A DNA stretch of 64,000 bases from contig JBGSPB010000015.1 of the NCBI GenBank assembly GCA_041738795.1, forward strand, positions 108,227-172,226. Direction: 5' to 3'. The notes under the pieces are model-generated. The model was not told where the DNA came from, ran no database searches, and worked only from the letters and a program-made list of their open reading frames with translations. The DNA is from Chitinophagaceae bacterium (GTDB lineage: Bacteria > Bacteroidota > Bacteroidia > Chitinophagales > Chitinophagaceae). The position numbers and the translations under genes are program-made. Below are positions 1-64,000 of the stretch, one piece after another (within the stretch, counting starts at the first letter, position 1; each line of letters starts with the position of its first letter).

Positions 1-63
1 AAAAAGACAGAACAGATCAGGGAAAGGATGGATCAAATTTACAAGCTATGGTTGTCAAAATAA
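1..63 (+). CDS. 3' end of relaxosome accessory (MobA/MobC-type) protein, truncated by window start
   Basis: Frame +1 reads KKTEQIRERMDQIYKLWLSK* with stop TAA at 61-63, overlapping the relaxase ATG at 48. A W-L-x-K-stop overlap with the relaxase start is typical of Bacteroidota mob operons. Confidence 0.55.
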   Translation, partial: KKTEQIRERMDQIYKLWLSK

Positions 64-1316
64 CAAGTCCGCATAGTTTGAAACGTGCCCTGAACTACAA
101 TGAAAAAAAGGTGCAGAAGGGACAGGCCGAATGCATCCATGCAGGTAATTATGTACTGAACCCGGAACAGATGAAATTTCACCAGAAAATTGAAAGGTTA
201 AAGGATTTGATTTCCCTAAATGAACGCACGAAAAAAACAAATACCCTTCATATCTCGTTAAACTTTGGTCCCTCCGAAAAACACTCTAAAGAAAAGCTTG
301 CCGCTATTGCCCAAACCTATATGGAAAAGATAGGTTTTGGAAAACAGCCATACCTTGTTTACGAGCATAACGATGCCGGCCATCCCCATATTCATATTGT
401 TACTACAACTATCCAGCCTGACGGCAAAAGAATTGATACTTATAACATAGGTCGCAATCAATCCGAGAAAGCAAGAAAAGAAATCGAGCAGGATTTTAAA
501 TTAATAAAAGCACAGGGCAAAAAAGGTTTACAGGTAAGCGAAATCATCCCTGCAAATGTCCAGAAAGCACAATATGGTAAAGCAGAAACAAAACGATCTA
601 TTACCAATGTTTTGGATGCGGTGATCAATCAGTATAAATACACATCGCTGGCCGAATTAAATGCAATACTGAAGCAATATAACGTCATTGCAGACCGGGG
701 AACAGAAGGAGGCAGAATTTATAAATCAAATGGCCTGTTATATAAACTATTGGATGTAGCCGGAAATAAGATTGGCGTACCTATTAAGGCAAGCCTGATC
801 TATAGTCAGCCTACCTTAAAAAAACTGGAGAATAAATTTGAAGAAAATGAAATCAAACGTCAGCCGGATAAACAGAAATTAAAAACCTCCATTGATTGGG
901 TCTTGTCAAAATCTCCCGGTTCCTTAAAGGACTTTACCGAAGAACTATTGAAAGAGAAAATTCAATCTGTCCTGCGCCAGAATAAAGATGGTTTGGTTTA
1001 TGGAATTACGTTCATTGATTACAGGAGCAAATCTGTATTCAATGGAAGTGATTTGGGAAAGCAATACAGCATTGCTGGTGTCCAGCAAAAGTTAAATGTA
1101 AAAACTGAAACTATCTTGAAGGAAAAGCCGAGAAAAGAAATTGCTCCAATCCAGAAGCAACCAAAATACAATTCTGTTCAGGTCGAAAAACAACTAGCTA
1201 CTAATCAAAGTAAAGAGGATCTGTTGCAACAACTCACTGCCACTGAAAGGGCATTTAATAAACTTCCTTTTGAACTGATAAAAAAGAAAAAGAGAAAACG
1301 AAATCACAATTTATAA
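48..1316 (+). CDS. mobB: Conjugative relaxase (Bacteroidota MobB-type)
   Basis: N-terminal ALNYNEKKV (catalytic Tyr), LHISLNF, and the HUH/3H motif YEHNDAGHPHIHIVTT; lies upstream of the coupling protein. Confidence 0.9.
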   Translation: MVVKITSPHSLKRALNYNEKKVQKGQAECIHAGNYVLNPEQMKFHQKIERLKDLISLNERTKKTNTLHISLNFGPSEKHSKEKLAAIAQTYMEKIGFGKQPYLVYEHNDAGHPHIHIVTTTIQPDGKRIDTYNIGRNQSEKARKEIEQDFKLIKAQGKKGLQVSEIIPANVQKAQYGKAETKRSITNVLDAVINQYKYTSLAELNAILKQYNVIADRGTEGGRIYKSNGLLYKLLDVAGNKIGVPIKASLIYSQPTLKKLENKFEENEIKRQPDKQKLKTSIDWVLSKSPGSLKDFTEELLKEKIQSVLRQNKDGLVYGITFIDYRSKSVFNGSDLGKQYSIAGVQQKLNVKTETILKEKPRKEIAPIQKQPKYNSVQVEKQLATNQSKEDLLQQLTATERAFNKLPFELIKKKKRKRNHNL

Positions 1317-1334
1317 TTACTTAAAACAGCGTTT

Positions 1335-3308
1335 ATGTCAGCAGGTACAGGGGAAAATGAAATGGGATTAAGAAAGATACTTGACTTTACAAGACTTGGC
1401 AGCATTGTAATACTGTTATTGCATTTTTATTATTACTGCTATGGCGTATTCAAGATATGGGGATTAACCGCAGAAATAAGTGACAGGTTCCTGATTAATA
1501 TCAGCAACACGGGGTTGTTTAATTCCATTTTTACTTCCAAATTAATGGCACCGGCCTTATTGGGAATCTCATTATTAGGAAGTCGGGGAAAAAAAGAAGA
1601 AAAGATTAGTAAGCAATCAATTGCTATTTATTTAATTAGCGGGCTTGTGCTATTCCTAACAAGTACATTGCTGCTAAAAATAAACACAGACCTTGAAACA
1701 CTTGGAATAATCTATATGTTAGTTACTGGGGTAGGATTTTTGTTCATTCTTGCCGGTGGTAATTTACTAAGCAGGTTTATTACATTAAATCTCGGAAAAG
1801 ATATTTTCAATGAACTGAATGAAACCTTCCCGCAGGAGGAACGGTTACTGGAGAATGAATACTCAATCAATCTTCCCGCTCAGTACAATCTCAAAGGGAA
1901 ACTTCGCAAAAGCTGGATCAATATTATCAATCCTTTCAGGGGTTTACTCGTTAGTGGTTCACCCGGTTCCGGTAAATCTTACTTCGTGATTCAGCATATC
2001 ATTAAACAGCATATCAAAAAAGGCTTTACTATGCTGGTTTATGATTTTAAATATGACGACCTGACAAAGATTGCCTACAATATTTTATTGAAGAATAAGG
2101 GTAGCTATAAAATCATACCGGCCTTCTATTCTATCAACTTTGATGATCTTTCTAAAAGTAACCGGTGTAATCCTTTGGATGCATCCACTATGTTTGATAT
2201 TACTGATGCTACCGAAGCCTCCCGTTCAATCATGATGGGGCTTAATAAGGATTGGATAACCAAACAGGGTGACTTCTTTGTAGAATCCCCAATCAACTTT
2301 GTAACTGCTATAATCTGGTTCCTTAAAAAATATAACTCTGGTAAATTTTGCACGTTGCCTCATGTCATAGAATTAATGCAGATTGACTATGAAAAATTAT
2401 TTTCGGTACTGAGAACTGAACCCGAAATAGAAGTACTGATTAACCCGTTTATTTCAGCTTACCGGAACAATGCAATGGAACAATTAGAAGGACAGGTGGC
2501 CAGTGCAAAAATTGGTATGGCGAGGTTGTCTTCTCCTCAGCTCTATTGGGTATTATCAGCAAATGATTTTACGCTGGATATTAATAATCCTGATGCTCCT
2601 AAAATAATTTGCCTGGCAAATAATCCGCAGAAGCAACAGATCTATGGTGCTGTACTTTCATTATACATTACAAGGCTGATCAAACTGGTCAACCAAAAGA
2701 ACAGGCTTAAGTCAAGTTTGATCTTTGATGAATTCCCCACCATTTATTTTAATGATATTGATAGCCTGATTGCTACAGCCCGATCAAATAAAGTGGCTAC
2801 CTGTTTGGGTATCCAGGATTTTAGCCAGCTGAAAAAAGATTATGGTGCTGATCAATCTTCTGTTATAATGAATATAACTGGTAACATTATCAGTGGTCAG
2901 GTGACTGGTGAAACATCCAAAGCCCTATCTGAACGGTTCGGGAAAATTAACCAGGTCAAAGAAAGTATATCAATTAACCGGACGGATACATCAATCAGCA
3001 AATCAAGCCAATTAGATTTTGCTATACCGCAATCAAAAATTGCCAATCTTTCTTCTGGTGAATTTGTTGGTATGGTTGCAGATGATCCTACTAATAAAAT
3101 AAAATTAAAGACATTTCATTGTGAAATAATGAACGATCATGTACAATTGAAAAAAGAGGCTGATTCACACAAAGACTTACCCGTAATTTCGAATGTAACC
3201 AGTCAAATGGTGAATTTTAATTTTCGGCGTATAAAAAACGAAATAGCCGACCTGATCGATCAGGAAATTGAAAGGATCTTAAATACTCCTGGGCTTCAAA
3301 CTTTGTGA
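1335..3308 (+). CDS. mobC: Type IV coupling protein (YWFCY-domain MobC/TraG-VirD4 family)
   Basis: LHFYYYCY (YWFCY-like) motif, N-terminal TM helices, Walker A GSPGSGKS, Walker B LIFDEFPT, ATARSNKVATCLGIQDFSQL. Confidence 0.92.
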   Translation: MSAGTGENEMGLRKILDFTRLGSIVILLLHFYYYCYGVFKIWGLTAEISDRFLINISNTGLFNSIFTSKLMAPALLGISLLGSRGKKEEKISKQSIAIYLISGLVLFLTSTLLLKINTDLETLGIIYMLVTGVGFLFILAGGNLLSRFITLNLGKDIFNELNETFPQEERLLENEYSINLPAQYNLKGKLRKSWINIINPFRGLLVSGSPGSGKSYFVIQHIIKQHIKKGFTMLVYDFKYDDLTKIAYNILLKNKGSYKIIPAFYSINFDDLSKSNRCNPLDASTMFDITDATEASRSIMMGLNKDWITKQGDFFVESPINFVTAIIWFLKKYNSGKFCTLPHVIELMQIDYEKLFSVLRTEPEIEVLINPFISAYRNNAMEQLEGQVASAKIGMARLSSPQLYWVLSANDFTLDINNPDAPKIICLANNPQKQQIYGAVLSLYITRLIKLVNQKNRLKSSLIFDEFPTIYFNDIDSLIATARSNKVATCLGIQDFSQLKKDYGADQSSVIMNITGNIISGQVTGETSKALSERFGKINQVKESISINRTDTSISKSSQLDFAIPQSKIANLSSGEFVGMVADDPTNKIKLKTFHCEIMNDHVQLKKEADSHKDLPVISNVTSQMVNFNFRRIKNEIADLIDQEIERILNTPGLQTL

Positions 3309-3333
3309 AATAGAGTCTTTTAATTTATTTCCA

Positions 3334-5484
3334 TTAACCACCAATATGATCCTTTTTAAAATTATCAATAATGTCCCTTTCGAATTTCAATAAATCAAAA
3401 TTAGCATAATCTAATTTTTGTAAAATAATCAAACACTGGTCTAAATCCGCAGCGTTAACAAAACGGTCCTTTATTTTTTCAATTGTTTGGAGCGGTATCC
3501 CAAATTCATTCAACGCAAATAAATCTGGTTCCATTTTTAAATTTTCAACGTTTGACGCATAATTATTAAAATCTCCGACATTATCGATTCCATTTTTTGA
3601 CAATACCTCTTTCTGAATATTATCTAGTGATCGTAATGCTCTAGGAAAAGAAAAGCAAAATACATTTCTAACAATCTTAAGCGAATTTTCTATTATATCA
3701 CTTATATCTCCGCCGCTTGATTCATTTTCAATCCTTGCCTTAAGATATCCGTCAACTCCTTCTGACATCATTAACATTTTGACATGCCTATCCAAGTCGA
3801 TTCCTGACAAAATATTAAAATTTTTCAATCTTGACCCTTCCAAAAAATCGAAAATTAGAATACAAATTTCCCTTAGCTGATCGTTTGTTGGAAAAGATTT
3901 CCAATTGAAACTTTCAGTCAATGTCTCTAAATTATCCTTTAGATAATTTGCGAGATTATATTGTGTCTCAGGAGAATACGCTAAGTTCTGCTTTACTGTC
4001 ACAGTTGACAAAATATCTTCATGAATCGCAATTTTTATTCGACTTTTAGAATCTTCTGATAAATCCACAGTATCCATATGCAGAAGTAAATTAACGGGTG
4101 TATTTGCTCCCTGACTTGCAATAGCAATGTCTACTTGGGATATCTCTTTTGCTGGGGGAGATTCTAAAGAAAATACATTCCCAACGAAATATTGACCCAT
4201 TCGGCCCGCCCGACCTTCTATATTTTTGTAAGTAAAATAATCAAGAAGTCGAGAATTGTTGCGTTTGTCGTAAACGATTACATTTTTTGCTACAGTATTG
4301 ACGCCCTCAATTATTGTTGAGGTGCAAATTAAATACTTTAGCGTCTTATCGTTGAACTTTGAAAGACAATATTGTTGTAAAGCCCTAGGAATACCTCCAT
4401 GATGAATTCCTATTCCATTGCTCAGCGCCTGATAAAAAATCCAATCCTTACTATAGTGTCTATCTATCCATTCAAGAGCATCGGCTATATTAGAAGGAGA
4501 GCCTTTTATTCCTTTTTCCAGCATTAATTTAGCAATTTTGTTGACACTAGCTGGACTTTGGCAATATATTAGGACCGGGTCATTCGCATCAGAACAAATT
4601 TCAATTAATTTATCATCTCTTTCTATATCATTCTTTTTGAAATCAAAGGACGTGATATTAACAGCTACTGTCGAAAATGCGGAGGGTATGAATAGAAACT
4701 CGTATCCCAAACGAGTAAGATTATTCACATAATCAATATTAGGTCCAATTAGAAAGAATTGTTTTGAGCAATGCAGTAATTTATATAAGGCTAAATTCAG
4801 AGCCGTGGCTCGATCATCTTCAGCCATCTTAAAATCTAACTTATAAAATTCATCAATTACAAAAATATCCACATTTTCTAAGTCTGTTCTCTCAATTACT
4901 CTTTCCTGAGTCAATATATAAATATTAAATACGGACTTTTGTTTTACCTGTGAGGGATGAGTAATAATTTTGCATTCTTTATTAAATCTTTTTATAATCC
5001 GGTGCCTAGTCTCATCAATTAGAGCAATTGTTGGAACAACTAAGACCATAGTTTGATATCTCTTTGACGCAATTAGTGCATCAATAATTAGGCTTTTGCC
5101 AACGCTAGTTGAAGCACTAAGCACTATATTCTTTCCATTTAGAATTTCCTGATATATCTTGAATTGCATAGAATAAAAAACAAAACCATCGTCAATGTTT
5201 AGGGGTCTATGCATTTCAAAGGTAAAAGCATCTAGCGCTGACAACTCGTTACTTTCTGGATTAAGATATGGGAACAAGCCAGTTGACCTTATCAACGAGT
5301 AGATTAAATCAAGATGCTCCTGAAATAAATTTCGTTTATCCAATACTCTAATTAAGAGCTCACGTCCTAAGTCTTCATTTTTCTTACTATTAATAAGTAA
5401 TGAAATTTCACGTAAGAGCGTAAAGGAATTTTCCCTGATATAATCGTCATTTTGAAGACTGTTTCTGATCGTCGAGTAAGTCAT
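3334..5484 (-). CDS. hamB: Ski2-like SF2 helicase, Hachiman HamB / AbpB-like
   Basis: Walker A SASTSVGKS, Walker B IDEFYK, GIGIHHGGIP, CTSTIIEGVN, motif VI EGRAGR; starts 3 nt after the HamA-like gene stop. Confidence 0.87.
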   Translation of the reverse strand: MTYSTIRNSLQNDDYIRENSFTLLREISLLINSKKNEDLGRELLIRVLDKRNLFQEHLDLIYSLIRSTGLFPYLNPESNELSALDAFTFEMHRPLNIDDGFVFYSMQFKIYQEILNGKNIVLSASTSVGKSLIIDALIASKRYQTMVLVVPTIALIDETRHRIIKRFNKECKIITHPSQVKQKSVFNIYILTQERVIERTDLENVDIFVIDEFYKLDFKMAEDDRATALNLALYKLLHCSKQFFLIGPNIDYVNNLTRLGYEFLFIPSAFSTVAVNITSFDFKKNDIERDDKLIEICSDANDPVLIYCQSPASVNKIAKLMLEKGIKGSPSNIADALEWIDRHYSKDWIFYQALSNGIGIHHGGIPRALQQYCLSKFNDKTLKYLICTSTIIEGVNTVAKNVIVYDKRNNSRLLDYFTYKNIEGRAGRMGQYFVGNVFSLESPPAKEISQVDIAIASQGANTPVNLLLHMDTVDLSEDSKSRIKIAIHEDILSTVTVKQNLAYSPETQYNLANYLKDNLETLTESFNWKSFPTNDQLREICILIFDFLEGSRLKNFNILSGIDLDRHVKMLMMSEGVDGYLKARIENESSGGDISDIIENSLKIVRNVFCFSFPRALRSLDNIQKEVLSKNGIDNVGDFNNYASNVENLKMEPDLFALNEFGIPLQTIEKIKDRFVNAADLDQCLIILQKLDYANFDLLKFERDIIDNFKKDHIGG

Positions 5485-5487
5485 TTG

Positions 5488-7074
5488 TTAATCTAATAAT
5501 TTATTGAAATTCTCTATTAAAACTTTAGTATCATCAAATGGAAGTAAAAACACATGGACTTTAATTTCTTTTAGAGATTCCGGAAGGCTTTCTAAAAGAA
5601 ACTTGTAGTTAATACCAACTTCAGCTATTAGCTTATATTTATAGTCCTCTATATATCCACTGGTCAGAGTTTTGCTATTGTAAAGTATGAGTACTGGAAG
5701 ACACAGTAGCTTAATAAATTCGTCAATTGAAGTATTTTTAAGTAAAGCGCTTTCTATTGTATTCGGTAAGAGATGTTGACTTTCTTTTAAATCTAATATT
5801 ACTTGTCTCTCATCTTTTAGAAAGTCTAAATCCAAATAATCCTTCATTGTTTCCATAAATACTTTAATACTTTCACTGAAATCATCTAGATATACAATAG
5901 CTGACTTTCCTAACCATAATTCATCTGCACCATTTAGATGAATTATATGTGCATTTGGAAATGATTTTGATTTCTGGTCTTTTGACAGATAGAAGACTTT
6001 ACAAGCAATCGGTTCGCTATTAAAAGTTTGCCGTAAACATATATGAAGGAGAATTTCACTAATTAATTCTTCACCTGCATTTTTTATATGTTTCTTAATT
6101 GCCTTTCTAGCTTTTTCAGAATACTTAAGAAAGTTTGTATGATTAAGAACTGCAACTTCACTAGCTTTCAAGGCAATTTCAGGCAACCAATCAACCATGT
6201 GTTTTGCTAAACCTTCATTTCTCCAATTCTTGTTTTCGAATCCTGCCTCAAGAGCATTTATAGCTTTTCTTAAATCCTTTTGAGTCATCGAATGAAATTC
6301 TATTAAAAAAGGATCGACTCGGTTCTTATAAGGTTTACTATTCCCTGTAGCGGCTATAGTCAGATCGTTAATTTTGTTCTTCCACCAAGTATTTAGTTCA
6401 TTAAACTCTATAATCTTCATTTTAGGCTCAGTAACTTTCGAAGCATTACCGGCTTTATATGCTTTCAGCACAATATCATCATAGATTTTGTCGCTATCAG
6501 TACTGCTAAGATTAACGCCGAATTTTTCTGCTAATTGTAATAATTTCTTTTTATTTGTTACTTCAACACTTAATAATTTCCCAGGAATATCCCATAAAGT
6601 TTTCATTACCCAATATGTAGCATCATTTCCAACGGGGGATTTAAATTTTTTCGACGCACTAAAAATTGATTTCGCCAATTTGTTAACTGCGGTAGTGTCG
6701 CTACGATTATCCCTCGCTTGACTCAACAAAGACAAATTCTTAGTGATATCTCTTGTAGTGACAATTCTAAAGAGAATATCCTGACCAGGTATATTATCGT
6801 AAGAAAAAGACGTTGTATAAATTGAATTCTTAGGAGTAAGGGCGCAAAGTTCCTTAATAGTCCATTTATAATCCCCTTCTGACGTCTTTACCTGAATATA
6901 TTCAGTTATATCCTTCCAGACAACAGTAATATCATCAGTTCTTTCACACTCTACTTGCACAATAGTACCAGATAACATTTCAATTAAGAAAGAGGCTGCA
7001 ATATGATCTTGATATTCAAATCCTTTCCTTGCCGCTACCCCACCAGAATCTGATGGTTTTGATGTCTTTGCCAT
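5488..7074 (-). CDS. hamA: Cap4-like dsDNA nuclease (DUF4297) fused to HamA (DUF1837) domain, AbpA-like
   Basis: N-terminus SDSGGVAARKGFEYQDH..VECERTDD..YIQVKT is a DUF4297 PD-(D/E)XK signature. C-terminus EILLHICLRQ..SEPIACK..HII..DELWLG..IHVFLLP is HamA-like. The layout matches E. coli AbpA/YfjL as I recall it. Confidence 0.8.
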   Translation of the reverse strand: MAKTSKPSDSGGVAARKGFEYQDHIAASFLIEMLSGTIVQVECERTDDITVVWKDITEYIQVKTSEGDYKWTIKELCALTPKNSIYTTSFSYDNIPGQDILFRIVTTRDITKNLSLLSQARDNRSDTTAVNKLAKSIFSASKKFKSPVGNDATYWVMKTLWDIPGKLLSVEVTNKKKLLQLAEKFGVNLSSTDSDKIYDDIVLKAYKAGNASKVTEPKMKIIEFNELNTWWKNKINDLTIAATGNSKPYKNRVDPFLIEFHSMTQKDLRKAINALEAGFENKNWRNEGLAKHMVDWLPEIALKASEVAVLNHTNFLKYSEKARKAIKKHIKNAGEELISEILLHICLRQTFNSEPIACKVFYLSKDQKSKSFPNAHIIHLNGADELWLGKSAIVYLDDFSESIKVFMETMKDYLDLDFLKDERQVILDLKESQHLLPNTIESALLKNTSIDEFIKLLCLPVLILYNSKTLTSGYIEDYKYKLIAEVGINYKFLLESLPESLKEIKVHVFLLPFDDTKVLIENFNKLLD

Positions 7075-7267
7075 TAAAAAAAATGATTTTTTGAGGTATA
7101 TTCCGATATTTCTTCTGACTTTGCAATGAATATAAAACGAAATGTACTTTACATAAGTACCTGAAAAATGAAGTAGACCTTCATAAAATATTCGCTGGAT
7201 TCGCCAAACGGAAGCTCACGGTAGCTAAGCTACATATTTTTAATAGATTAGTTAAATTTTAATGTGA

Positions 7268-8356
7268 TTAGTACACATTATTCTCTAGTAAGTCAAGTAA
7301 TTTTAGTGGGTCAGGTAGTATACCTTTCATCGCTTCAGGCATCACTTTGGATGTTTTAAATGTTGATACCCCTACACCGTTTTCGATGCTTTTAATTGAG
7401 AATTCAACAACAGTATTATTTTTCTCTTTGCACAAAACTATTCCAATACTATTATTTTCGTCCGGCAGCTTTATCTTTTCATCCAGCACATTGAGATAAA
7501 AATTTAATTGTCCTGCATATTCTGGTTTAAATTTTCCTTTCTTCAATTCAAAAGCGACAAGGCACCGTAAGTGTCTGTTGAAGAATAAGAGATCAATAAA
7601 AAATTCATCTCCCGCCAACTCAACACGAAACTGATTCCCAATAAAAGAAAACCCTTTGCCCATGCGAAGAATAAAATCCCTGATGTTGGCGACAATCTTA
7701 TTTTCAACATCCCTTTCATCATCAGTTTCACTTAGGTTCATATAGTCCATAAGATATTCATCATGGAATATTTCCACAGCCTTCGGTTTTAATTCTTCCG
7801 ATAGGGACTTTATAAAATTATTGGGTAGCTTTCCTTGCTTTTCAAATAATTTGTTGGCGATGTGATGTTCAAGAACTGAAACAGACCAAAATTCAATTGA
7901 TGCCTTCATTATATAAAAGAATCGCTCCTCTGATTCTATGCATTTATTCAAAATCGAAATATGGTGAGTAAAGCTGATCCCAAAGAAGTAATCCAATTGC
8001 GCCGTCGCCAACAGCGTATTCTCATTCGCCTGATTTTCAATATTTTGCAATTTGGCAGTCAGTGACTGCCAAATTACGGAGTTTTCGTAGGCAAGATAGA
8101 ACTGGCGCATATTTCTTAAGTTCCGATAAGAAAATCCACGAAGACCCGGTACTTGATTTTGTAAATCTGATGCCACCTGTTCCAGTACGTTATTGCCCCA
8201 TTTCTCACTTTTAATTTTTTGATTAAGCATTTCTCCAACTCGTATATACAATACCAGTTGTTCTTTATTTGCCAGTCTCGCTGCCTGGTAGCGGGATTGA
8301 GAAATACTTTTTTTCAGTTCTTGTATAAATTGTAAATATGATTTTTTTGATTTCAT
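7268..8356 (-). CDS. DUF1016/YhcG family PD-(D/E)XK nuclease-domain protein
   Basis: N-terminal WGNNVLEQVASDL..RGFSYRNLRNMRQFY; C-terminal GFSFIGNQF..FFIDLLFF..LVAFELKKGKFKPEYAGQLNFYL..SIGIVLCK. Confidence 0.9.
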   Translation of the reverse strand: MKSKKSYLQFIQELKKSISQSRYQAARLANKEQLVLYIRVGEMLNQKIKSEKWGNNVLEQVASDLQNQVPGLRGFSYRNLRNMRQFYLAYENSVIWQSLTAKLQNIENQANENTLLATAQLDYFFGISFTHHISILNKCIESEERFFYIMKASIEFWSVSVLEHHIANKLFEKQGKLPNNFIKSLSEELKPKAVEIFHDEYLMDYMNLSETDDERDVENKIVANIRDFILRMGKGFSFIGNQFRVELAGDEFFIDLLFFNRHLRCLVAFELKKGKFKPEYAGQLNFYLNVLDEKIKLPDENNSIGIVLCKEKNNTVVEFSIKSIENGVGVSTFKTSKVMPEAMKGILPDPLKLLDLLENNVY

Positions 8357-8386
8357 TTTATTAAAATTTTCAGATTATAAATTATT

Positions 8387-9637
8387 TTACCCGACCATTT
8401 GTTTTAACCGGTCTCTTTCAGTGAGTTTCGTTCGAAGCATTTTCATATCATCGCTTATTTTTCTTTCAAGGACATGTACATAAACCTGCGTAGTTGAAAG
8501 TTTGGTATGTCCAAGCATCTTACTAACTGTTTCAAGTGGTATTCCGTTATTAAGTGCAATGGTTGTCGCAAAAGTGTGGCGGGCAAGATGGAATGTCATG
8601 TTCTTGGTAATTCCACATAGAGTTCCAATCTCCTTTAAATAATCATTTATTTTTTGATTGGACATATAAGGCAGTGCACTTCCTTGTTTAATCACCAGTG
8701 GATGGGTCTTATACTTGTTAAGTATTGTGAGAGCAGTAGGAAGCAATGGCACACTAACTTTTGTATTTGTTTTTTGCCTTGCTGTTTTAATCCAGTATTC
8801 CCTGTCTATACCAATAATGATATTAGTTTTCTGGAGATTTGCCATATCAGTATAGGCAAGACCAGTATAGCATGCGAAAAGAAAAAGGTCTCTCGTTTTT
8901 TCCAGCTTATCGTTAGGTAGCATTACATTTTCCAATGCATCAATTTCATCTTCGATCAAAAAATCCCTTTCCGTTTTTTGAAAACGTAGTTTATACCTGA
9001 TGAAGGGATCTTTGGGTATCCATTCAAACTTCACACCCATCGTTACAATTTTCCTAAGCCGTTCCATGTGTTTCATTATCCCATTATTGGTAAGGGGATT
9101 ACTCTTATCCAGCGGCTCAGTAGTTCGCAAGAATAACTCAAACTGAGTAATAAACTGGTAACTCAGCTGAGCCAGCAGAATATCATCACATTTGAAACGG
9201 TACTTTAGAAAGCGGCGCAGGTACTTTTCTGTAGCACCATAATTTTTTAAAGTGCCCTGTTTCAAAATCAGGTTTGAATTTGCTGCGTGATAGTGTATCA
9301 GCGACATGAGCGTATTATGAACTTGCTCTTCTCCAACAAACAGGCTCTTAATAACTCCGGCATTGATAAATGTATCCTGCATCTTTAATTGCTGAAAGCA
9401 ATCGTTCAGCTTAAACCTTACTTCATCCAAATAGGGATTGATTCGGCTGATTAAGTCCCTGCTTCCCTCAGCACATTGCCTTTGGCTGTTCCAGCAGGTA
9501 GGATCAATTCCTTTGTTTAAACAAATTTCAGCCCTCTTGTGATTGGCAATGATCCTGGCAAAGATTAATGCCTCGGATGATTTTTTGTCGGTGTGCCTTA
9601 GAATAAAGCACACACGAAAATTGGTAGTACTTTTCAT
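8387..9637 (-). CDS. int: Tyrosine site-specific integrase (Bacteroidota transposon/ICE type)
   Basis: N-terminal arm-binding domain (FILR..IFARII), SAM-like domain, FLFACYTGLAYTD, KTARQKT, HLARHTFAT, LGHTKLSTTQVY. Confidence 0.95.
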   Translation of the reverse strand: MKSTTNFRVCFILRHTDKKSSEALIFARIIANHKRAEICLNKGIDPTCWNSQRQCAEGSRDLISRINPYLDEVRFKLNDCFQQLKMQDTFINAGVIKSLFVGEEQVHNTLMSLIHYHAANSNLILKQGTLKNYGATEKYLRRFLKYRFKCDDILLAQLSYQFITQFELFLRTTEPLDKSNPLTNNGIMKHMERLRKIVTMGVKFEWIPKDPFIRYKLRFQKTERDFLIEDEIDALENVMLPNDKLEKTRDLFLFACYTGLAYTDMANLQKTNIIIGIDREYWIKTARQKTNTKVSVPLLPTALTILNKYKTHPLVIKQGSALPYMSNQKINDYLKEIGTLCGITKNMTFHLARHTFATTIALNNGIPLETVSKMLGHTKLSTTQVYVHVLERKISDDMKMLRTKLTERDRLKQMVG

Positions 9638-9743
9638 TACTCACTTTTTTTGGTTAAAAAATCTCGCTCCTCAGTACTATAATTCGCTGGTGATTTACTC
9701 AACTTGGCAAGCTTGAACAAGCGGCATTAATACACCACGAGTT

Positions 9744-9751
9744 CAAAATTA
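9744..9751 (-). promoter_or_regulatory. Bacteroidota -7 promoter element for the integrase
   Basis: TAATTTTG on the minus strand matches TAnnTTTG, ~105 nt upstream of the int ATG. Confidence 0.55.
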
Positions 9752-9774
9752 CCGGTGTCGTCCGGATGAATTCC

Positions 9775-9805
9775 ATTCACCGGTTTATTCACCTTTCTGG
9801 TGAAT
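9775..9805. repeat. Three ATTCACC heptamers at 12-bp spacing (candidate integrase arm-type sites)
   Basis: ATTCACC at 9775 and 9787, inverted GGTGAAT at 9799, between int and the tRNA. Confidence 0.5.
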
Positions 9806-9835
9806 GACTTTGTAGTTATTTGAATGATTTGGGGA

Positions 9836-9866
9836 AAACAAAAACCGCAAATCATTGATTTGCGGT
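9836..9866 (-). terminator. Intrinsic terminator downstream of tRNA-Pro, inside the element end
   Basis: ACCGCAAATCA-N-TGATTTGCGGT perfect 11-bp inverted repeat (9844-9866), followed on the minus strand by TTTTGTTTT. Confidence 0.7.
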
Positions 9867-9894
9867 CATTTGTATAAACTTAGAAAGCTGTATG

Positions 9895-9968
9895 TCGGGA
9901 AGACAGGATTCGAACCTGCGACCCCCTGGTCCCAAACCAGGTGCGCTACCGGCCTGCGCTACTTCCCG
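9895..9968 (-). tRNA. tRNA-Pro (anticodon UGG)
   Basis: Minus strand CGGGAAG..GCGC/GCGC D arm, CCTGG-TTTGGGA-CCAGG anticodon arm, GCAGG-TTCGAAT-CCTGT T arm, CTTCCCG-A; CCA not encoded. Confidence 0.97.
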
Positions 9969-9999
9969 GGCCTCCAATCCGTAAGTCGGAATTGGGGTG

Positions 10000-10007
10000 C
10001 AAATATA
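10000..10007 (-). promoter_or_regulatory. -7 promoter element of tRNA-Pro
   Basis: TATATTTG (TAnnTTTG) ~30 nt upstream of the tRNA. Confidence 0.65.
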
Positions 10008-10068
10008 AAGGCTTCTGACCTATTTACCGTGGGTTTTTTGAAAAGAATAATCGGGCCCCTTTTCCGAA

Positions 10069-10097
10069 CAAAACAGGCCCGCCAAAGGCAGGCCTGT
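10069..10097 (-). terminator. Intrinsic terminator after the metallopeptidase gene
   Basis: Minus strand ACAGGCCTGCC-TTT-GGCGGGCCTGT followed by TTTGTT. Confidence 0.7.
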
Positions 10098-10117
10098 ACT
10101 TTAATTCTATGGTAATT

Positions 10118-11425
10118 TTATCTGGGCAGGCTTAATGGAGTGGTTGTTGAAAAATACATCAACTTATCCATTTGCTTATTTGCAACATCATCCAGGTAAA
10201 CAGCAAAAACAACAATTACTTTTTTGCCATAGGTTTCAGGCACATAGTCGAATGGTAAAAACAATTCAAAATTTTTCTTTGTTTTATTATAGCTGACTTT
10301 TGAATTGGGCAAAAGATTCATCTTTTTATAGGCTGCCACAGTTCCGCCCCAGTTATAATAAAGGCTACTTGTTTTTAAATAATAACCGTCTTCTGTTGCC
10401 AGCCTCGCCACAAAATAAACTTCACCTAATTTCGGATTGGTCTTCAGATCAAATGAAGGTTCAATAACCAGCCCGTTGCGGGTAGTATTTGATACAACAT
10501 TTAGCTTGGCAAAGTTGGTAATATCCACTTTAGGAACTACCAGGCTGGAAACTTTTTGATTTTTTGGATATAATGCGGCAATCAACGATTTGTCACCCTG
10601 TGAAAGCTCATAATTATCTTTCAGCGAATATCCATCTGTTGTTTGCCATGGTTCAATGGAGTAATGCATGATCGACTTTGGATCATAGGTAGTTCCATTG
10701 GTATAAAATTGGTCAGCCACTTCAAATACGTTGAAGTCAACTTTAGCCCTGTCCCAACCCTGTGATTGTAAGTAATAATTATAAACGGAGTCTGTTCTTT
10801 TCCAGTTAACTGCTCCCGGAAAGCTTTGCTCATGCAATAATCCGATTGCATGGCCGAATTCATGTGTAACAACGCGACGTAATTCCTTTTCATTCCAGCG
10901 ATTGGGCTCTTCTTTCATTTCTGCAGCCAGCTGGTTCAGGTTATACGGAGGCTTGATACCCTTTCTTTGAAGTTTTGCGAGATAATAATCAATATCCGCA
11001 AAGAATAAAGTATCGAAATTCATAGTCTGCTCACTCTGCGATCTGAAATTAGACTCGGTTCCAACAGCAGAATTATGCCCGGAACCTTTACCTAATTTAA
11101 CCCTGATATTCGTGTTGCGGACTGTATCCGCTACAAACTGAAACTTGAGATTCGCATATTTCTCCCACTCTTTTGCACTAAGCATTACTTTATCTCTCAG
11201 TACTTTACTACCACCTGGCATAAATTTCACCAAAAGAACGGAGCCGTTTTCCCAGGTATGGTAATTATCACTTACCCCCCTTGGTTTAGTGGTATCCACT
11301 TCGGAAAACATTGCTTCAGCCAAAACGGTACTGCAACCAGGTTTGGGAAATTTTTGTGCAGATAAACTGCTGCCCACAAAAAATAAAACTGCTGTTAAAA
11401 TCAGGTACCTCTTCATATTGTTCAT
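10118..11425 (-). CDS. Secreted astacin-like (M12, metzincin) zinc metallopeptidase with C-terminal accessory domain
   Basis: Signal peptide, HEFGHAIGLLHEQ (HExxHxxGxxH) and Met-turn YDPKSIMHY. Confidence 0.88.
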   Translation of the reverse strand: MNNMKRYLILTAVLFFVGSSLSAQKFPKPGCSTVLAEAMFSEVDTTKPRGVSDNYHTWENGSVLLVKFMPGGSKVLRDKVMLSAKEWEKYANLKFQFVADTVRNTNIRVKLGKGSGHNSAVGTESNFRSQSEQTMNFDTLFFADIDYYLAKLQRKGIKPPYNLNQLAAEMKEEPNRWNEKELRRVVTHEFGHAIGLLHEQSFPGAVNWKRTDSVYNYYLQSQGWDRAKVDFNVFEVADQFYTNGTTYDPKSIMHYSIEPWQTTDGYSLKDNYELSQGDKSLIAALYPKNQKVSSLVVPKVDITNFAKLNVVSNTTRNGLVIEPSFDLKTNPKLGEVYFVARLATEDGYYLKTSSLYYNWGGTVAAYKKMNLLPNSKVSYNKTKKNFELFLPFDYVPETYGKKVIVVFAVYLDDVANKQMDKLMYFSTTTPLSLPR

Positions 11426-11552
11426 TTTAATTTATAATCGAATATACCACCCTTTTTGAATTTAGATAATACCCTTTGAACGGTATATTGCCAGGTAACA
11501 GGCATTTGTTACCCGGATTCCTTAATAAAAATTGATTATGGGAAATGAATAA

Positions 11553-12581
11553 TCACCAGACATTCCGCGGGCAATTATCCGGGTACCCACCAATAACAAA
11601 GCCCAGCAAAATTTCATGAGTTCCCTTACTGAAATTATTCAAGCGGGATGTGGTATAATCATAGGAATACCCAATATGAAAAATATTAGAGACATTCAGA
11701 CCCATCATGCCGGCATAGCCATCTTTATGCCTGTAACTTCCCCCGATCCATAACCTGTCGAGATACTGTAATTTAAGATTGCCCTCCACCTGTACCGGCA
11801 AAGGATCTACATATTTCACCATCAGGGATGGTATCAGGTTAAAATTATCGCCCAGCGAAAAGCGATACCCGGCAGTTCCAAAAAGATGGGGCACTGTTCT
11901 GCCTTCTTTTGGCCGGATATACCCATTGGAGAAATCAATTTTTTGTGGCACTACCTGCTGTGCAGAAACGCCAATAAAATAATCAGCAGAATACAGGTAC
12001 AAACCAGCCATCATATCCAGTCTTGTTTTGTTCAGGATACCTGAAGTAAACACAGCAGGATCGGCTATTACATCGCCAAAATCGAGTTTATCAGCATTGA
12101 GACTAATACGATTAAATCCGACCCCAAAACCTGCGGACAGGCTGGTACGGGCAGAAAGAGCCAGGTGATAAGCGTAAGTGCCATAAAGGGAAAAATTACT
12201 CAACGGGCCTGTAATATCATTGATCACCTGCAATCCGATGCCATGATGGGGTGCCGGTGCTGTATATTCTTCCCAGTATCTCTTACCACGGGGATTCTCC
12301 CCTTTCAAATCAAATGAAGTAGCTGTTTTGCGATAGTCTGATTTACCAATTGGTCCATGAACAGAAAGATAAGAGGTAATAGGTGCATCCTGGATACCTA
12401 CCCACTGGTGACGGTGGCTAACTTTCAAATCAGTATAATTCTCGATACCCGTCAATGCCGGGTTGACAATATACTGGTTAAGGATATATTGGGTGTAATG
12501 TGGTTTCTGCTGCGCTAAAACAGGCAATGTTGCCATACCACCCAACACAATCACTATCACAAGAAAAATATTTTTCTTCAT
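11553..12581 (-). CDS. PorP/SprF family T9SS outer-membrane beta-barrel protein
   Basis: QQKPHYTQY..NPALTG..HRHQWVGIQDAP..GYSYDYTTS..GTHEILLG pattern. Confidence 0.92.
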   Translation of the reverse strand: MKKNIFLVIVIVLGGMATLPVLAQQKPHYTQYILNQYIVNPALTGIENYTDLKVSHRHQWVGIQDAPITSYLSVHGPIGKSDYRKTATSFDLKGENPRGKRYWEEYTAPAPHHGIGLQVINDITGPLSNFSLYGTYAYHLALSARTSLSAGFGVGFNRISLNADKLDFGDVIADPAVFTSGILNKTRLDMMAGLYLYSADYFIGVSAQQVVPQKIDFSNGYIRPKEGRTVPHLFGTAGYRFSLGDNFNLIPSLMVKYVDPLPVQVEGNLKLQYLDRLWIGGSYRHKDGYAGMMGLNVSNIFHIGYSYDYTTSRLNNFSKGTHEILLGFVIGGYPDNCPRNVW

Positions 12582-12648
12582 TGCTGTTTCGCTTTCAGAT
12601 CAGTAAACGGATTTTAAAAACGGGGCCTATTCCTGCTATTGTTGGTTT

Positions 12649-14643
12649 TTACTCGTTCTTTAATACTTTGAATTCAGTTCTCCTGTTTTTCTCTCTTCCT
12701 TCAGGATTGTCTTTACCATCAACTTCATTTGGAGAAATCGGCATTGCTTCACCATATCCTTTTGCAACTAATCTTTCAACCGAAATTCCTTTTTCCACCA
12801 GGTATTTCACCACACTTTGTGCTCTTGCTTCAGACAATTTCATATTATAAGTGTCAGAACCTTTACTATCGGTATGTGCACCCAGTTCAATGGCCATATT
12901 TGGATATGTATTCAGCATTCGTACCACTTCATCCAATGCAGGATATGATTCCGGTTTCAGGTCAGCTTTGTTGAAATCATAATATACATTCTCTATAACA
13001 AATTTCTCATCTACTTTTGGCGCTTCTGGCACCAGGCAAAGATCAGGATACCTCATACTTTCTTCTTCCAGGTCAGCCGGTGTTCCAACATTGGCAGCAT
13101 TGCTTATAAACCCTTTGGCTTCGGCTTGTACTTTCAACGGCTGGTGATCTTCCATAGTAAAGGAATATGTACCGTCAGCTCCCACTTCCTTTGAATAAAT
13201 TGTTTTATTACTGGCTGGATCAACAATGGTTACAGTGGCACCACTCAGTGGTTTGGAAGGATCGCAGGAAAGCACACGGCCGCTCAGTTGCCTGAGTGGT
13301 CTTACTTTCTGTAATGCAAATAGCTCGAGACAGCACACTGCATCCCGGTCAGAGCTCAGCATTACATTTTCAAGTACATTTTTAGCAGATCCCCTGCTCA
13401 CCATGTAAATATCATCTTTCACTGAATTGACAGGATAGCCCATATTCACCGGCTCAGTCCAGTTACCGATATTTCCCTTACTGCGGAAGAAATCATATCC
13501 TCCCATTCCCACTCTACCGTTTGAAGAAAAGATCAGCGAAGCAGATGCTTCATGATAAGCAGGTGCCTGTTCATCATAGCTGGTATTGATAGCAGCACCC
13601 ATGTTGACCGGAGTACCGGTTGTTCCATTCTCCAATGGTGCATACCATAGATCATATCCCCCTTGTCCGCCTGTCCTGTTACTGGAGAATAAAAGATATT
13701 TGCCATCAGCTGTAACAAAAGGTTGCTGTGTATTAGCTCCGTTTGCATTGATCGATTCACCGAGTTTAACAGGCTCACTCCATCCATCATTGGTTTTACT
13801 GCTGGAATAGATGGCAGCTGATTTTTTATCACCGGAAATACCCCATTTGGTCAGGTACATGGTGTTGCCATCAGGCGTAACCGTTACCACTCCCTGTTGC
13901 ATCCCTTTTTCCTGGGGAATAGTAGCCAGGCTAATACTGGCAAGGGTCCCTGCATCGTAAACAGCCTGGTAAACACGATTGGTATATACCATCGTTTTGG
14001 CGGTAGTGTCCTGCGGCCTTGTTGAAGTAAATAACAATGTATTTGAATTCAGCCAGGCTGGTGCATAACTGGCGCCTTTTGCATTCAATTCTCCCCCTGC
14101 TTTATTAATAGTATAATACTTCAGGTCTTTTTTAACAAGCTCTGCCTGTATGAATTGCAGGTTCTTCAATTCTCTCTCTGCATTTTTCTTATACTCATCA
14201 TTTGCCGGATATCCTGATAAGAATGTTCTAAAATTTTGTTCCGCCTCCGCATATTTTCCCAAAGCCCTCAGCTGTGCCGCATAATGATATTGCGCCAGCG
14301 GGAATTGCTTTTTATTCGCCACCATCACTTCTTTATATTGAGGCTCAGCCTTGGATGGATAGTTGAGCAAACGATAACATTCTGCCAGGTTATACATTGC
14401 CTGCTCCTGGTTGACGGCAGCCGCAGCTGTTTTCTTAGATGAATTCTGGGGAGTGTAAGGTTTAAACTCTTTGTCTTTGCCGGTCTTATCACCACCCATA
14501 TATTTTTCATAGTATTCAGCAGCAGACGCATAGTCGCCTTTCTGAAAATAATCATCAGCAGCTTTCAGGTAATCATACACAAATTGTGCATGCAACGAAG
14601 CGAAAGAAAAAAGAACAGCCGTTAAAACAAATATTTTTTTCAT
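12649..14643 (-). CDS. PorE-like protein: TPR - PD40 propeller - carboxypeptidase-regulatory-like - OmpA_C peptidoglycan-binding domain
   Basis: N-terminal TPRs, PD40 repeats (LLFSSNRTGGQGGYDLW, FSSNGRVGMGGYD), OmpA_C VYYDFNK..HTDSKG..YNMKLSEARA..NRRTEF. Confidence 0.92.
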   Translation of the reverse strand: MKKIFVLTAVLFSFASLHAQFVYDYLKAADDYFQKGDYASAAEYYEKYMGGDKTGKDKEFKPYTPQNSSKKTAAAAVNQEQAMYNLAECYRLLNYPSKAEPQYKEVMVANKKQFPLAQYHYAAQLRALGKYAEAEQNFRTFLSGYPANDEYKKNAERELKNLQFIQAELVKKDLKYYTINKAGGELNAKGASYAPAWLNSNTLLFTSTRPQDTTAKTMVYTNRVYQAVYDAGTLASISLATIPQEKGMQQGVVTVTPDGNTMYLTKWGISGDKKSAAIYSSSKTNDGWSEPVKLGESINANGANTQQPFVTADGKYLLFSSNRTGGQGGYDLWYAPLENGTTGTPVNMGAAINTSYDEQAPAYHEASASLIFSSNGRVGMGGYDFFRSKGNIGNWTEPVNMGYPVNSVKDDIYMVSRGSAKNVLENVMLSSDRDAVCCLELFALQKVRPLRQLSGRVLSCDPSKPLSGATVTIVDPASNKTIYSKEVGADGTYSFTMEDHQPLKVQAEAKGFISNAANVGTPADLEEESMRYPDLCLVPEAPKVDEKFVIENVYYDFNKADLKPESYPALDEVVRMLNTYPNMAIELGAHTDSKGSDTYNMKLSEARAQSVVKYLVEKGISVERLVAKGYGEAMPISPNEVDGKDNPEGREKNRRTEFKVLKNE

Positions 14644-14681
14644 ACTAGTTGGTTGCAGTAATTAAAATTCGGTTTCAAATA

Positions 14682-15692
14682 TTATAATCTCGGACAAACA
14701 AATTCCACCTCCGGTGTTTTGGTTGATTTCTTTCCAATGATAGACAGGGAAATCTCAAAACTATTGGATCCATTCACCAGCTTTCCAAGATCTGAAGAGT
14801 TAATATCATAACTGGCACCCAGCATCATATTCTTATAGGTAAATCCAAAGAAAGGTGATATCGCATCTTCAAAACGATAGTTGGCGCCGATCAGCAGGTT
14901 AACCTCTGAAGTAGCTTTGTATTGCCCGTATGCACCTGCCATTTTTTCGGTTGCGGTACCCTGTGATAAATAAAGAAAATTAGGTGTGATGCTGAACCTG
15001 TCAGATAAAGTGAACCGTATACCTGCATGTGCAGTATATCGCATCGGAAATTTTTCATCTCCGCTGGCACTGAACTTATCTTCAGGTTTGGTGAGATGTG
15101 ATGCAGAAAAGCCTGCATACAGGTTTGCTTTCTTACCGGGTTGCGCATCAAAATATAAAACGCCTGCACCCATATCAAATGCGGTGGCTGAGGTTCTGTT
15201 GAGTACATCAGACGATGGATTGCCGGGATTATATCCAAAAACAGGATTCCATTGGTCTCCAAATGTCATCTTATTGCGGTCAAAACGACGTTGAATAATA
15301 CCGGCCTGCATACCAAATACCACACGGTGCTCTTCATTTTTTCCAAAACGAACACCTGTATAGGCAATGTTTCCATATGCCGTGGTATAACCATACCCTC
15401 CATCTCCTGCAGTTTGTTTCAAGACACTTACTCCCAGGTTGATCTTTTTTTCTGTTGTGAATTCAGCACTGGCTCCATACGTTGTAAACGGACTGGAAAT
15501 ATTACCCCACTGGTTGCGGTAAACACCGGAAACCCGGTACTGACCGTCAAAAGCACCTGTCAGTGCAGGATTAAGCCAGGACGGATACACATAGTACTGT
15601 GAGAAATGCGGATCAACCTGTGCATTTGCTTTACTAACTGCAAGGCCAATTGACAGCATTAACAATGAAATTCGTAAGCTCTTTCGCATCAC
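14682..15692 (-). CDS. PorP/SprF family T9SS outer-membrane beta-barrel protein
   Basis: QVDPHFSQYY..NPALTG..YRNQW..GASYDIN.S..SFEISL pattern. Confidence 0.92.
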   Translation of the reverse strand: MMRKSLRISLLMLSIGLAVSKANAQVDPHFSQYYVYPSWLNPALTGAFDGQYRVSGVYRNQWGNISSPFTTYGASAEFTTEKKINLGVSVLKQTAGDGGYGYTTAYGNIAYTGVRFGKNEEHRVVFGMQAGIIQRRFDRNKMTFGDQWNPVFGYNPGNPSSDVLNRTSATAFDMGAGVLYFDAQPGKKANLYAGFSASHLTKPEDKFSASGDEKFPMRYTAHAGIRFTLSDRFSITPNFLYLSQGTATEKMAGAYGQYKATSEVNLLIGANYRFEDAISPFFGFTYKNMMLGASYDINSSDLGKLVNGSNSFEISLSIIGKKSTKTPEVEFVCPRL

Positions 15693-15743
15693 ATTTAATT
15701 TTGGTTCATTAAAAAAATTTACTTCTGTTCAGTTACTGTATTA

Positions 15744-18700
15744 CTACCGGATGATCGTTACCGATCCGCTCAACGGCTTGAATCCATTTTGCAACTGAAT
15801 GATATAATAATAAGTGCCCGCAGGCAGTTCCTTTCCTTTATACGTACCATTCCACGGCGTGCCATAACCAGCAGAAAAATATACCTGCTGACCATACCGG
15901 TTAAATACTTCTACGGTACACCCCGGGTAATCACCAAGGTTGGGTATCATCCATTGGTCATGTATATTATCTCCATTGGGTGAGAATACATTCGGTACTT
16001 TAACCAGCTTCAGAATTTTCACTGTCATCTGATCTGTTGCCGTACAGCCAAAATCTCCCGTTGCGGTGAGTGTATACACCTGATCCTGGAGGGCTGTCAG
16101 TGTCGGGTTCAGTATTGTATTACTGCTTAAACCAAAACCAGGAGACCAGTTGAAAACCAGGTTAGATGAGTTTGCAGTGGCATTCAATTGCAATACAGTT
16201 CCCTGTGGCAGTACATACGACTGGCCCGCATCAATTACCGGCTGCAGGTGTACCGTAACCGGCAATACAAAAGGTTCTGAAACACAACCAACCGCATTCG
16301 TTACTGTTAGCCTTACATTATACACTCCCGGCGTATTGAAACGCTTGGTGGGGTTGCTTGCAGAAGATGTACCGCCATCAGCAAAGTTCCATGCCCATGA
16401 TTGTATGGTGCTGTTTGGTGCGGAACTGCCATCGGTGAACACATTATCTGCACCCTGGCAAAGCTCCTGTGGTGATACACTGAATGAAGCCTGTGGTTTA
16501 TCAAAGAAACTATTCATTGGTTTAGTAACCTGCTGCACACATCCGAAAGCAGAAGTCGATACTAATGTTACATTGTAATTACCAGATGCGGCGTATACAT
16601 GTGAAGGATTAGTGACTGTTGATGTATTACCATCACCAAAATTCCATACATGTGTTAAAGCAGAATTATCAGCTACCGCAGTAAGGTTAGTGAAAGCAGC
16701 AGTGCCACCCGGCATACAAATACCGGTTGGCACAGTAAAGTCTGCCACCGGCAACGGGCTTATCCGGATTGCTTGTGAAACAGGTTCACTAAAGCATCCC
16801 CTGTCACTCACTGTTACTAACTGCACATTGTACGTGTTGGCCGATGTATAGTTAAACGTAAATGGATTACCATTGGTATAAGAGGGTGTGTTGCCATCAC
16901 CGAGATTCCAGTTCCAGGTAGTGATGGTTCCGGATGGAACAGCAGATGTATTCGTGAATGTAACTGCCTGTCCCAGGCAAGCGCCGTTATTACCACTGGC
17001 AGTAAAGGAAGCTGTTGGCCTCGGGTAAACTTCAATTGTATTATTCACCGTGCCGGTACATCCGCCAGCAGTAGTAAAAGTATAGGTAATGGTATGTACA
17101 CCCGGGCCTGCCACATTGGGGTCAAACAACCCGGCAGCGTTTACTCCGGGACCACTGTATACACCGGTTCCTGTTACACCATTCGTTGCCGTTGCTGATG
17201 CAATGGAAGATGGGGCTGCACCCGGGTTCTGGCATACATTTGTCAATGCAGGGAATGATAATGCCGGTGTTACCGCAAAACTGGCTGTAATATTCGTATC
17301 CTTCACACATCCATTAGAAGAAGTTGCTTGTAAATTGATCGTATAGGTTCCTTCCAAATAGTTATGTGTTGGATTTTGTGCTGTTGATGTATTTGGATTA
17401 GCTCCACCTGCATTGGGATCATTAAAATTCCACAACCATGTCATGGTTTGCGCATCAGGTATGGTACTGGTGTTGGTGAATTGTACTTGTCCTGTCGTAG
17501 GCAAACAACCTGCAACAGGTAATGTAAAGCTGGTTCTCGGTCTTGCATGCACCTGTATGTTCTGTGTGGTTGTTTGTACACAACCACCCGTTGACGTGAA
17601 AGTATAAGTGATCGTATGTGTTCCAAACCCAGCGATAGCAGGATTGAACATACCGGCTGCATCTGTACCCGGACCACTATATACACCTGTACCTGCCACA
17701 CCATTTGTTACGTTGGCGGTAGCCACGGAAACAGCTGCTGCATTTTCACAAACTGCAGGTAATGCAGCATAAGAAAGTAATGGTGTTACAGCAAAACTGG
17801 TAGTGATATTTGTATCCTTCACACAACCGTTAGAGGAAGTTGCCAGTAAATTGATCGTATAGGTTCCTTCCAAATAGTTATGTGCCGGATTTTGTGCTGT
17901 TGATGTGTTTGGATTTCCTGGCGTCGCAATCGGATCACCGAAATTCCACAACCATGTCATAGTTTGTGCATCAGGAATAGTACTGCTGTTGGTAAACTGT
18001 ACCTGTCCGTTAGCAGGTAAACAACCACTTGCCGGGATTGTAAAGTTTGTTCTCGGTCTTGCATGCACCAGTATGGTTTGTGAAACAGAATCAATACAAC
18101 CGGCACCGGATGTAAGCTTGTACCAGATAGTATGTGTGCCATAGCCGGCTACTGCCGGTGTGAACAGACCTGCTGAAGTAGTACCCGGTCCCTCGTAAAT
18201 ACCTGTACCTGTTACACCATTTGTAACAGTTGCATTCGCAATAGAATAAGCTGGCGCATTTTCACAAACTGCATTCAGCAATGGATAAGTGAGAGCAGGT
18301 TTTAAATTAAAGGTGACTGTTTGTGTTGTATTCTCTGTACAGCCATTAGCAGTTGTCGCACTGAAATTGATCGTATAGGTTCCCTGCTGGTAATTATGTG
18401 TAGGGTTTTGCAGTACCGATGTGTTCGGATTACCGGGTGTTGCATTTGGATCACCAAAGTTCCAGGCATAGGTACTTATAGTTTGCCCATCAGGTGTTGT
18501 AGCAGTACCGGTAAACTGTACCAATCCTGCCGGAGACAAACAACCGGCTGCATCATTGGTAAACGAGACTGCAGGTTTGGCATAAACGGTCACTACCCTG
18601 CTCACCGTATCACTTACACAACTGGCGCTGGAACGAGCCACATGTTTAATTGTATAAGTACCATATGCGGGATAAGTGTAGGTTATAGATGGACCATTTG

Positions 18701-20873
18701 TAACAACCTGCGTAACACCATTACCAAAATCCCAGTACCATTCATTTACAGCTATTGCTGCGGAGGATGTATCTGTAATAGTAAACTGGCTGCCTTCGCA
18801 TAAATTAGCAGGAGTTACCATAAAATCACCCGGTGGTTTATCATAAATCGTAATACGTTTCATGGTATCACTGGCACAACCTTCATTGGAAACAACAGAT
18901 AAGTTAATATCATGAACACCTGGTGGTAATATCCTGATTACGTTTTGTCCTGTAGCTGTAGCAGGGCCCGGAAAAGTCCAGTTATAGTCACGAATAGTAT
19001 AACCGTTACTGGTGGACGTCACACCAGAAAAGTTAACAGGATCCAAGGTACACCCGGTATGACTAAACGTAAAGTCAGCCAGTGGCCTTGGTTTAACAAT
19101 CACCGGTATGGATAAACTATCTCTTCCATAACAGTTTTCTATACTGGGATGATAACCATTAAGAGGAATATCAAAAGTATCAGCTGCAGCAAATAAATAA
19201 GTGCCCGGTAATGTGTATTTATAATAAGGTACCCCATTTACATACACCGTACCAGTTGATACGGGTGCATTATCAATCACATCTGTATTGGGAGTAATAT
19301 TCGTACCAAGCAAACTCAATCTCCAGTCGATCCGTGTTGGCTGGTAAGCCATCAAAACGGAAAGTTTGATAGGCGTACCGGTACAGGTATAAGGGTGTTC
19401 CGGAACACCCGGGTCCGGTGTATTTTGAATAGATGGTAATGCACTAAGATTATTAATTAATGTACCGGCATTATACCCATAGCTTTCTACTGAACCCAAC
19501 CCATAAGTAATAGCTGTAAATGCAGAATCACTGTAGGCAATTGCCTGTGCTTGTGCAGATGTCCATCTTTTTACCACAATGGTATAGCCAGCTGCCTGCG
19601 GATGCGGATAACTATGGTCAAAAACAGCACTGCCATCAATACGAAGAGAGGGTAATCCGTTATTAGGAATAATTAAAGTAAGATAATTCACCTGTATCGC
19701 TTCCCTTGTATTACGGTAAAATCCGATTCTTTTTATCCCTTGTTCCACCGGACTTATATATATCATTTCCGGGTCACCTACTCCACCACCCATACAACCA
19801 CCACCTGTCATATATTGCGCCACCATTACTGGTTTATCTGCATCGATCACATCGGCAGAATTACTCTCAAAAAAGTAAAAACTATTTTGTTGTAAAGTAC
19901 CTGCAGGTAATACCACACCATTTCTTCTTACAACAGTGGTTGGGTCTTTTACCAATATCTTATATGAATTGGTCATGAACTGGTTGGCAGCAGTTGACCT
20001 GGACGTTGGAGCTGTGAGGTATCTTTTTCCCCATGCCTGTGTAGGGAAACATTGCTGGTTGTCATTATCCCCGCCACCACTACCACAACTGATTGGATTA
20101 GACGTACGGCTGCTGCCGGAAAACACAGCTATTGGGTAACAATCTCCTACTGCATTAGCAATTGATTTGAATTTTGTACCCGACACTTCCGATTTGGTTG
20201 ACGCACCTTCCGGACCGCCTATGATTTGATAAATCTGCCCTTTGTTTAATGTAACGGTAAACGGAACACCCGGAAGTTTATTCAGCCTGGTAGTAACCGA
20301 AGGAATTATTTCAACAACCGTATTATCGTGTGTAGCCAGGACATATGCCCAGGAAAAACAATTGGGCTGATAGGTTTGCCTGCTGTTCAAAGAAATGTAT
20401 GCATACCCGTAAGTTTCTACTGGCATCAGCATGGTGGCCCCGGAAGAAGTAGAACCGAATGTGTGAGCATAGGCTACAATCGGCACATTACTTTCAATAT
20501 GAATGGACATATTAAAAATTCCTTCTCCCCCATTTCCGCCAAAAGTTGGAGGAACATCATATAAACGGCAATCTAAAGCACCTGCCTTAGGCATATAGTT
20601 TGAAGGGATAACGGAACCAGCCGGCACCACATAGTTGGTTACCTGTGTTGCTGTTCTTCCCCTGACCGTCACCGTTACATTGGCAGCCTGCTCCGCACTA
20701 AAATACAAAACCATTTCCTGGCTATTATTCTGACCAGGCTCCATGAACTGGTGGTGTCCATAGCCCACCCAGAATTCCCTGCCGCGGTTGGAGAGATTTT
20801 GCTGTGCAAAACCCTCCAACGAGGCGGTGAATAAGAGGCATACAGTGAATAATATAAATGTTGTCCTTTTCAT
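15744..20873 (-). CDS. T9SS type-B-CTD cargo: IgGFc-binding-protein N-terminal-like domain plus multiple PKD domains
   Basis: Signal peptide, GREFWVGYGHH..DPEMIYISPVEQ..ESYGYNAG, repeated W.WNFGD PKD motifs, C-terminal VPNVFSPNGD..VFNRYG..WNGT..GTYYY..GSVTIIR. Confidence 0.88.
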   Translation of the reverse strand: MKRTTFILFTVCLLFTASLEGFAQQNLSNRGREFWVGYGHHQFMEPGQNNSQEMVLYFSAEQAANVTVTVRGRTATQVTNYVVPAGSVIPSNYMPKAGALDCRLYDVPPTFGGNGGEGIFNMSIHIESNVPIVAYAHTFGSTSSGATMLMPVETYGYAYISLNSRQTYQPNCFSWAYVLATHDNTVVEIIPSVTTRLNKLPGVPFTVTLNKGQIYQIIGGPEGASTKSEVSGTKFKSIANAVGDCYPIAVFSGSSRTSNPISCGSGGGDNDNQQCFPTQAWGKRYLTAPTSRSTAANQFMTNSYKILVKDPTTVVRRNGVVLPAGTLQQNSFYFFESNSADVIDADKPVMVAQYMTGGGCMGGGVGDPEMIYISPVEQGIKRIGFYRNTREAIQVNYLTLIIPNNGLPSLRIDGSAVFDHSYPHPQAAGYTIVVKRWTSAQAQAIAYSDSAFTAITYGLGSVESYGYNAGTLINNLSALPSIQNTPDPGVPEHPYTCTGTPIKLSVLMAYQPTRIDWRLSLLGTNITPNTDVIDNAPVSTGTVYVNGVPYYKYTLPGTYLFAAADTFDIPLNGYHPSIENCYGRDSLSIPVIVKPRPLADFTFSHTGCTLDPVNFSGVTSTSNGYTIRDYNWTFPGPATATGQNVIRILPPGVHDINLSVVSNEGCASDTMKRITIYDKPPGDFMVTPANLCEGSQFTITDTSSAAIAVNEWYWDFGNGVTQVVTNGPSITYTYPAYGTYTIKHVARSSASCVSDTVSRVVTVYAKPAVSFTNDAAGCLSPAGLVQFTGTATTPDGQTISTYAWNFGDPNATPGNPNTSVLQNPTHNYQQGTYTINFSATTANGCTENTTQTVTFNLKPALTYPLLNAVCENAPAYSIANATVTNGVTGTGIYEGPGTTSAGLFTPAVAGYGTHTIWYKLTSGAGCIDSVSQTILVHARPRTNFTIPASGCLPANGQVQFTNSSTIPDAQTMTWLWNFGDPIATPGNPNTSTAQNPAHNYLEGTYTINLLATSSNGCVKDTNITTSFAVTPLLSYAALPAVCENAAAVSVATANVTNGVAGTGVYSGPGTDAAGMFNPAIAGFGTHTITYTFTSTGGCVQTTTQNIQVHARPRTSFTLPVAGCLPTTGQVQFTNTSTIPDAQTMTWLWNFNDPNAGGANPNTSTAQNPTHNYLEGTYTINLQATSSNGCVKDTNITASFAVTPALSFPALTNVCQNPGAAPSSIASATATNGVTGTGVYSGPGVNAAGLFDPNVAGPGVHTITYTFTTAGGCTGTVNNTIEVYPRPTASFTASGNNGACLGQAVTFTNTSAVPSGTITTWNWNLGDGNTPSYTNGNPFTFNYTSANTYNVQLVTVSDRGCFSEPVSQAIRISPLPVADFTVPTGICMPGGTAAFTNLTAVADNSALTHVWNFGDGNTSTVTNPSHVYAASGNYNVTLVSTSAFGCVQQVTKPMNSFFDKPQASFSVSPQELCQGADNVFTDGSSAPNSTIQSWAWNFADGGTSSASNPTKRFNTPGVYNVRLTVTNAVGCVSEPFVLPVTVHLQPVIDAGQSYVLPQGTVLQLNATANSSNLVFNWSPGFGLSSNTILNPTLTALQDQVYTLTATGDFGCTATDQMTVKILKLVKVPNVFSPNGDNIHDQWMIPNLGDYPGCTVEVFNRYGQQVYFSAGYGTPWNGTYKGKELPAGTYYYIIQLQNGFKPLSGSVTIIR
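17025..18585 (-). repeat. Three intragenic 516-bp (172-aa) tandem units
   Basis: Anchor TCGTATAGGT occurs at 17339, 17855 and 18371; units 2 and 3 are near-identical in protein (TIPDAQTMTWLWNF..NTSTAQNP.HNYLEGTYTINL). Boundaries approximate. Confidence 0.85.
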
Positions 20874-20900
20874 TTTTTCGAGGTACGTTGATCTTTTATT

Positions 20901-23900
20901 TTATCTCACCAGGTTGATCGATCCTTTGCGCTGTATCCTTTCACCAGTGTTCAGGACAATATCGCATACATAGATATACACTCCAGATGGTTGTGGTTTC
21001 CCTTTATGGGTACCATCCCATGCCACCGACTGGCTGTTTGATTCAAAAATCTTCTCGCCCCACTGGTTGAACACTACAAACTTCATACTGCGGATCACAT
21101 TACTATACACCCGCAGCACATCATTCAGCCCGTCATTATTTGGGGTAAAGCTGTTCGGAATATAGACCTGGTCTGTTACTGTTTGTCCTGTAGCAGGCTG
21201 TGAGACCGCCGGTAAGCAACCACCCACTGCCCTCACCAGGAGTGTAACAGAAGTTCCCAGAGGCAGACCTGTTATTGTATGCGTCAACCCCTGTGGACCA
21301 GATGATGGTGTTGACCATGTACCACCGGCATTAGTAGATACCTGGTAACTGGCAGCACCTGTAACGGCTGTCCACCTGAATACTATTGTATTGGTGCTTA
21401 CAGAATCTACAGTTACAACAGGTGCCGGTAATGTTGGCAATATAGCAGCAGTGGCCCTGTCACGGGTAGCACTGGCGCAACCCAGTCTTATCACTTCGAG
21501 GTATACATTCACAAAACCGGTAACATTATTCAAAACAAAAGTTGATCCTGTTCCCAGTAATGAACCCCCGGTTGCGGCGCTATACCAATTGTAGGTATCA
21601 CCCGTTACAGGGTTTTGTACCGTAAAGGTGGCGCTGGCGTTATTACATACATACACGGTATCCTGCGTGATGGCACCTGTTGGTTTTGGATTCACCACAA
21701 CAGGTTTGGTTGTATCGCCGATACAACCGTCATCAGCAATACCTCTCAGTGATACATTGTATGTTCCTGCTGTTGCATAGGTATGAACCGGGTTCTGACC
21801 GGCACCATTGTTACCATCACCAAATGCCCATGTCCATTGATTGGTCGGTACACCATTGCTCGTTGTTGTTGTAGCATTGAATTGAACTGCATCACCCACA
21901 CAACCGCTAAAATTGGTAGTGAAATTGGAAACTGGTGCTGCAATTACTGTTACCGGTAGTGATATCTCAACTGAACCACCGCAACCTTCGATACTTGGAT
22001 GGAATACAGTGATCGGTACATTATAAGTGCCTACCTGGCTGAAAGTATACTGCTGTGCCAGCGTATAGATATAAAACTTCTTACCGTTCACTGTAACTGA
22101 GTCAGTGGGCACAGGGTTCACTTGTGTTACATTGGCATTTGGCGTTACATTATTCACCTGGCTCAGTTGCCATACCAGTTGTGTTGGTTTTACAGAGATC
22201 TGCAGGCTCAGGCGGAATGGTGTTCCTTTACAGGTATAAGTGTTAGTACCACTTGTATTAAACACATTATTGAACGATGGAACAGCGCTGAGGTTTTTCA
22301 CCAGTGTACCGGCGTTATAACCATAGCTCTCCACGCTACCCAATCCGTATGTAATCGCAGTAAATGCAGAGTCACAGGTAATATAATGCTGAGCTGCTGC
22401 TCCGGCAAAGTTTTGTCTTACACAAGTATAACCTGCCAGGTTTGGATGCGCAAACACATCTGTAAATGTAGTGCTGCCATCTATCTGCAAGCTTGGTAAT
22501 GCAGCAGTCGGTAATATAACATTCACATAATTTGAAGTGATCGAATTATTGTTGGTGTTATAGAACCTTGCTTTTTTGATACCCTGCTCTATCGGGCTGA
22601 TATAGATCATTTCAGGATCGCCATTACCAGTTGGCGCAGGAACACCGGCACAACCGGTTCCACTGGTAGACAGCATATACTGTGCTACCATTACCGGCTG
22701 GTCAGCCTCAATATAGCTGGCTGTGTTAGCACCGGTATTATTTCCTACAAAGAACTCATAATAATTACCCGGTACAATCAAAGTGGCTGGATCCAATGTT
22801 ACTCCATTTCTTTTTACCACTGTAGCCGGATCTTTCACCATCACTCTCCATCCATTGGAATTGTAATTGGTATTGGAAGCAGAATTGGCGGTGGCAAAAG
22901 TCAGGTACTTGGTTCCCCATGCGCTGGCCGGGAATACCTGTTGTATCATATTATCACCATTGGTTGTATTACAGATAGCCGTACGGCTGCTGCCGGAGAA
23001 CACTGCTATCGGGTAACATTTGCCACTGGCATTTGGAATTGATTTGATAGTCGAACCGGAAAGATCCGTTCCCTGTCCACCGCTGGCTTGTGTACCCATT
23101 ACGTTATACACTTCTCCTCTCTTCAGGTATACCTGGAATGGTACACCGGCAGGACGTCCGCCTTTTGTTGTTACAGCAGGAGTAATCTCTACCAAAGTAC
23201 TATCCCTGTCAGCAATCACAAACATCCAGGAGTATGAACCTGCACCGCCGCTTGGATAATACTGGCGGGAGTTCAATGATCTGTACTCATAACCATATAC
23301 ACCGGTTGGCAACAACATACCTGCACCGGAGTTGGCTCCGTCACTGATATGTGCATACGCAACAATAGGCACATCACTTTCAATACTGATACCTTTATTG
23401 AAAAGTCCTTCATCCGTTAATCTTGCATCCACCAGTCCTGAAGTTGGCATAAAGTCACTCACTCTTACTGTATTCGCAGGGATAGCATATGTACGTACCC
23501 AGTTCGTTCCGTTTACTTTCACAGTAACGTTGGCTGAATCTTCTGCACTCAGGTAAAGTGCCATGTCCTGTGAGTTGCTGCTGAATCCATAGTGGTGGCC
23601 ATAACCCACCCAGAAGCGTTTACCCCTGTTAGAAGTATCCAGTGTAAACACAGGAGGTACGGCTGGTGGAGGTGCTACGCCATCTGTCATGCCGGTAAAT
23701 TTATCAAGGAAGCTGAGATTACTTTCTGTGATCACATTACCCAGGTCATCTACCACACTTCCGGATGCAACCAACCAGGTGCCTGCTGTATTAGTGCGGC
23801 CCAATTTTACAGTTGGTTCTGATGGTATATCTCTCATCCATGGATCTATATAGAATTGCCGGTTTGTGAAATTGGTTGGTGCACTTCCGGTGAAATCCAC

Positions 23901-26900
23901 ATCTGTATAATAATACATGGACTGCTGACCAGTAGTTAATCCCGGAGGAATGATACCTGAGTATCTTCTCACATCCACTGTAGTTGGAACAGTAGATGCA
24001 GGCGCCCATGTTATTTTCTGAACTGTATCTGTACCAAACATAAATACCTGTGTGGTACCTGCAGCTGGAACAGCAGGTGTGGCAGGCAATACAGGCGGCT
24101 GTGCAGTTGGCAGGAACTCATAAGCTCCCATATCAGGAACACCTTCCGTCAAAGTTGTAGGTCTTGTATTACCATTAATGTCTGTTGCATTATCAGTTAT
24201 CTGTACACCACGGCCATGCATAGCCCATACATCAGGATTAGTGATATCAGGTTGTAATTCATTACCCGCTGCAAAGGCAGGAGTGTATACAATAGAATTA
24301 TAATCCCAGTTCTGGCCATTCTTCCAATCCTGTAACGTAGCATAGTTTACTGTATTCTGCCTGATCAATGTTGCACCAGCAGTATAGAACATATTGAAGT
24401 CGGTGTAAATATTTGCTACGTTCAAATAATTAGCCGCTATTCCATTGGCAGTATGCGAGAAGATATTGTTTCTGATATCTCCTACTCCGGCAGATGAAGT
24501 AGTATGACTTATATATGCTGCGATATTTGTAGTACCAGCAGCAGGAGATGCATTCTGTACAGAATTATTATAATATTTTATGCCATTGCCACCTGTAGAA
24601 TACAGACCGTAAGCTGTAGTAGCACTGGTGTTGATATTAATAACGTTATTCTTTGTATAGTTACCAATTGAAGAAGTCTGGTATAAACCATACAATGTTC
24701 CTGTTATCCCTGTAAGTCCTGTTATTTTATTACCAGACACACTTCCGGTATGACCGGCGGCACCACATCCCGTAAGATAAATACCATATGTAGTTGAAGT
24801 GGTCCCGTTGATATCAACCTTATTATTATTTACCTGGTAAGCTGAGTCGGCATTGGTCAGGTAAATACCATAAGTAGTGGTATTTCTTGGAGCAGCAACT
24901 GTAACGGTATTCTTGCTCACAGATGTAAACCGTGTATTTGAATTATAAATACCATAATAATATGAACCAGTCACCGTATTACTATCTATAAAGTTGTAAG
25001 CACTTGGCGAAGTAGTGGTAGAACCGAAATAGATACCTGTCACACCACCATTCACTGTATTGCCTTTGATGGTATGATCACCTCCGGCAAGATTAGCCGC
25101 ATGAATACCCACCACTGTTGTACCAGTACCGGTAGCGGTTGGTACATTAATGATATTATTTACCAAACTGTCATTGGATGCTAAATTGGCAATATCCACT
25201 GCCCTTCCGTTGGTGGCATTGATTGCAGTGATCGTCATATTCCGGTAAGTGATATAGCTGGCACTATCTAACTGTAATACATAGTTAGCTGCTGCATTGG
25301 TCGCATCAAAAGTCAGGATAACAGAAGCAGGATTACCATTAGCACTCTGGAAAGTAACACGGCTTGTATTAGAAGCGCCGGTGATCCGGTGCATTCTCAC
25401 CTGCTCGGTATAAGTACCCGCTGCTACATTGAAAGTAACAGGCCCTGAGATTCCGCAATCCATTACGGCTACAGCCTCAACAAATGAATTGAAGTTGCTG
25501 CCTCCAGGGTAATCGGTTGGTATGGTATTATTGATTGTATATACACCAGCCGGGAAAGGAGGATTCATATTTACCTGCACCGGAGTTGAGTTAGCTGATT
25601 GTGCACTACAGGTAACCACGCAACGATACCAGAAACTGCCGCTGGCAAGAATTGTTGTATCCGGGAACAGCTTTGGATTACCCAGGTTAGTATACGGCCC
25701 TGCAGCAGCTGTGGCAAATTGCCATTGGTAACTTTGACCAGAGCCAATTGAGTTGCCACTTAAGTCAAGGTCAATCGGGGTACCCAAACAAATACCGGTA
25801 TTCGGCACAGCTGTTGCTGAACCGGCTGTCGGAGGTGCTGTACAAACTGGTACTGCAAATTCCCATGCACCAATATCCGGTGTGGTAGCATTACGCACTG
25901 CATCACGGATATCTGAAGTAATTCCGGTTACTGGGGTCCCTTCATTATCCAATGCAGGTGTTCTTGGTTCCAGGTTTCCGGCAGCGGCATCCGTATAATA
26001 TGGATTAGCCGATACTGAATTACCATCTTGTGTGGTAGCAGCCTGCCAGTTAGCCAATGTTGTCTGGTTAGAGCCATTAAAGCCAACATGTGAATTAACT
26101 GCATTCCTGAATACTCCGTTATAATCAGATGTAAATGTAGTAGCTGCCGTGGCAAAATACATACAGTATTTATCACCATTACCGCCTCTTGTCATACTAA
26201 AGAGGTTATTCTTCAGATCAATACCGGCAGCGGCTGTCGTTTGATAGAAACAATAAGCGTCGCTGGTGGTAGTGGCGGTAGCATCATCCAGGTTCACTGT
26301 ATTATAATAATAGAATACATTATCTGAACTGGTGTTGTAGATACCATACTGGGTACCATTACCATTCATATTGTAGATCGCATTATTGCTGACAATATTC
26401 TCCAGGCCCGCAATCGCATCTACGCCGGTGAAATAAATTCCATAAGAAGTACTCGTCGCAGTGGGTGCGCCATCAAACAGGTTGTGTATCCTGTTCTTGT
26501 ATAATTTAACCCCGGTATTCAGTGATGTGACATAGATACCATAAGTAGTAGTGGAAGTTGTCCTGGCAGGCCGGAATATATTGTTCTTCTCAACCAGTGT
26601 ATTAAAATTGCCTGATAAATAAATACCATAGGCATAAAAATCTTTAATGGTATTTCTCACCATCGCATTATTACCAACAGCTGAAGTGGTACTTCCCACT
26701 GAAGTGATACCATAATAGCCACCGGTGATCTCGTTATTTTCAAACAAGTTGTAATCCGACAGATTAGTACCGGTTGTTGTGGCAGTTGTACCCACACTGG
26801 AAACTATACCAGCAAAATTAGTAGACGTGGTAGTGGTGCTCATACTGATATCGCAATTGCGGATAATGTTGGAATCAGCACTATTCAGCAAATGGAATCC

Positions 26901-29849
26901 AAAACCATACTCTGTAGTAGCAGCGCCCTGCGGCACCACCGTTAAACTATCAAATACAAAATGATCAGTTCCGTTCAGTTTTATGACAGCTCTTTCATTC
27001 GTATTCGTTGAAAGATTAGTGATAGTCTCACCATTTCCGTTGAAAGTAACAGTATTGGTAGCAGAAGAGCCTTGAATCTGCCCGATGATGACTTGTTCAT
27101 TATAAGGACCAGATCCGGTTACAACATTAAATACAATAGGACCACCAATTCCGCAACGCAAAGCGAAAACAGCATCATTGAAACTCTGGAAGTTGGTACC
27201 ACCTGTTGGTAATGCACTATTGATAGTATAAGTTCCGGCTGGGAACAATGAATTTACCACTACCTGTACAGGGGTAGAGAAAGTGGTTGATCCGCTACAG
27301 GTAACCGCACAACGGTAATATAAAGTAACCGTTGGGTTGACACTATAGGCCGGATTATTCTGCGAAGGCCCAATATTTGTCCATGGACCAGCCAGCGTTG
27401 TGGCTGTTTGCCATTGATAGGTTTGACCGGTTCCAAAAGTATTATTTACAAGACCCAGTGCAACCAGTTCATTAGGACAGATCGGTACACTGATACTTGC
27501 AGTGGCACCACCGGCATTTGGAGGCGCTGTACAACCGCCCACATCAAATTCCCAGGCCCCGATATCGGGAGTAGTAGCACTTCTTGACACGCCGAGAATA
27601 TCAGCCGTAATACCAACTGCTGAACCCAGGTCATTCATTCCGGCAGACGTTGGTTTCAGATTTCCTAAACCAAGGTTGGTATAGGCAGGATCTATGAAGG
27701 CTGAATTCGCATCCTGTGAAGAAGCAGTTTGCCAGTTGGCCAGAGTTGCCTGCCCGGTTGTACCCCATGAACCATAAAAAACGTTAGCAGCCGGGGTAAA
27801 AAATACGTTGTTGTTATTCGAAACAATAGTGGAAGTGGTAGTATTAAAAAACAGACCATGCATCTGGCCGGTTCCTCCCCTGCGCAAAGTGATAAGGTTA
27901 TTTTTAAATTCTATTCCTGCTGCCGCAGTTGTCTGATAAAAACCACGGGTTACTTCGGTGGTGGTACTCGCCACGTCATCCAGTGAAATAGTGTTATGGT
28001 AGTAGAATATATTATCTGAACTGGCATTATAAATTCCATAGATAGTACCATTACTCTTTATGTCATAGATAGCATTGTTGCTAACGATATTCTCCAGACC
28101 TGCGATAGCATCCACCCCGGTAAAATAAATACCGTACACATCATTCGTACTGGCCGTATTCACATCCAGCAAACCATGAATATAATTTCCATTGACTCTT
28201 GCACTGGTGCTGAGTGAGGTGAAATAAATAGCATAAGAAGTTCCAGTACTAATATTGGCACGGGCCGGGCGACTAAAATCATTAGCTTCTATCAAAGAAG
28301 TGAAGGTACCACTGGTATAAATTCCATACAGGTAATAATCTTTAATGATATTCCGGATAAACTTATTGCGCTGGTTAGCCACCGTAGTGCTGCCCACATT
28401 GGTAATTCCGTAATAACCTCCGGTAATGGTATTTAACTCAAACAGGTTATCGTCACACTCAGCATTGCCGGTACCGGTGGCTGAGGTGGCGCTGGCACTG
28501 ATGGAGATACCTACATGATTAGTAGAAGTCTGTGCATCAGTTACATTAATTATACATTTTCTTATAATGTTGGAATCGGCGTTGTTCAATAACTGAACAG
28601 CAAAACCGTATTCTGTAGTTGTGGTAGCTGTAGCATTAATAGTAAGGCTGTCAAAAATAAAATGATCTGCCCCGTTAAGCTTGATAACACCTCTTTCATT
28701 GGTGTTGGTCGAAGTGAATTGCAATACTCTGCCATTACCATTAAATGTTACCGTATTGATCACTGATGCTCCCGGAACCGGGTTAATAATAAGTTGTTCT
28801 GTATACGGACCCGAAGCTGGATCCACATTAAATACTACCGGCCCGTTTATACCACATGATATATAATTATATGCGGCATTAAAAGACTGGAAGTTGGTAC
28901 CGCCTGTTGGTAATGCACTGTTGATAGTGAAAGTTCCTGAAACCGCCGCAGGAGTAACTACCTGGAGGCTTCCTGAATTGACAGTATTGGCTCCGCAGGT
29001 AACCGCACACCTGTAATAATTAGAGGATGTCTGAGAAGTGGTATAAAAAGCACTTGTTGCTCCGGTGATATCGGTCCAGGTAGTATTATCTGGTGAAATT
29101 TGCCATTGATACGTCTGGCCTGTGCCTCCTGTACCTCCTACAAGGTTCAGATTAAAGTTGGTATTCAAACAAACCGGGTTTTGACTTGCAGTAACGGTTC
29201 CGGTAACCGGTGGGTCTGTACAAGGACCTGCAGGTGAGAAAGTAATTGCGCCTGTAAAATATCGAGGAGTAAGTGTAAGTGCAGTTCCAGATCCACCATA
29301 ACCTACATTTTGTCCTGCAATCTGCACATCTCCCAATTTAAGATTCACACCACCACCTGTAAATGTATTAGGTGCTATAGCAGTTCCAGTACCCGAGTAT
29401 CTTGTGCTACCAGGTCCTGTATTACGTAATGCAAAGCGGTATTGGGTGCCGGCAGGTATGGTAAAGCCCAAACCGGGGAAGTTAAGCGGAGTGATACCGG
29501 AAGCTGCTACCGGTGTAGCTAATGAAGTTGCTGCCAAAGTCCAGGGGGCGGCAGTTACATCCGTTGCTGTACCCGACAATGCACTGGCAGTATAATACAA
29601 CTGCCATATCGAATTATTTTCTGTAGTGGTACACCAATTTGAAATGGCGGTAAGTAATACCGGGAATCCGTTGGTATTTTCTATTACAAAACTCACCTGT
29701 GCAGGTGAACCCAGTGAATTCCCGCCATTATAAGGAGGGTTGGGCAATGTAGTAAGTGTTGTTTGCCCGTTCAGGCGACCAACAGAAAATAACAGCGCAA
29801 AAAACAAAAGGAGCATAGCGTTAAATCCTGAAGCGTAGTACTTTCTCAT
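20901..29849 (-). CDS. Giant (~2980 aa) T9SS type-B-CTD cargo: three Ig/beta-helix units, IgGFc-binding-like domain, PKD, FN3-like domain
   Basis: Likely start MRKYYASG at 29849, which gives a proper signal peptide (ORF track starts at 29882). Parallel beta-helix GIY..N.I repeats, GKRFWVGYGHH domain, C-terminal YIPNSFTPNNDGLND..VFNQWG..WDGT..GSINLVR. Confidence 0.88.
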   Translation of the reverse strand: MRKYYASGFNAMLLLFFALLFSVGRLNGQTTLTTLPNPPYNGGNSLGSPAQVSFVIENTNGFPVLLTAISNWCTTTENNSIWQLYYTASALSGTATDVTAAPWTLAATSLATPVAASGITPLNFPGLGFTIPAGTQYRFALRNTGPGSTRYSGTGTAIAPNTFTGGGVNLKLGDVQIAGQNVGYGGSGTALTLTPRYFTGAITFSPAGPCTDPPVTGTVTASQNPVCLNTNFNLNLVGGTGGTGQTYQWQISPDNTTWTDITGATSAFYTTSQTSSNYYRCAVTCGANTVNSGSLQVVTPAAVSGTFTINSALPTGGTNFQSFNAAYNYISCGINGPVVFNVDPASGPYTEQLIINPVPGASVINTVTFNGNGRVLQFTSTNTNERGVIKLNGADHFIFDSLTINATATTTTEYGFAVQLLNNADSNIIRKCIINVTDAQTSTNHVGISISASATSATGTGNAECDDNLFELNTITGGYYGITNVGSTTVANQRNKFIRNIIKDYYLYGIYTSGTFTSLIEANDFSRPARANISTGTSYAIYFTSLSTSARVNGNYIHGLLDVNTASTNDVYGIYFTGVDAIAGLENIVSNNAIYDIKSNGTIYGIYNASSDNIFYYHNTISLDDVASTTTEVTRGFYQTTAAAGIEFKNNLITLRRGGTGQMHGLFFNTTTSTIVSNNNNVFFTPAANVFYGSWGTTGQATLANWQTASSQDANSAFIDPAYTNLGLGNLKPTSAGMNDLGSAVGITADILGVSRSATTPDIGAWEFDVGGCTAPPNAGGATASISVPICPNELVALGLVNNTFGTGQTYQWQTATTLAGPWTNIGPSQNNPAYSVNPTVTLYYRCAVTCSGSTTFSTPVQVVVNSLFPAGTYTINSALPTGGTNFQSFNDAVFALRCGIGGPIVFNVVTGSGPYNEQVIIGQIQGSSATNTVTFNGNGETITNLSTNTNERAVIKLNGTDHFVFDSLTVVPQGAATTEYGFGFHLLNSADSNIIRNCDISMSTTTTSTNFAGIVSSVGTTATTTGTNLSDYNLFENNEITGGYYGITSVGSTTSAVGNNAMVRNTIKDFYAYGIYLSGNFNTLVEKNNIFRPARTTSTTTYGIYVTSLNTGVKLYKNRIHNLFDGAPTATSTSYGIYFTGVDAIAGLENIVSNNAIYNMNGNGTQYGIYNTSSDNVFYYYNTVNLDDATATTTSDAYCFYQTTAAAGIDLKNNLFSMTRGGNGDKYCMYFATAATTFTSDYNGVFRNAVNSHVGFNGSNQTTLANWQAATTQDGNSVSANPYYTDAAAGNLEPRTPALDNEGTPVTGITSDIRDAVRNATTPDIGAWEFAVPVCTAPPTAGSATAVPNTGICLGTPIDLDLSGNSIGSGQSYQWQFATAAAGPYTNLGNPKLFPDTTILASGSFWYRCVVTCSAQSANSTPVQVNMNPPFPAGVYTINNTIPTDYPGGSNFNSFVEAVAVMDCGISGPVTFNVAAGTYTEQVRMHRITGASNTSRVTFQSANGNPASVILTFDATNAAANYVLQLDSASYITYRNMTITAINATNGRAVDIANLASNDSLVNNIINVPTATGTGTTVVGIHAANLAGGDHTIKGNTVNGGVTGIYFGSTTTSPSAYNFIDSNTVTGSYYYGIYNSNTRFTSVSKNTVTVAAPRNTTTYGIYLTNADSAYQVNNNKVDINGTTSTTYGIYLTGCGAAGHTGSVSGNKITGLTGITGTLYGLYQTSSIGNYTKNNVININTSATTAYGLYSTGGNGIKYYNNSVQNASPAAGTTNIAAYISHTTSSAGVGDIRNNIFSHTANGIAANYLNVANIYTDFNMFYTAGATLIRQNTVNYATLQDWKNGQNWDYNSIVYTPAFAAGNELQPDITNPDVWAMHGRGVQITDNATDINGNTRPTTLTEGVPDMGAYEFLPTAQPPVLPATPAVPAAGTTQVFMFGTDTVQKITWAPASTVPTTVDVRRYSGIIPPGLTTGQQSMYYYTDVDFTGSAPTNFTNRQFYIDPWMRDIPSEPTVKLGRTNTAGTWLVASGSVVDDLGNVITESNLSFLDKFTGMTDGVAPPPAVPPVFTLDTSNRGKRFWVGYGHHYGFSSNSQDMALYLSAEDSANVTVKVNGTNWVRTYAIPANTVRVSDFMPTSGLVDARLTDEGLFNKGISIESDVPIVAYAHISDGANSGAGMLLPTGVYGYEYRSLNSRQYYPSGGAGSYSWMFVIADRDSTLVEITPAVTTKGGRPAGVPFQVYLKRGEVYNVMGTQASGGQGTDLSGSTIKSIPNASGKCYPIAVFSGSSRTAICNTTNGDNMIQQVFPASAWGTKYLTFATANSASNTNYNSNGWRVMVKDPATVVKRNGVTLDPATLIVPGNYYEFFVGNNTGANTASYIEADQPVMVAQYMLSTSGTGCAGVPAPTGNGDPEMIYISPIEQGIKKARFYNTNNNSITSNYVNVILPTAALPSLQIDGSTTFTDVFAHPNLAGYTCVRQNFAGAAAQHYITCDSAFTAITYGLGSVESYGYNAGTLVKNLSAVPSFNNVFNTSGTNTYTCKGTPFRLSLQISVKPTQLVWQLSQVNNVTPNANVTQVNPVPTDSVTVNGKKFYIYTLAQQYTFSQVGTYNVPITVFHPSIEGCGGSVEISLPVTVIAAPVSNFTTNFSGCVGDAVQFNATTTTSNGVPTNQWTWAFGDGNNGAGQNPVHTYATAGTYNVSLRGIADDGCIGDTTKPVVVNPKPTGAITQDTVYVCNNASATFTVQNPVTGDTYNWYSAATGGSLLGTGSTFVLNNVTGFVNVYLEVIRLGCASATRDRATAAILPTLPAPVVTVDSVSTNTIVFRWTAVTGAASYQVSTNAGGTWSTPSSGPQGLTHTITGLPLGTSVTLLVRAVGGCLPAVSQPATGQTVTDQVYIPNSFTPNNDGLNDVLRVYSNVIRSMKFVVFNQWGEKIFESNSQSVAWDGTHKGKPQPSGVYIYVCDIVLNTGERIQRKGSINLVR
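24110..29222 (-). repeat. Three ~563-aa intragenic units (C-T-x-P-P Ig-like domain plus right-handed beta-helix)
   Basis: CTDPP/CTAPP/CTAPP cysteine codons end at 29222, 27533 and 25844 (1689-bp steps). Units end PDIGAWEF, PDIGAWEF, PDMGAYEF. Near-identical ~45-bp DNA at 27186 and 28887. Confidence 0.8.
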
Positions 29850-30161
29850 TTCAGCATGTTTGGTTTGTAGTAATAATATCAAAATTTCCTTTTACTACTG
29901 TAAAAGGGTTCAGTCAATACAAATTCATCAGCACTGCATTAAGCAGCAAAGGATAAGGGAAATCAGAAATGGTGTTTTTCAGGATAATGTCCTTCAAATG
30001 ATCTCTGAGGGAGAAGGTAATCGGTGCAGATCAATACTACAATTGCCCATGGCAAATGAAGTTATTGTATGCTACTAATCGTGCAGTCTGTTATCTACTA
30101 AAAATCGAAAGCTAAAAAAGCAATTACCTGTCTGATGTGAAAATTAACATTTACTGCGATT

Positions 30162-30193
30162 CAAAGTTATCATTTAATATCATTAAATGCAAA
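30162..30193 (-). promoter_or_regulatory. Canonical Bacteroidota promoter for the adhesin operon with a palindrome in the spacer
   Basis: Minus strand TTTG (30190-30193) - 20 nt - TAACTTTG (30162-30169); the spacer holds CATTTAAT-ATC-ATTAAATG (30171-30189). Confidence 0.65.
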
Positions 30194-30401
30194 CATTGAG
30201 TATTAATAAAAATTATCAGTTTTTAAAGTTGATAAATATCAAAAATATAGGCAGAAATTTTCTCCACTGACCGGAAAAATCAATTAAATACTACAAGAAT
30301 TATCAAGAGAAAATTGTATAACGGGGCATAAAATGCAATAAGAGGAATCAGTGTTTCACTTATTTAATTTCCTTATGCATTATAACTGATATGTTTATAA
30401 A

Positions 30402-30437
30402 AAAAGCCCGGTTTCAATCTGGTGAAACCGGGCTTTT
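30402..30437. terminator. Intrinsic terminator downstream of tRNA-Ser
   Basis: AAAAGCCCGGTTTCA-ATCTGG-TGAAACCGGGCTTTT perfect 15-bp stem. Confidence 0.9.
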
Positions 30438-30438
30438 G

Positions 30439-30529
30439 CGGAGAGGGAGGGATTCGAACCCTCGGTACAGATTTAAGTCCGTACAACGGTTTAGCAAACC
30501 GGCCCTTTCGGCCACTCAGGCACCTCTCC
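30439..30529 (-). tRNA. tRNA-Ser (anticodon GCU)
   Basis: Minus strand GGAGAGG..TTGCTAA loop, long variable arm TGTACGGACTTAAATCTGTAC, GAGGG-TTCGAAT-CCCTC, CCTCTCC-G. Confidence 0.96.
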
Positions 30530-30552
30530 AACACATTTTATTCAAGGGGAAG

Positions 30553-30560
30553 CAAAAATA
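30553..30560 (-). promoter_or_regulatory. -7 promoter element of tRNA-Ser
   Basis: TATTTTTG (TAnnTTTG) 23 nt upstream of the tRNA. Confidence 0.6.
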
Positions 30561-30606
30561 AAGATTAATTGCTTTCCCCACAATACAGTTTTTCTTTTCT
30601 GGCAAT

Positions 30607-30631
30607 AAAAAACCCGACTTTTCGGCCGGGT
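30607..30631 (-). terminator. Intrinsic terminator after dnaA
   Basis: Minus strand ACCCGGC-CGAAAA-GTCGGGT followed by TTTTT. Confidence 0.75.
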
Positions 30632-30671
30632 GCTTTTGTTTCAATATCCTTGAAACCGTCCAGTAGTTATT

Positions 30672-32105
30672 TTACATAGCAGCCAGTTGCACTTTCTGCT
30701 GTAGTTCCAATACATTTTCTCTGAAAACACCATCTGTATCCATCAGGTCCTTCACCGTCTGGCAGGAATGGATAACAGTGGTATGGTCACGGCCCCCAAA
30801 ATGTTCACCAATAGTCTTCAACGAGTTCTTGGTAAATGCCTTAGCCAGGTACATAGTGATTTGCCTTGCCTGTACGATCTCTCTTTTGCGGGTTTTTTGC
30901 AAAAGCTTATCATAGGGCACATCAAAGTACTCACATACCATTTTCTGAATGGTATCGATGGTAATTTCTTTGCTGGATGATTTTACAAAATTACGTAACA
31001 CTTTTTTCGCTAAGTCTAGGTCTATTTCCCTCCTGTTCAGCGAAGATTGTGCCAACAGTGATATCAGGGCACCCTCCAGCTCTCTTACATTATTACTTAT
31101 ATTATAGGCGATATACTTTACCACTTCTTTGGGCATTTCCAACCCGTCATTTTTCATCTTTTTCTCAAGGATCTCAATACGGGTATCGTATTCCGGCACC
31201 TGTAAATCAGCACTTAAGCCCCAGCGGAACCGGCTTAACAACCTTTCCTGTACCCCTTCCAGGTCTTTGGGTGATTTGTCAGAAGTAAGGACCAGCTGTT
31301 TATGCGATTGATGCAGGTGATTGAATATAGCAAAGAAAGCATCCTGTGATTTTTCAGCTTTGGCAAAAAACTGGACATCATCAATAATTAAAACATCGAT
31401 CAGCTGGTAGAAATGGATAAAGTCGTTTATCGCATTATTCCGGCTATGATCCATGAACTGGTTGATGAATTTTTCAGAACTTACATACAGCACTACTTTA
31501 TTGGGGTGAAGCCTTTTTACTTCATTTCCGATTGCCTGGGCCAGGTGGGTTTTGCCCAGACCAACCCCTCCATATATAACCAACGGATTAAAGGAATTAG
31601 TGCCCGGCTTTTCAGCTACTGTTTTACCGGCACGGCGGGCTACCCGGTTACAATCACCTTCAATAAAAGATTCAAATGTGTAAATATGATTTAACTGCGG
31701 GTCGATCTGCATCTTTTTCAGACCCGGTATAACGAACGGATTCTTTACAGGATTGTTTATGACTAAAGGAAAATCCATTTCGTTATTTGAAAAAGTTTTA
31801 AATCCCTGGCCGCTTACATCCATGGTAACAGGTTTATTCTTGCTGTTACCACTATCAACCATTATCCGGTATTCAAGATGGGCATCTTTGCCCAATTCTC
31901 TTTTTAATGTCTTCGCTAATAAATTTACGTAATGTTCTTCCAGATATTCGAAAAAAAATTGACTGGGAACCTGGATGACGAGAACATTATTTTTGAGCGA
32001 TACAGGCTTGATAGGTTCGAACCAGGTCTTGTAATGCTGCCATTCAACAATATCCTTGATGATCTTTAAACAATTCGTCCAGATTTTATCAGCATTTTTC
32101 TCCAT
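30672..32105 (-). CDS. dnaA: Chromosomal replication initiator DnaA
   Basis: NPLVIYGGVGLGKTHL, LIIDDVQF, RLLSRF, NVRELEGAL, GGRDHTTVIH. Confidence 0.99.
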   Translation of the reverse strand: MEKNADKIWTNCLKIIKDIVEWQHYKTWFEPIKPVSLKNNVLVIQVPSQFFFEYLEEHYVNLLAKTLKRELGKDAHLEYRIMVDSGNSKNKPVTMDVSGQGFKTFSNNEMDFPLVINNPVKNPFVIPGLKKMQIDPQLNHIYTFESFIEGDCNRVARRAGKTVAEKPGTNSFNPLVIYGGVGLGKTHLAQAIGNEVKRLHPNKVVLYVSSEKFINQFMDHSRNNAINDFIHFYQLIDVLIIDDVQFFAKAEKSQDAFFAIFNHLHQSHKQLVLTSDKSPKDLEGVQERLLSRFRWGLSADLQVPEYDTRIEILEKKMKNDGLEMPKEVVKYIAYNISNNVRELEGALISLLAQSSLNRREIDLDLAKKVLRNFVKSSSKEITIDTIQKMVCEYFDVPYDKLLQKTRKREIVQARQITMYLAKAFTKNSLKTIGEHFGGRDHTTVIHSCQTVKDLMDTDGVFRENVLELQQKVQLAAM

Positions 32106-32239
32106 CAGTCAGTAAGCAGTTTATGTCGTGTTAACTATAGTTGTTCCTGAGTTTGTCCACTAAAAACCTTGGCACATTGTCAATAAAAAAAGTTGGACAG
32201 GGAGGCGAATATCACCATTTCTTTTCTAAAAAAAAATTT

Positions 32240-33178
32240 TTATCCCCCTGATTTTTGTGAAACAGAAATTGAATGACTTTTTGCTAATTTTTTGCCCGAA
32301 AATTTGGAAAATTCAAAATCAAGCCTACCTAAAATAATACCGGCGAAACCAACCTGGTTTACCACCACATCACTGCCCATTTTATTTTTGTATACCAACG
32401 GTTCATTTAAAAAAGTATGCGTATGCCCGCCAATAATCAGATCAATATTTTCTGATTGTTTTGCCAGCACTTCGTCACTAACCATATCGTTTCCCTTATA
32501 TTGATTACCGAGGTGTGATAAACAAATAACCATATCACAGTATTTAAACTTCTTCAGTTCATATGCTACTTCATTCGCCTTTTGAACCGGGTCAAGATAT
32601 TTGGTAGCCCCGAATAAATTATCTGGGATTAACCCCTTCCCTTCAATACCAACCCCAAACACACCTATCTTTAATTTTCCTTTTTTAAAAATTTTATACG
32701 GTTGAGTCTTATATTCCATCGGTGTTCCTGTAAAATCATAGTTGCACACCAGCATTGGAAAATTTGCATGACGGGTTAGCTGTGTTGCTAAATTTTCCAT
32801 CCCCGCATCAAAATCATGGTTACCTATAGTACAGGCATCATAGCCTAAGGTTGACATCGCTCTTATTTCCGGTTCCCCTTTATATATATTAAAATAAGGA
32901 GTACCCTGGAAAATATCTCCGGCATCGAGCAATAATACATGTTCTTCCTCCTGCCTGATCTGGTTTATTAATCTTGCCCGGCCTGCTACGCCACCAAGCC
33001 CCTGGTTGCGGCCTCCGTCCATTGGAAATGGCTCCAAACGACTGTGCGTATCGTTTGTATGTAAAATGGTTAATTTCAACGGGCTGAGATATGCTGCCGC
33101 TTCCAGCATTGATGGACCGGCCATGATAGCCCCTGCGGACATTGCAGCCTGTCGTATGAACTTTTTTCTACTGAGCAT
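32240..33178 (-). CDS. 5'-nucleotidase metallophosphoesterase half with Tat-like signal
   Basis: SRKKFI N-terminus; HTNDTHS, DAGD, GNHDFD, SHLG and GGHTH metal motifs. Confidence 0.9.
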   Translation of the reverse strand: MLSRKKFIRQAAMSAGAIMAGPSMLEAAAYLSPLKLTILHTNDTHSRLEPFPMDGGRNQGLGGVAGRARLINQIRQEEEHVLLLDAGDIFQGTPYFNIYKGEPEIRAMSTLGYDACTIGNHDFDAGMENLATQLTRHANFPMLVCNYDFTGTPMEYKTQPYKIFKKGKLKIGVFGVGIEGKGLIPDNLFGATKYLDPVQKANEVAYELKKFKYCDMVICLSHLGNQYKGNDMVSDEVLAKQSENIDLIIGGHTHTFLNEPLVYKNKMGSDVVVNQVGFAGIILGRLDFEFSKFSGKKLAKSHSISVSQKSGG

Positions 33179-33920
33179 TGGTAACCCGGTTTTCTATGGT
33201 GGCTGTAATGTTTTTACCCTGGCTTTTCAGCTTGATGATATAATCAAAAATAGCATCCCTCATCAGGTAGCCATTCGTTATTTGTGGAATAGGACGAAGC
33301 ATGTCAGTGTTATCGCCTCCATTGGCGATAAAATCTGAATTAGCGATCGTATACACCCTGTAAGGATCTATCGGTTTGCCACCTATCATTACATTGACAG
33401 CTTTTTTATCTTTTATCTGCATGGTTAATCCGGCCATTGGCCAGCCTCCCCTGTCAGCTGTAAGATCAAGTAATTGCTGCAGCACACTGCCTTTCACTTT
33501 TTGAAGAATTAATAAATTATCAAAAGGCATTAACTCAAAAATTTTACCCCTTGTAACATTGCCTGCAGGCAATTGGGTCAACCGGATACCGCCAAAGTTT
33601 ACAAAAGCAACATCTACTTCTGTGTTATACTTTTCCCTGGACATAATCAAAAATGCATCCACCATAAAGTTACCCAAGGTACTTTCAGGCTGCTTTTTAT
33701 CCAGACTCATTTCCGCAATGCCCACAACCCCGTTCATACTGTTGTTTACACTGTCACTATAGGGTTTCAAAAAAGTCAGTAGCGCTGAATCCTGTTGCTG
33801 CGTATTAGCAATCCGGTAAGATTTGTACTGAAGGGCTTGTCCCTGGTAGGTAGTATTACAGGAATTACCTGCAATAAAAATAAGTAGCAGAGCCGTTGGA
33901 AAAAATAACCTTGAATGCAT
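33168..33920 (-). CDS. 5'-nucleotidase C-terminal (substrate-binding) half, probable lipoprotein
   Basis: Signal ending GNSC; ESTLGNFMVDA, NFGGIR, FELMPFDN, YTIANSDFIANGGD; overlaps the partner gene by 11 bp. Confidence 0.88.
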   Translation of the reverse strand: MHSRLFFPTALLLIFIAGNSCNTTYQGQALQYKSYRIANTQQQDSALLTFLKPYSDSVNNSMNGVVGIAEMSLDKKQPESTLGNFMVDAFLIMSREKYNTEVDVAFVNFGGIRLTQLPAGNVTRGKIFELMPFDNLLILQKVKGSVLQQLLDLTADRGGWPMAGLTMQIKDKKAVNVMIGGKPIDPYRVYTIANSDFIANGGDNTDMLRPIPQITNGYLMRDAIFDYIIKLKSQGKNITATIENRVTNAQ

Positions 33921-34041
33921 AACTATTGATCTCGTTTGAAGGTATTACTATTTTGGTATCACAACAAGAAATCGCAGAATTTTATCCCGGAATTTTATTT
34001 GCATCTTTACATCAAATTTTTCAGGATAAAAACCTGACAGT

Positions 34042-35607
34042 ATGCAAAAGACAATTTCACTCCAATTGCTGCCATCGGAAGCAGCCAATGACACCACTAT
34101 TAAAAAATATATCGCAAAGGCTGAAGCAATAAAGGTACCTGCGATTAGTGGTTTTACTATACTAAAACAGTCCATTGACGCCAGGGGCAGGCAGCCCTGG
34201 ATCAATCTTTCCCTGAAAGCCTATATCAATGAACCCTTTCAGCAACGGGAAATGTTGTCATTTGATTTTAAAGATGTAAAAAATGCTGAACGAACAATCA
34301 TTATAACAGGAGCCGGCCCGGCAGGCTTATTTGCTGCGCTACAGTTAATTGAATCAGGCATTAAACCTATCCTGCTTGAAAGAGGAAAAGACGTAAGAGC
34401 CCGGAGAAGAGACCTGGCTATTTTAAATAAAGAAGGAGTGATAAATCCTGAAAGTAATTATTGCTTTGGCGAAGGAGGTGCCGGTACATACAGCGATGGG
34501 AAACTTTATACCCGGAGCAGCAAGCGAGGAGACATCAACCGCATCCTTAACCTGTTTGTACATTTTGGGGCAGAAGAAAATATCTTATACGAATCTCATC
34601 CGCATATCGGCACGAACAAATTGCCGCATATCATCACAGCCATGCGGGAAAAAATAGTGGCTTGTGGCGGTGATTTTTTATTTGAAAAAAAAGTTACAGA
34701 TATTCTTATTAATGCGGATAAAATAACCGGTGTTAAAACATCAGATGGAAATGTTTTTGAAGCTGACGCTTTTATTCTTGCCACAGGCCACTCTGCAAGA
34801 GATATTTTTCAATTACTGTATTCCAAAAAATTATTGATCGAATCAAAACCATTTGCGTTAGGTGTAAGGGTTGAACATCCACAGGCATTGATTGACAGTG
34901 CTCAATACCATTGCCAGGTTCGTGGTGATTTTTTACCCCCTGCATCTTACAGTTGGGTACAACAGGTGGATGGCAAGGGAGTTTTCTCTTTTTGTATGTG
35001 TCCCGGTGGCATTATTGCACCGGCTGCCACCTCTCCCGGTGAACTGGTAGTAAATGGCTGGAGCCCTTCCAAACGGAATAATCCCTACGCAAACAGCGGC
35101 ATTGTAGTGACCGTAGAAGAAAAGGACATACAGGTTTTTAAACAACATGGACCTTTGGCGGCCATGTTCTTCCAGCAATCTGTAGAACAGAGGGCTTTTG
35201 AGGCAGGAGGAGGAAAATTTGCAGCACCTGCTCAACGATTAGTTGATTTTACAGAAAATAAATTGTCTTCTTCCCTGCCAGGTTGTTCTTATTTACCCGG
35301 GATTCGTTCCTCATCGCTAATAGACGTTTTGCCACCGGTCATTCATAAAAGCCTGCAACAGGCGTTTAAAGATTATGGCAGGAAGATGAGGGGTTATTAC
35401 ACCAATGAAGCGGTAGTGGTGGCCACAGAATCCAGAACCTCCTCTCCGGTTCGCATACCAAGAGACGCAGTTACTTTGCAACACCCACAACTTAAAAATC
35501 TATACCCTTGTGGAGAAGGAGCCGGGTATGCAGGTGGAATTGTAAGTGCAGCTATGGATGGAGAAAAAGTAGCTAAACAAATAATAACAATACTTAAAGC
35601 AACCTGA
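34042..35607 (+). CDS. Uncharacterised FAD-dependent oxidoreductase
   Basis: GAGPAG Rossmann motif, FGEGGAGTYSDGKL, FCMCPGG, ESRTSSPVRI, GEGAGYAGGIVSAAMDG. Confidence 0.9.
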   Translation: MQKTISLQLLPSEAANDTTIKKYIAKAEAIKVPAISGFTILKQSIDARGRQPWINLSLKAYINEPFQQREMLSFDFKDVKNAERTIIITGAGPAGLFAALQLIESGIKPILLERGKDVRARRRDLAILNKEGVINPESNYCFGEGGAGTYSDGKLYTRSSKRGDINRILNLFVHFGAEENILYESHPHIGTNKLPHIITAMREKIVACGGDFLFEKKVTDILINADKITGVKTSDGNVFEADAFILATGHSARDIFQLLYSKKLLIESKPFALGVRVEHPQALIDSAQYHCQVRGDFLPPASYSWVQQVDGKGVFSFCMCPGGIIAPAATSPGELVVNGWSPSKRNNPYANSGIVVTVEEKDIQVFKQHGPLAAMFFQQSVEQRAFEAGGGKFAAPAQRLVDFTENKLSSSLPGCSYLPGIRSSSLIDVLPPVIHKSLQQAFKDYGRKMRGYYTNEAVVVATESRTSSPVRIPRDAVTLQHPQLKNLYPCGEGAGYAGGIVSAAMDGEKVAKQIITILKAT

Positions 35608-35708
35608 TGCACCCTTATAAATGCATTTCACGCATCTATTTATGCCACTTACCGATTAAAACTCAGCATTTCGCAAGGACTACTAATTTTACACTTTAAA
35701 CCAACTAT

Positions 35709-36647
35709 ATGCCTTCAATCCTGGAACTTCAAAATCTGAAAAAATATTTCGCTACCCAAAAAGCTGTTGATGATATCAGCCTCAATGTAGAAAGAGGACA
35801 GATATTCGGACTGCTGGGACCTAATGGCGCAGGTAAGACCACACTCATCCGGATGATCACCGGCATTTTCTATCCTGATGAAGGACAGATCATTTTTGAT
35901 GGTAAAAAATTTGACCCTGTTAATGACGTTGGGCAGATTGGTTATATGCCGGAGGAAAGAGGACTCTACAAAAAAATGAAAATCGGCGAACAGGCTATGT
36001 ACCTGGCACAATTGAAAGGATTGAGCCATAAGGATGCGATGGCCAAGATCAAAAAATGGTTCATCAAATTTGAAATGGAAAGCTGGTGGAACAAAAAAGT
36101 GGAAGACCTGTCAAAGGGGATGGGACAGAAACTCCAATTTGTTACCACTGTTCTGCATGAACCAAAGTTGATCATTCTGGACGAACCTTTCAGTGGCCTG
36201 GACCCGGTAAACAGCAACCTGATCAAAGACGAAATCTATAACCTGGCAAAAAGTGGTTCTACCATCATCTTTAGTACCCACAGAATGGAGCAGGTGGAAG
36301 AAATCTGCAATCACATTGTCCTGGTCAATAAAGGAAAGAAAATACTGGACGGAACCGTGAAGCAGGTAAAACAGGAGTTTAAAGAAAATCTTTTTAGTAT
36401 AGGCACTGAACAAATGCTTTCTTCTCAAAACGGGAACGCCCCTTTCGAATTGGTGGGATCTGCTGATCATTCTCATGTAGTAAGGATAAAAGAAGGACAA
36501 ACGCCGAATAATGTGTTGCAATACTTATTGCAGCAGGGCACAGCTATTCATTCATTCAATGAAATCCTTCCTTCGCTGAATGATATTTTTATCAAACTGG
36601 TGGAAGGAACACCAACAGCCCGCCAGTTTCAAAAAGTGGAAGCATAA
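35709..36647 (+). CDS. ABC transporter ATP-binding protein (NatA-like)
   Basis: GPNGAGKT, LSKGM, ILDEPFSGLDP, STH. Confidence 0.95.
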   Translation: MPSILELQNLKKYFATQKAVDDISLNVERGQIFGLLGPNGAGKTTLIRMITGIFYPDEGQIIFDGKKFDPVNDVGQIGYMPEERGLYKKMKIGEQAMYLAQLKGLSHKDAMAKIKKWFIKFEMESWWNKKVEDLSKGMGQKLQFVTTVLHEPKLIILDEPFSGLDPVNSNLIKDEIYNLAKSGSTIIFSTHRMEQVEEICNHIVLVNKGKKILDGTVKQVKQEFKENLFSIGTEQMLSSQNGNAPFELVGSADHSHVVRIKEGQTPNNVLQYLLQQGTAIHSFNEILPSLNDIFIKLVEGTPTARQFQKVEA

Positions 36648-36672
36648 ATCATTTACCATTTAACCAACTATC

Positions 36673-37950
36673 ATGAATAAGATCTGGATTATCATAAAAA
36701 GAGAATACCTGACAAGAGTCAGAAAAAAAACATTTATTATTTCTACCCTGCTATTTCCCCTGCTGTACCTGGGTTTGATATTCGGGATGGGATTCATAGC
36801 AGAAAAAAGCAAGCAAAATCTCCATGTAGCGGTCATTGATTCATCCGGGTACTTCTCCAATGATGCGATCAATAAACAAAACCTTGCTGATAACAGTTCT
36901 GTACTCACACTTGTAAAAAGCAATACAGACAAAATAATAGCAGACCATAATGCTGAAGGCTATGATGGGTATATTATTATACCGGCAATCAACTGGAAAG
37001 AAGGTTCGGACAGTCTTTTCTTCAAAGCAAACAAATCATATGGCAGCGGTTCTACTGCAGCAGTAGAAGCTAAACTTAACCGGATATGGAATGAAATTAA
37101 AAACGACAGCCTGCAGATAGATACAGAAAAACAAACAATACTGGTAAAAAGTAAACTCAGGGTTTCTGCCAGGAATATTAAAGACGAGAATGCCAATGTA
37201 AAAACGGCTGAAGGGATTGGCTATGTGGCGGGTTTTCTTATCTATTTTATCCTGCTCATCTATGGTTCCCAGGTAATGATGGGTGTAATGGAAGAAAAAA
37301 CCAACAGGATCGCAGAGGTCATTGTATCCTCCGTAAAACCTTTCCAGATGATGCTGGGCAAGATTTTGGGTATCGGGCTGGTGGCGTTAACCCAGTTCTT
37401 TTTGTGGATTGCATTTGTTTTAATTGTCTATAATGTTGGTAAAGCTTCCGGCGCTGGTGGTGGTATGGCCACTGAAATGGTTGGAAGTATGCAAAAAATG
37501 TTTGCCAGTGTAAACGTACCATTGATCCTCTTTTGCTTTGGTTTCTACTTCCTTGCAGGCTTCTTTTTTTATGCATCCTTATACGGAGCTATTGGCAGTG
37601 CGGTGAATGAAGACATGCGGGAAGCACAATCATTGAGTTTCCCTATCACCATGCTTGTAATTATTTCAATTGCACTCATGACAGCTGCCATTTCAGACCC
37701 AACAGGGCCTATTGCTGTATGGGGAAGTATTATTCCTTTCAGCTCTCCCATTGTTATGATGGCGAGAATACCTTATGGGGTTCCCGGAACAGTTCCCGTT
37801 TGGCAACTGGCTCTTTCTATGGGCTTGCTGATCCTGGGTTTTATTTTTACAGTTTGGTTTGCAGGAAAAATTTACCGTACCGGCATCCTGATGTACGGCA
37901 AAAAACCAAGTTGGAAAGAAATGATCCGCTGGGCTTTCAGAAAAAACTAA
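36673..37950 (+). CDS. ABC-2 type permease (NatB/YhaP-like)
   Basis: REYLTRVR, VMEEKTNRIAEVIVSSV, multiple C-terminal TM helices, KIYRTGILMYG. Confidence 0.93.
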   Translation: MNKIWIIIKREYLTRVRKKTFIISTLLFPLLYLGLIFGMGFIAEKSKQNLHVAVIDSSGYFSNDAINKQNLADNSSVLTLVKSNTDKIIADHNAEGYDGYIIIPAINWKEGSDSLFFKANKSYGSGSTAAVEAKLNRIWNEIKNDSLQIDTEKQTILVKSKLRVSARNIKDENANVKTAEGIGYVAGFLIYFILLIYGSQVMMGVMEEKTNRIAEVIVSSVKPFQMMLGKILGIGLVALTQFFLWIAFVLIVYNVGKASGAGGGMATEMVGSMQKMFASVNVPLILFCFGFYFLAGFFFYASLYGAIGSAVNEDMREAQSLSFPITMLVIISIALMTAAISDPTGPIAVWGSIIPFSSPIVMMARIPYGVPGTVPVWQLALSMGLLILGFIFTVWFAGKIYRTGILMYGKKPSWKEMIRWAFRKN

Positions 37951-37969
37951 ACTTCCCATAGACCTGATT

Positions 37970-38001
37970 AAAATCCATCCGCTGATCAGCGGATGGATTT
38001 T
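37970..38001 (+). terminator. Terminator formed by a perfect 32-bp palindrome
   Basis: AAAATCCATCCGCTGA|TCAGCGGATGGATTTT followed by further Ts. Confidence 0.85.
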
Positions 38002-38041
38002 TTGTTAAAGTTTTCTTTATCTGTCCGGAAGAACAAAATAA

Positions 38042-38080
38042 TACGAAATCAATCGTATATTTGATACGAAATATTTCGTG
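38042..38080. promoter_or_regulatory. Two tandem TACGA-N6-TCGT(A/G) operators overlapping a TATATTTG promoter
   Basis: TACGAAATCAATCGTA (38042-38057) and TACGAAATATTTCGTG (38065-38080); -7 element at 38056-38063. Confidence 0.6.
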
Positions 38081-38115
38081 ATAATAATTAAACTCATTCA
38101 TTAAACTTTTCATTT

Positions 38116-38952
38116 ATGAAACCAACAACCTTCACAACCGGGCGGGTAGTGCTTGTTCTACTCACAATCGGTCTTACTATTGGTCTTGTATCATGGGACT
38201 ATAAACAATCTCCCGGCCAATACCAGCAATCGGCAACTGATACTGTTCCTAAAAAATCAAAAGACAGGGAAAAGAAAGTCCGGGACCTGGATGATGTACT
38301 CACTGAACTGGACAATGCCGACCTGAAAGTTGACATGGAGAAGATCCAGAAAGAAATAGCTGAAGCAATGAAGAACATAGATGGCGAGAAAATCAGGCTG
38401 GACATAGAAAAAGCCATGAAAGATGTGGACTTCGATAAAATAAAAAAAGAAGTCGAAACATCATTGGCCAAAGTCGACTGGAATAACATTCAAACTGAAC
38501 TGACAAATGCATTGAAAGATATTGATATGGCAAAGATCCAGCAGGAAGTGCAGGCATCCCTTGCCAAAGTGGACTGGGATAAAATGAAAACTGAACTGGA
38601 CAAAGTGAAAGATATTGATATGAAGAAACTGGAAGCCGAAATGAAGAAAGTAAAAGAAGAAATGAAAGACCTGGGGCCAAAAATGGAGAAAGAGTTACAA
38701 AAAGCAAAAGTGGAAATAGAAAAGGCAAAAGCTGAAATAAAAGAATATAAAGATTTTGTGAATGGCCTGGAAAGTGATGGACTGATCAACAAAAAAGAAG
38801 GCTACACCCTTAAACATAAGGACGGCGAACTCTTTATCAATGGAAAGAAGGCTTCAGAACAGACTTATAATAAATACCGCAACTTTCTTGATAAGCATAA
38901 AAAATTCAGTATCGAAAAAGATGATGATGACTTTGATATAGATATGGATTAA
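38116..38952 (+). CDS. Exported helical-repeat protein resembling the C-terminal tail of Bacteroidota M56/BlaR1-like proteins
   Basis: N-terminal hydrophobic segment, DTVP motif, 16-aa [VI]D repeats, C-terminal DGLI..YTLKHKDGELFINGKK..YNKY. Confidence 0.6.
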   Translation: MKPTTFTTGRVVLVLLTIGLTIGLVSWDYKQSPGQYQQSATDTVPKKSKDREKKVRDLDDVLTELDNADLKVDMEKIQKEIAEAMKNIDGEKIRLDIEKAMKDVDFDKIKKEVETSLAKVDWNNIQTELTNALKDIDMAKIQQEVQASLAKVDWDKMKTELDKVKDIDMKKLEAEMKKVKEEMKDLGPKMEKELQKAKVEIEKAKAEIKEYKDFVNGLESDGLINKKEGYTLKHKDGELFINGKKASEQTYNKYRNFLDKHKKFSIEKDDDDFDIDMD

Positions 38953-38986
38953 TGGATCCTGTTTACCAAAACCAGCCATGAAAAGC

Positions 38987-39012
38987 AAGAGTCCCGCTAA
39001 TGCGGGACTCTT
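38987..39012. terminator. Bidirectional intrinsic terminator
   Basis: AAGAGTCCCGC-TAAT-GCGGGACTCTT between convergent genes. Confidence 0.9.
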
Positions 39013-39032
39013 TTAGTTGAATTGAAGTTTTC

Positions 39033-39422
39033 TTATAATCCACCCACATTAAACGGTGAAGGCATAATTTCAAAATCACTATGCTGAATCATTTCAATAT
39101 TCATCTGGAAAGCTTCATCAGTCCTGATGACCACTTTGTCTTTAATGATTCTTTTGAAACCTGATTTTTCAAATACAAACTTATAAGTACCGGGTTTCAA
39201 TTCATCAAATGAAAATCCCCCGTCAAAATCACTTAAAACAATTTTTTCTTTCCTGGATGATAAGTATGCTGTAACACTTACATCTTTCAAAGGTTTTTTA
39301 GTTTCAGCATGCACCACTATGCCATTCAGCTCATCTTTTTTCCCATCGCCGGGACCATTAGTAGCATTGGCAGCAACAAAACCCAGTAGGCAAAATGCCA
39401 GCAGGATAGATTTTTGTTTCAT
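39033..39422 (-). CDS. Small exported carboxypeptidase-regulatory-like domain protein
   Basis: Likely start MKQKSILL at 39422; signal peptide; GIV..ETKKPLKDVSV..DFDGGFSFDELKPGTY. Confidence 0.8.
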   Translation of the reverse strand: MKQKSILLAFCLLGFVAANATNGPGDGKKDELNGIVVHAETKKPLKDVSVTAYLSSRKEKIVLSDFDGGFSFDELKPGTYKFVFEKSGFKRIIKDKVVIRTDEAFQMNIEMIQHSDFEIMPSPFNVGGL

Positions 39423-39490
39423 TGTACTTTTTTGAATGGTTTTAAAATAACCCTTCAGCACTTTTCGTTTTTTGGTGGTTTGGACTAAAA

Positions 39491-40444
39491 TTATAATTTT
39501 TTAACCGGATTTGACAAACCGTCCATAAAATCCTTCCACACATTTTTCACTATCTGATCAGCTGGTAAAATCTCATCCAGCAATGCACTTACCTGGCCAA
39601 TCTCCAACTCTCCTTCCTGTAAATCACCTTCAAACATCCCCTTCTTTGCCCTAGCCCTTCCCAATATCGTACTCAGCTCCTCTACCGTTGCCCCTCTTTG
39701 TTCTGCTTGTTGAACCTGCCTGAAAAAATCATTTTTCAACAACCGGACCGGGGTTAATTGTTTCAATGCAAGTTGTGTATCCCCCTCCATAGAGTTGATC
39801 ACCACATTCTTAAAATTGATATGAGACGAAGCCTCCTCGCAGGCTACAAAACGACTTCCCATCTGCACCCCTTCAGCCCCCAGCACCATAGCTGCCAGCA
39901 TTTGTCTACCGGTAGCAATACCTCCGGCCGCAATAACCGGGATCTTTACAGCATTCACCACCGCCGGAATCAAAACCAATGTTGTAGTTTCTTCTTTTCC
40001 ATTGTGGCCCCCGGCTTCAAAACCCTCCGCCACCACGGCATCACATCCGGCATCCTCCGCTTTTTTGGCAAACTTTGAAGAACTAACCACATGCACCACT
40101 GTTATTCCTTTTTCTTTTAACAGGCTGGTCCATGTTTTGGGATTTCCGGCTGATGTAAAAACAATCTTTACCTCTTCTTCAATAATAATTTGGATATGCT
40201 TATCAATATCAGGATATAATAAGGGCAGATTGACCCCAAAAGAACGATTGGTAGCTGTTTTACATTTCTGAATATGTTCTTTTAATACTTCTGGATACAT
40301 CGAACCGGCACCAATGATGCCAAGGCCTCCGGCATTACTTACTGCACTGGCAAGCCGCCAACCACTGGCCCAGATCATACCGGCCTGGATAATGGGTAAG
40401 TCAATGTTGAAGAGTTGGGTAATACGATTGGAGAAATGAATCAT
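39491..40444 (-). CDS. Nitronate monooxygenase family / FabK-like enoyl-ACP reductase
   Basis: PIIQAGM, AVSNAGGLG, EGFEAGGH, IAAGGI, GVQMGSRF, EIGQ. Confidence 0.9.
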   Translation of the reverse strand: MIHFSNRITQLFNIDLPIIQAGMIWASGWRLASAVSNAGGLGIIGAGSMYPEVLKEHIQKCKTATNRSFGVNLPLLYPDIDKHIQIIIEEEVKIVFTSAGNPKTWTSLLKEKGITVVHVVSSSKFAKKAEDAGCDAVVAEGFEAGGHNGKEETTTLVLIPAVVNAVKIPVIAAGGIATGRQMLAAMVLGAEGVQMGSRFVACEEASSHINFKNVVINSMEGDTQLALKQLTPVRLLKNDFFRQVQQAEQRGATVEELSTILGRARAKKGMFEGDLQEGELEIGQVSALLDEILPADQIVKNVWKDFMDGLSNPVKKL

Positions 40445-40532
40445 GGGTTAACTGTCATTAGTCAGGAGTAAAGATAACTAATGAATCCGGTCATCACTGC
40501 TGATCCAATACTCTTGTCACCAGACTTCTAAA

Positions 40533-41522
40533 CTATCCCAAATCAATACTAGTATTATCCCCGATATTCAGTGACCGGGATTCCCCGTGAAGATTGGTAT
40601 CGCTTCCGATAACAGAGTCGTCCAGCACAATATCAAAGAGATTGGAAAAAGATCCTATAATGGAGTCTTTAACAATAGAATAATCTACTGTTGTATTTTC
40701 TCCAATGGTAACATTGGGTCCGATAATGGAATTTTTAATAGTACAACCCTCACCAATACTTACAGGAGGAACGATCACTGTATTCTCAAACTGTCCTGCA
40801 TCAGTTTGCGGGGCAAATTTTTTAAGCAGTAAGGCGTTGGACTCCAAAAGTGTCTCCTTACGACCGCAGTCAAACCAGTTCTCTACTTTGAATGATTTGA
40901 ATTTAGCCCCGGCCTTGATCATACAATCAAGTGCATCGGTCAGGCTGTATTCTCCATGGCTGCGGAGTCCCTGCCGGATATTATTTTCCAGGCATTGGAA
41001 AAGCTGTTCGCTTTCTTTTATTTTATAAATACCCACCATCGCCATATTCGATTTTGGGATCTGGGGTTTCTCCACTACATGTTCAATATAACAGTCCTCA
41101 TTGATTTCCGCCACACCAAAATCACGGGGGTCATCCACTTTGCGCACACCAATCATGGAATCCGGACTGTTCACCACTTCCTTCACATCATATTCGCAGA
41201 TCGTATCGCCCAACACAACAAAAACTTCGTCCTGGTTTACCAGATTCCTGGTAAGGCGTACAGCATGGCCAACACCCTGCCGGTCTGTTTGGTGTACATA
41301 ATGAGCCACCAGGTCAGGATATTTGAGCTTTACATAATCTTCAATTTTTTCACCCAGGTACCCCACAATAAAAATAAACTCATCAATACCCGCTTCCTTT
41401 AACTGGTCAATAATAATGCTTAGTATCGTCTTTCCTGCAAGGGGAATGAGTGCTTTAGGTTGGGTATAACTATGCGGTCGCAATTTAGTGCCTGCTCCCG
41501 CTACTGGTATAATAGCTTTCAT
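40533..41522 (-). CDS. Sugar-phosphate nucleotidyltransferase with left-handed beta-helix tail
   Basis: AGAGTKLRP..PKAL, LGDT, FGVAE, VEKP, WFDCG, C-terminal hexapeptide repeats. Confidence 0.92.
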   Translation of the reverse strand: MKAIIPVAGAGTKLRPHSYTQPKALIPLAGKTILSIIIDQLKEAGIDEFIFIVGYLGEKIEDYVKLKYPDLVAHYVHQTDRQGVGHAVRLTRNLVNQDEVFVVLGDTICEYDVKEVVNSPDSMIGVRKVDDPRDFGVAEINEDCYIEHVVEKPQIPKSNMAMVGIYKIKESEQLFQCLENNIRQGLRSHGEYSLTDALDCMIKAGAKFKSFKVENWFDCGRKETLLESNALLLKKFAPQTDAGQFENTVIVPPVSIGEGCTIKNSIIGPNVTIGENTTVDYSIVKDSIIGSFSNLFDIVLDDSVIGSDTNLHGESRSLNIGDNTSIDLG

Positions 41523-41647
41523 GTATGAGCCAAAAAGGTTTTTCCGAAGGTTAATCCGGGGTAACTAATCAAAAGCCAACGAAAGTAACACTTTTAGCGT
41601 AAACAAAATTCTGTACAGTTTGCCGCTGTTCATTCCTTCTACTCACT

Positions 41648-41655
41648 TAATTTTG
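41648..41655 (+). promoter_or_regulatory. -7 promoter element immediately before the glyA start
   Basis: TAATTTTG-CGGC-ATG. Confidence 0.6.
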
Positions 41656-41659
41656 CGGC

Positions 41660-42934
41660 ATGCAAAAAGACACCCTTGTTTTCGAATTGATACGTAAAGA
41701 ACTGGACCGCCAGCGCAATGGAATCGAACTGATCGCCTCTGAAAATTTTACTTCGCTGCAGGTAATGCAGGCAATGGGAACTGTGCCTACTAACAAATAT
41801 GCCGAAGGCTATCCCGGCAAACGTTATTATGGCGGTTGTGAAGTGGTGGATGAAATTGAAAATCTCGCCATTGAAAGATTAAAAAAAGTATTTAATGCCA
41901 GTTGGGCCAATGTGCAACCACATAGTGGTGCATCCGCCAATGCTGCCGTTTTTTTGGCCGTGATGAAGCCAGGAGAAAAATTTATGGGCCTTGACCTTAG
42001 TATGGGTGGACACCTTACACACGGTAGCCCGGCTAATTTCAGTGGTAAAACATATCATGCTATTCATTATGGTGTAACCAAAGATGGTATTGTAGATTAT
42101 GAACAACTGGAAGCAAAGGCCCGTGCTGAAAAACCCAAGATGATCATCTGCGGTGCTTCAGCTTACAGCCGCGATTGGGATTACAAACGAATCCGTGCTG
42201 TGGCTGATGAGGTTGGAGCTATCGTTTTTGCAGATATTGCTCATCCGGCTGGTCTTATCGCATCGGGTTTATTGAACGATCCGTTCGATCATTGCCATAT
42301 TGTTTCCTCTACAACACATAAAACATTGCGTGGACCGAGGGGCGGTATCATCATGCTGCGCCATGATTTCGAAAATCCCTGGGGCATAAAAGATCCAAAA
42401 GGAAATTTAAGGACCATGAGCCAGTTGCTAGATCTCGCTGTTTTCCCTGGTTCTCAGGGTGGGCCGCTGGAGCATGTAATTGCTGCAAAAGCCGTGGCGT
42501 TTGGTGAAATCCTGACTGAAGATTTTAAGGCTTACGGTCAACAGGTAATCGCCAATGCACAAGCTATGGCGAAAGCATTTGTACACAGGGGTTACCAGCT
42601 CATCAGTAATGGAACAGACAATCATTTAATGCTGATTGACCTGCGCAATAAAAACCTGACTGGTAAAAAAGCACAGGAAACACTGGACAAAGCCCATATT
42701 ACTCTCAATAAAAATGCTGTACCTTTTGATGATAAATCACCTTTTGTCACTTCAGGTATAAGGGTGGGTGTGCCGGCTATCACCACCAGGGGTCTGAAAG
42801 AGGGACATATGGAAACAGTCGTTTCGTTAATAGACAAAGTTTTGATGAATGCAGATAATGAAGAGGTTATAGGTGCAGTGAAAAGTGAAGTGAAAGCATT
42901 TATGCAGCAATTTCCATTATATCCGGAGTTGTGA
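41660..42934 (+). CDS. glyA: Serine hydroxymethyltransferase
   Basis: [48 protein letters not shown]. Confidence 0.99.
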
Positions 42935-42976
42935 TAATGTTGTAGTTTCAAATATTGTTACGCTAAATAGTAAGTT

Positions 42977-43399
42977 ATGATTCAACGTCAGCAAACACTC
43001 TGGTTGTTATTATCAACTGCAGCAGCCATTTTTAGTTTTATGTTTCCATTTGTGGTTGGCGATGAGATGCAACAAAACAGCCCAAGCCCTGTCCGCACGG
43101 TGATAGATGCAGGCAGTAATTTTTTCCTGTTGTTGCTGACCGGGGGATCACTAATCTTATCTACCGTAATTATTTTTCTTTTTAAAAACCGCAAACAGCA
43201 GATTTGGCTTTGCCTGCTGGGAATCCTGGTGGCAGGCCTGTTGATCCTTCTCTATGTAATGGAAATGAATAAACTTATAAAACCAATACCGGCTCTTACT
43301 TCAGTACTCCCTTTATTTATCCTGATCGGTTATTTCATGGCATTTCGTAACATACGTAAAGATGAAAAACTGGTAAAAAGCCTCGATAAACTTCGTTAA
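42977..43399 (+). CDS. DUF4293 family membrane protein
   Basis: MIQRQQTLWLLL start, IFLFKNRKQQ, C-terminal AFRNIRKDEKLVKSLDKLR. Confidence 0.88.
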   Translation: MIQRQQTLWLLLSTAAAIFSFMFPFVVGDEMQQNSPSPVRTVIDAGSNFFLLLLTGGSLILSTVIIFLFKNRKQQIWLCLLGILVAGLLILLYVMEMNKLIKPIPALTSVLPLFILIGYFMAFRNIRKDEKLVKSLDKLR

Positions 43400-43420
43400 T
43401 CCGAAGATTACAATTTTATA

Positions 43421-43458
43421 AATAGTAACGGCTGTCTCTAGGGACAGCCGTTACTATT
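43421..43458. terminator. Bidirectional intrinsic terminator
   Basis: AATAGTAACGGCTGTC-TCTAGG-GACAGCCGTTACTATT perfect 16-bp stem. Confidence 0.9.
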
Positions 43459-43474
43459 ATCAAACCACATTTAC

Positions 43475-46231
43475 TTACCTGATAATAATTTTGGATTGCA
43501 GCATTGATTCATTTGCCGACAATTGTACATGGTACATTCCGGGAATAATTCCTGATGGCAGTTCAATGGTCCTCGATGCAGAACCTCCGGCAAACTGCCA
43601 GTTTGTTTGATAAACCTCCTGACCACTGTTATTAAATAATTTCAAGAGATAGTTCCCTCTTTGCTGATTTCGCAACTGAATTACAAACTGCCGGTTTACT
43701 ACAGGATTAGGATATACCTGCAGCTTCATATCTGCAGTTGTATTTCGGATAATTTTTACAACAGGGCTATAAGAAACTTCACCATTTATTTCTACCGCCT
43801 TAATACGATAAAAAGAAATATCCGGGTACGGATTTTCATCGTTTATAACATAATCTTCTCTTGTACCAGCATTACTACGGGCATTTAAACTTTTAATACT
43901 AACAAATGAAATACCATTTGTGGATCTTTCCACCTCATACTGACCAACTCCTTCTTCTGAACTGTTGGTCCATTCAATTTTATTGATATTGCCAGCCGGG
44001 TAAGCTTTTACTAAAGAAAACTTTACCGTTAGCGGGTTTGTTCCGGCACTGGTGCTGCCAATAGAAAATGGAGTAAATACAGATACATTATTACGGGTTA
44101 CAGTACCTAAACTGCCTGATCCGGTAGTGCCACCGCTATTTCCATGGCTGTCCCAGCTGGAGCCATTATATTGTGCCACTGTCAGCGTTGCTAAATCGTT
44201 TATGTATGCAGCCGTATTACAGGGACTCAATCCGCTCCATGACAACGAAACATTAACGGTGGGACTACCCGGTCCAATTTCTTCCAGGTTCCAGTATTCG
44301 CAAAAACTAATATGATTTAATCCTGGTGCCGTTATTGAAAATCTGTTTGGAGGAGTTGTACGCATATACTCCGCCCGGAATTCATCATTCACAGTTCCCG
44401 GTGCCGAAATACTGATTGGAGCATACACACCAGATTTTCCAACTGGAAAAGTGAAAGCGTCATCCCCGATCTTTCGTACCGGCCCATCTACATACCGAAC
44501 CGGAGAATAACTGCCCGCTGAGGATGTAGCATCGTCATTTATTGTAAGCAGATTTGTTATCGTAGTAATTAAATTACCGGAAGCAAGAATAAAGGATCTT
44601 GTGACAGTCATAGGCTGGCTAAGTATTACGTTACCACTTGTATTATTTATAATTATATCCCTCGCAGTATTTGCGTTGGGAGAAGTTATAAATGTTCCGG
44701 TTACCGCTCCCTTAAACTCATAATCAGCATTACTACGAAAAGTTCTTGTAGCAATTGCCGTGGAAACAGAACCAATCGTTTCATTATTCTGAAGGCCATC
44801 AGGATTAGCAGAAATAACAACTGCTCCGTCATTAAGCATAAACGAATTGTTTACGCCGGCTATTACCCCTGATGAACTAACTATCCTGTTCAAATCAATA
44901 TTAAGGACAGCACCTGTATTAACAGTAAACTGGCCAGCCCATGCTGCAGTAGCAATACTGGACAAACTGATATCAGAGAGCATCTCAAGAGTACTACCAT
45001 TATTCACAACATAGTTTACATAGGCAATGTTAGCAGGTGTTGCAGCAAAGTAAGTTTGTATACCGGATTTTTTGAAAATGATGGTTCCATTCGATACCGA
45101 ATTATCTGCAGATCCCGTTTGCATCAGGCCGGAGTTACTAATTGTCAAATTACCGGACAAATGCAGCTCGGTAAAATTTGATGCATTTGAATCGCCGTAA
45201 GCAAAATCAAACAACCCGCCGCTCTGTATAAAATTACCAGCAACATTCATAATGATTTTATTCAGTGTGACCGGGCCACCGGTGGCAGTATGATAGTCAA
45301 AAAATGTAGAAGAGGAACTTACCCCTGTCATATTGAAATTGCCAGCTACATTAACAGTTGCAGTAATATTATCACCATTAGTAATAGAAAGCCACGCATT
45401 ATCATTAATTATAAAATCGCCGCCTATATCAAGTGTATAAAAACTGTTATTGGCAGTTGCCAGGAACAACCCATACAAGTTGGTATTTCCAACAGTAAGG
45501 TTTCCATTGACAGTTGTTAATTCCCCATTCAATAAAAATCCCGTTGTTTGCCCGGTGCAATCCCAGGAAAAATTTCCGAATGACTGATCTAAACCCGTTG
45601 GAGCCGCTCCGGAAATTCCCGTTACAAAACAGGTCGAAGCTGCATTCCAGGCAGCTGTTGGTATTGTTCCGCCATTGCGGGAATGTTCATACGTACTGCC
45701 TGCCGTAAAAACAAGTTTTGCCGGAGTAGCATTAACTATTGTACCATTATTGGAAACAAGACGCAGGGTTCCTGACACAGTTGTTATAACATTTGCTGCA
45801 TTAGTATTGTAAGACCTGTTTATTGAAAATGAACCGCTGATATCTGCCCTGCAATTAGCAGATAAATTAATATTCTCAAGATTATTATTTTGTATCAGAG
45901 ATGACCCGTTTTCAACAACCAGGTCATCCCCTGTTCCATTTGCAATAGTCAATGTTTGGTTACCACCAGCTCCAGACAGTGTGATAGTTGAGTTGCCACC
46001 AATAGTCAACCTGCCGATTGTTTGAGTCGGAACATTTGTTATCGTTTTTGTTCCCCCGTTATTTATTAACAAAATGTCATTAGCAGCAGGTGAAAATCTT
46101 GAGGGGGTCCAATTTGTGGCTGTGGCCCAACTACCGCCACCAGCCACATTCCAGGTATAAGTGGCCTGTGAAAACGCAGGCAGATCAAGAAAAAGAAAGG
46201 CCAAAACTGTTACAAACAGAATTTTCATCAA
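43475..46231 (-). CDS. T9SS type-A-CTD secreted protein, autotransporter-like beta-solenoid, no recognisable catalytic domain
   Basis: Signal peptide, W..ATNW start, Asn/Thr/Gly-rich repeats, PLTVKF..YEVERS..YS.VV domain, C-terminal VYPNP..KLFNNSGQ..PGMY..KIIIR. Confidence 0.85.
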   Translation of the reverse strand: MMKILFVTVLAFLFLDLPAFSQATYTWNVAGGGSWATATNWTPSRFSPAANDILLINNGGTKTITNVPTQTIGRLTIGGNSTITLSGAGGNQTLTIANGTGDDLVVENGSSLIQNNNLENINLSANCRADISGSFSINRSYNTNAANVITTVSGTLRLVSNNGTIVNATPAKLVFTAGSTYEHSRNGGTIPTAAWNAASTCFVTGISGAAPTGLDQSFGNFSWDCTGQTTGFLLNGELTTVNGNLTVGNTNLYGLFLATANNSFYTLDIGGDFIINDNAWLSITNGDNITATVNVAGNFNMTGVSSSSTFFDYHTATGGPVTLNKIIMNVAGNFIQSGGLFDFAYGDSNASNFTELHLSGNLTISNSGLMQTGSADNSVSNGTIIFKKSGIQTYFAATPANIAYVNYVVNNGSTLEMLSDISLSSIATAAWAGQFTVNTGAVLNIDLNRIVSSSGVIAGVNNSFMLNDGAVVISANPDGLQNNETIGSVSTAIATRTFRSNADYEFKGAVTGTFITSPNANTARDIIINNTSGNVILSQPMTVTRSFILASGNLITTITNLLTINDDATSSAGSYSPVRYVDGPVRKIGDDAFTFPVGKSGVYAPISISAPGTVNDEFRAEYMRTTPPNRFSITAPGLNHISFCEYWNLEEIGPGSPTVNVSLSWSGLSPCNTAAYINDLATLTVAQYNGSSWDSHGNSGGTTGSGSLGTVTRNNVSVFTPFSIGSTSAGTNPLTVKFSLVKAYPAGNINKIEWTNSSEEGVGQYEVERSTNGISFVSIKSLNARSNAGTREDYVINDENPYPDISFYRIKAVEINGEVSYSPVVKIIRNTTADMKLQVYPNPVVNRQFVIQLRNQQRGNYLLKLFNNSGQEVYQTNWQFAGGSASRTIELPSGIIPGMYHVQLSANESMLQSKIIIR

Positions 46232-46491
46232 TTAAGGCTTTACAAATAGTTATTAGATTTTAATGAAAAACCATTAGGCTTTTCTAAGTAACTAAGGTAA
46301 ATGACCTTACTAAATTGTAATGGTTTTTGCTTACTTATGTTTAATAAATAGGGTGATTCTCCTTAATTACTACTCGTACAAATACGATGCGTTCTGTTAT
46401 TTCAATAGGTTACATATAACTCTATTTTAAAAGAAGTTCTACTAAGCTTTACTCAATACATGAAAAAAATCCTTTTAAAATCATTCTATAC

Positions 46492-46520
46492 AGAAAAGGC
46501 TGCCTTAAAAAGGCAGCCTT
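46492..46520 (-). terminator. Intrinsic terminator
   Basis: AAGGCTGCCTT-AAA-AAGGCAGCCTT (46496-46520). Confidence 0.8.
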
Positions 46521-46542
46521 AATAAATTGGTTATGCAATTTC

Positions 46543-48402
46543 TTATTGAACCATAAAAGTTTTACTCATCAACTTCATCGTGCCATTATTTAAATGCATG
46601 GTGTACATTCCTGATCTTACACCTGCAGGTAATTGAAGGGTCTGGTTAACAGAGCCACCACTATGACTAAATCGTTGTGCATACACCTGCTGACCATTAG
46701 CATTAAATATATTCACTGAATAATTTCCTTTCGAAAGATCTGAAGACTGGAAGGAAACCAAACCATTCCGAACAGGGTTAGGATAGAGAGTGAAGCCTTT
46801 TATATTCTTGTCAAGGTTCACTTTTACCACATTGCTGTAGCCGGACTTACCGTCCATATCAATATTTTTAAGACGATAGAAATTGACACCGGGTAATGGA
46901 TTCGCATCAAAGAAACTGTAGTTGCTTTCAATAACGAGGTTACGGGCTGCCACGTCGCCTATTGGCATAAATGACTGGCCATCAGCAGAACGTTCAACCT
47001 GGTAACGGTTCAGGTTATCCTCCTGGTAAGCAGTCCAATCGATCTGGATACCCTGCTGCTTTTCAAAAGCCCTGATATTGCTGAGCTTAACAGGAAGCGG
47101 GCTTCCGTTAATATTGGCACTGCCAAACGTAAAGTAACCAAATCCATTTGCATCTACGGAAGTTCTGAGAAGTGTGCCGGTTGTATAAGGAGAAACACTT
47201 GTGATAGTTTGAGGGCCACCCAAACTATTCTCCCATCTGGAATCAGCAAGATCTCTCCAGGCCACAATTAATCCTGTCAGCGTAGTAATATAGGCTCCGC
47301 CGCAGGGGCTGTATTCATTCCAGTATAAAGTAACATCGGCAGTTGCAGCAGCACCTGTTCTGTCAAGCCTCCAGTATTCACAGGCACTAACAGCATAAAC
47401 ACCTGTAATGAGATCTGGTTCCAGTAATACAGAACTGGCCCTGATATATTCCGCCTCAAAAGTTGTAGTTGCTGATGGCGCCCCGATACTAATGGGGTGA
47501 TAACGGTTTCCGCCAATTATAGTACCAACAGGAAATTCAAATGCATCATTTCCATTTTTTACAATTGGACCATTTACAAAAGATGCATCATTAGCACCTG
47601 TGGTTGTTGTATTGTTATTAAATGTGATTGAATTAGTAGCAGATGAATTCACAATACCACTTGTAAAAGTTGCAACATCTGTGATTATAATACCCCCGGA
47701 AGCAATTGTTTTTGTAGCACCCCCTGAAAAAGTAATATCTGCATATGTGTCAGATTTAACTGTTTGGTCCCCAGTGATTCCATTATAATTTACTAAGCCT
47801 GCAGTCGCAGAAGATGGAATAATATCTCCTCCCGCAGCTACATCACCACCAATATTCAATGTACCGGCACCTGAAAACCTTATTGCATTTCTTGCTGCCG
47901 TTCCGTTCATTGTAATATCACCGGTAACAGTAACAGTGCCAGTAGATATCGTAATTTCACAATTCCTGTTATCATTACCAGTTGCTGCCATAGTAATCGA
48001 CTCACATGAGAGTGTACCTGAGCCAACTGAAATAATTTTATCATCATTATTCCCGGTACCAGCCCCTATTGTAATTGCTCCAGAAACAGTCAGACTCAGT
48101 CCACTATTAAAGCTTAACTCACTATCATTACCTCCACCTTCAATAATAAGTGCACCAATACTATTTGATGGGCTAATATTTAAAGTAATATTATCACCAT
48201 CCATAATTGTTACCGTACCTGCGCCTGCATTTTGGCCAGGATAGTCGGTGACATTTGTCCATGAACCGCCTATATATCTTTGCCATCTATTTGTAGAATT
48301 CCAGTTTCCATCACTCCTTGAACGATAATCTCCTTCGCTTTGTGCAAAAACATTAATGGTTGCAAACAACATTAAGTTTAATAAAAAATAAATCTTTCTC
48401 AT
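46543..48402 (-). CDS. T9SS type-A-CTD secreted protein, paralogous to 43475-46231
   Basis: Signal peptide, YRSRSDGNWNS..W start, PLPVKL..YQVERS domain, C-terminal LYPNP..IFNANGQ..SGMY..TFMVQ. Confidence 0.87.
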   Translation of the reverse strand: MRKIYFLLNLMLFATINVFAQSEGDYRSRSDGNWNSTNRWQRYIGGSWTNVTDYPGQNAGAGTVTIMDGDNITLNISPSNSIGALIIEGGGNDSELSFNSGLSLTVSGAITIGAGTGNNDDKIISVGSGTLSCESITMAATGNDNRNCEITISTGTVTVTGDITMNGTAARNAIRFSGAGTLNIGGDVAAGGDIIPSSATAGLVNYNGITGDQTVKSDTYADITFSGGATKTIASGGIIITDVATFTSGIVNSSATNSITFNNNTTTTGANDASFVNGPIVKNGNDAFEFPVGTIIGGNRYHPISIGAPSATTTFEAEYIRASSVLLEPDLITGVYAVSACEYWRLDRTGAAATADVTLYWNEYSPCGGAYITTLTGLIVAWRDLADSRWENSLGGPQTITSVSPYTTGTLLRTSVDANGFGYFTFGSANINGSPLPVKLSNIRAFEKQQGIQIDWTAYQEDNLNRYQVERSADGQSFMPIGDVAARNLVIESNYSFFDANPLPGVNFYRLKNIDMDGKSGYSNVVKVNLDKNIKGFTLYPNPVRNGLVSFQSSDLSKGNYSVNIFNANGQQVYAQRFSHSGGSVNQTLQLPAGVRSGMYTMHLNNGTMKLMSKTFMVQ

Positions 48403-48731
48403 GCTCAGTAATTTTAAAAAATTGAATAAATATCAACAGGTTCTGCATGGAAAGGATTATTGCGGACTTTTCAGGAGGAGATTGGGAATAGGATTATAGT
48501 AAACAGCAACTGGCTGTTCTTTTAAATAAATAGTGAATCTTAATAGATGAGGTCAGGTACGGAATTCGAAGGATGTGGATGGGAATTTTACTTAGTAAAT
48601 GTAAAGGTATAATGCAGTTTCAGCTTTTGCAAGCTTATCATTTACTTTTTTTATAACAATAAAAAAAATCGTAGATCTACGAAAGCATTACCCATCAAAA
48701 CTTATCACGGATCAATAATTTATCATCACAA

Positions 48732-51566
48732 CTATAATAAATACTCAGCAGTGTGACTTTGTTTAGATTTTTTCAGGTCGACCGGTTTGCCGGCAAAAAC
48801 CAACTCACCACCTGCATCACCTGCCTCCGGGCCCAAGTCAATTACCCAGTCGGCACAACGGATCACATCTGTATTGTGTTCGATAACGATAATAGAATGG
48901 CCTTGTTCAATCAATGCATTGAATGAAGCCAATAATTTATTGATATCATGAAAATGCAACCCGGTGGTTGGTTCATCAAAAATGAAAAGGATCTTATTAT
49001 TAGCCCTGCCTTTACCCAGGAAAGAAGCCAGTTTTACCCGTTGTGCCTCACCTCCTGATAAAGTATCGGACGACTGGCCCAATTTTACATACCCTAATCC
49101 CACATCGCTTAATGGCTGAATAGCTTTTGCTAAATTCTTCTCTTCATAGAAAAAATTGATGGCTTCATCCACACTCATTTCCAGTACATCAAAAATGTTT
49201 TTATCCCTATACTTCACTTCCAGCACTTCTTCTTTGAATCTTTTTCCCCCGCATGATTCACAGGTAAGGTGCACATCTGCCAGGAACTGCATTTCCACTA
49301 CCTGTTCCCCCTCCCCTTTACAGGTATCGCACCGCCCGCCATCAACGTTGAATGAAAAATGTTTGGGCATAAATCCCCGCATCTTACTAAGCGGTTGGCT
49401 GGCAAACAGGTCCCTTATCTCATCATAAGCCTTGATATAGGTAACAGGATTACTTCTTGATGATTTGCCAATAGGATTCTGATCAACCATTTCTAACTGA
49501 CCAATTCCGTCAATATCACCAGTAATTGCTTTGTGTAATCCCACCTTGTCCCCAAACTCTCCTTTGATCTTTCTTAATGCAGGGTATAAAATCTGTTTTA
49601 CCAATGTTGTTTTTCCGCTACCGCTTACACCGCTTACCACACATAATACATTCAGCGGAAACTCTACCGTGATATTTTTAAGATTATTATGCCTGGCTCC
49701 CTCCACTTTTACAGAACGGTTCCATTTGCGAACAGTCTTTGGCGGATCAATGGTTAATTCTCCCTTCAGGTATTTTCCCGTCAGGCTCATTGGATTGGAG
49801 ATAATATCATCATAGTCTCCTTCGGCCACCACTTCACCACCCAAATGAGAGGCAAATGGACCCATATCAATAATATGATCAGCTTCCCGCATCATCATTT
49901 CATCATGCTCTACTACCACCACTGTATTACCAAGGCCTCTCAGCTCTTTTAAAACCTTTATTAGATTAGCCGTATCTCTTGAGTGCAGTCCGATAGAAGG
50001 TTCATCTAATATATATAATGAATTAGTGAGGTTACTGCCAAGGCTTCTTGTCAGTTGTATACGCTGGCTTTCACCGCCACTTAACGAGTTAGCCAGGCGG
50101 CTGAGTGTTAAATAACCCAGGCCAACTTTTATTAAGGTATCCAGCCGTCCATGCAGCTCAATCAATATACGTTTTCCTACTTCTTTATCATGAGTGCTTA
50201 ATTTATTGGCCAGTATATCAAACCAAACTTTAAGATCTTTTACCGGCATTGTACTCAGCTCACCAATGTGCTGGCCGTTTACTTTTACATACAGTGCTTC
50301 CTTGCGAAGACGATAACCGATGCAATCAGGGCATTCTGTTCTGCCGCGATAGCGGCTTAACATTACCCGGTACTGAACCTTATACAACTGCGACTCCACA
50401 TCTTTAAAGAAATCATTGATACCAATTCCATCCACACCTTCCCAGAGTGTTTTATACTGCTTATCTGTTAAATCCGCTATCGGTTTATGAACCGGAAAAT
50501 TTACTTTCCTGGCTACTTTGATAAATTGCTGACGCCACCAATCCATTTTCTCTCCTTTCCAGGGGGCTACTGCACCATCATACACACTCATTCTTCTGTC
50601 AGGTATTACCAGGTCAGGATCAATGCCCAGAACCTGCGAAAAACCCTCGCAGGTGGGACAAGCTCCAAAAGGGTTATTAAAAGAAAAAAGATTGGGAACA
50701 GGCTCTTCAAACTGAATGCCATCTAATTCGAACCGGTTATTGAAGTTTACTACTTTCTTTCCGTTTACTTCAATATATACATCTCCTTCTCCCTCATAGA
50801 ATGCAGTTCCGATAGAATCTGCCATTCTATGTTTATCATCTTCATCAAATTCCTTCACTACAATTCTATCAACAAGAATATGAGTAATCTTTTTTGCCTT
50901 CAACTCTTTATCACTTAATTCAAGTAATTCTTCAATTCTGAAAATCTGCCCCTCACTTCCGGCTGCTGACTCCCGGCTATAGACTCTTGAAAATCCCTTC
51001 TGTACCAGGATATTCAACTCTTCCTTTATATCCCGGTTCTTGTGTTGTTTAAATGTGGCCAGTATATAAACCTTATCCCCTTCTTTCAACTTTGTAATCG
51101 CATCCAGCACATCTGTCACATCATCTTTCTTTACTTCTTTTCCAGAAACCGGAGAGATCGTTTTACCGATCCTGGCGAAAAGCAGCCGCAGGTAATCATA
51201 GATCTCCGTCATGCTGCCCACTGTACTTCTTGGTGTCCGGGTAATCACTTTCTGTTCAATGGCAATAGCAGGGCAAAGCCCTTTTATATAATCCACATCC
51301 GGTTTATTCATCCGGTTTAAAAACTGGCGGGCATAGGCACTCAGGCTTTCAGCATACCGCCGTTGCCCCTCTGCATACAGCGTATCGATCGTAAGTGATG
51401 ATTTGCCGGATCCTGAAACACCGGTGACAACAATCAGCTTGTTTCGGGGGATTTCCACCGTCACATTTTTCAGGTTATGCACTCTTGCACCCCTTATTTG
51501 GATATTTTCTGCGGAAATTACGGTCTTCGGTTTGGCGGGATTTTTCCCTATTATTGACTTTTCCAT
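48732..51566 (-). CDS. uvrA: Excinuclease ABC subunit A
   Basis: Two GVSGSGK Walker A motifs, two LSGGE signatures, zinc-finger CxxC pairs, [19 protein letters not shown]. Confidence 0.97.
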
Positions 51567-51577
51567 TATTATACTTG

Positions 51578-51585
51578 CAAATGTA
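51578..51585 (-). promoter_or_regulatory. -7 promoter element of uvrA
   Basis: TACATTTG 11 nt upstream of the ATG. Confidence 0.6.
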
Positions 51586-51851
51586 AAGCCTTATCCCATG
51601 CGGGTTTAAGCCTAAATCATTAACATTTATTTAGCAGCATATACTACCTATTGCTTTTACAAATGTTTGGCAATTTCGCGAAATGGTCTATTTTTAATTT
51701 CCAATTATCCAAAAAATGAAAAACCCAAAACTCACACAGCCTATCGCACAAACTTCTACTCTTTATTTTTAACCGATTTTTTGAACCAATATCCATTTGA
51801 ATAACTGTGCATGCAAATGCCTGTACAGTGCAACCTAAACCTGTAGAAGTT

Positions 51852-52433
51852 ATGAAAGCTTTATTAAAAAAAACCGACCATGAACTCATCCACCTGTTCC
51901 AGGATGGAAATCTTGAAGCATTAGAAGCGCTGGTGCTCCGGCATAAGGATAAACTCTATACGTCTATCCTCTTTCTTGTAAAAGACAAATATTTAGCGGA
52001 AGATATTTTCCAGGATGCCTTTATCCGGATTATTGATACCATGCGTGGTGGCCGCTACACCGAAGAAGGAAAATTTCTTCCCTGGGCCATGCGTATAGCA
52101 CATAACTTATGTGTTGACCATTTCAGAAAAGTAAAACGTACCCCCACTATTCGTAATGGTGAAGACAAAGATATTTTTGAAGTACTGAATTTTTCTGAAG
52201 ACAGTGCTGAAACAGTTATGATGAAAAGGCAAAGTCATGACAGGGTTCGTGACATGCTGCAAAGTTTGCCGGAAGATCAAAGAGAAGTTATCATACTACG
52301 TCATTATGCAGATATGAGTTTTAAAGAAATCGCCGCAGCCACCAATTGCAGTATTAACACTGCCTTGGGAAGAATGCGTTACGGATTAATTAATTTGCGT
52401 AAGCTGATGACACAGAAACAAATTGCTTTATAA
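51852..52433 (+). CDS. ECF-type sigma-70 factor
   Basis: Likely start MKALLKK at 51852; AEDIFQDAF, FLPWAMRIAHNLCVDHFRK, LPEDQREVIILR..MSFKEIA..SINTALGRMRY. Confidence 0.93.
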   Translation: MKALLKKTDHELIHLFQDGNLEALEALVLRHKDKLYTSILFLVKDKYLAEDIFQDAFIRIIDTMRGGRYTEEGKFLPWAMRIAHNLCVDHFRKVKRTPTIRNGEDKDIFEVLNFSEDSAETVMMKRQSHDRVRDMLQSLPEDQREVIILRHYADMSFKEIAAATNCSINTALGRMRYGLINLRKLMTQKQIAL

Positions 52434-52438
52434 GCTCT

Positions 52439-52531
52439 TGTCATTCTGTATCTCCATCCGGAGTAAAACAGATTCTGATTAAACGGAATTTACGTTTGCT
52501 TGCCAAGCCGGAAGGCTGGTACAGAATGACA
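52439..52531. other. Structured 93-nt non-coding element (candidate ncRNA or REP-like repeat)
   Basis: Closed by TGTCATTCTGTATC / GGTACAGAATGACA; internal AGCC-GGAA-GGCT hairpin. Confidence 0.45.
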
Positions 52532-52539
52532 CCAAATTG

Positions 52540-52579
52540 AAAAGCCTCCTGGTACAATTATGTAACAGGAGGCTTTTTT
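52540..52579. terminator. Bidirectional intrinsic terminator
   Basis: AAAAGCCTCCTG..CAGGAGGCTTTT with inner TACA/TGTA pairing. Confidence 0.9.
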
Positions 52580-52602
52580 ATTATTTAACCTGACGATACT
52601 GA

Positions 52603-55521
52603 TTACTGAACCAGGATAGTTCTGGTTCCGATAGTGGCAAGATGATTTACAAGGTAAGCGGTGTAAACACCTGGTGACAAAGTTGCCGGGATTGTAAATA
52701 CCTGGTTGATAAAGCCTGCCTGGATGTTCATATTCCGCTGAAATACCAGTTGCCCGTTACTGTTGAATAATAACAAGCCATAATAGCCCGGTGTGATATC
52801 AGTCATTGTTAACCTTACATCTGTGCCCCTTACAGCCGGGCTCGGATATAAGCTGAATCCCGGGTTAATTGATAATACAGTAAAAGACTGTTGAAGGCCA
52901 TAAGAAATACCTCCATTATTAACTGCATAAGCCTTGTAATAGTAAGTAGCACCCTGAACAAGACCTGATAATGAAATAGTGAAATTACCTCCGGTAAGAT
53001 TAGAAGAAGCTACCTGTATACCTGTTCCATTGGTAAATCCGTTCACACCGCTGTATTCAATACCATAAGTAGTTACATTCGAACAACCATTATCGGAAAC
53101 AGAGCCTGCCAGTACAGCAGACTGTGTTGTAAGACCGGTTGTTGCACCTGTAATTACGGTGGCCAGTGTATTAACTCCATTGCCGGAAGCAGCTACAGTA
53201 ATAACCGTAGCACCTCCCCCACTTACGGGTATATTACCATTATAAGATTGTACTGCTGCTGGCGTAAATTTCACAAAGACAGTTTTGCTTTGTGTACCCC
53301 CTGTCTGAGCAATAGCCAATGTAGTTACATAGGTGCCACCAGCAATTTCTGAAAATGTATATCCTGCTAATGGACCAACTGATAATGCAACAGTTGTCAG
53401 GTTAGCACCATTAATAATAAATGAATTGGGGCCGGCTGTAGTGGTTATACAGGCATTTCCAAATGGTGTTAATGCTGTTGCTGTTAATACCGGAGGTGGT
53501 GGTGCCGCTGTAGTAAAAGATTGTTGCACTCCATAAGTAGTGCCACCTGCGTTGGTGGCAAAAGCTTTATAATAATACGTTGTGCTCGGTATTAATCCAC
53601 TTAAGCCAGATGTAAAGTTGCCCCCGGAAATATTAGTCGACACAACTTGTAAACCACTACCATTGGGGAATCCGCTAGTGGTACTATATTCAATACCATA
53701 CACAGTCACTGAAGTACATCCAGCAGCAGCAATAGTACCAGCCAGTGAAGCTGTGGTGGTTGTTATTGCACTGGCACCACCAGTACTAACAGAAGGGGCC
53801 GTATTAACACCAGCACCTGATGCACTCACATTCACAGTTGCAGCTACGCCCCCGCCGGCTACAGGTATATCACCACTATACGATTGTACAGCAACAGGTG
53901 TAAATTTCACAAATACATCCTGCGAGTAGGTGCCACCGGGTTGGGTAAGACTAAGCGATGCAGTGTAAGTTCCTCCGGCTGTAGTGGAGAAAGTAAATCC
54001 AGCCAACGGACCAACAGTTACATCGGCTGTTGTAAGATTAGCACCCGATATGGCAAACGAATTAGGACCGGCAGTTATATTGATACAAACATTACCAAAC
54101 GCAGTCAATGCAGTCGTATTTATTGTCGGATTGGGTGTGGCAGTTGTGAAAGACTGTTCAGTTCCATAACCGGTGCCGCCCGCATTAGTAGCATAAGCTT
54201 TGTAATAAAAAGTCGTTCCTGAGGTCAGACCCGCAAGGGCTGAAGTATAGTTGCCACCGGAAATATTGGTAGAAGCAACCTGAATTCCCGATCCATTGGG
54301 AAATCCGCTTGTTGTACTATATTCTATTCCATAAACAGTAACAGGAGTACAGCCAGTAGCCGTGATTGTACCGGCCAGTGTTGCTGAAACCTGTGTTATG
54401 GTTGTAGCAGAGCCGGTTGTAAGTGACGGAATCGTATTAACGCCGGCACCTGAAGCTGCCGCATTGATGGCTGTTGTTACTCCACCTCCGGCTACAGCAA
54501 TATTTCCATTGTAAGACTGTACAGCAACAGGGTCAAATTTCACAAATACCTGTTGAGAAAATGCTCCCCCCGGTTGTGTGATATTTAATGTCGTTGTATA
54601 AGTACCTCCTGCTGTTGTTGAATAAGTATATCCGGCTAAAGCAGCTACTGTAACATCCGCTGTAGTAAGATTTGAACCGGTAATAGTGAACGAGTTGGGA
54701 CCCGAAGTAGTATTGATACATACATTCCCAAAAGGCGACAAAGGAGAAGATATCGTCAATGCCGGAGTAGCAACACCACCGGGTGTTACATCAGCCCAAG
54801 CTGTTCCTACCCTTACTTCATCAATATCTACGGGTGCTGTTTCAGGACCAGTATCCTGGCGAAGTAGAATCCTTTCTATTCCGGCTGTACTAATATCAGT
54901 TCCCGGTACTGCAGTTATATCTGCCGCAGGCTCTGCTCCTCCAATGGCAGCTGTATTCAGCCATAACCTGGCAACATCATTTGCAGTACCCGTAATAATA
55001 TCATAAGCGGCTACTACAAAATAAGAACTTCCCGGGTCAAGATCATTCGGCAGCCAGCTTACAGCAGAATTACTTCTTGTGGAAATGCCAATATTATATT
55101 TACCTGTTGTTATGCTTGCTCTTGTCCAAATTGAAGCACCGAACGCTGATGTAGAACCTGTTTGCATTAATGTAATAAAATATCCACCTGTCGCATCCAA
55201 ACTGCCTAAAGACGGAGTATTCATTATAAAAGAGTAATAAACGGTTCCGGAAGTTTGTGGGGTAAACAAACGGTAATAATCCGCACCTGCTCCTTCAAAC
55301 GAAACTTTGTTACCTGTAGATGCGGCCAAGCCTGGGTATGATAAATTTCCTGCAGTTACAAGTATAGTATCTCCTGTATTGACCCGTAGCCAAAGTCCCC
55401 CACTCTGTACATAAAGGCCATTGGTTGGATCAGGAGTATAATTAAATGGCTCAAATAATAATTGTGCTTTAATAGTCATTGCTACAAGACTCAACAACAT
55501 TAAAAAATAAAGCTTCTTCAT
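52603..55521 (-). CDS. T9SS type-A-CTD secreted protein: lectin/jelly-roll-like N-terminus plus three Ig/FN3-like units
   Basis: Signal peptide; ..DIDEVRVGTAWADV domain end; repeated YGIEYS..YYYKA.A.N.GG..YG..QSFT; C-terminal LYPSP..LFNSNGQ..PGVY..ILVQ. Confidence 0.85.
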   Translation of the reverse strand: MKKLYFLMLLSLVAMTIKAQLLFEPFNYTPDPTNGLYVQSGGLWLRVNTGDTILVTAGNLSYPGLAASTGNKVSFEGAGADYYRLFTPQTSGTVYYSFIMNTPSLGSLDATGGYFITLMQTGSTSAFGASIWTRASITTGKYNIGISTRSNSAVSWLPNDLDPGSSYFVVAAYDIITGTANDVARLWLNTAAIGGAEPAADITAVPGTDISTAGIERILLRQDTGPETAPVDIDEVRVGTAWADVTPGGVATPALTISSPLSPFGNVCINTTSGPNSFTITGSNLTTADVTVAALAGYTYSTTAGGTYTTTLNITQPGGAFSQQVFVKFDPVAVQSYNGNIAVAGGGVTTAINAAASGAGVNTIPSLTTGSATTITQVSATLAGTITATGCTPVTVYGIEYSTTSGFPNGSGIQVASTNISGGNYTSALAGLTSGTTFYYKAYATNAGGTGYGTEQSFTTATPNPTINTTALTAFGNVCINITAGPNSFAISGANLTTADVTVGPLAGFTFSTTAGGTYTASLSLTQPGGTYSQDVFVKFTPVAVQSYSGDIPVAGGGVAATVNVSASGAGVNTAPSVSTGGASAITTTTASLAGTIAAAGCTSVTVYGIEYSTTSGFPNGSGLQVVSTNISGGNFTSGLSGLIPSTTYYYKAFATNAGGTTYGVQQSFTTAAPPPPVLTATALTPFGNACITTTAGPNSFIINGANLTTVALSVGPLAGYTFSEIAGGTYVTTLAIAQTGGTQSKTVFVKFTPAAVQSYNGNIPVSGGGATVITVAASGNGVNTLATVITGATTGLTTQSAVLAGSVSDNGCSNVTTYGIEYSGVNGFTNGTGIQVASSNLTGGNFTISLSGLVQGATYYYKAYAVNNGGISYGLQQSFTVLSINPGFSLYPSPAVRGTDVRLTMTDITPGYYGLLLFNSNGQLVFQRNMNIQAGFINQVFTIPATLSPGVYTAYLVNHLATIGTRTILVQ
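52870..54770 (-). repeat. Three 633-bp (211-aa) intragenic units
   Basis: The YKA-encoding anchor recurs at 52931, 53564 and 54197. Boundaries approximate. Confidence 0.85.
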
Positions 55522-55548
55522 ACTCTATATATTTAGCATAACATGTTA

Positions 55549-55580
55549 AAAAATATCAGCAGTGCAAAAGCACTGCTGAT
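55549..55580 (-). terminator. Terminator-like hairpin between DUF5689 lipoprotein and T9SS cargo gene
   Basis: ATCAGCAGTGC-AAAA-GCACTGCTGAT (55555-55580); on the minus strand followed by ATTTTTT. Confidence 0.75.
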
Positions 55581-55591
55581 TCAGGCATTTA

Positions 55592-57703
55592 TTAGTTCCA
55601 GGATAATGAAAGATCGTCAATAGCTGTTGAAGCACGGCTTCCGCTTCCCGTTGTGCCGGCTAGTGTTACGATCCTGATCCACACTTTTTGGTTAAGGTTA
55701 TCCAATGCATTTCCAAAATTCACGGTCACATTGGTGCTGCCAAATGCATTACTACTGGTCAGAGTTCCAGGATTGGTAGCCACTGTTGTAAAAGTTCCGG
55801 GTGTATCACCAAGGCCATATTGTACAACCCAGGTCGTAGTTCTGCCAATAGAATTATCCAGTGACTGCAACAAGAAGCTCATCTGGAAGTTAGTCTTACC
55901 CGTGGTATTATCCAGTAAAAAGGTATAGGCAGAGCCGGGGTCGTAACCCGCAGAACTTGTTTGGCGAATACCCAATGCCCTGTTAGCAGCAGCATTTTGG
56001 GTGGTAACATCAGTGGTGGCAGTCAATCCAGTTGCAGAAGCAAAATTCTTAAGGCCGGCACTTGTCTGGTTCCAGGCAGTAGGTGTACCTAAACCACTGC
56101 CATATTGTGGCATATCACCGGTTCCGAGAGACGTTGATGTAGCCCCAATCTTAGCATAAATTCCCTGGGGTAGCCCAGAAGCAATACCATTAAAATCCTG
56201 CAGGTAAGGTGATGCCGTTAACGGAATTCCTGTACCTCCGGGAGGAGGACCACTTCCGGCCACAACATCCGAGAGATTACGAATGGAAATTTCTTTGGTG
56301 GCATTGAAAGGTGTGAGGTAACCTGTCAATGATAAAGCTGTAGCAGGATAAGGTGTACTGGCAAAAGTGGCAGAACTGGAAGTGAAGGCAATTAAGTTGC
56401 CGGTTCCATCAGACAGTGTTACATTTCCACTCCAGTTACTAGCAGACCCACCGGTCAGTGAATTAATGTTCACTATTTTAACAAGGGTTGATTCCCAGGC
56501 TTCAAAATTTGTGTTAACCTCACTGATAGTTGCTGTTCGCGGTGTAATTGTTTTGCCTGTTGAAATCAATGAAGCATACCCCAGCGGTACATTATTTACC
56601 TGGAGAAGTGCATTAAACTCAGAAAGTTCCTGTCCGGAAATGTTCACATCTATAGAATCACCCAGGTTAAAACTGTGATTAGCATCAAATCTCACTAGTA
56701 TACCTGACAGGTTATTTCCTTGCTGCAAATAAATATTACGGCTATTGAGATTATTCGTGCTTCTGTCGCTGATAACCACACCGGTAATTCTTCTGCCATT
56801 AGGTGCATACGTTGTAGATCCGGTAAATAAGGCTCTTACATCAGCGGTATTCATTAATGTAGTAGGACCGCTTCCACAACGGGATCCATAGAAACGGACA
56901 TCAGTTGTATCCCGTATTGTAAACTGTTTGGTACTGTTGAAAATAGAATACACCCCGATGATCTCACCATTTCCCTGGGGAACAGGAATGGTGGCAAAAT
57001 TCGCATAGTTGCTGGTACGCAATGTAAGCCTGTTAGTACCAGGATTAACACAACCCTGGATAATACGATTTCCGGATTGATCATCATCTGCATAGTTTTT
57101 TCCAAGTTCACCAGCACCAAATTCAAAATCCTGGAGTTTCACTACTGTGTTAACATACCTGTCCTGAAGAGTAGTACCCAACTGTGAAACAGATACAATT
57201 CTAGGCAAAAGTGGTTGGTTCAATACTCCTTTCACGAGGTGCTGATCCTGCAGGTTTACAGCCAGTAGCGTTACGCCTCCGCCACCAACTTCTACTCCAC
57301 CGCCTAATTGTATCATACGGCCATATTCTCCCAAATAAAGACCTTTACATTTTACAAAAACCTGCCTGCCGACAGGATAGTTATTAAAATGATTATTACC
57401 TGCCAGCCGAAGCAGTATACCCCCTGTTGAGTCCTGTATGGAAATCTGTTGATAAAAATTACCACTCCTGTCATCGCAGGATACTACACCCTCAATGATT
57501 ACATCATCAGTGATGGCAACAGTAGTGCCAGTAGCAGTCAGTCTTGCCTTCAGATCTTTAATAGATGTGTTAGCTACAATATCGGGTGCCCCGATCGGAG
57601 GAGGGTTATCAAATTTCTTTGTACAGGAATTCAAAAGCAATGTAACTGTTGCAACAGCCATTACACTAGTGAACCATTTATTTATACTTGTCATTTTCAT
57701 CAT
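55592..57703 (-). CDS. DUF5689-like OB-fold surface lipoprotein with C-terminal beta-sandwich
   Basis: Lipobox LLLNSC; IEGVVSCDDRSGNFYQQISIQDSTGGI, GRQVFVKCKGLYLG, LRTSNYANFA; second OB repeat GVVISD..IYLQQG. Confidence 0.82.
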   Translation of the reverse strand: MMKMTSINKWFTSVMAVATVTLLLNSCTKKFDNPPPIGAPDIVANTSIKDLKARLTATGTTVAITDDVIIEGVVSCDDRSGNFYQQISIQDSTGGILLRLAGNNHFNNYPVGRQVFVKCKGLYLGEYGRMIQLGGGVEVGGGGVTLLAVNLQDQHLVKGVLNQPLLPRIVSVSQLGTTLQDRYVNTVVKLQDFEFGAGELGKNYADDDQSGNRIIQGCVNPGTNRLTLRTSNYANFATIPVPQGNGEIIGVYSIFNSTKQFTIRDTTDVRFYGSRCGSGPTTLMNTADVRALFTGSTTYAPNGRRITGVVISDRSTNNLNSRNIYLQQGNNLSGILVRFDANHSFNLGDSIDVNISGQELSEFNALLQVNNVPLGYASLISTGKTITPRTATISEVNTNFEAWESTLVKIVNINSLTGGSASNWSGNVTLSDGTGNLIAFTSSSATFASTPYPATALSLTGYLTPFNATKEISIRNLSDVVAGSGPPPGGTGIPLTASPYLQDFNGIASGLPQGIYAKIGATSTSLGTGDMPQYGSGLGTPTAWNQTSAGLKNFASATGLTATTDVTTQNAAANRALGIRQTSSAGYDPGSAYTFLLDNTTGKTNFQMSFLLQSLDNSIGRTTTWVVQYGLGDTPGTFTTVATNPGTLTSSNAFGSTNVTVNFGNALDNLNQKVWIRIVTLAGTTGSGSRASTAIDDLSLSWN

Positions 57704-57748
57704 ATTATAATTTGTGTTTTCAAAATTGCCGGGTAATTGAACCTTTAA

Positions 57749-58480
57749 TTATTGAATGTCTGAAGCAGCCCGGATACCAATTTGTGTTGTTGCATTATAA
57801 ATAGATACATACCCAGTAATGGAAGTGCCTGCTGTATTTACAGTGATACCTGAAACATTTCTTACAAACATGGACATAGTACCCGTTGCATCAGTTATAT
57901 TATATGTAATGCCTGTCGAATTGCTCGCTGCCTGGGTAATAGAAGTGATACTATTCACTTTTACCAATGAAGATGCCCAGGTACTACGGTTAGTAATAAT
58001 TTCGGCAATAGTGGCAACACGGGGCGATACACTAAATGTTCCTGCAATCGGAATCACTTTCGACTGGGGAACACTTTTTAGTTCAAGGTCGCCGTTCCAC
58101 AAAGTAAACACTCCTGCACCTGCTGCATCTATTTCCAGTACATTGCCTAAAGAATAAACAGGCGATCCCACCACAGTATAGAGATAGATACCGGCACCGC
58201 TTTCATCCTGTAACCGGTAATTTCCTGCAGCTTCATTGGCACTGTTTGAAATAACCACTCCCCTGATCTTTTTTGTACCAGCCGGGATTACCATATCACC
58301 ACTGCCAGTATACAAGGCCCTGAAATCAGTGAAAGACATATAGGTTCCCGGAGGCGGTGGAGGTAATGGATCGGGTTCTGTCGGACCAATAGGTTCTCTA
58401 TCACAGGAAAATAACAGCACACTTGTCACCATTAGGACAACCAGTGCAGAAAATGAAAGTTTTATTGTTTTGAATGACAT
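57749..58480 (-). CDS. DUF5689-like OB-fold lipoprotein
   Basis: Lipobox LLFSC; IRGVVISN..GNYRLQDESGAGI, SSLVKV, ITGYVSIYN..QIGIR. Confidence 0.75.
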   Translation of the reverse strand: MSFKTIKLSFSALVVLMVTSVLLFSCDREPIGPTEPDPLPPPPPGTYMSFTDFRALYTGSGDMVIPAGTKKIRGVVISNSANEAAGNYRLQDESGAGIYLYTVVGSPVYSLGNVLEIDAAGAGVFTLWNGDLELKSVPQSKVIPIAGTFSVSPRVATIAEIITNRSTWASSLVKVNSITSITQAASNSTGITYNITDATGTMSMFVRNVSGITVNTAGTSITGYVSIYNATTQIGIRAASDIQ

Positions 58481-58511
58481 AAAATTATTTTTTATCGCTG
58501 TTGATCAATTA

Positions 58512-61103
58512 TTAAAACCGGAGTGTCATGCTGGCAAAAAAGTTCAGCCCATACGCATAATACAATCTGGGAGGAAATTTTCCTACACTCACCGGGTCAG
58601 CAGCAGATGTCTGTGCATCATAACGTAATTGCTCAAACCCTCCTGTTACAATTTCTTTATTGTTGAGTATATTATTGACACCTAAATTGAAAACAAGAAA
58701 AGTTGGTTTTTTATTGACTTCAAAATCTTTCGGCATCTTCAGAGAGTACCCGCCAAAAAAATCAACAGTGTATTGTGCATCGAACTTTGTCTGGTTGAAA
58801 ATTTCATTATAGGCATCACTTTTGGGAACTACATATTGCAAAGCTTCCCAGGTACGACGCAGCGGGTTCATACTGAGATAGGATTGATCAAAGAAGTTTC
58901 CTGTCAGGCTGACGAACCAAAACTTAGGAGAACGATAGCTGGCGCCAAAACTGTACGCTTCCATCGGCGTGGAAGGCACTCTGAAGTTTTCAGCATAAAT
59001 AACTTGTTTCCCTAAAATAGAAGCACTGTTGTCAACCGTGATAACCGCATTTTGTTTACTGTCATAATAATAACGGCCAACAGCAGCAGCCGCATTCAGT
59101 GTGATGGTTGGTGTCACTTTCACCTCCAAACCAAACTCACCACCAAAATGGAGCTTATCGATTCCATTGATAGCATAGTTCACAAAATTCTGATAAGTAT
59201 CATGGTAGAATGACATTACATCCATCCCATCCTGGAAACGGGTATAATAACCACCCAGTCTTATTTTAAATTTCGGGGCATTCATAATGTAGCCAGCTTC
59301 CACCGTCTGAATGGTTTCGCTTGTCACATTATCCTGTTGCGCATTTCTGGTTCGTGGAGAAACATATACATTTTCAAAATATGGCGCTCTTGTCTGGTAA
59401 GAACCATTAGCAAAAATATAATTACGGCCATCGATTTTATAAGTGATACCAGCTTTTCCTGCATAATTTGTAAACTCATTTTCTATACCCTTCCCTTTAG
59501 AATTATCCGGGAAAAGGCCATTCTTCGTATTCCCGTCCCGGTGGAACTGCGTATAAGAAACTGAACCAGCCAGGAAGAAATCAATTTTGCTGAATTTGAA
59601 AACTCCCTGCGCCCATCCGGAAGCTCTTGAAATATTGATATTGTAGTCGTAACCAAATTTATCGCCTTTATATAAAATGCGGTTTGGATTATCCAGGTCA
59701 AACTGGTTGGCTGAATTGTCAACAGGGAAATCCCTTTCTGCAAACTGGTTCACATTCAGATAAAATTGTCCGCCAAGCAGATCATCCACTTTTTTGAAGT
59801 AATGGTTGTTTTGCTGCTGGTATGAAGCACCTGCAGTAAAATCGATATGTTCACCAAATTTTGTATTAATAACTGAGTTGGCATTAAATCGCTTCGTGTT
59901 AATAATTCTTTCTTCAATGATATAACGTGAACGGGAACCACTCACTGTATTACCAGGTATACCGTTAGCGTTATTAACAGTAGCAAAGCTTGCCCTGTTT
60001 ACATCATATAATCGTTGCCAGTTGATCTGGCGGTAATTAATATCACTTTTCATCAGGTCATACAACATTTGTCCCTGAACAGGATCTGTAGTACTAGCCC
60101 ATGTAGATGTATAGCTGGGGAGATAACGATAGTAATCTGGCCTGGGGTCAGCTGCATTATACCAGTCCAGCGCTGTTACACTTCTGTCACCAAAGGAATA
60201 GCCAAGGGCAGTTGTCAGCGTGGTATTATTATTGATCCGGAAATCATGTGTCAGTATCGCAACAGGTTGATGCGTTTTGCCAACACTTGCATTACGTTTC
60301 TTACCATTCTGATATCCCCAGTTGGGGTTGTAGAAATTAGTACCTGCCAGATCCAGCATTTCCTGTACTGCTGCACCCTGGCGTCCATTTTCGGTAGGTG
60401 CACCAAATGCCGTAAACGAAAGAAGGTGGTTTTGTCCGATACGTTTATCTATAGCTGCAAAATATCCCCAACCATTATAATACGTTCCCGGAACATATCC
60501 TTCGTCTGCCCAGCGGCGGCTGCCACTAATGGTGAAAGCCCAGCCTTTTTTGCTCAGGCCGGTAGAGTGGGTGATCATGATCCTGTTATTATAATTCCTG
60601 TTTGCAGCAGCATAACCAATACTTGTTTGTGCCCTTTGTCTGCTGGCACGGGAATCAATACTGGTATTTCCGCCAATATCACCAAAAGTGAAAGTATTAT
60701 AACGTAGACCCCAGGATATATCCCTGTTACGCATAACATCATTTAGCCCTCCCCACAATCCAAACGGAGTAAATCCATTATCCAGGTTGTCCATGGGAAT
60801 GCCATTCATAAAAGTGCTGAACAGATCATTATCATAACCACGTATGCGGAAACGAACAGCACTGAAATTAAAGGAAGCAGCAGAATAGAACGGATCCCTT
60901 CCGGCTGTAAGCAATGAAGAGATGTTTTGATTTCCACCATCCCCCATATCATTTTCATCTAATGACACGGTAGGCAAATTATCCAATACACCGTCTTTGA
61001 GTTCGTCAACAAATGATGTATCCTTTTTGGCGGTGGAATCTACCTGCGCCGAAGCTGCAATTCCGGCGCATAAAAGCAGCAGTAACAGTCTGGTTTTAAG
61101 CAT
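58512..61103 (-). CDS. TonB-dependent receptor (non-SusC type)
   Basis: Signal peptide, plug FRIRGYD..MNGIPM, amphipathic beta-strands, C-terminal Phe (..SMTLRF). Confidence 0.9.
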   Translation of the reverse strand: MLKTRLLLLLLCAGIAASAQVDSTAKKDTSFVDELKDGVLDNLPTVSLDENDMGDGGNQNISSLLTAGRDPFYSAASFNFSAVRFRIRGYDNDLFSTFMNGIPMDNLDNGFTPFGLWGGLNDVMRNRDISWGLRYNTFTFGDIGGNTSIDSRASRQRAQTSIGYAAANRNYNNRIMITHSTGLSKKGWAFTISGSRRWADEGYVPGTYYNGWGYFAAIDKRIGQNHLLSFTAFGAPTENGRQGAAVQEMLDLAGTNFYNPNWGYQNGKKRNASVGKTHQPVAILTHDFRINNNTTLTTALGYSFGDRSVTALDWYNAADPRPDYYRYLPSYTSTWASTTDPVQGQMLYDLMKSDINYRQINWQRLYDVNRASFATVNNANGIPGNTVSGSRSRYIIEERIINTKRFNANSVINTKFGEHIDFTAGASYQQQNNHYFKKVDDLLGGQFYLNVNQFAERDFPVDNSANQFDLDNPNRILYKGDKFGYDYNINISRASGWAQGVFKFSKIDFFLAGSVSYTQFHRDGNTKNGLFPDNSKGKGIENEFTNYAGKAGITYKIDGRNYIFANGSYQTRAPYFENVYVSPRTRNAQQDNVTSETIQTVEAGYIMNAPKFKIRLGGYYTRFQDGMDVMSFYHDTYQNFVNYAINGIDKLHFGGEFGLEVKVTPTITLNAAAAVGRYYYDSKQNAVITVDNSASILGKQVIYAENFRVPSTPMEAYSFGASYRSPKFWFVSLTGNFFDQSYLSMNPLRRTWEALQYVVPKSDAYNEIFNQTKFDAQYTVDFFGGYSLKMPKDFEVNKKPTFLVFNLGVNNILNNKEIVTGGFEQLRYDAQTSAADPVSVGKFPPRLYYAYGLNFFASMTLRF

Positions 61104-61126
61104 GATTTATTTTTTAAGCAAGAGTG

Positions 61127-61238
61127 CAAAATTACTGATGATAGTCCCATAGTGCGAAAAAAAGATAGACACATAATATTTTATTAATAGTGCATGACTT
61201 TTTACATCTTGTCAGCGTCTTTTGTTTCAGTATGTTTG
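61127..61238. promoter_or_regulatory. Divergent promoters for the TBDR operon and the EEP nuclease
   Basis: Minus strand TAATTTTG at 61127-61134 with TTCG 20 nt upstream; plus strand TATGTTTG at 61231-61238. Confidence 0.6.
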
Positions 61239-61263
61239 CCCTGCTTAATATATTGATTGATAT

Positions 61264-62322
61264 ATGAAAAAAATATTCGTATTTATACTTCTGCTGACGG
61301 TTAATATTTCCCTTTTAGCCCAAAAAAAAGACTATAAAGCTGCTGTCATTGCCTTTTACAACCTCGAAAATCTCTTTGATACGCTGGATAATACACTGAT
61401 TAATGATGAAGAGTTTTTACCCAGCGGACCCCGCAATTATAATAGTGAAATTTATTTTGACAAGTTAAATAAGCTGGCGACAGTTATTTCACAGTTAGGA
61501 ACAGAAATGAACCCGGACGGGCCTGCTATTTTAGGCGTTGCTGAGGTGGAAAATGACACGGTATTAAATGATTTGGTCAGGCATAAGTTGATCGAAAAAA
61601 GAAATTATAAAATTGTTCATTATGATTCAAGGGATTTTCGGGGCATTGACGTTGGACTATTGTATAATCCCAAATATTTTATAGTAGAGGCAAGTGATAA
61701 ACTATTTGTACAACTGCCAGGTGGTTCAAAAGACGCATATTTTACCCGTGATATTTTATGGGTAAAAGGCAAACTGGGAGGTGAGACCATTCATATTTAT
61801 GTAAATCACTGGCCCAGCCGCAGTGGTGGTGAGCAACGAAGTGCCCCGGCAAGGAATGCAGCTGCACAGGTATGTAAAAATCATATGGATTCTATTGCTA
61901 AACTGGAACCTAATCCCAAAGTGATTGTGATGGGCGACCTGAATGATGACCCAACGAATGAAAGTGTGGAAGGCATACTAAAAGCAAAAGGAAAAGAAAG
62001 AGATGTAAGGGCAGGCGGCATGTTTAATCCCTGGATGGATTTGTATAAAAAAGGTATTGGCACACTGGCATACCAGGATGCATGGGGTCTTTTTGACCAG
62101 ATATTAATTTCACATGCCTGGCTGAATAAGGATCAAACTGGTTTCTTTTTTTACCAGCAGCATATTTTCAATAAAGAATACCTGGTCGAAAACAAAGGGC
62201 GGTATAAAGGTTACCCGATGCGTACCTGGGATGGTAATACTTATCGTGGTGGCTATAGTGACCATTTCCCCACCTATCTTATTATGCTGAGAGAAGTAAA
62301 GAAGGAAAAGAAAGGATTTTAA
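61264..62322 (+). CDS. Secreted endonuclease/exonuclease/phosphatase (DNase I-like) family protein
   Basis: Signal peptide; FYNLENLFD, GVAEVEN, RGIDVGLLY, VNHWPSR, MGDLND, LFDQI, GYSDHFP. Confidence 0.93.
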   Translation: MKKIFVFILLLTVNISLLAQKKDYKAAVIAFYNLENLFDTLDNTLINDEEFLPSGPRNYNSEIYFDKLNKLATVISQLGTEMNPDGPAILGVAEVENDTVLNDLVRHKLIEKRNYKIVHYDSRDFRGIDVGLLYNPKYFIVEASDKLFVQLPGGSKDAYFTRDILWVKGKLGGETIHIYVNHWPSRSGGEQRSAPARNAAAQVCKNHMDSIAKLEPNPKVIVMGDLNDDPTNESVEGILKAKGKERDVRAGGMFNPWMDLYKKGIGTLAYQDAWGLFDQILISHAWLNKDQTGFFFYQQHIFNKEYLVENKGRYKGYPMRTWDGNTYRGGYSDHFPTYLIMLREVKKEKKGF

Positions 62323-62421
62323 AATTTTACACTCAAAATCAAGTATTTATCTCTTCTTTACGATTTGAAGGAGTTTAAAAACTTCTTCTAAAAGTTCGTT
62401 ATACTTCTGGCGGTAAACCCT

Positions 62422-62429
62422 TATCTTTG
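62422..62429 (+). promoter_or_regulatory. -7 promoter element of the rpsF operon
   Basis: TATCTTTG ~90 nt upstream of rpsF. Confidence 0.65.
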
Positions 62430-62521
62430 CCGCCCCAAATCTGTGTTCGCAGATTCTTTGCCGGCATTTCCGGTACTGTCCAATGGGATAAATCGAATTT
62501 TTAAACTAAAAAAACAGGTAA

Positions 62522-62878
62522 ATGAACAATTACGAATTGATGGTGATTTTTACCCCTGTTTTGAGCGATGATGAGTTCAAAGCTGAGCAAAAAAAATATG
62601 CAAAGCTGGTTACCGATGCTGGTGGCTCTATCGTAGCTGAAAACCCCTGGGGATTGAAATCACTTGCGTATCCGATTCAGAAAAAGACTACTGGTCTTTA
62701 TTGGGTCATGGAGTACACTGCGCAATCCGACTTCAATGAGAAGCTGAAAATCCAGCTTCTGCGTGACGAGAGTGTTCTTCGTCACTTATGCACTAAACTC
62801 GATAAATACGCCGTCGAGTATAATGCCAGAAAGAAAAGTGGTGTAAAATCAGGAACCGAAAAAACAGTGGAGGCTTAA
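62522..62878 (+). CDS. rpsF: 30S ribosomal protein bS6
   Basis: [36 protein letters not shown]. Confidence 0.98.
62869..62873 (+). promoter_or_regulatory. Shine-Dalgarno sequence upstream of rpsR
   Basis: GGAGG ending 9 nt before the rpsR ATG, inside the last codons of rpsF. Confidence 0.7.
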
Positions 62879-62882
62879 TATC

Positions 62883-63146
62883 ATGGCAAAAAATGAAATT
62901 AAATACCTGACCGCCATTAAAAGCGACAAAAGAGAAAAGAAGTTCTGCCGCTTTAAAAAATATGGCATCCGTTACATCGACTATAAAGATGTAGAGTTCC
63001 TGAAAAAATTTCTGAACGAGCAGGGAAAATTATTACCCCGCCGCCTTTCCGGAAACAGCCTGAAATTCCAGCGCAAAGTTTCTGATGCGGTGAAAAAGGC
63101 CCGTCAGATGGCATTATTGCCTTACGTAACAGACCTTTTAAAATAA
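62883..63146 (+). CDS. rpsR: 30S ribosomal protein bS18
   Basis: [34 protein letters not shown]. Confidence 0.98.
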
Positions 63147-63224
63147 CCTCACCCTAACCTCTTACCATTGGTAAGAGAGACAGTATCGCAAAACGAAACT
63201 GGGTTGGTGAACAAAAAGAGAACA

Positions 63225-63671
63225 ATGGAAATTATTTTAATTCAAGATGTAGATAATCTTGGCGCTAAGAATGAAGTAGTAAAAGTAAAAAACGGGTATG
63301 CCCGTAATTATTTACTGCCACGACAACTTGCAGTAGAGAACAGCCCCAGCAATAAAAAACAACTGGAAGAAAGATTGAAACAGGTGCGTAAGAAAGAAGA
63401 TAAAATGCTGGCTGAAATCAATAGCGTTATTGCTAAACTGAATGAAGCGCCATTAAAACTGGGTGCTAAGACGGGTACAAGTGGTAAAATTTTCGGAAGT
63501 ATTACTTCTCTTCAGTTGAGCCGTGCTATTCGTGAACAAAAAGGGTATGAAATAGATCGTAAAAGAATCTCCATACCTGAAGATGTAAAGGAGATTGGCA
63601 CTTATAAAGCCACTATTGACTTTGGTAATGGTAAATCTACTGAAGTTGAGTTTGAAGTAATAGCTGAATAA
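63225..63671 (+). CDS. rplI: 50S ribosomal protein bL9
   Basis: Likely start MEIILIQDV at 63225; VKVKNGYARNYLLP, GKIFGSI. Confidence 0.98.
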   Translation: MEIILIQDVDNLGAKNEVVKVKNGYARNYLLPRQLAVENSPSNKKQLEERLKQVRKKEDKMLAEINSVIAKLNEAPLKLGAKTGTSGKIFGSITSLQLSRAIREQKGYEIDRKRISIPEDVKEIGTYKATIDFGNGKSTEVEFEVIAE

Positions 63672-63688
63672 AAGAGCTGAATATTCTT

Positions 63689-63719
63689 AAAAAAGTCCTC
63701 CTTTTTGGGGGACTTTTTT
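63689..63719 (+). terminator. Intrinsic terminator of the rpsF operon
   Basis: AAAAAAGTCCTCC-TTTTT-GGGGGACTTTTTT. Confidence 0.88.
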
Positions 63720-63939
63720 ATTGCCTGCCCTAATCTTGACTGCTCAAAATCAATAATTTAGCTTCAACTAGCTATTCCCAAAAGAATAATTTGGCAATAT
63801 CTAAGGAAAAAATCCGTTATTTTGTCTTGCTTTTGGTGCTCTTTCAGTTTCACAAGTCCTGAACGATTCGAAAAACCGTAGAATGTTCATTGGTTACTGT
63901 TTACTGTTGACACTTTTATTTTTTTTAAAACCTCTCAAA

Positions 63940-64000
63940 ATGAACATTTACGTAGGAAACCTCAGTTGGAACCTGAAAGATCAGGATTTATCTAACCTTT
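63940..64000 (+). CDS. RRM-domain RNA-binding protein, truncated by window end
   Basis: MNIYVGNLSWNLKDQDLSNL contains the RNP2 motif IYVGNL. Confidence 0.88.
   Translation, partial: MNIYVGNLSWNLKDQDLSNL

Follow-up and report, generated by a model that had tools for sequence, protein, structure and literature searches.

The gene pair hamAB, located in a 64,000-nt window (the whole stretch of DNA analyzed, to which positions refer) from a Chitinophagaceae bacterium (GCA_041738795.1 JBGSPB010000015.1:108227-172226), is very probably an intact type I-B Hachiman (AbpAB-like) anti-phage system, for which protection against phages would be expected by analogy with its relatives. The term "type I-B" follows the published Hachiman nomenclature (Cui et al. 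2025, PMC11914072). HamA carries a DUF1837 domain with a fused N-terminal Cap4 domain; the Cap4 catalytic triad is kept and the DUF1837 (D/E)xK motif is lost. The adjacent, co-oriented gene encodes a HamB with intact ATP-binding and hydrolysis motifs. These features define the type and, together with PDB 8ZUE as the best match by both sequence and fold, they support the initial annotation of the locus as "Hachiman type I-B / AbpAB-like". That annotation had made its reading depend on matches to DUF1837 and HamB, and the PADLOC models for HamA and HamB both matched over their full length. No hamC gene, as found in type II Hachiman (HamA2-HamB2-HamC in PADLOC), was recognized at the locus, where the neighboring genes encode MobC and YhcG and no HamC model was among the PADLOC matches listed for YhcG. 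Gene architecture, domain composition, the retention or loss of catalytic residues, and the genomic context were all read directly from this locus.

Gene pair and protein domains

Both minus-strand ORFs that had been claimed for positions 3334 to 7074 were present, intact, and uninterrupted (Table 1). Their order, sizes, and tight spacing were also kept in the closest relatives, in which hamA and hamB are separated by gaps of 6 nt and 2 nt. The 3-nt gap observed here was read from the sequence, whereas the translational coupling that the initial annotation attached to it was deduced from the gap rather than observed. The 193-nt hamA leader contained no ORF of at least 60 aa, and no regulator gene adjoins hamAB. 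Three short palindromes occur in this leader; they were not reported by the repeat scan at its thresholds and were not conserved 5' of hamA in the two closest relatives. A sigma-70 scan returned 23 sites (18 expected), with a consensus that differs from that of Bacteroidota promoters.

Table 1. Coordinates of hamAB, its protein domains, and the neighboring features in the window
Feature	Position	Strand	Description
MobB-type relaxase (ICE backbone)	3..1316, possibly ATG 48	+	Pfam Relaxase, E 4.3e-31; NCBIfam Bacteroid_MobB, E 1.4e-86
MobC type IV coupling protein (ICE backbone)	1335..3308	+	NCBIfam Bacteroid_MobC, 1119.8 bits (cutoff, 900); Pfam YWFCY, T4SS-DNA_transf
Swapped cargo cassette with hamAB	3293..7310		~4 kb; homology to related element L031 stops at 3292 and resumes at 7311 (blastn)
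hamB	3334..5484	-	ORF; 716-aa SF2/Ski2-like helicase, predicted sensor
hamA/hamB intergenic gap	5485..5487	-	3 nt (TAA CAA ATG), from sequence
hamA	5488..7074	-	ORF; 528-aa putative effector, Cap4 nuclease fused to degenerate DUF1837 (type I-B HamA)
DUF1837 (HamA) domain	5536..6210	-	Residues 289-513; without catalytic D and ExK
Cap4 (DUF4297) PD-(D/E)xK nuclease domain	6469..7047	-	Residues 10-202; predicted catalytic D48, Q61, K63
hamA leader/promoter region	7075..7267	-	Three short palindromes (7144-7160, 7168-7184, 7221-7233)
YhcG/DUF1016 PD-(D/E)xK nuclease	7268..8356	-	Pfam; PADLOC PDC-S02 (candidate), E 8e-121; ICE backbone beside integrase
Tyrosine integrase of ICE	8387..9637	-	Pfam Phage_integrase, SAM_5, Arm-DNA-bind_5
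tRNA-Pro(TGG), integration target	9894..9968	-	ARAGORN; 13-bp attR core GTCGGGAAGACAG at 9894-9906

The "Cap4-like nuclease-HamA fusion" proposed for hamA was recovered by Pfam within a single 528-aa protein, with residues 10 to 202 assigned to Cap4_nuclease (PF14130; E = 8.7e-23) and residues 289 to 513 to HamA/DUF1837 (PF08878; E = 6.6e-32; 111.6 bits versus a 25-bit cutoff). HamA matched PADLOC PDLC00173 over its full length (E = 9.4e-160). Its best match by sequence was PDB 8zue_A (E = 1.3e-41), which was also the best Foldseek match of an AF2 model (E = 1.8e-28). The TDD and QVK motifs singled out in the initial annotation lie at residues 46 to 48 and 61 to 63, respectively. Of these, D48, Q61, and K63 align to AbpA D45, Q58, and K60 and were invariant across 21 type I-B HamAs. 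In AbpA, these residues are needed for defense, which their mutation abolishes (PMC11914072, PMC10732053).

In the DUF1837 domain, N374 and G389-K390-S391-A392 replace the catalytic D and ExK, and the same catalytic loss was present in 21 of 21 type I-B sequences. This mapping was obtained by alignment with 10 short type I-A HamAs from Bacteroidota genomes (invariant G.D..H and GE.K); the PDB profile search did not reach the type I-A HamA 8vx9_A and thus provided no residue mapping. The degenerate DUF1837 domain is probably a scaffold that binds HamB. The AF2 model is of a single chain, built from an input alignment without the E. coli sequence (pLDDT, 84); because its pTM was 0.57 and its global TM to 8zue_A was only 0.42, the orientation of the two HamA domains relative to each other is tentative.

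Regarding HamB, Pfam detected DEAD, Helicase_C, and ResIII domains, and the protein matched PADLOC PDLC00180 over its full length (E = 2.5e-231) and 8zue_B (E = 2.5e-141). Motif I (G129-K130-S131), motif II (D211-E212-F-Y; residues 211 to 214), and motif VI (GRAGR; residues 424 to 428) were all intact. Residues K130, D211, and E212 align to AbpB K128, D208, and E209, which were the residues mutated in a previous study (PMC10732053). The nearest solved relatives outside Hachiman were the Pol-theta helicase domain, Hel308, Ski2-type helicases, Mtr4, and Brr2. Given these relatives and the domain content, the earlier description of HamB as a "Ski2-like helicase" is fair.

Comparison with known systems and distribution

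The closest characterized counterpart is E. coli K-12 AbpA/AbpB (YfjL/YfjK), a type I-B Hachiman system of known structure (PDB 8ZUE; Cui et al. 2025, PMC11914072; Sasaki et al. 2023, PMC10732053; Takita et al. 2026, PMC13689553). The two systems share gene order and similar protein sizes (528 and 716 aa here; 538 and 729 aa in E. coli), a HamA composed of Cap4 and DUF1837 with the D/Q/K residues kept and the DUF1837 site degenerate, conserved HamB motifs I and II, and a location in an integrated mobile element with an adjacent integrase and a tRNA-like gene. They differ in sequence (26% identity for HamA; 38% for HamB over 701 residues), in the gene junction (genes 3 nt apart here but overlapping by 4 nt in E. 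coli), in host (Chitinophagaceae-like Bacteroidota versus an enterobacterium), and in carrier (a T4SS-bearing integrative and conjugative element [ICE] versus the cryptic prophage CP4-57). AbpAB depends on the host factors PolA and RNase HI.

With type I-A Hachiman (HamAB of E. coli ECOR31; PDB 8VX9; Tuck et al. 2024, PMC12278908), the pair shares the combination of a nuclease and an SF2 helicase, related HamB RecA cores, and the DUF1837 fold (Foldseek 8vx9_A; TMt, 0.58). However, type I-A HamA is short (about 250 to 330 aa) and its DUF1837 is the active nuclease (D...ExK), whereas here these DUF1837 residues are lost and the added Cap4 domain is predicted to carry the active site. HamB is also shorter here (716 aa) than in ECOR31 (1174 aa). 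The N-terminal nuclease fold and its D-QxK motif are common to CBASS Cap4, Lamassu LmuA, Avs3, and HerA-DUF4297, in line with the PADLOC LmuA matches of HamA and its Foldseek matches to 6vm6, 9nxx, 8dgc, and 9c1m. Those systems differ in their sensor partners (SAVED, SMC-like LmuB, a STAND NTPase, and HerA, respectively), and none has a DUF1837 domain or a HamB partner. On the basis of these comparisons, hamAB is an ordinary member of an already characterized family, with no new mechanism or kind of system.

The initial annotation had called the pair a "divergent Bacteroidota member", which agrees with its identities to AbpA and AbpB and with the nearest HamA homologue in the database, which was 61% identical. 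In each of two 401-genome samples, both of which included the source genome, the sole full-length type I-B HamA was that of the source genome itself. Only 4 of 72,556 plasmids carried one. Near-identical hamAB copies (about 98 to 99%) were present in several independent metagenomes, and all of the sequencing runs holding the locus were DNA metagenomes or assemblies. Type I-B Hachiman thus appears to be very rare in Chitinophagaceae-like Bacteroidota. We know of no phages of the host.

Cargo cassette and carrier element

The pair lies on an ~88.4-kb ICE of the Bacteroidota type, which has integrated into tRNA-Pro and is flanked by 13-bp direct repeats (C4:29769-29781 and C4:118120-118132 in contig coordinates). 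TraG (1144 bits) and TraJ/K/M/N all scored above curated cutoffs and were encoded inside the att-bounded segment; with MobB/MobC, the integrase, and the att repeats at tRNA-Pro, these genes substantiate the earlier placement of the pair "on a conjugative element". An alternative delimitation, an ~16-kb mobilizable element without a T4SS, was rejected because the genome encodes a single TraG, and this TraG and TraJ/K/M/N are all within the same att-bounded segment. The left junction was placed by means of an empty site in a same-genus genome (G403). Near the window, no long att repeat was detected by blastn-short genome-wide or by k-mers of at least 11 within 12 kb; the att repeat is only 13 bp long and 88 kb away, and came to light once the empty site had fixed the left junction.

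The element resembles CTnDOT/Bac_Flav_CT-type ICEs in TraG/J/K/M/N, MobB/MobC, and the tyrosine integrase, as well as in insertion at a tRNA 3' end, short direct repeats, and a variable cargo region. It differs in that ~62 kb, including a large accessory region, separate its mob module from the tra operon. The genes for SSB, at C4:104835-105320, and a DUF932 protein sit just upstream of the relaxase gene; both are backbone genes, present in related elements without hamAB. The 13 kb upstream of this SSB/DUF932/mob module contain metabolic and regulatory genes. The pair had been described as "beside a relaxase": a MobB relaxase (48 to 1316) is indeed near, but the immediate neighbor of hamB is mobC, which is convergent with hamB across a 25-nt gap, and mobB is one gene further off.

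Comparison with the closest related element (L031) placed hamAB in a discrete cassette between MobC and YhcG/integrase, with a lower G+C content (32.9%) than the ICE (37.4%) and the genome (40.5%). Among 80 related MobC loci, no hamAB match was detected at the nucleotide or protein level. Related Chitinophagaceae elements often hold other defense genes in the same slot, the contents of which include SIR2-APAZ/pAgo, SIR2-STALD, SIR2 with a STAND-like NTPase, a type IIG restriction-modification system, and a Fic protein; this ICE family was found mostly in Chitinophagaceae metagenome-assembled genomes. We conclude that hamAB is accessory cargo of the ICE and would therefore spread by conjugation, and it probably benefits the ICE by protecting its host. 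YhcG/DUF1016 was considered as a third Hachiman component and rejected, given that it lies outside the cassette breakpoints and is conserved in many related elements without hamAB, where its gene adjoins or is close to that of the integrase. No HamC model was among the PADLOC matches listed for it (the best 25 of 26, all to PDC-S02 and PD_DExK models).

Proposed mechanism, alternatives, and significance

Homology to the E. coli AbpAB complex predicts a HamA-HamB heterodimer, with the degenerate DUF1837 domain as the part of HamA that docks on HamB. The Cap4 domain would be the only active nuclease, and HamB would act as the sensor, an ATP-dependent SF2 helicase whose ATPase/helicase cycle on aberrant DNA may license the nuclease. 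Triggers known from relatives, which may apply here, are phage-SSB-coated replication intermediates, damaged or nicked DNA, and 3' single-stranded ends. Once licensed, the Cap4 nuclease would degrade DNA nonspecifically and lead to abortive infection or growth arrest. Complex formation, trigger, DNA degradation, and phage protection are thus all predicted from relatives, and with HamA sharing only 26% identity with AbpA, the specificity for the trigger may not be the same. The published Hachiman mechanisms disagree as to whether HamA is released from HamB or the complex itself acts as the nuclease, and in vitro and in vivo work differ on the role of SSB.

A role in anti-phage defense has to be weighed against other readings of the locus. 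That hamAB is an inactive remnant, with intact-looking ORFs lacking expression or function, is highly improbable: its low G+C content relative to the host points to foreign, possibly poorly adapted genes, but the long ORFs are uninterrupted, all the catalytic motifs known to be necessary are in place, and near-identical copies recur in independent metagenomes. We also regard it as improbable that hamAB mainly serves the ICE, either by attacking incoming plasmids and rival conjugative elements or by punishing loss of or damage to the ICE (addiction). The other anti-invader systems held by the slot in relatives are consistent with such a role, as are the degradation of plasmid DNA by Hachiman in vitro, the stimulation of its ATPase by nicked DNA (PMC12278908), and the reduction of lysogenization and prophage induction by AbpAB (PMC10732053). 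However, the characterized members are all defined by phage restriction, nothing at the locus resembles an antitoxin or addiction partner, and we found no published block of conjugation by Hachiman (the string "conjugat" is absent from PMC12278908).

The pairing of a sensor of nicked and single-stranded DNA with an ICE that nicks and unwinds itself raises a further question; dedicated silencing or shielding of Hachiman might exist. Candidates are an operator within the leader palindromes, by which the ICE could repress hamAB while it transfers, or the SSB and DUF932 genes of its leading region, with SSB shielding nicked and single-stranded intermediates. Activation of type I-A Hachiman by nicks and 3' ssDNA (PMC12278908), the SSB and DUF932 genes beside the mob module, the palindromes themselves, and the rarity of full-length type I-B HamA on plasmids (4/72,556) are compatible with this idea, which we nevertheless consider unlikely. 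The palindromes lack conservation in the two closest relatives, no regulator gene lies next to the pair, and SSB and DUF932 also occur in elements without hamAB and so are not adaptations to it. Furthermore, E. coli SSB failed to trigger AbpAB in vivo (PMC10732053). Type I-B Hachiman is found on plasmids that also encode MOBQ/MPF_T or MOBH machinery (one conjugative and one mobilizable), and in E. coli K-12 it occurs together with a DUF932 element. The rarity of transfer could by itself make any cost negligible. Our results lend no support to the self-tolerance mechanism that the initial annotation had taken to be implied by the relaxase; they do not call for one, nor is such a mechanism a necessary consequence of carriage beside a relaxase. 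If silencing or shielding genes do exist, they might also counteract Hachiman on entry of the ICE into a Hachiman-bearing recipient.

As a type I-B Hachiman system carried by an ICE, hamAB extends the known AbpAB family to Chitinophagaceae-like Bacteroidota and provides an example of the system traveling as a discrete cassette, in a slot that often bears other defense genes in relatives. Its practical value is modest, namely, that of a divergent homologue (26% and 38% identical to a solved complex) for comparative biochemistry. The locus is also a naturally occurring case in which to ask whether the conjugative transfer of a carrier is disturbed by the DNA-integrity sensor that it bears.

Identity of the hamA-hamB gene pair

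A fusion of a Cap4 nuclease with HamA beside a Ski2-like helicase had been described in the initial annotation, and this description was accurate: the two open reading frames fill 3334-7074, HamA carries both domains, and HamB has the Pfam domains DEAD, Helicase_C, and ResIII, its nearest solved relatives beyond Hachiman being Pol-theta helicase, Hel308, Ski2-type helicases, Mtr4, and Brr2. The proposed check for DUF1837 and HamB matches (Pfam and PADLOC models) returned both, with HamA and HamB matched end to end by PDLC00173 (E, 9.4e-160) and PDLC00180 (E, 2.5e-231), respectively. The sole strong PDB matches were the chains of 8ZUE, "Anti-bacteriophage protein A/B" (HamA, 1.3e-41; HamB, 2.5e-141). 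In direct comparison with the E. coli K-12 proteins, HamA was 26% identical to AbpA across the full AbpA length, and HamB was 38% identical to AbpB over ~700 residues.

Features of the ICE and domains of HamA (bare coordinates refer to the window; L001 is an upstream stretch of the same contig)
Feature	Position	Strand	Remark
SSB	L001 16609-17094	+	
DUF932	L001 17226-18272	+	
MobB relaxase	3-1316	+	
MobC coupling protein	1335-3308	+	
hamB	3334-5484	-	ORF, 716 aa
hamA	5488-7074	-	ORF, 528 aa
YhcG/DUF1016 nuclease	7268-8356	-	
Tyrosine integrase	8387-9637	-	
tRNA-Pro(TGG)	9894-9968	-	
Cap4_nuclease (Pfam)	HamA residues 10-202		E 8.7e-23
HamA/DUF1837 (Pfam)	HamA residues 289-513		E 6.6e-32

The 3-nt gap between the genes can be read from the sequence (TAA-CAA-ATG); the translational coupling claimed along with it is something that we infer from that spacing only. 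The gaps are 6 and 2 nt in the two closest relatives, and abpA and abpB overlap by 4 nt in E. coli. Three short palindromes (ATGAAG-N5-CTTCAT, GTACTT-N5-AAGTAC, and GTAGCT-N-AGCTAC) are present in the hamA leader (7144-7233); they are not conserved 5' of hamA in its two closest relatives, and the genes neighboring hamAB include no regulator.

An AlphaFold2 model of HamA (mean pLDDT, 84.3; pTM, 0.57) retrieved 8zue_A first in a fold search (E, 1.8e-28), followed for the N-terminal domain by Cap4, LmuA, Avs3, and HerA-DUF4297; the C-terminal domain matched type I-A HamA (8vx9_A). Given that the global TM score to 8zue_A was only 0.42, the model supports the predicted domain folds and not their relative orientation.

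In type I-B Hachiman, as defined by Cui et al. (2025, PMC11914072), HamA carries a Cap4 nuclease at its N terminus, and its DUF1837 domain no longer has the (D/E)xK site. The Cap4 site is kept: D48/Q61/K63 align with D45/Q58/K60 of AbpA and, together with Q22, D23, E44, and D47, are invariant in 21 type I-B HamAs. For DUF1837, we aligned the 21 long proteins with 10 short HamAs that have DUF1837 only, drawn from other genomes of Bacteroidota, in which G-x-D-x-x-H and G-E-x-K are invariant. The catalytic Asp is replaced by N374 in HamA (N, S, or H in the other long proteins), and the GExK position reads G389-K390-S391-A392 (the others have K, R, F, or L in place of Glu). The C-terminal domain is thus catalytically degenerate as judged from these columns, matching the type I-B definition. 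HamB retains G129-K130-S131, D211-E212, and GRAGR (424-428), which align with AbpB K128 and D208/E209, the residues mutated by Sasaki et al. (PMC10732053) and Cui et al. (PMC11914072). The three-gene type II Hachiman of PADLOC is inapplicable because hamC is absent beside hamAB, the flanking genes being MobC and YhcG, with no HamC model among the PADLOC matches listed for YhcG. The type I-B label therefore holds at the sequence level.

The integrative element and its cargo position

The window corresponds to C4:108227-172226 of a genome of 4.1 Mb (40.5% G+C), and the nearest relatives of its MobC are in Chitinophagaceae/Chitinophagales genomes. The single TraG/VirB4 of the genome lies on the same contig (C4), 62 kb upstream, adjoined by TraJ, TraK, TraM, and TraN, all of which exceed curated cutoffs. 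The 13-mer GTCGGGAAGACAG, the 3' end of tRNA-Pro, occurs at C4:29769-29781 and C4:118120-118132 (i.e., 9894-9906 of the window), and in a same-genus genome homologs of C4:27152-29707 directly follow an uninterrupted tRNA-Pro site. Given this empty site and the repeat at both ends, the element is an ICE of ~88.4 kb bounded by the GTCGGGAAGACAG direct repeat. With the MobB/MobC and integrase genes, these results bear out the placement of hamAB on a conjugative element.

Between the tra and mob modules lies an accessory stretch of ~57 kb (C4:48-105 kb; L003, L002, and L001), whose products include SusC/SusD, FecR, thioredoxins, a lysine/ornithine N-monooxygenase, MerT-HMA, an ECF sigma factor, and AraC regulators. 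The genes for a bacterial-type SSB and DUF932 (C4:104835-106498), just upstream of the relaxase and conserved in related elements, look like a typical leading-region module. A 1,550-aa protein just inside the left end (L004 1729-6381; C4:29955-34607), whose Pfam matches are AAA ATPase domains only, may be another cargo or defense gene. Directly 5' of traG, inside the tra run, a minus-strand gene (L004 18714-19919) encodes a protein of 401 aa that bears a C-terminal sorting domain of T9SS type A.

hamAB (32.9% G+C versus 37.4% for the ICE) occupies a variable position between MobC and YhcG/integrase. In the closest related element, L031 (MobC, 89%; YhcG, 75%; integrase, 67%), DNA homology stops at 3292 and restarts at 7311 (blastn), and the slot holds glyoxalase/DeoC. 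Neither hamA nor hamB was found in any of 80 related MobC loci. Across related elements, the genes of eight such slots were scanned, and five slots held recognizable defense-type genes: SIR2-APAZ paired with a short pAgo (L085), SIR2-STALD (L069), SIR2 with a large protein having weak, subthreshold STAND/AAA NTPase matches (L078), a type IIG R-M-like pair (L049), and a Fic protein (L083). Proteins outside recognized families filled the slots of L037 and L038. The YhcG nuclease (PD-(D/E)xK) matches PADLOC defense candidate PDC-S02 (E, 8e-121); because many related elements of Chitinophagaceae also have it beside the integrase, it looks like part of the ICE backbone.

Distribution of hamAB

A long-HamA profile gave a full-length match in this genome only, both in a phylum-wide sample and in a family sample (401 genomes each); HamA of any sort was found in 15 of 401 genomes. 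The nearest homologs in a 5.8-billion-protein collection were 61% and 48% identical, both metagenomic, each paired with a HamB of ~711 to 716 aa in a defense- or MGE-like neighborhood. Metagenomes from several studies (hot spring, biofilm, and biofilter) contained near-identical hamAB DNA (~98 to 99%). In two of four runs (X6 and X9), contigs covered 3281-7071 at ≥90% identity, whereas neither MobB/MobC on one side nor YhcG/integrase on the other was covered at that level. With tiny contigs and a depth of 2 to 4×, too low for junctions to be seen, this hints no more than tentatively at other backbones for the cassette.

Two other related proteins were observed. A 397-aa frame in a same-family genome (L119; G795:C4:6096-6836) matches type I-B HamA in the Cap4 N-terminal half only (profile positions 5-246; E, 2.4e-60) and is, by sequence, a Cap4 domain related to that of Hachiman with a different C terminus. 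A 285-aa short HamA (L015/L007; G262:C1:2383517-2384299), which retains the catalytic D and ExK, has the DUF1837 nearest the type I-B clade, shares its ELWLG motif, and may resemble the ancestor before Cap4 fusion.

Proposed mechanism and the question of self-tolerance

AbpAB is a HamA-HamB heterodimer with contacts through DUF1837 and Cap4; ATP binding by HamB is indispensable, as are the Cap4 residues, and DNA degradation by the complex is nonspecific (PMC11914072). It acts by abortive infection, triggered by ssDNA-bound T4 gp32 or DNA-damaging agents (PMC10732053), needs DNA polymerase I, and is restrained by RNase HI (PMC13689553). By analogy, HamB would most likely be the helicase sensor and the Cap4 domain of HamA the effector, with nonspecific DNA degradation as the outcome.

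Whether the ICE has a way of tolerating its own Hachiman, as the initial annotation took to be implied, is a reasonable question because nicks and 3' ssDNA entering HamB activate type I-A Hachiman in vitro (PMC12278908). The rarity of full-length type I-B HamA on plasmids (4 of 72,556 records) is compatible with a cost, although this count has no baseline and so proves nothing. A dedicated tolerance mechanism seems quite improbable. We found no evidence of one at the locus or in the ICE features considered (SSB, DUF932, and leader palindromes): SSB and DUF932 are backbone genes present in relatives lacking hamAB, and the palindromes lack both conservation and an adjacent regulator. Moreover, ICE transfer is usually confined to a small minority of cells, which counts against the need for tolerance. 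Type I-B Hachiman also lies alongside MOBQ/MPF_T on Rhizobium pR132501 and MOBH on Enterobacter pAR0468_1, and AbpAB of E. coli K-12 is on CP4-57, an integrase/DUF932 element (the DUF932 protein being YfjQ). Bacterial SSB (i.e., that of E. coli) fails to trigger AbpAB in vivo (PMC10732053). Such a mechanism may thus be unnecessary for this ICE.

On the basis of the PADLOC and 8ZUE matches, the type I-B residues, and the ICE bounds, the initial reading of an AbpAB-like type I-B Hachiman on a Bacteroidota conjugative element was real and rightly made. hamAB adds a divergent, lineage-rare member, borne as ICE cargo, to an already characterized defense subtype and does not amount to a system of a new kind.

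Follow-up and report, generated by a model that had tools for sequence, protein, structure and literature searches.

Five genes in a 64,000-nucleotide stretch of a Chitinophagaceae genome (the window) constitute what we consider fairly likely to be an accessory T9SS operon, formed by the fusion of two modules and coding for two giant cargo proteins together with the proteins which handle them: cargo1 would be handled by the shuttle PorP_a (Pa) together with a PorE-like protein, and cargo2 by a second shuttle, PorP_b (Pb). Comparative genomics makes cargo1-Pa(-PorE) and cargo2-Pb the likely cognate pairs, and their genes are not neighbours in the operon.

The operon and its conservation

All five open reading frames lie on the minus strand, at the coordinates of the initial annotation, and they bear out the order which it gave, cargo1-cargo2-PorP-PorE-PorP on one strand with gaps of 27-67 bp. 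The gaps are 27 nt between cargo1 and cargo2, 51-54 nt between cargo2 and PorP_a, 38 nt between PorP_a and the PorE-like gene, and 67 nt between the latter and PorP_b. The inventory of two giant type-B cargos, two PorPs and one PorE was likewise confirmed by matches to TIGR04131 and TIGR03519 and by a PorE-type domain set, the last protein being PorE-like only.

Upstream of cargo1 is a leader of 588 nt (29850-30437, minus strand), which adjoins a tRNA-Ser gene (30438-30529) and is the probable single promoter region. It contains two TAnnTTTG motifs (Bacteroidota -7-type), starting at 30247 and 30169, and this motif is found in none of the four internal gaps of the operon. An intrinsic-terminator scan found no terminator-like hairpins within these four gaps; the sigma-70 promoter and terminator scan yielded no more hits than expected from shuffled sequence and was used solely for this absence of hairpins. 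From the synteny and the missing motifs the five genes probably form one operon with one transcript. Downstream of PorP_b, across a gap of 127 nt which also is free of TAnnTTTG motifs, there is a possible sixth gene (10118-11425, minus strand) coding by its Pfam matches for a secreted HExxH zinc metalloprotease of the astacin/matrixin-like type. A same-strand reading frame of 433-437 aa is present at this position after Pb solely in the closest relatives, and the metalloprotease gene is outside the conserved core.

The order C1-cargo, C2-cargo, Pa, PorE-like gene, where C1 and C2 are the classes of the C-terminal domains (CTDs) of cargo1 and cargo2, recurs at about 30 loci in other Chitinophagaceae, down to 50% identity of the PorE-like protein, and the trailing PorP_b is present in 27 of them. 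The loci are spread over Chitinophaga, including cultured species, Ferruginibacter and sludge MAGs; the orthologous operon is present in Chitinophaga pinensis DSM 2588. A gene order kept in this way is far beyond chance. The earlier proposal of a dedicated unit of cargo, shuttle and anchor is upheld, and this unit is conserved.

The two cargo proteins

Cargo1 (20901-29849, minus strand; identified by Pfam and NCBIfam matches) has 2982 aa when read from the ATG at 29849; a longer frame with a TTG start extends to 29882. From the N-terminus it consists of a signal peptide, a variable head of about 200 aa and three Ig + beta-helix repeats of about 570 aa (residues 208-780, 771-1343 and 1336-1912, with internal identities of 55% and 32%), typed as right-handed beta-helix / choice-of-anchor Q, followed by an IgGFc_binding-like module, PKD, Ig_7 and a type-B CTD of class C1. 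Pfam gives nothing in the first 550 aa, and a PDB sequence search with cargo1 returned PKD and Fn3-like domains alone. CTD1, the last 100 aa (20904-21203, minus strand), scores 47.0 bits with TIGR04131 (cut-off 35) and 61.7 bits with PF13585 (CHU_C), and it is a singleton among the 20 type-B CTDs of the genome.

Cargo2 (15744-20873, minus strand; 1709 aa, from its translation and domain matches) is composed of a signal peptide, an N-terminal IgGFc_binding-like module, an array of about eight PKD domains and a type-B CTD of class C2. Its CTD2, again the last 100 aa (15747-16046, minus strand), scores 70.5 bits with TIGR04131 and 83.4 bits with CHU_C. The N-terminal Sec signal peptides of the two cargos, MRKYYASGFNAMLLLFFALLFSVGRLNGQ and MKRTTFILFTVCLLFTASLEGFAQ, were read by eye from the translations. 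CTD1 and CTD2 are 31% identical to each other. Two cargos which flank a paralogous Pb-class PorP on another contig (C19) have CTDs that share 56-57% identity with CTD2.

The initial annotation suggested a two-subunit adhesin or filament, and the analysis turned up no sign of a filament. The sole link between the two cargos is the common all-beta, IgGFc_binding-like module of about 600 aa, with 45% identity over 704 aligned positions. An AF2 model of the module is all-beta with a pLDDT of 87.8. A Foldseek search of this model against the PDB gave no specific fold match, only generic beta-sandwich arrays at TM <= 0.16 (MG domains of alpha2-macroglobulin/complement and Ig domains of LILR), and for this reason no function can be assigned to the module from its fold.

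The domain types suggest that the cargos are adhesins. A different proposal would be that they act chiefly as enzymes, secreted or at the cell surface, such as beta-helix proteins active on glycans, and that the PorPs and the PorE-like protein only display them. Polysaccharide lyases also use the right-handed beta-helix fold, and cargo1 has three such repeats; moreover close relatives have the gene for a secreted metalloprotease after the operon. Searches with Pfam, NCBIfam and PDB sequences, on the other hand, found no catalytic family, only PKD, Ig, beta-helix and IgGFc_binding domains, and nothing matching residues 1-200 of cargo1, the head, was detectable in nine orthologues of its gene, a variation between orthologues as seen in adhesins. 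We regard the enzyme proposal as unlikely. The operon probably specifies two of the largest surface proteins of the organism, and so could influence how the cells attach and how they behave in the flocs or biofilms of activated sludge.

The shuttles, the PorE-like protein and the T9SS core

PorP_a (14682-15689, or 15692, minus strand) and PorP_b (11553-12581, minus strand) are PorP/SprF-family outer-membrane shuttles (TIGR03519 / PF11751) which score 204.7 and 270.2 bits with TIGR03519, well over the cut-off of 90.55, and span about 290 of its 292 profile positions. They are divergent, with 26% identity to each other, and Pb is 55% identical to the PorP located between the two C2-class cargos on C19. 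The genome as a whole has 20 type-B cargos and 7 PorPs.

Between the two shuttle genes lies the gene for a putative peptidoglycan tether of 664 aa (12649-14643, minus strand) with TPR (residues 25-151), a PD40 beta-propeller (300-333), CarboxypepD_reg (452-517) and OmpA_C (554-643). PMC12773672 lists four domains for PorE (TPR, beta-propeller, CRD, OmpA_C), and all four are present here. The protein scores 321.3 bits with the T9SS_PorE model NF052230 (cut-off 600) and 336.6 bits with the CHU_0125 family (cut-off 620); because it is below the curated PorE cut-off we call it PorE-like and not PorE. Its OmpA_C domain is a predicted peptidoglycan binder: PF00691 gives 75.7 bits, the protein contains the motif GAHTDSKGSDTYNMKLSEARA, and the best PDB match named as OmpA-family is to chains of 6TOP (2e-25). 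A second PorE-like paralogue, at 654732-656651 on contig C6, also fails both models (295 and 321 bits). Being one of two such paralogues in the genome, the PorE-like gene of the window is taken to be a dedicated accessory copy. On C6 a reading frame of 368 aa separates the second PorE-like gene from a type-B cargo; the idea that it might be an overlooked PorP was dropped, as its sequence looks DprA-like.

The locus had been described as a self-contained T9SS module, and this part of the description has to be given up because the SprA translocon (2409 bits, 634277-641398) and the motor protein GldM (321 bits, 332621-334093) lie on another contig, C6.

A PorE-like gene is found downstream of all 53 sampled Pa-strong genes. 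The Pa-strong genes form a clade in the PorP tree with a support of 0.994, and a PorE-like gene is next at every tip. The Pb-strong clade is pure, with weak support (0.44) for its uniting node. The PorE-like orthologues have an invariant Cys-Cys at positions 437-438. A disulfide link between PorP and PorE through the C-terminal Cys of PorP (CPR motif) was considered and rejected; this Cys does not track PorE, as it is found in most PorP classes with or without an adjacent PorE-like gene and is missing from one class which has such a gene.

Which shuttle serves which cargo

Paired by gene order, Pa would be the shuttle of cargo2, and cargo1 would use Pb or also Pa. This pairing was implied in the initial annotation, and it has precedents: two type-B substrates of F. 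johnsoniae have the cognate shuttle gene directly downstream, and 9 of the 12 type-B genes in this organism adjoin a sprF-like gene (PMC12618676). The cargo2-Pa neighbourhood is furthermore kept in every orthologous operon and in 41 of the 53 Pa-strong genes. The comparative evidence which follows nevertheless makes gene-order pairing quite improbable and points to the interleaved pairs cargo1-PorP_a and cargo2-PorP_b.

When 88 adjacent CTD-PorP pairs were scored, recognised operons being excluded, Pa-class PorPs were found after a C1-class CTD in 35 cases and after a C2-class CTD in 9, while Pb-class PorPs followed C2-class CTDs in 41 cases and C1-class CTDs in 3 (Fisher p = 1.6e-12, uncorrected for phylogeny). 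Outside the operon Pa-class PorPs mostly have a PorE-like gene behind them. All nine Pa/C2 exceptions score as orthologues of the Pa of the operon and are followed by PorE, and the seven which were re-fetched at 20 kb all proved to be the same operon type. Wherever a Pa-strong gene has a single cargo upstream this cargo ends in a C1-class CTD, which argues against Pa as the shuttle of cargo2, and so does the closeness of CTD2 to the CTDs next to Pb-class shuttles rather than to CTD1. Nine 20-kb loci are plain triads of C1-cargo, Pa and PorE with neither C2 cargo nor Pb, and one locus (L183) has the order C2-cargo, C1-cargo, Pa, PorE, C2-cargo, Pb.

The distribution among genomes leads to the same pairing. 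Across 61 genus representatives a Pb-strong PorP (E <= 1e-50) and a C2-class CTD (at least 100 bits), by thresholds chosen after viewing the score distributions, are found together in 27 genomes, and the other 34 have neither, a count uncorrected for phylogeny. As many as 16 of the 27 are without Pa-strong, so that C2-class CTDs are met without Pa-strong and never without Pb-strong, contrary to gene-order pairing; and the five genomes with Pa-strong and without Pb-strong have no C2-class CTDs. A looser cut of E <= 1e-22 adds two genomes with weak C2-like matches in the absence of Pb-strong, one a 63-aa fragment (G004) and the other of 83.6 bits (G011).

The PorP tree places the simple C1-Pa-PorE triads at the base of the Pa-strong clade, the basal members following C1-class cargos directly, which again speaks against gene-order pairing, and a single derived clade (n = 42, support 0.962) unites the operon-type Pa genes, those immediately preceded by C2. 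The tree shows a single entry of cargo2 into an ancestral cargo1-Pa-PorE triad. A mirror-tree analysis of 22 complete operons, in which CTD and PorP distances were compared by partial correlation controlling for PorE, gave 0.33 for C1-Pa versus 0.31 for C1-Pb and 0.17 for C2-Pb versus 0.03 for C2-Pa; the direction fits cargo1-Pa/cargo2-Pb and the differences are too small to count.

Another possibility is that Pa broadened its range after the insertion, handles both cargos and tethers them through the PorE-like protein, Pb being partly redundant and mainly serving C2 cargos elsewhere, such as the pair on C19. The trailing Pb is indeed missing in 3 of the 30 related operons and, within the 61-genome sample, in 6 of the 10 operon-type loci that were fetched; C2-class cargos are more numerous than Pb-class PorPs in many genomes (8 to 1 in G024 and 7 to 1 in G019; the genome of the window has 3 to 2); and crosstalk between shuttles is documented. 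We predicted that genomes with a Pb-less operon would hold Pb elsewhere, and each of three such MAGs has exactly one Pb-strong gene, located elsewhere and directly after another C2-class cargo. The same was found in G013, G019, G024 and G028, which makes seven of the seven genomes checked, and there is therefore no case of cargo2 managing on Pa alone. The shuttles of F. johnsoniae accept foreign CTDs at 68% identity and not at 43% or 26% (PMC12618676); the 31% between CTD1 and CTD2 is below this cross-reacting range, and for that reason two cargos should need two shuttles. A broadened Pa is in our view improbable.

The pairing cargo1-Pa and cargo2-Pb can be formulated as a class rule: a C2-class CTD would require that the genome encode a Pb-class PorP at some locus, and C1-class cargos would go with Pa and a PorE-like protein. 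The suggestion of one PorP per cargo stands with respect to the classes of CTD and PorP but finds no support in adjacency. It should be noted that PorP_b, judged by gene content, is not a strictly private shuttle, since C2 cargos exceed Pb shuttles and the copy in cis is missing in several operons.

A model for the operon

The model assumes that all five products would be exported by Sec and that both cargos would be carried across the outer membrane by the SprA translocon, powered by GldLM, all of which is encoded elsewhere. Each type-B CTD would then be captured by its cognate PorP/SprF-type barrel, which stays bound and thus may hold the cargo on the cell surface. The mechanism of capture and anchoring, including the tethering to the cell wall, is inferred from published systems.

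The operon would be the fusion of two older module types. One is the triad of a C1-class cargo, a Pa-class PorP and a PorE-like protein, which may tie the PorP-cargo complex to peptidoglycan and give a static display; the other is the pair of a C2-class cargo and a Pb-class PorP, which elsewhere is found without PorE. Cargo2 would have entered the triad between its cargo and Pa, with Pb lying after the PorE-like gene, and the cognate pairs would for this reason not be adjacent genes. Pb-class shuttles might serve several C2-class cargos, also in trans.

An extension of the model would be that all five proteins join in a single heteromeric surface complex, the PorE-like protein binding both Pa and Pb, whose genes lie on either side of its own, and the cargos associating through their paralogous IgGFc_binding-like modules. 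We think this rather unlikely. If true, a C2 cargo, normally on an untethered Pb shuttle, would be docked beside a wall-anchored C1 cargo in what would be the first multi-cargo type-B assembly, and the CTD-shuttle code and the signal for static versus mobile display could be dissected in one operon.

Comparison with known systems

Current questions about type-B cargos are what encodes the specificity between CTD and shuttle and what decides whether the cargo becomes static or mobile. Shuttles are at present assigned by gene adjacency. In the operon, which is conserved in culturable Chitinophaga species, adjacency points one way and sequence class another, and one natural unit brings together two classes of CTD, two of shuttle and a single PorE-like tether. 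The class rule could help to assign many "orphan" type-B cargos, and it gives simple, falsifiable predictions.

The module belongs to the published kind represented by Fjoh_3952-3951-3950 and by PG1035-PorP-PorE; the pairing is the new point. Fjoh_3952/3951/3950 belongs to a set of five operons of this type (Kulkarni et al., 2019, as cited in PMC12618676; Paillat et al., 2025), and static anchoring of Fjoh_3952 via Fjoh_3951 and Fjoh_3950 has been proposed (PMC12618676). Like the operon of the window it combines, on a single strand, the genes for a type-B cargo, a PorE-like OmpA protein and a dedicated shuttle of the PorP/SprF family. The window operon differs in having two unlike cargo CTDs and two unlike shuttles for one PorE-like gene, and in that its inferred cognate genes are interleaved and not adjacent. 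By the adjacency criterion used for the Fjoh type Pa is directly downstream of cargo2, yet the comparative evidence assigns it to cargo1.

A PorE-PorP-PG1035 complex in P. gingivalis and the binding of SprF to SprB in F. johnsoniae have been described (PMC9143113; Gorasia et al., 2022). The P. gingivalis complex has the same three protein roles and the same layout of PorE (TPR, WD40/PD40, CRD, OmpA_C), but there the single PorP and single PorE belong to the core T9SS, unlike the accessory PorE-like copy of the window. In SprB-SprF the type-B cargo has a shuttle, lacks a PorE-like partner and moves along the gliding track. Outside the operon the cargo2/Pb module is similarly a plain pair without a PorE-like gene, at 20 loci and at the C19 locus, a likeness of module layout only; in the window operon, unlike SprB-SprF, Pb is encoded right after the PorE-like gene. 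Finally, three orphan type-B CTDs with >44% identity share the orphan shuttle Fjoh_1677 (Paillat et al., 2025), and in the same way one Pb-class shuttle appears, from gene counts and phyletic patterns, to serve several C2 cargos, including those at other loci.

Operon layout and conservation

The five genes are all on the minus strand and form a run downstream of dnaA (30672-32105) and a tRNA-Ser gene (30438-30529). In transcription order they are cargo1 (20901-29849; 2982 aa from the ATG, with a longer TTG frame to 29882), cargo2 (15744-20873; 1709 aa), the first PorP gene, Pa (14682-15689), a PorE-like gene (12649-14643; 664 aa) and the second PorP gene, Pb (11553-12581). Pa and Pb pass the TIGR03519 cut-off of 90.55 bits with 204.7 and 270.2 bits, respectively. 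The initial annotation had these genes and their order right, and its gap range of 27-67 bp agrees exactly with the 27, 51-54, 38 and 67 nt found here.

With the PorE-like protein as query 55 loci were found, of which about 30 have the arrangement C1-cargo, C2-cargo, Pa, PorE-like (C1 and C2 being the classes of type-B CTD found in cargo1 and cargo2) at PorE identities down to 50%; 27 of these also carry the trailing Pb. The hosts are Chitinophaga pinensis, C. japonensis, C. ginsengisegetis, C. niastensis and others, Ferruginibacter, and many sludge and soil MAGs, the closest record being a Chitinophagaceae MAG from activated sludge (98% identity). In a sample of 61 genomes, each representing one genus of the family, six genera have the four-gene core, and three of these six the trailing Pb as well. 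In one genome of this sample, G028, 20 PorP genes were counted and the operon is present at least seven times, as copies or variants (e.g. L183-L189), among them two with all five genes, three with four, one carrying two C2 cargos, and L183 with its changed gene order.

Two -7 motifs of the Bacteroidota type (TAnnTTTG) lie within the 588-nt leader, and neither such a motif nor a terminator-like hairpin was found when the four internal gaps were scanned. Together with the synteny this suggests that the five genes are a single transcript.

A secreted zinc metalloprotease of 435 aa (HEFGHAIGLLHE), with weak Astacin and Matrixin matches, is encoded on the same strand at 10118-11425; the 127 nt that separate it from the upstream Pb gene contain no TAnnTTTG motif. 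Only the closest relatives (L002, L004, L005, L006, L022, L028) have an ORF of 433-437 aa behind Pb on the same strand, and Chitinophaga lacks it; the metalloprotease gene may be a lineage-specific sixth gene. About 150 nt from it ends an integrative conjugative element (in 1-9968) with a tRNA-Pro gene (9894-9968) and then an integrase, a DUF1016 nuclease, a HamA/helicase pair and a T4 coupling protein.

The cargo proteins

Both cargos end in a TIGR04131 type-B sorting domain (47.0 bits for cargo1 and 70.5 for cargo2; cut-off 35), which is also matched by PF13585. Cargo1 starts with a signal peptide and a head of about 200 aa. The head (residues 1-207; 29229-29849, minus strand) has no Pfam or family match, and no counterpart was detectable in nine orthologous cargo1 genes; the Ig domain directly after it is conserved in the orthologues, and the head resembles a tip that is exchangeable or evolves fast. 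Then follow three repeats of about 570 aa, each with Ig and a right-handed beta-helix (the second and third 55% and 32% identical to the first), an IgGFc_binding module (PF17517), PKD, Ig_7 and the CTD. In cargo2 the PF17517 module stands directly behind the signal peptide, followed by about eight PKD domains and the CTD; its module is 45% identical to that of cargo1 over 704 aligned positions. The AF2 model of this shared module, made from a 43-sequence alignment, is all-beta and confident (pLDDT 87.8, pTM 0.83), and a Foldseek search with it returned generic beta-sandwich arrays only (TM <= 0.16). Such domain types, with a head that varies, would fit giant adhesins; for the alternative of a filament nothing was found, and that reading is unsupported. 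The genome has six cargos with a PF17517 module, at three loci.

The PorE-like protein and the core T9SS

The TPR, PD40, CarboxypepD_reg and OmpA domains of the PorE-like protein are the set described for PorE (PMC12773672). Its OmpA_C domain contains the GAHTD...LSEARA motif, and its best PDB match named OmpA-family protein is 6TOP (2e-25). The protein scores 321 bits on NCBI's curated PorE model, below the cut-off of 600, and is one of two paralogues in the genome, for which reasons PorE-like is the right name. The second paralogue (contig C6, 654732-656651, minus strand; 639 aa), also under the PorE cut-off, is located 13 kb away from sprA. Its neighbour looks dprA-like by sequence inspection, no PorP is adjacent, and it is possibly the housekeeping PorE. 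In the operon's PorE-like protein a vicinal Cys-Cys (residues 437-438) is invariant in 22/22 orthologues, and Cys460 and Cys536 are present in 18/22. A conserved terminal Cys (CPR motif) is found in most PorP classes and does not track with the presence of a PorE-like gene.

The initial annotation called the module self-contained. This is wrong: the SprA translocon (634277-641398; 2409 bits) and GldM (332621-334093) are encoded on contig C6, not on the contig of the window. As the genome moreover has seven PorP genes and 20 type-B CTD proteins, the module is an accessory cargo/shuttle/anchor set which relies on the core T9SS. Seven orphan CTDs (contigs C6, C9, C5 and C19) form one cluster of 40-50% identity, and one orphan PorP (contig C15, 77266-78324) has no neighbouring cargo or PorE.

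Probable pairing of cargos and shuttles

Over their last 100 aa the CTDs of cargo1 and cargo2 (CTD1 and CTD2) are 31% identical; the identity between Pa and Pb is 26%. For F. johnsoniae, 68% identity is enough for a foreign CTD to be taken by a shuttle and 43% or 26% is not, and one shuttle is common to three orphan CTDs of >44% identity (PMC12618676). With these limits two shuttles are expected here.

Class profiles for Pa, Pb, C1 and C2 were built on 22 complete operons and scored on 120 PorP loci from 60 other genera and the window's own genome. In 88 adjacent CTD-PorP pairs outside recognised operons, Pa-class PorPs follow a C1-class CTD 35 times and a C2-class CTD nine times, and Pb-class PorPs three and 41 times, respectively (Fisher p = 1.6e-12, kinship among genomes ignored). 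The nine Pa/C2 cases all score as orthologues of the operon's Pa with a PorE-like gene next, and were missed as operons because the fetched flanks were short; seven of seven re-fetched at 20 kb are operons of the window type. The 20-kb fetches also gave nine loci with C1-cargo, Pa and PorE-like but no C2 cargo or Pb. At L183 the order is C2-cargo, C1-cargo, Pa, PorE-like, C2-cargo, Pb, with a C1-cargo immediately before Pa and a C2-cargo immediately before Pb. In the window's own genome contig C19 (980265-991984, minus strand) has a Pb-class PorP, 55% identical to Pb, between C2-class cargos of 1782 and 1737 aa, both with an IgGFc module and with CTDs 56-57% identical to CTD2, and no PorE-like gene; contig C3 has two Pa-like PorPs, each after a C1-like cargo.

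Close relatives of Pb (E <= 1e-50) occur in 27 of 61 genomes, and C2-class CTDs, defined by >= 100 bits to CTD2, a line placed after the scores were seen, in exactly those 27; going down to the search cut of 1e-22 adds two genomes with weak C2 matches and no such Pb (G004, a 63-aa fragment; G011, 83.6 bits). Close relatives of Pa occur in 16 genomes. The five with such a Pa and no such Pb have no C2-class CTD, whereas all 16 with such a Pb and no such Pa have one; thus C2 tracks Pb and not Pa.

The trailing Pb is missing from three MAG operons of the first scan and from 6/10 operon-type loci of the 61-genome sample. The pairing model then expects a Pb-class gene elsewhere in the genome, and in 7/7 genomes checked one was found directly behind another C2-class cargo. 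Since C2-class cargos often outnumber Pb-class PorPs (e.g. 8 to 1, 7 to 1), one Pb probably serves several cargos. The initial proposal of one PorP per cargo is supported, but the likely pairs, cargo1 with Pa and cargo2 with Pb, are non-adjacent; Pb is not strictly private and would serve its cargo class as a whole, partly in trans.

A phylogeny of 201 PorPs places the close relatives of Pa in one well-supported clade (n = 53, support 0.994), the basal grade of which consists of plain C1-Pa-PorE triads. Those Pa genes that lie immediately behind a C2 cargo all belong to a single derived clade (n = 42, support 0.962). The Pb clade is pure and weakly supported (0.44), with trailing Pb genes nested in at least three places among plain C2-Pb pairs. 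The simplest reading is a fusion of a C2-cargo/Pb module with an older C1-cargo/Pa/PorE triad, in which cargo2 came to lie between cargo1 and Pa.

Proposed mechanism and relation to known systems

After Sec export Pa and Pb would be inserted in the outer membrane. The PorE-like protein would bind peptidoglycan via OmpA_C and also Pa, which is modelled on the PorE-PorP-PG1035 complex shown by cross-linking in P. gingivalis (PMC9143113). Cargo1 would exit SprA on Pa and remain as a wall-tethered static complex, and cargo2 would exit on Pb. As the C2-cargo/Pb module occurs elsewhere without PorE, cargo2 may be only membrane-held or mobile, or else it may dock here on the same PorE-like protein.

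With its probable interleaved pairing, a class rule of C2/Pb and C1/Pa(+PorE), and culturable Chitinophaga hosts, the operon is a useful test case. It is not a new system, its kind being already published. The static tethered fate proposed for cargo1 is that proposed for Fjoh_3952/3951/3950, and the single Pb for several cargos, on the Pb side judged from gene counts, resembles Fjoh_1677; the orphans of the window's own genome (20 type-B cargos, seven PorPs) likewise look like this case of one shuttle for several orphans.
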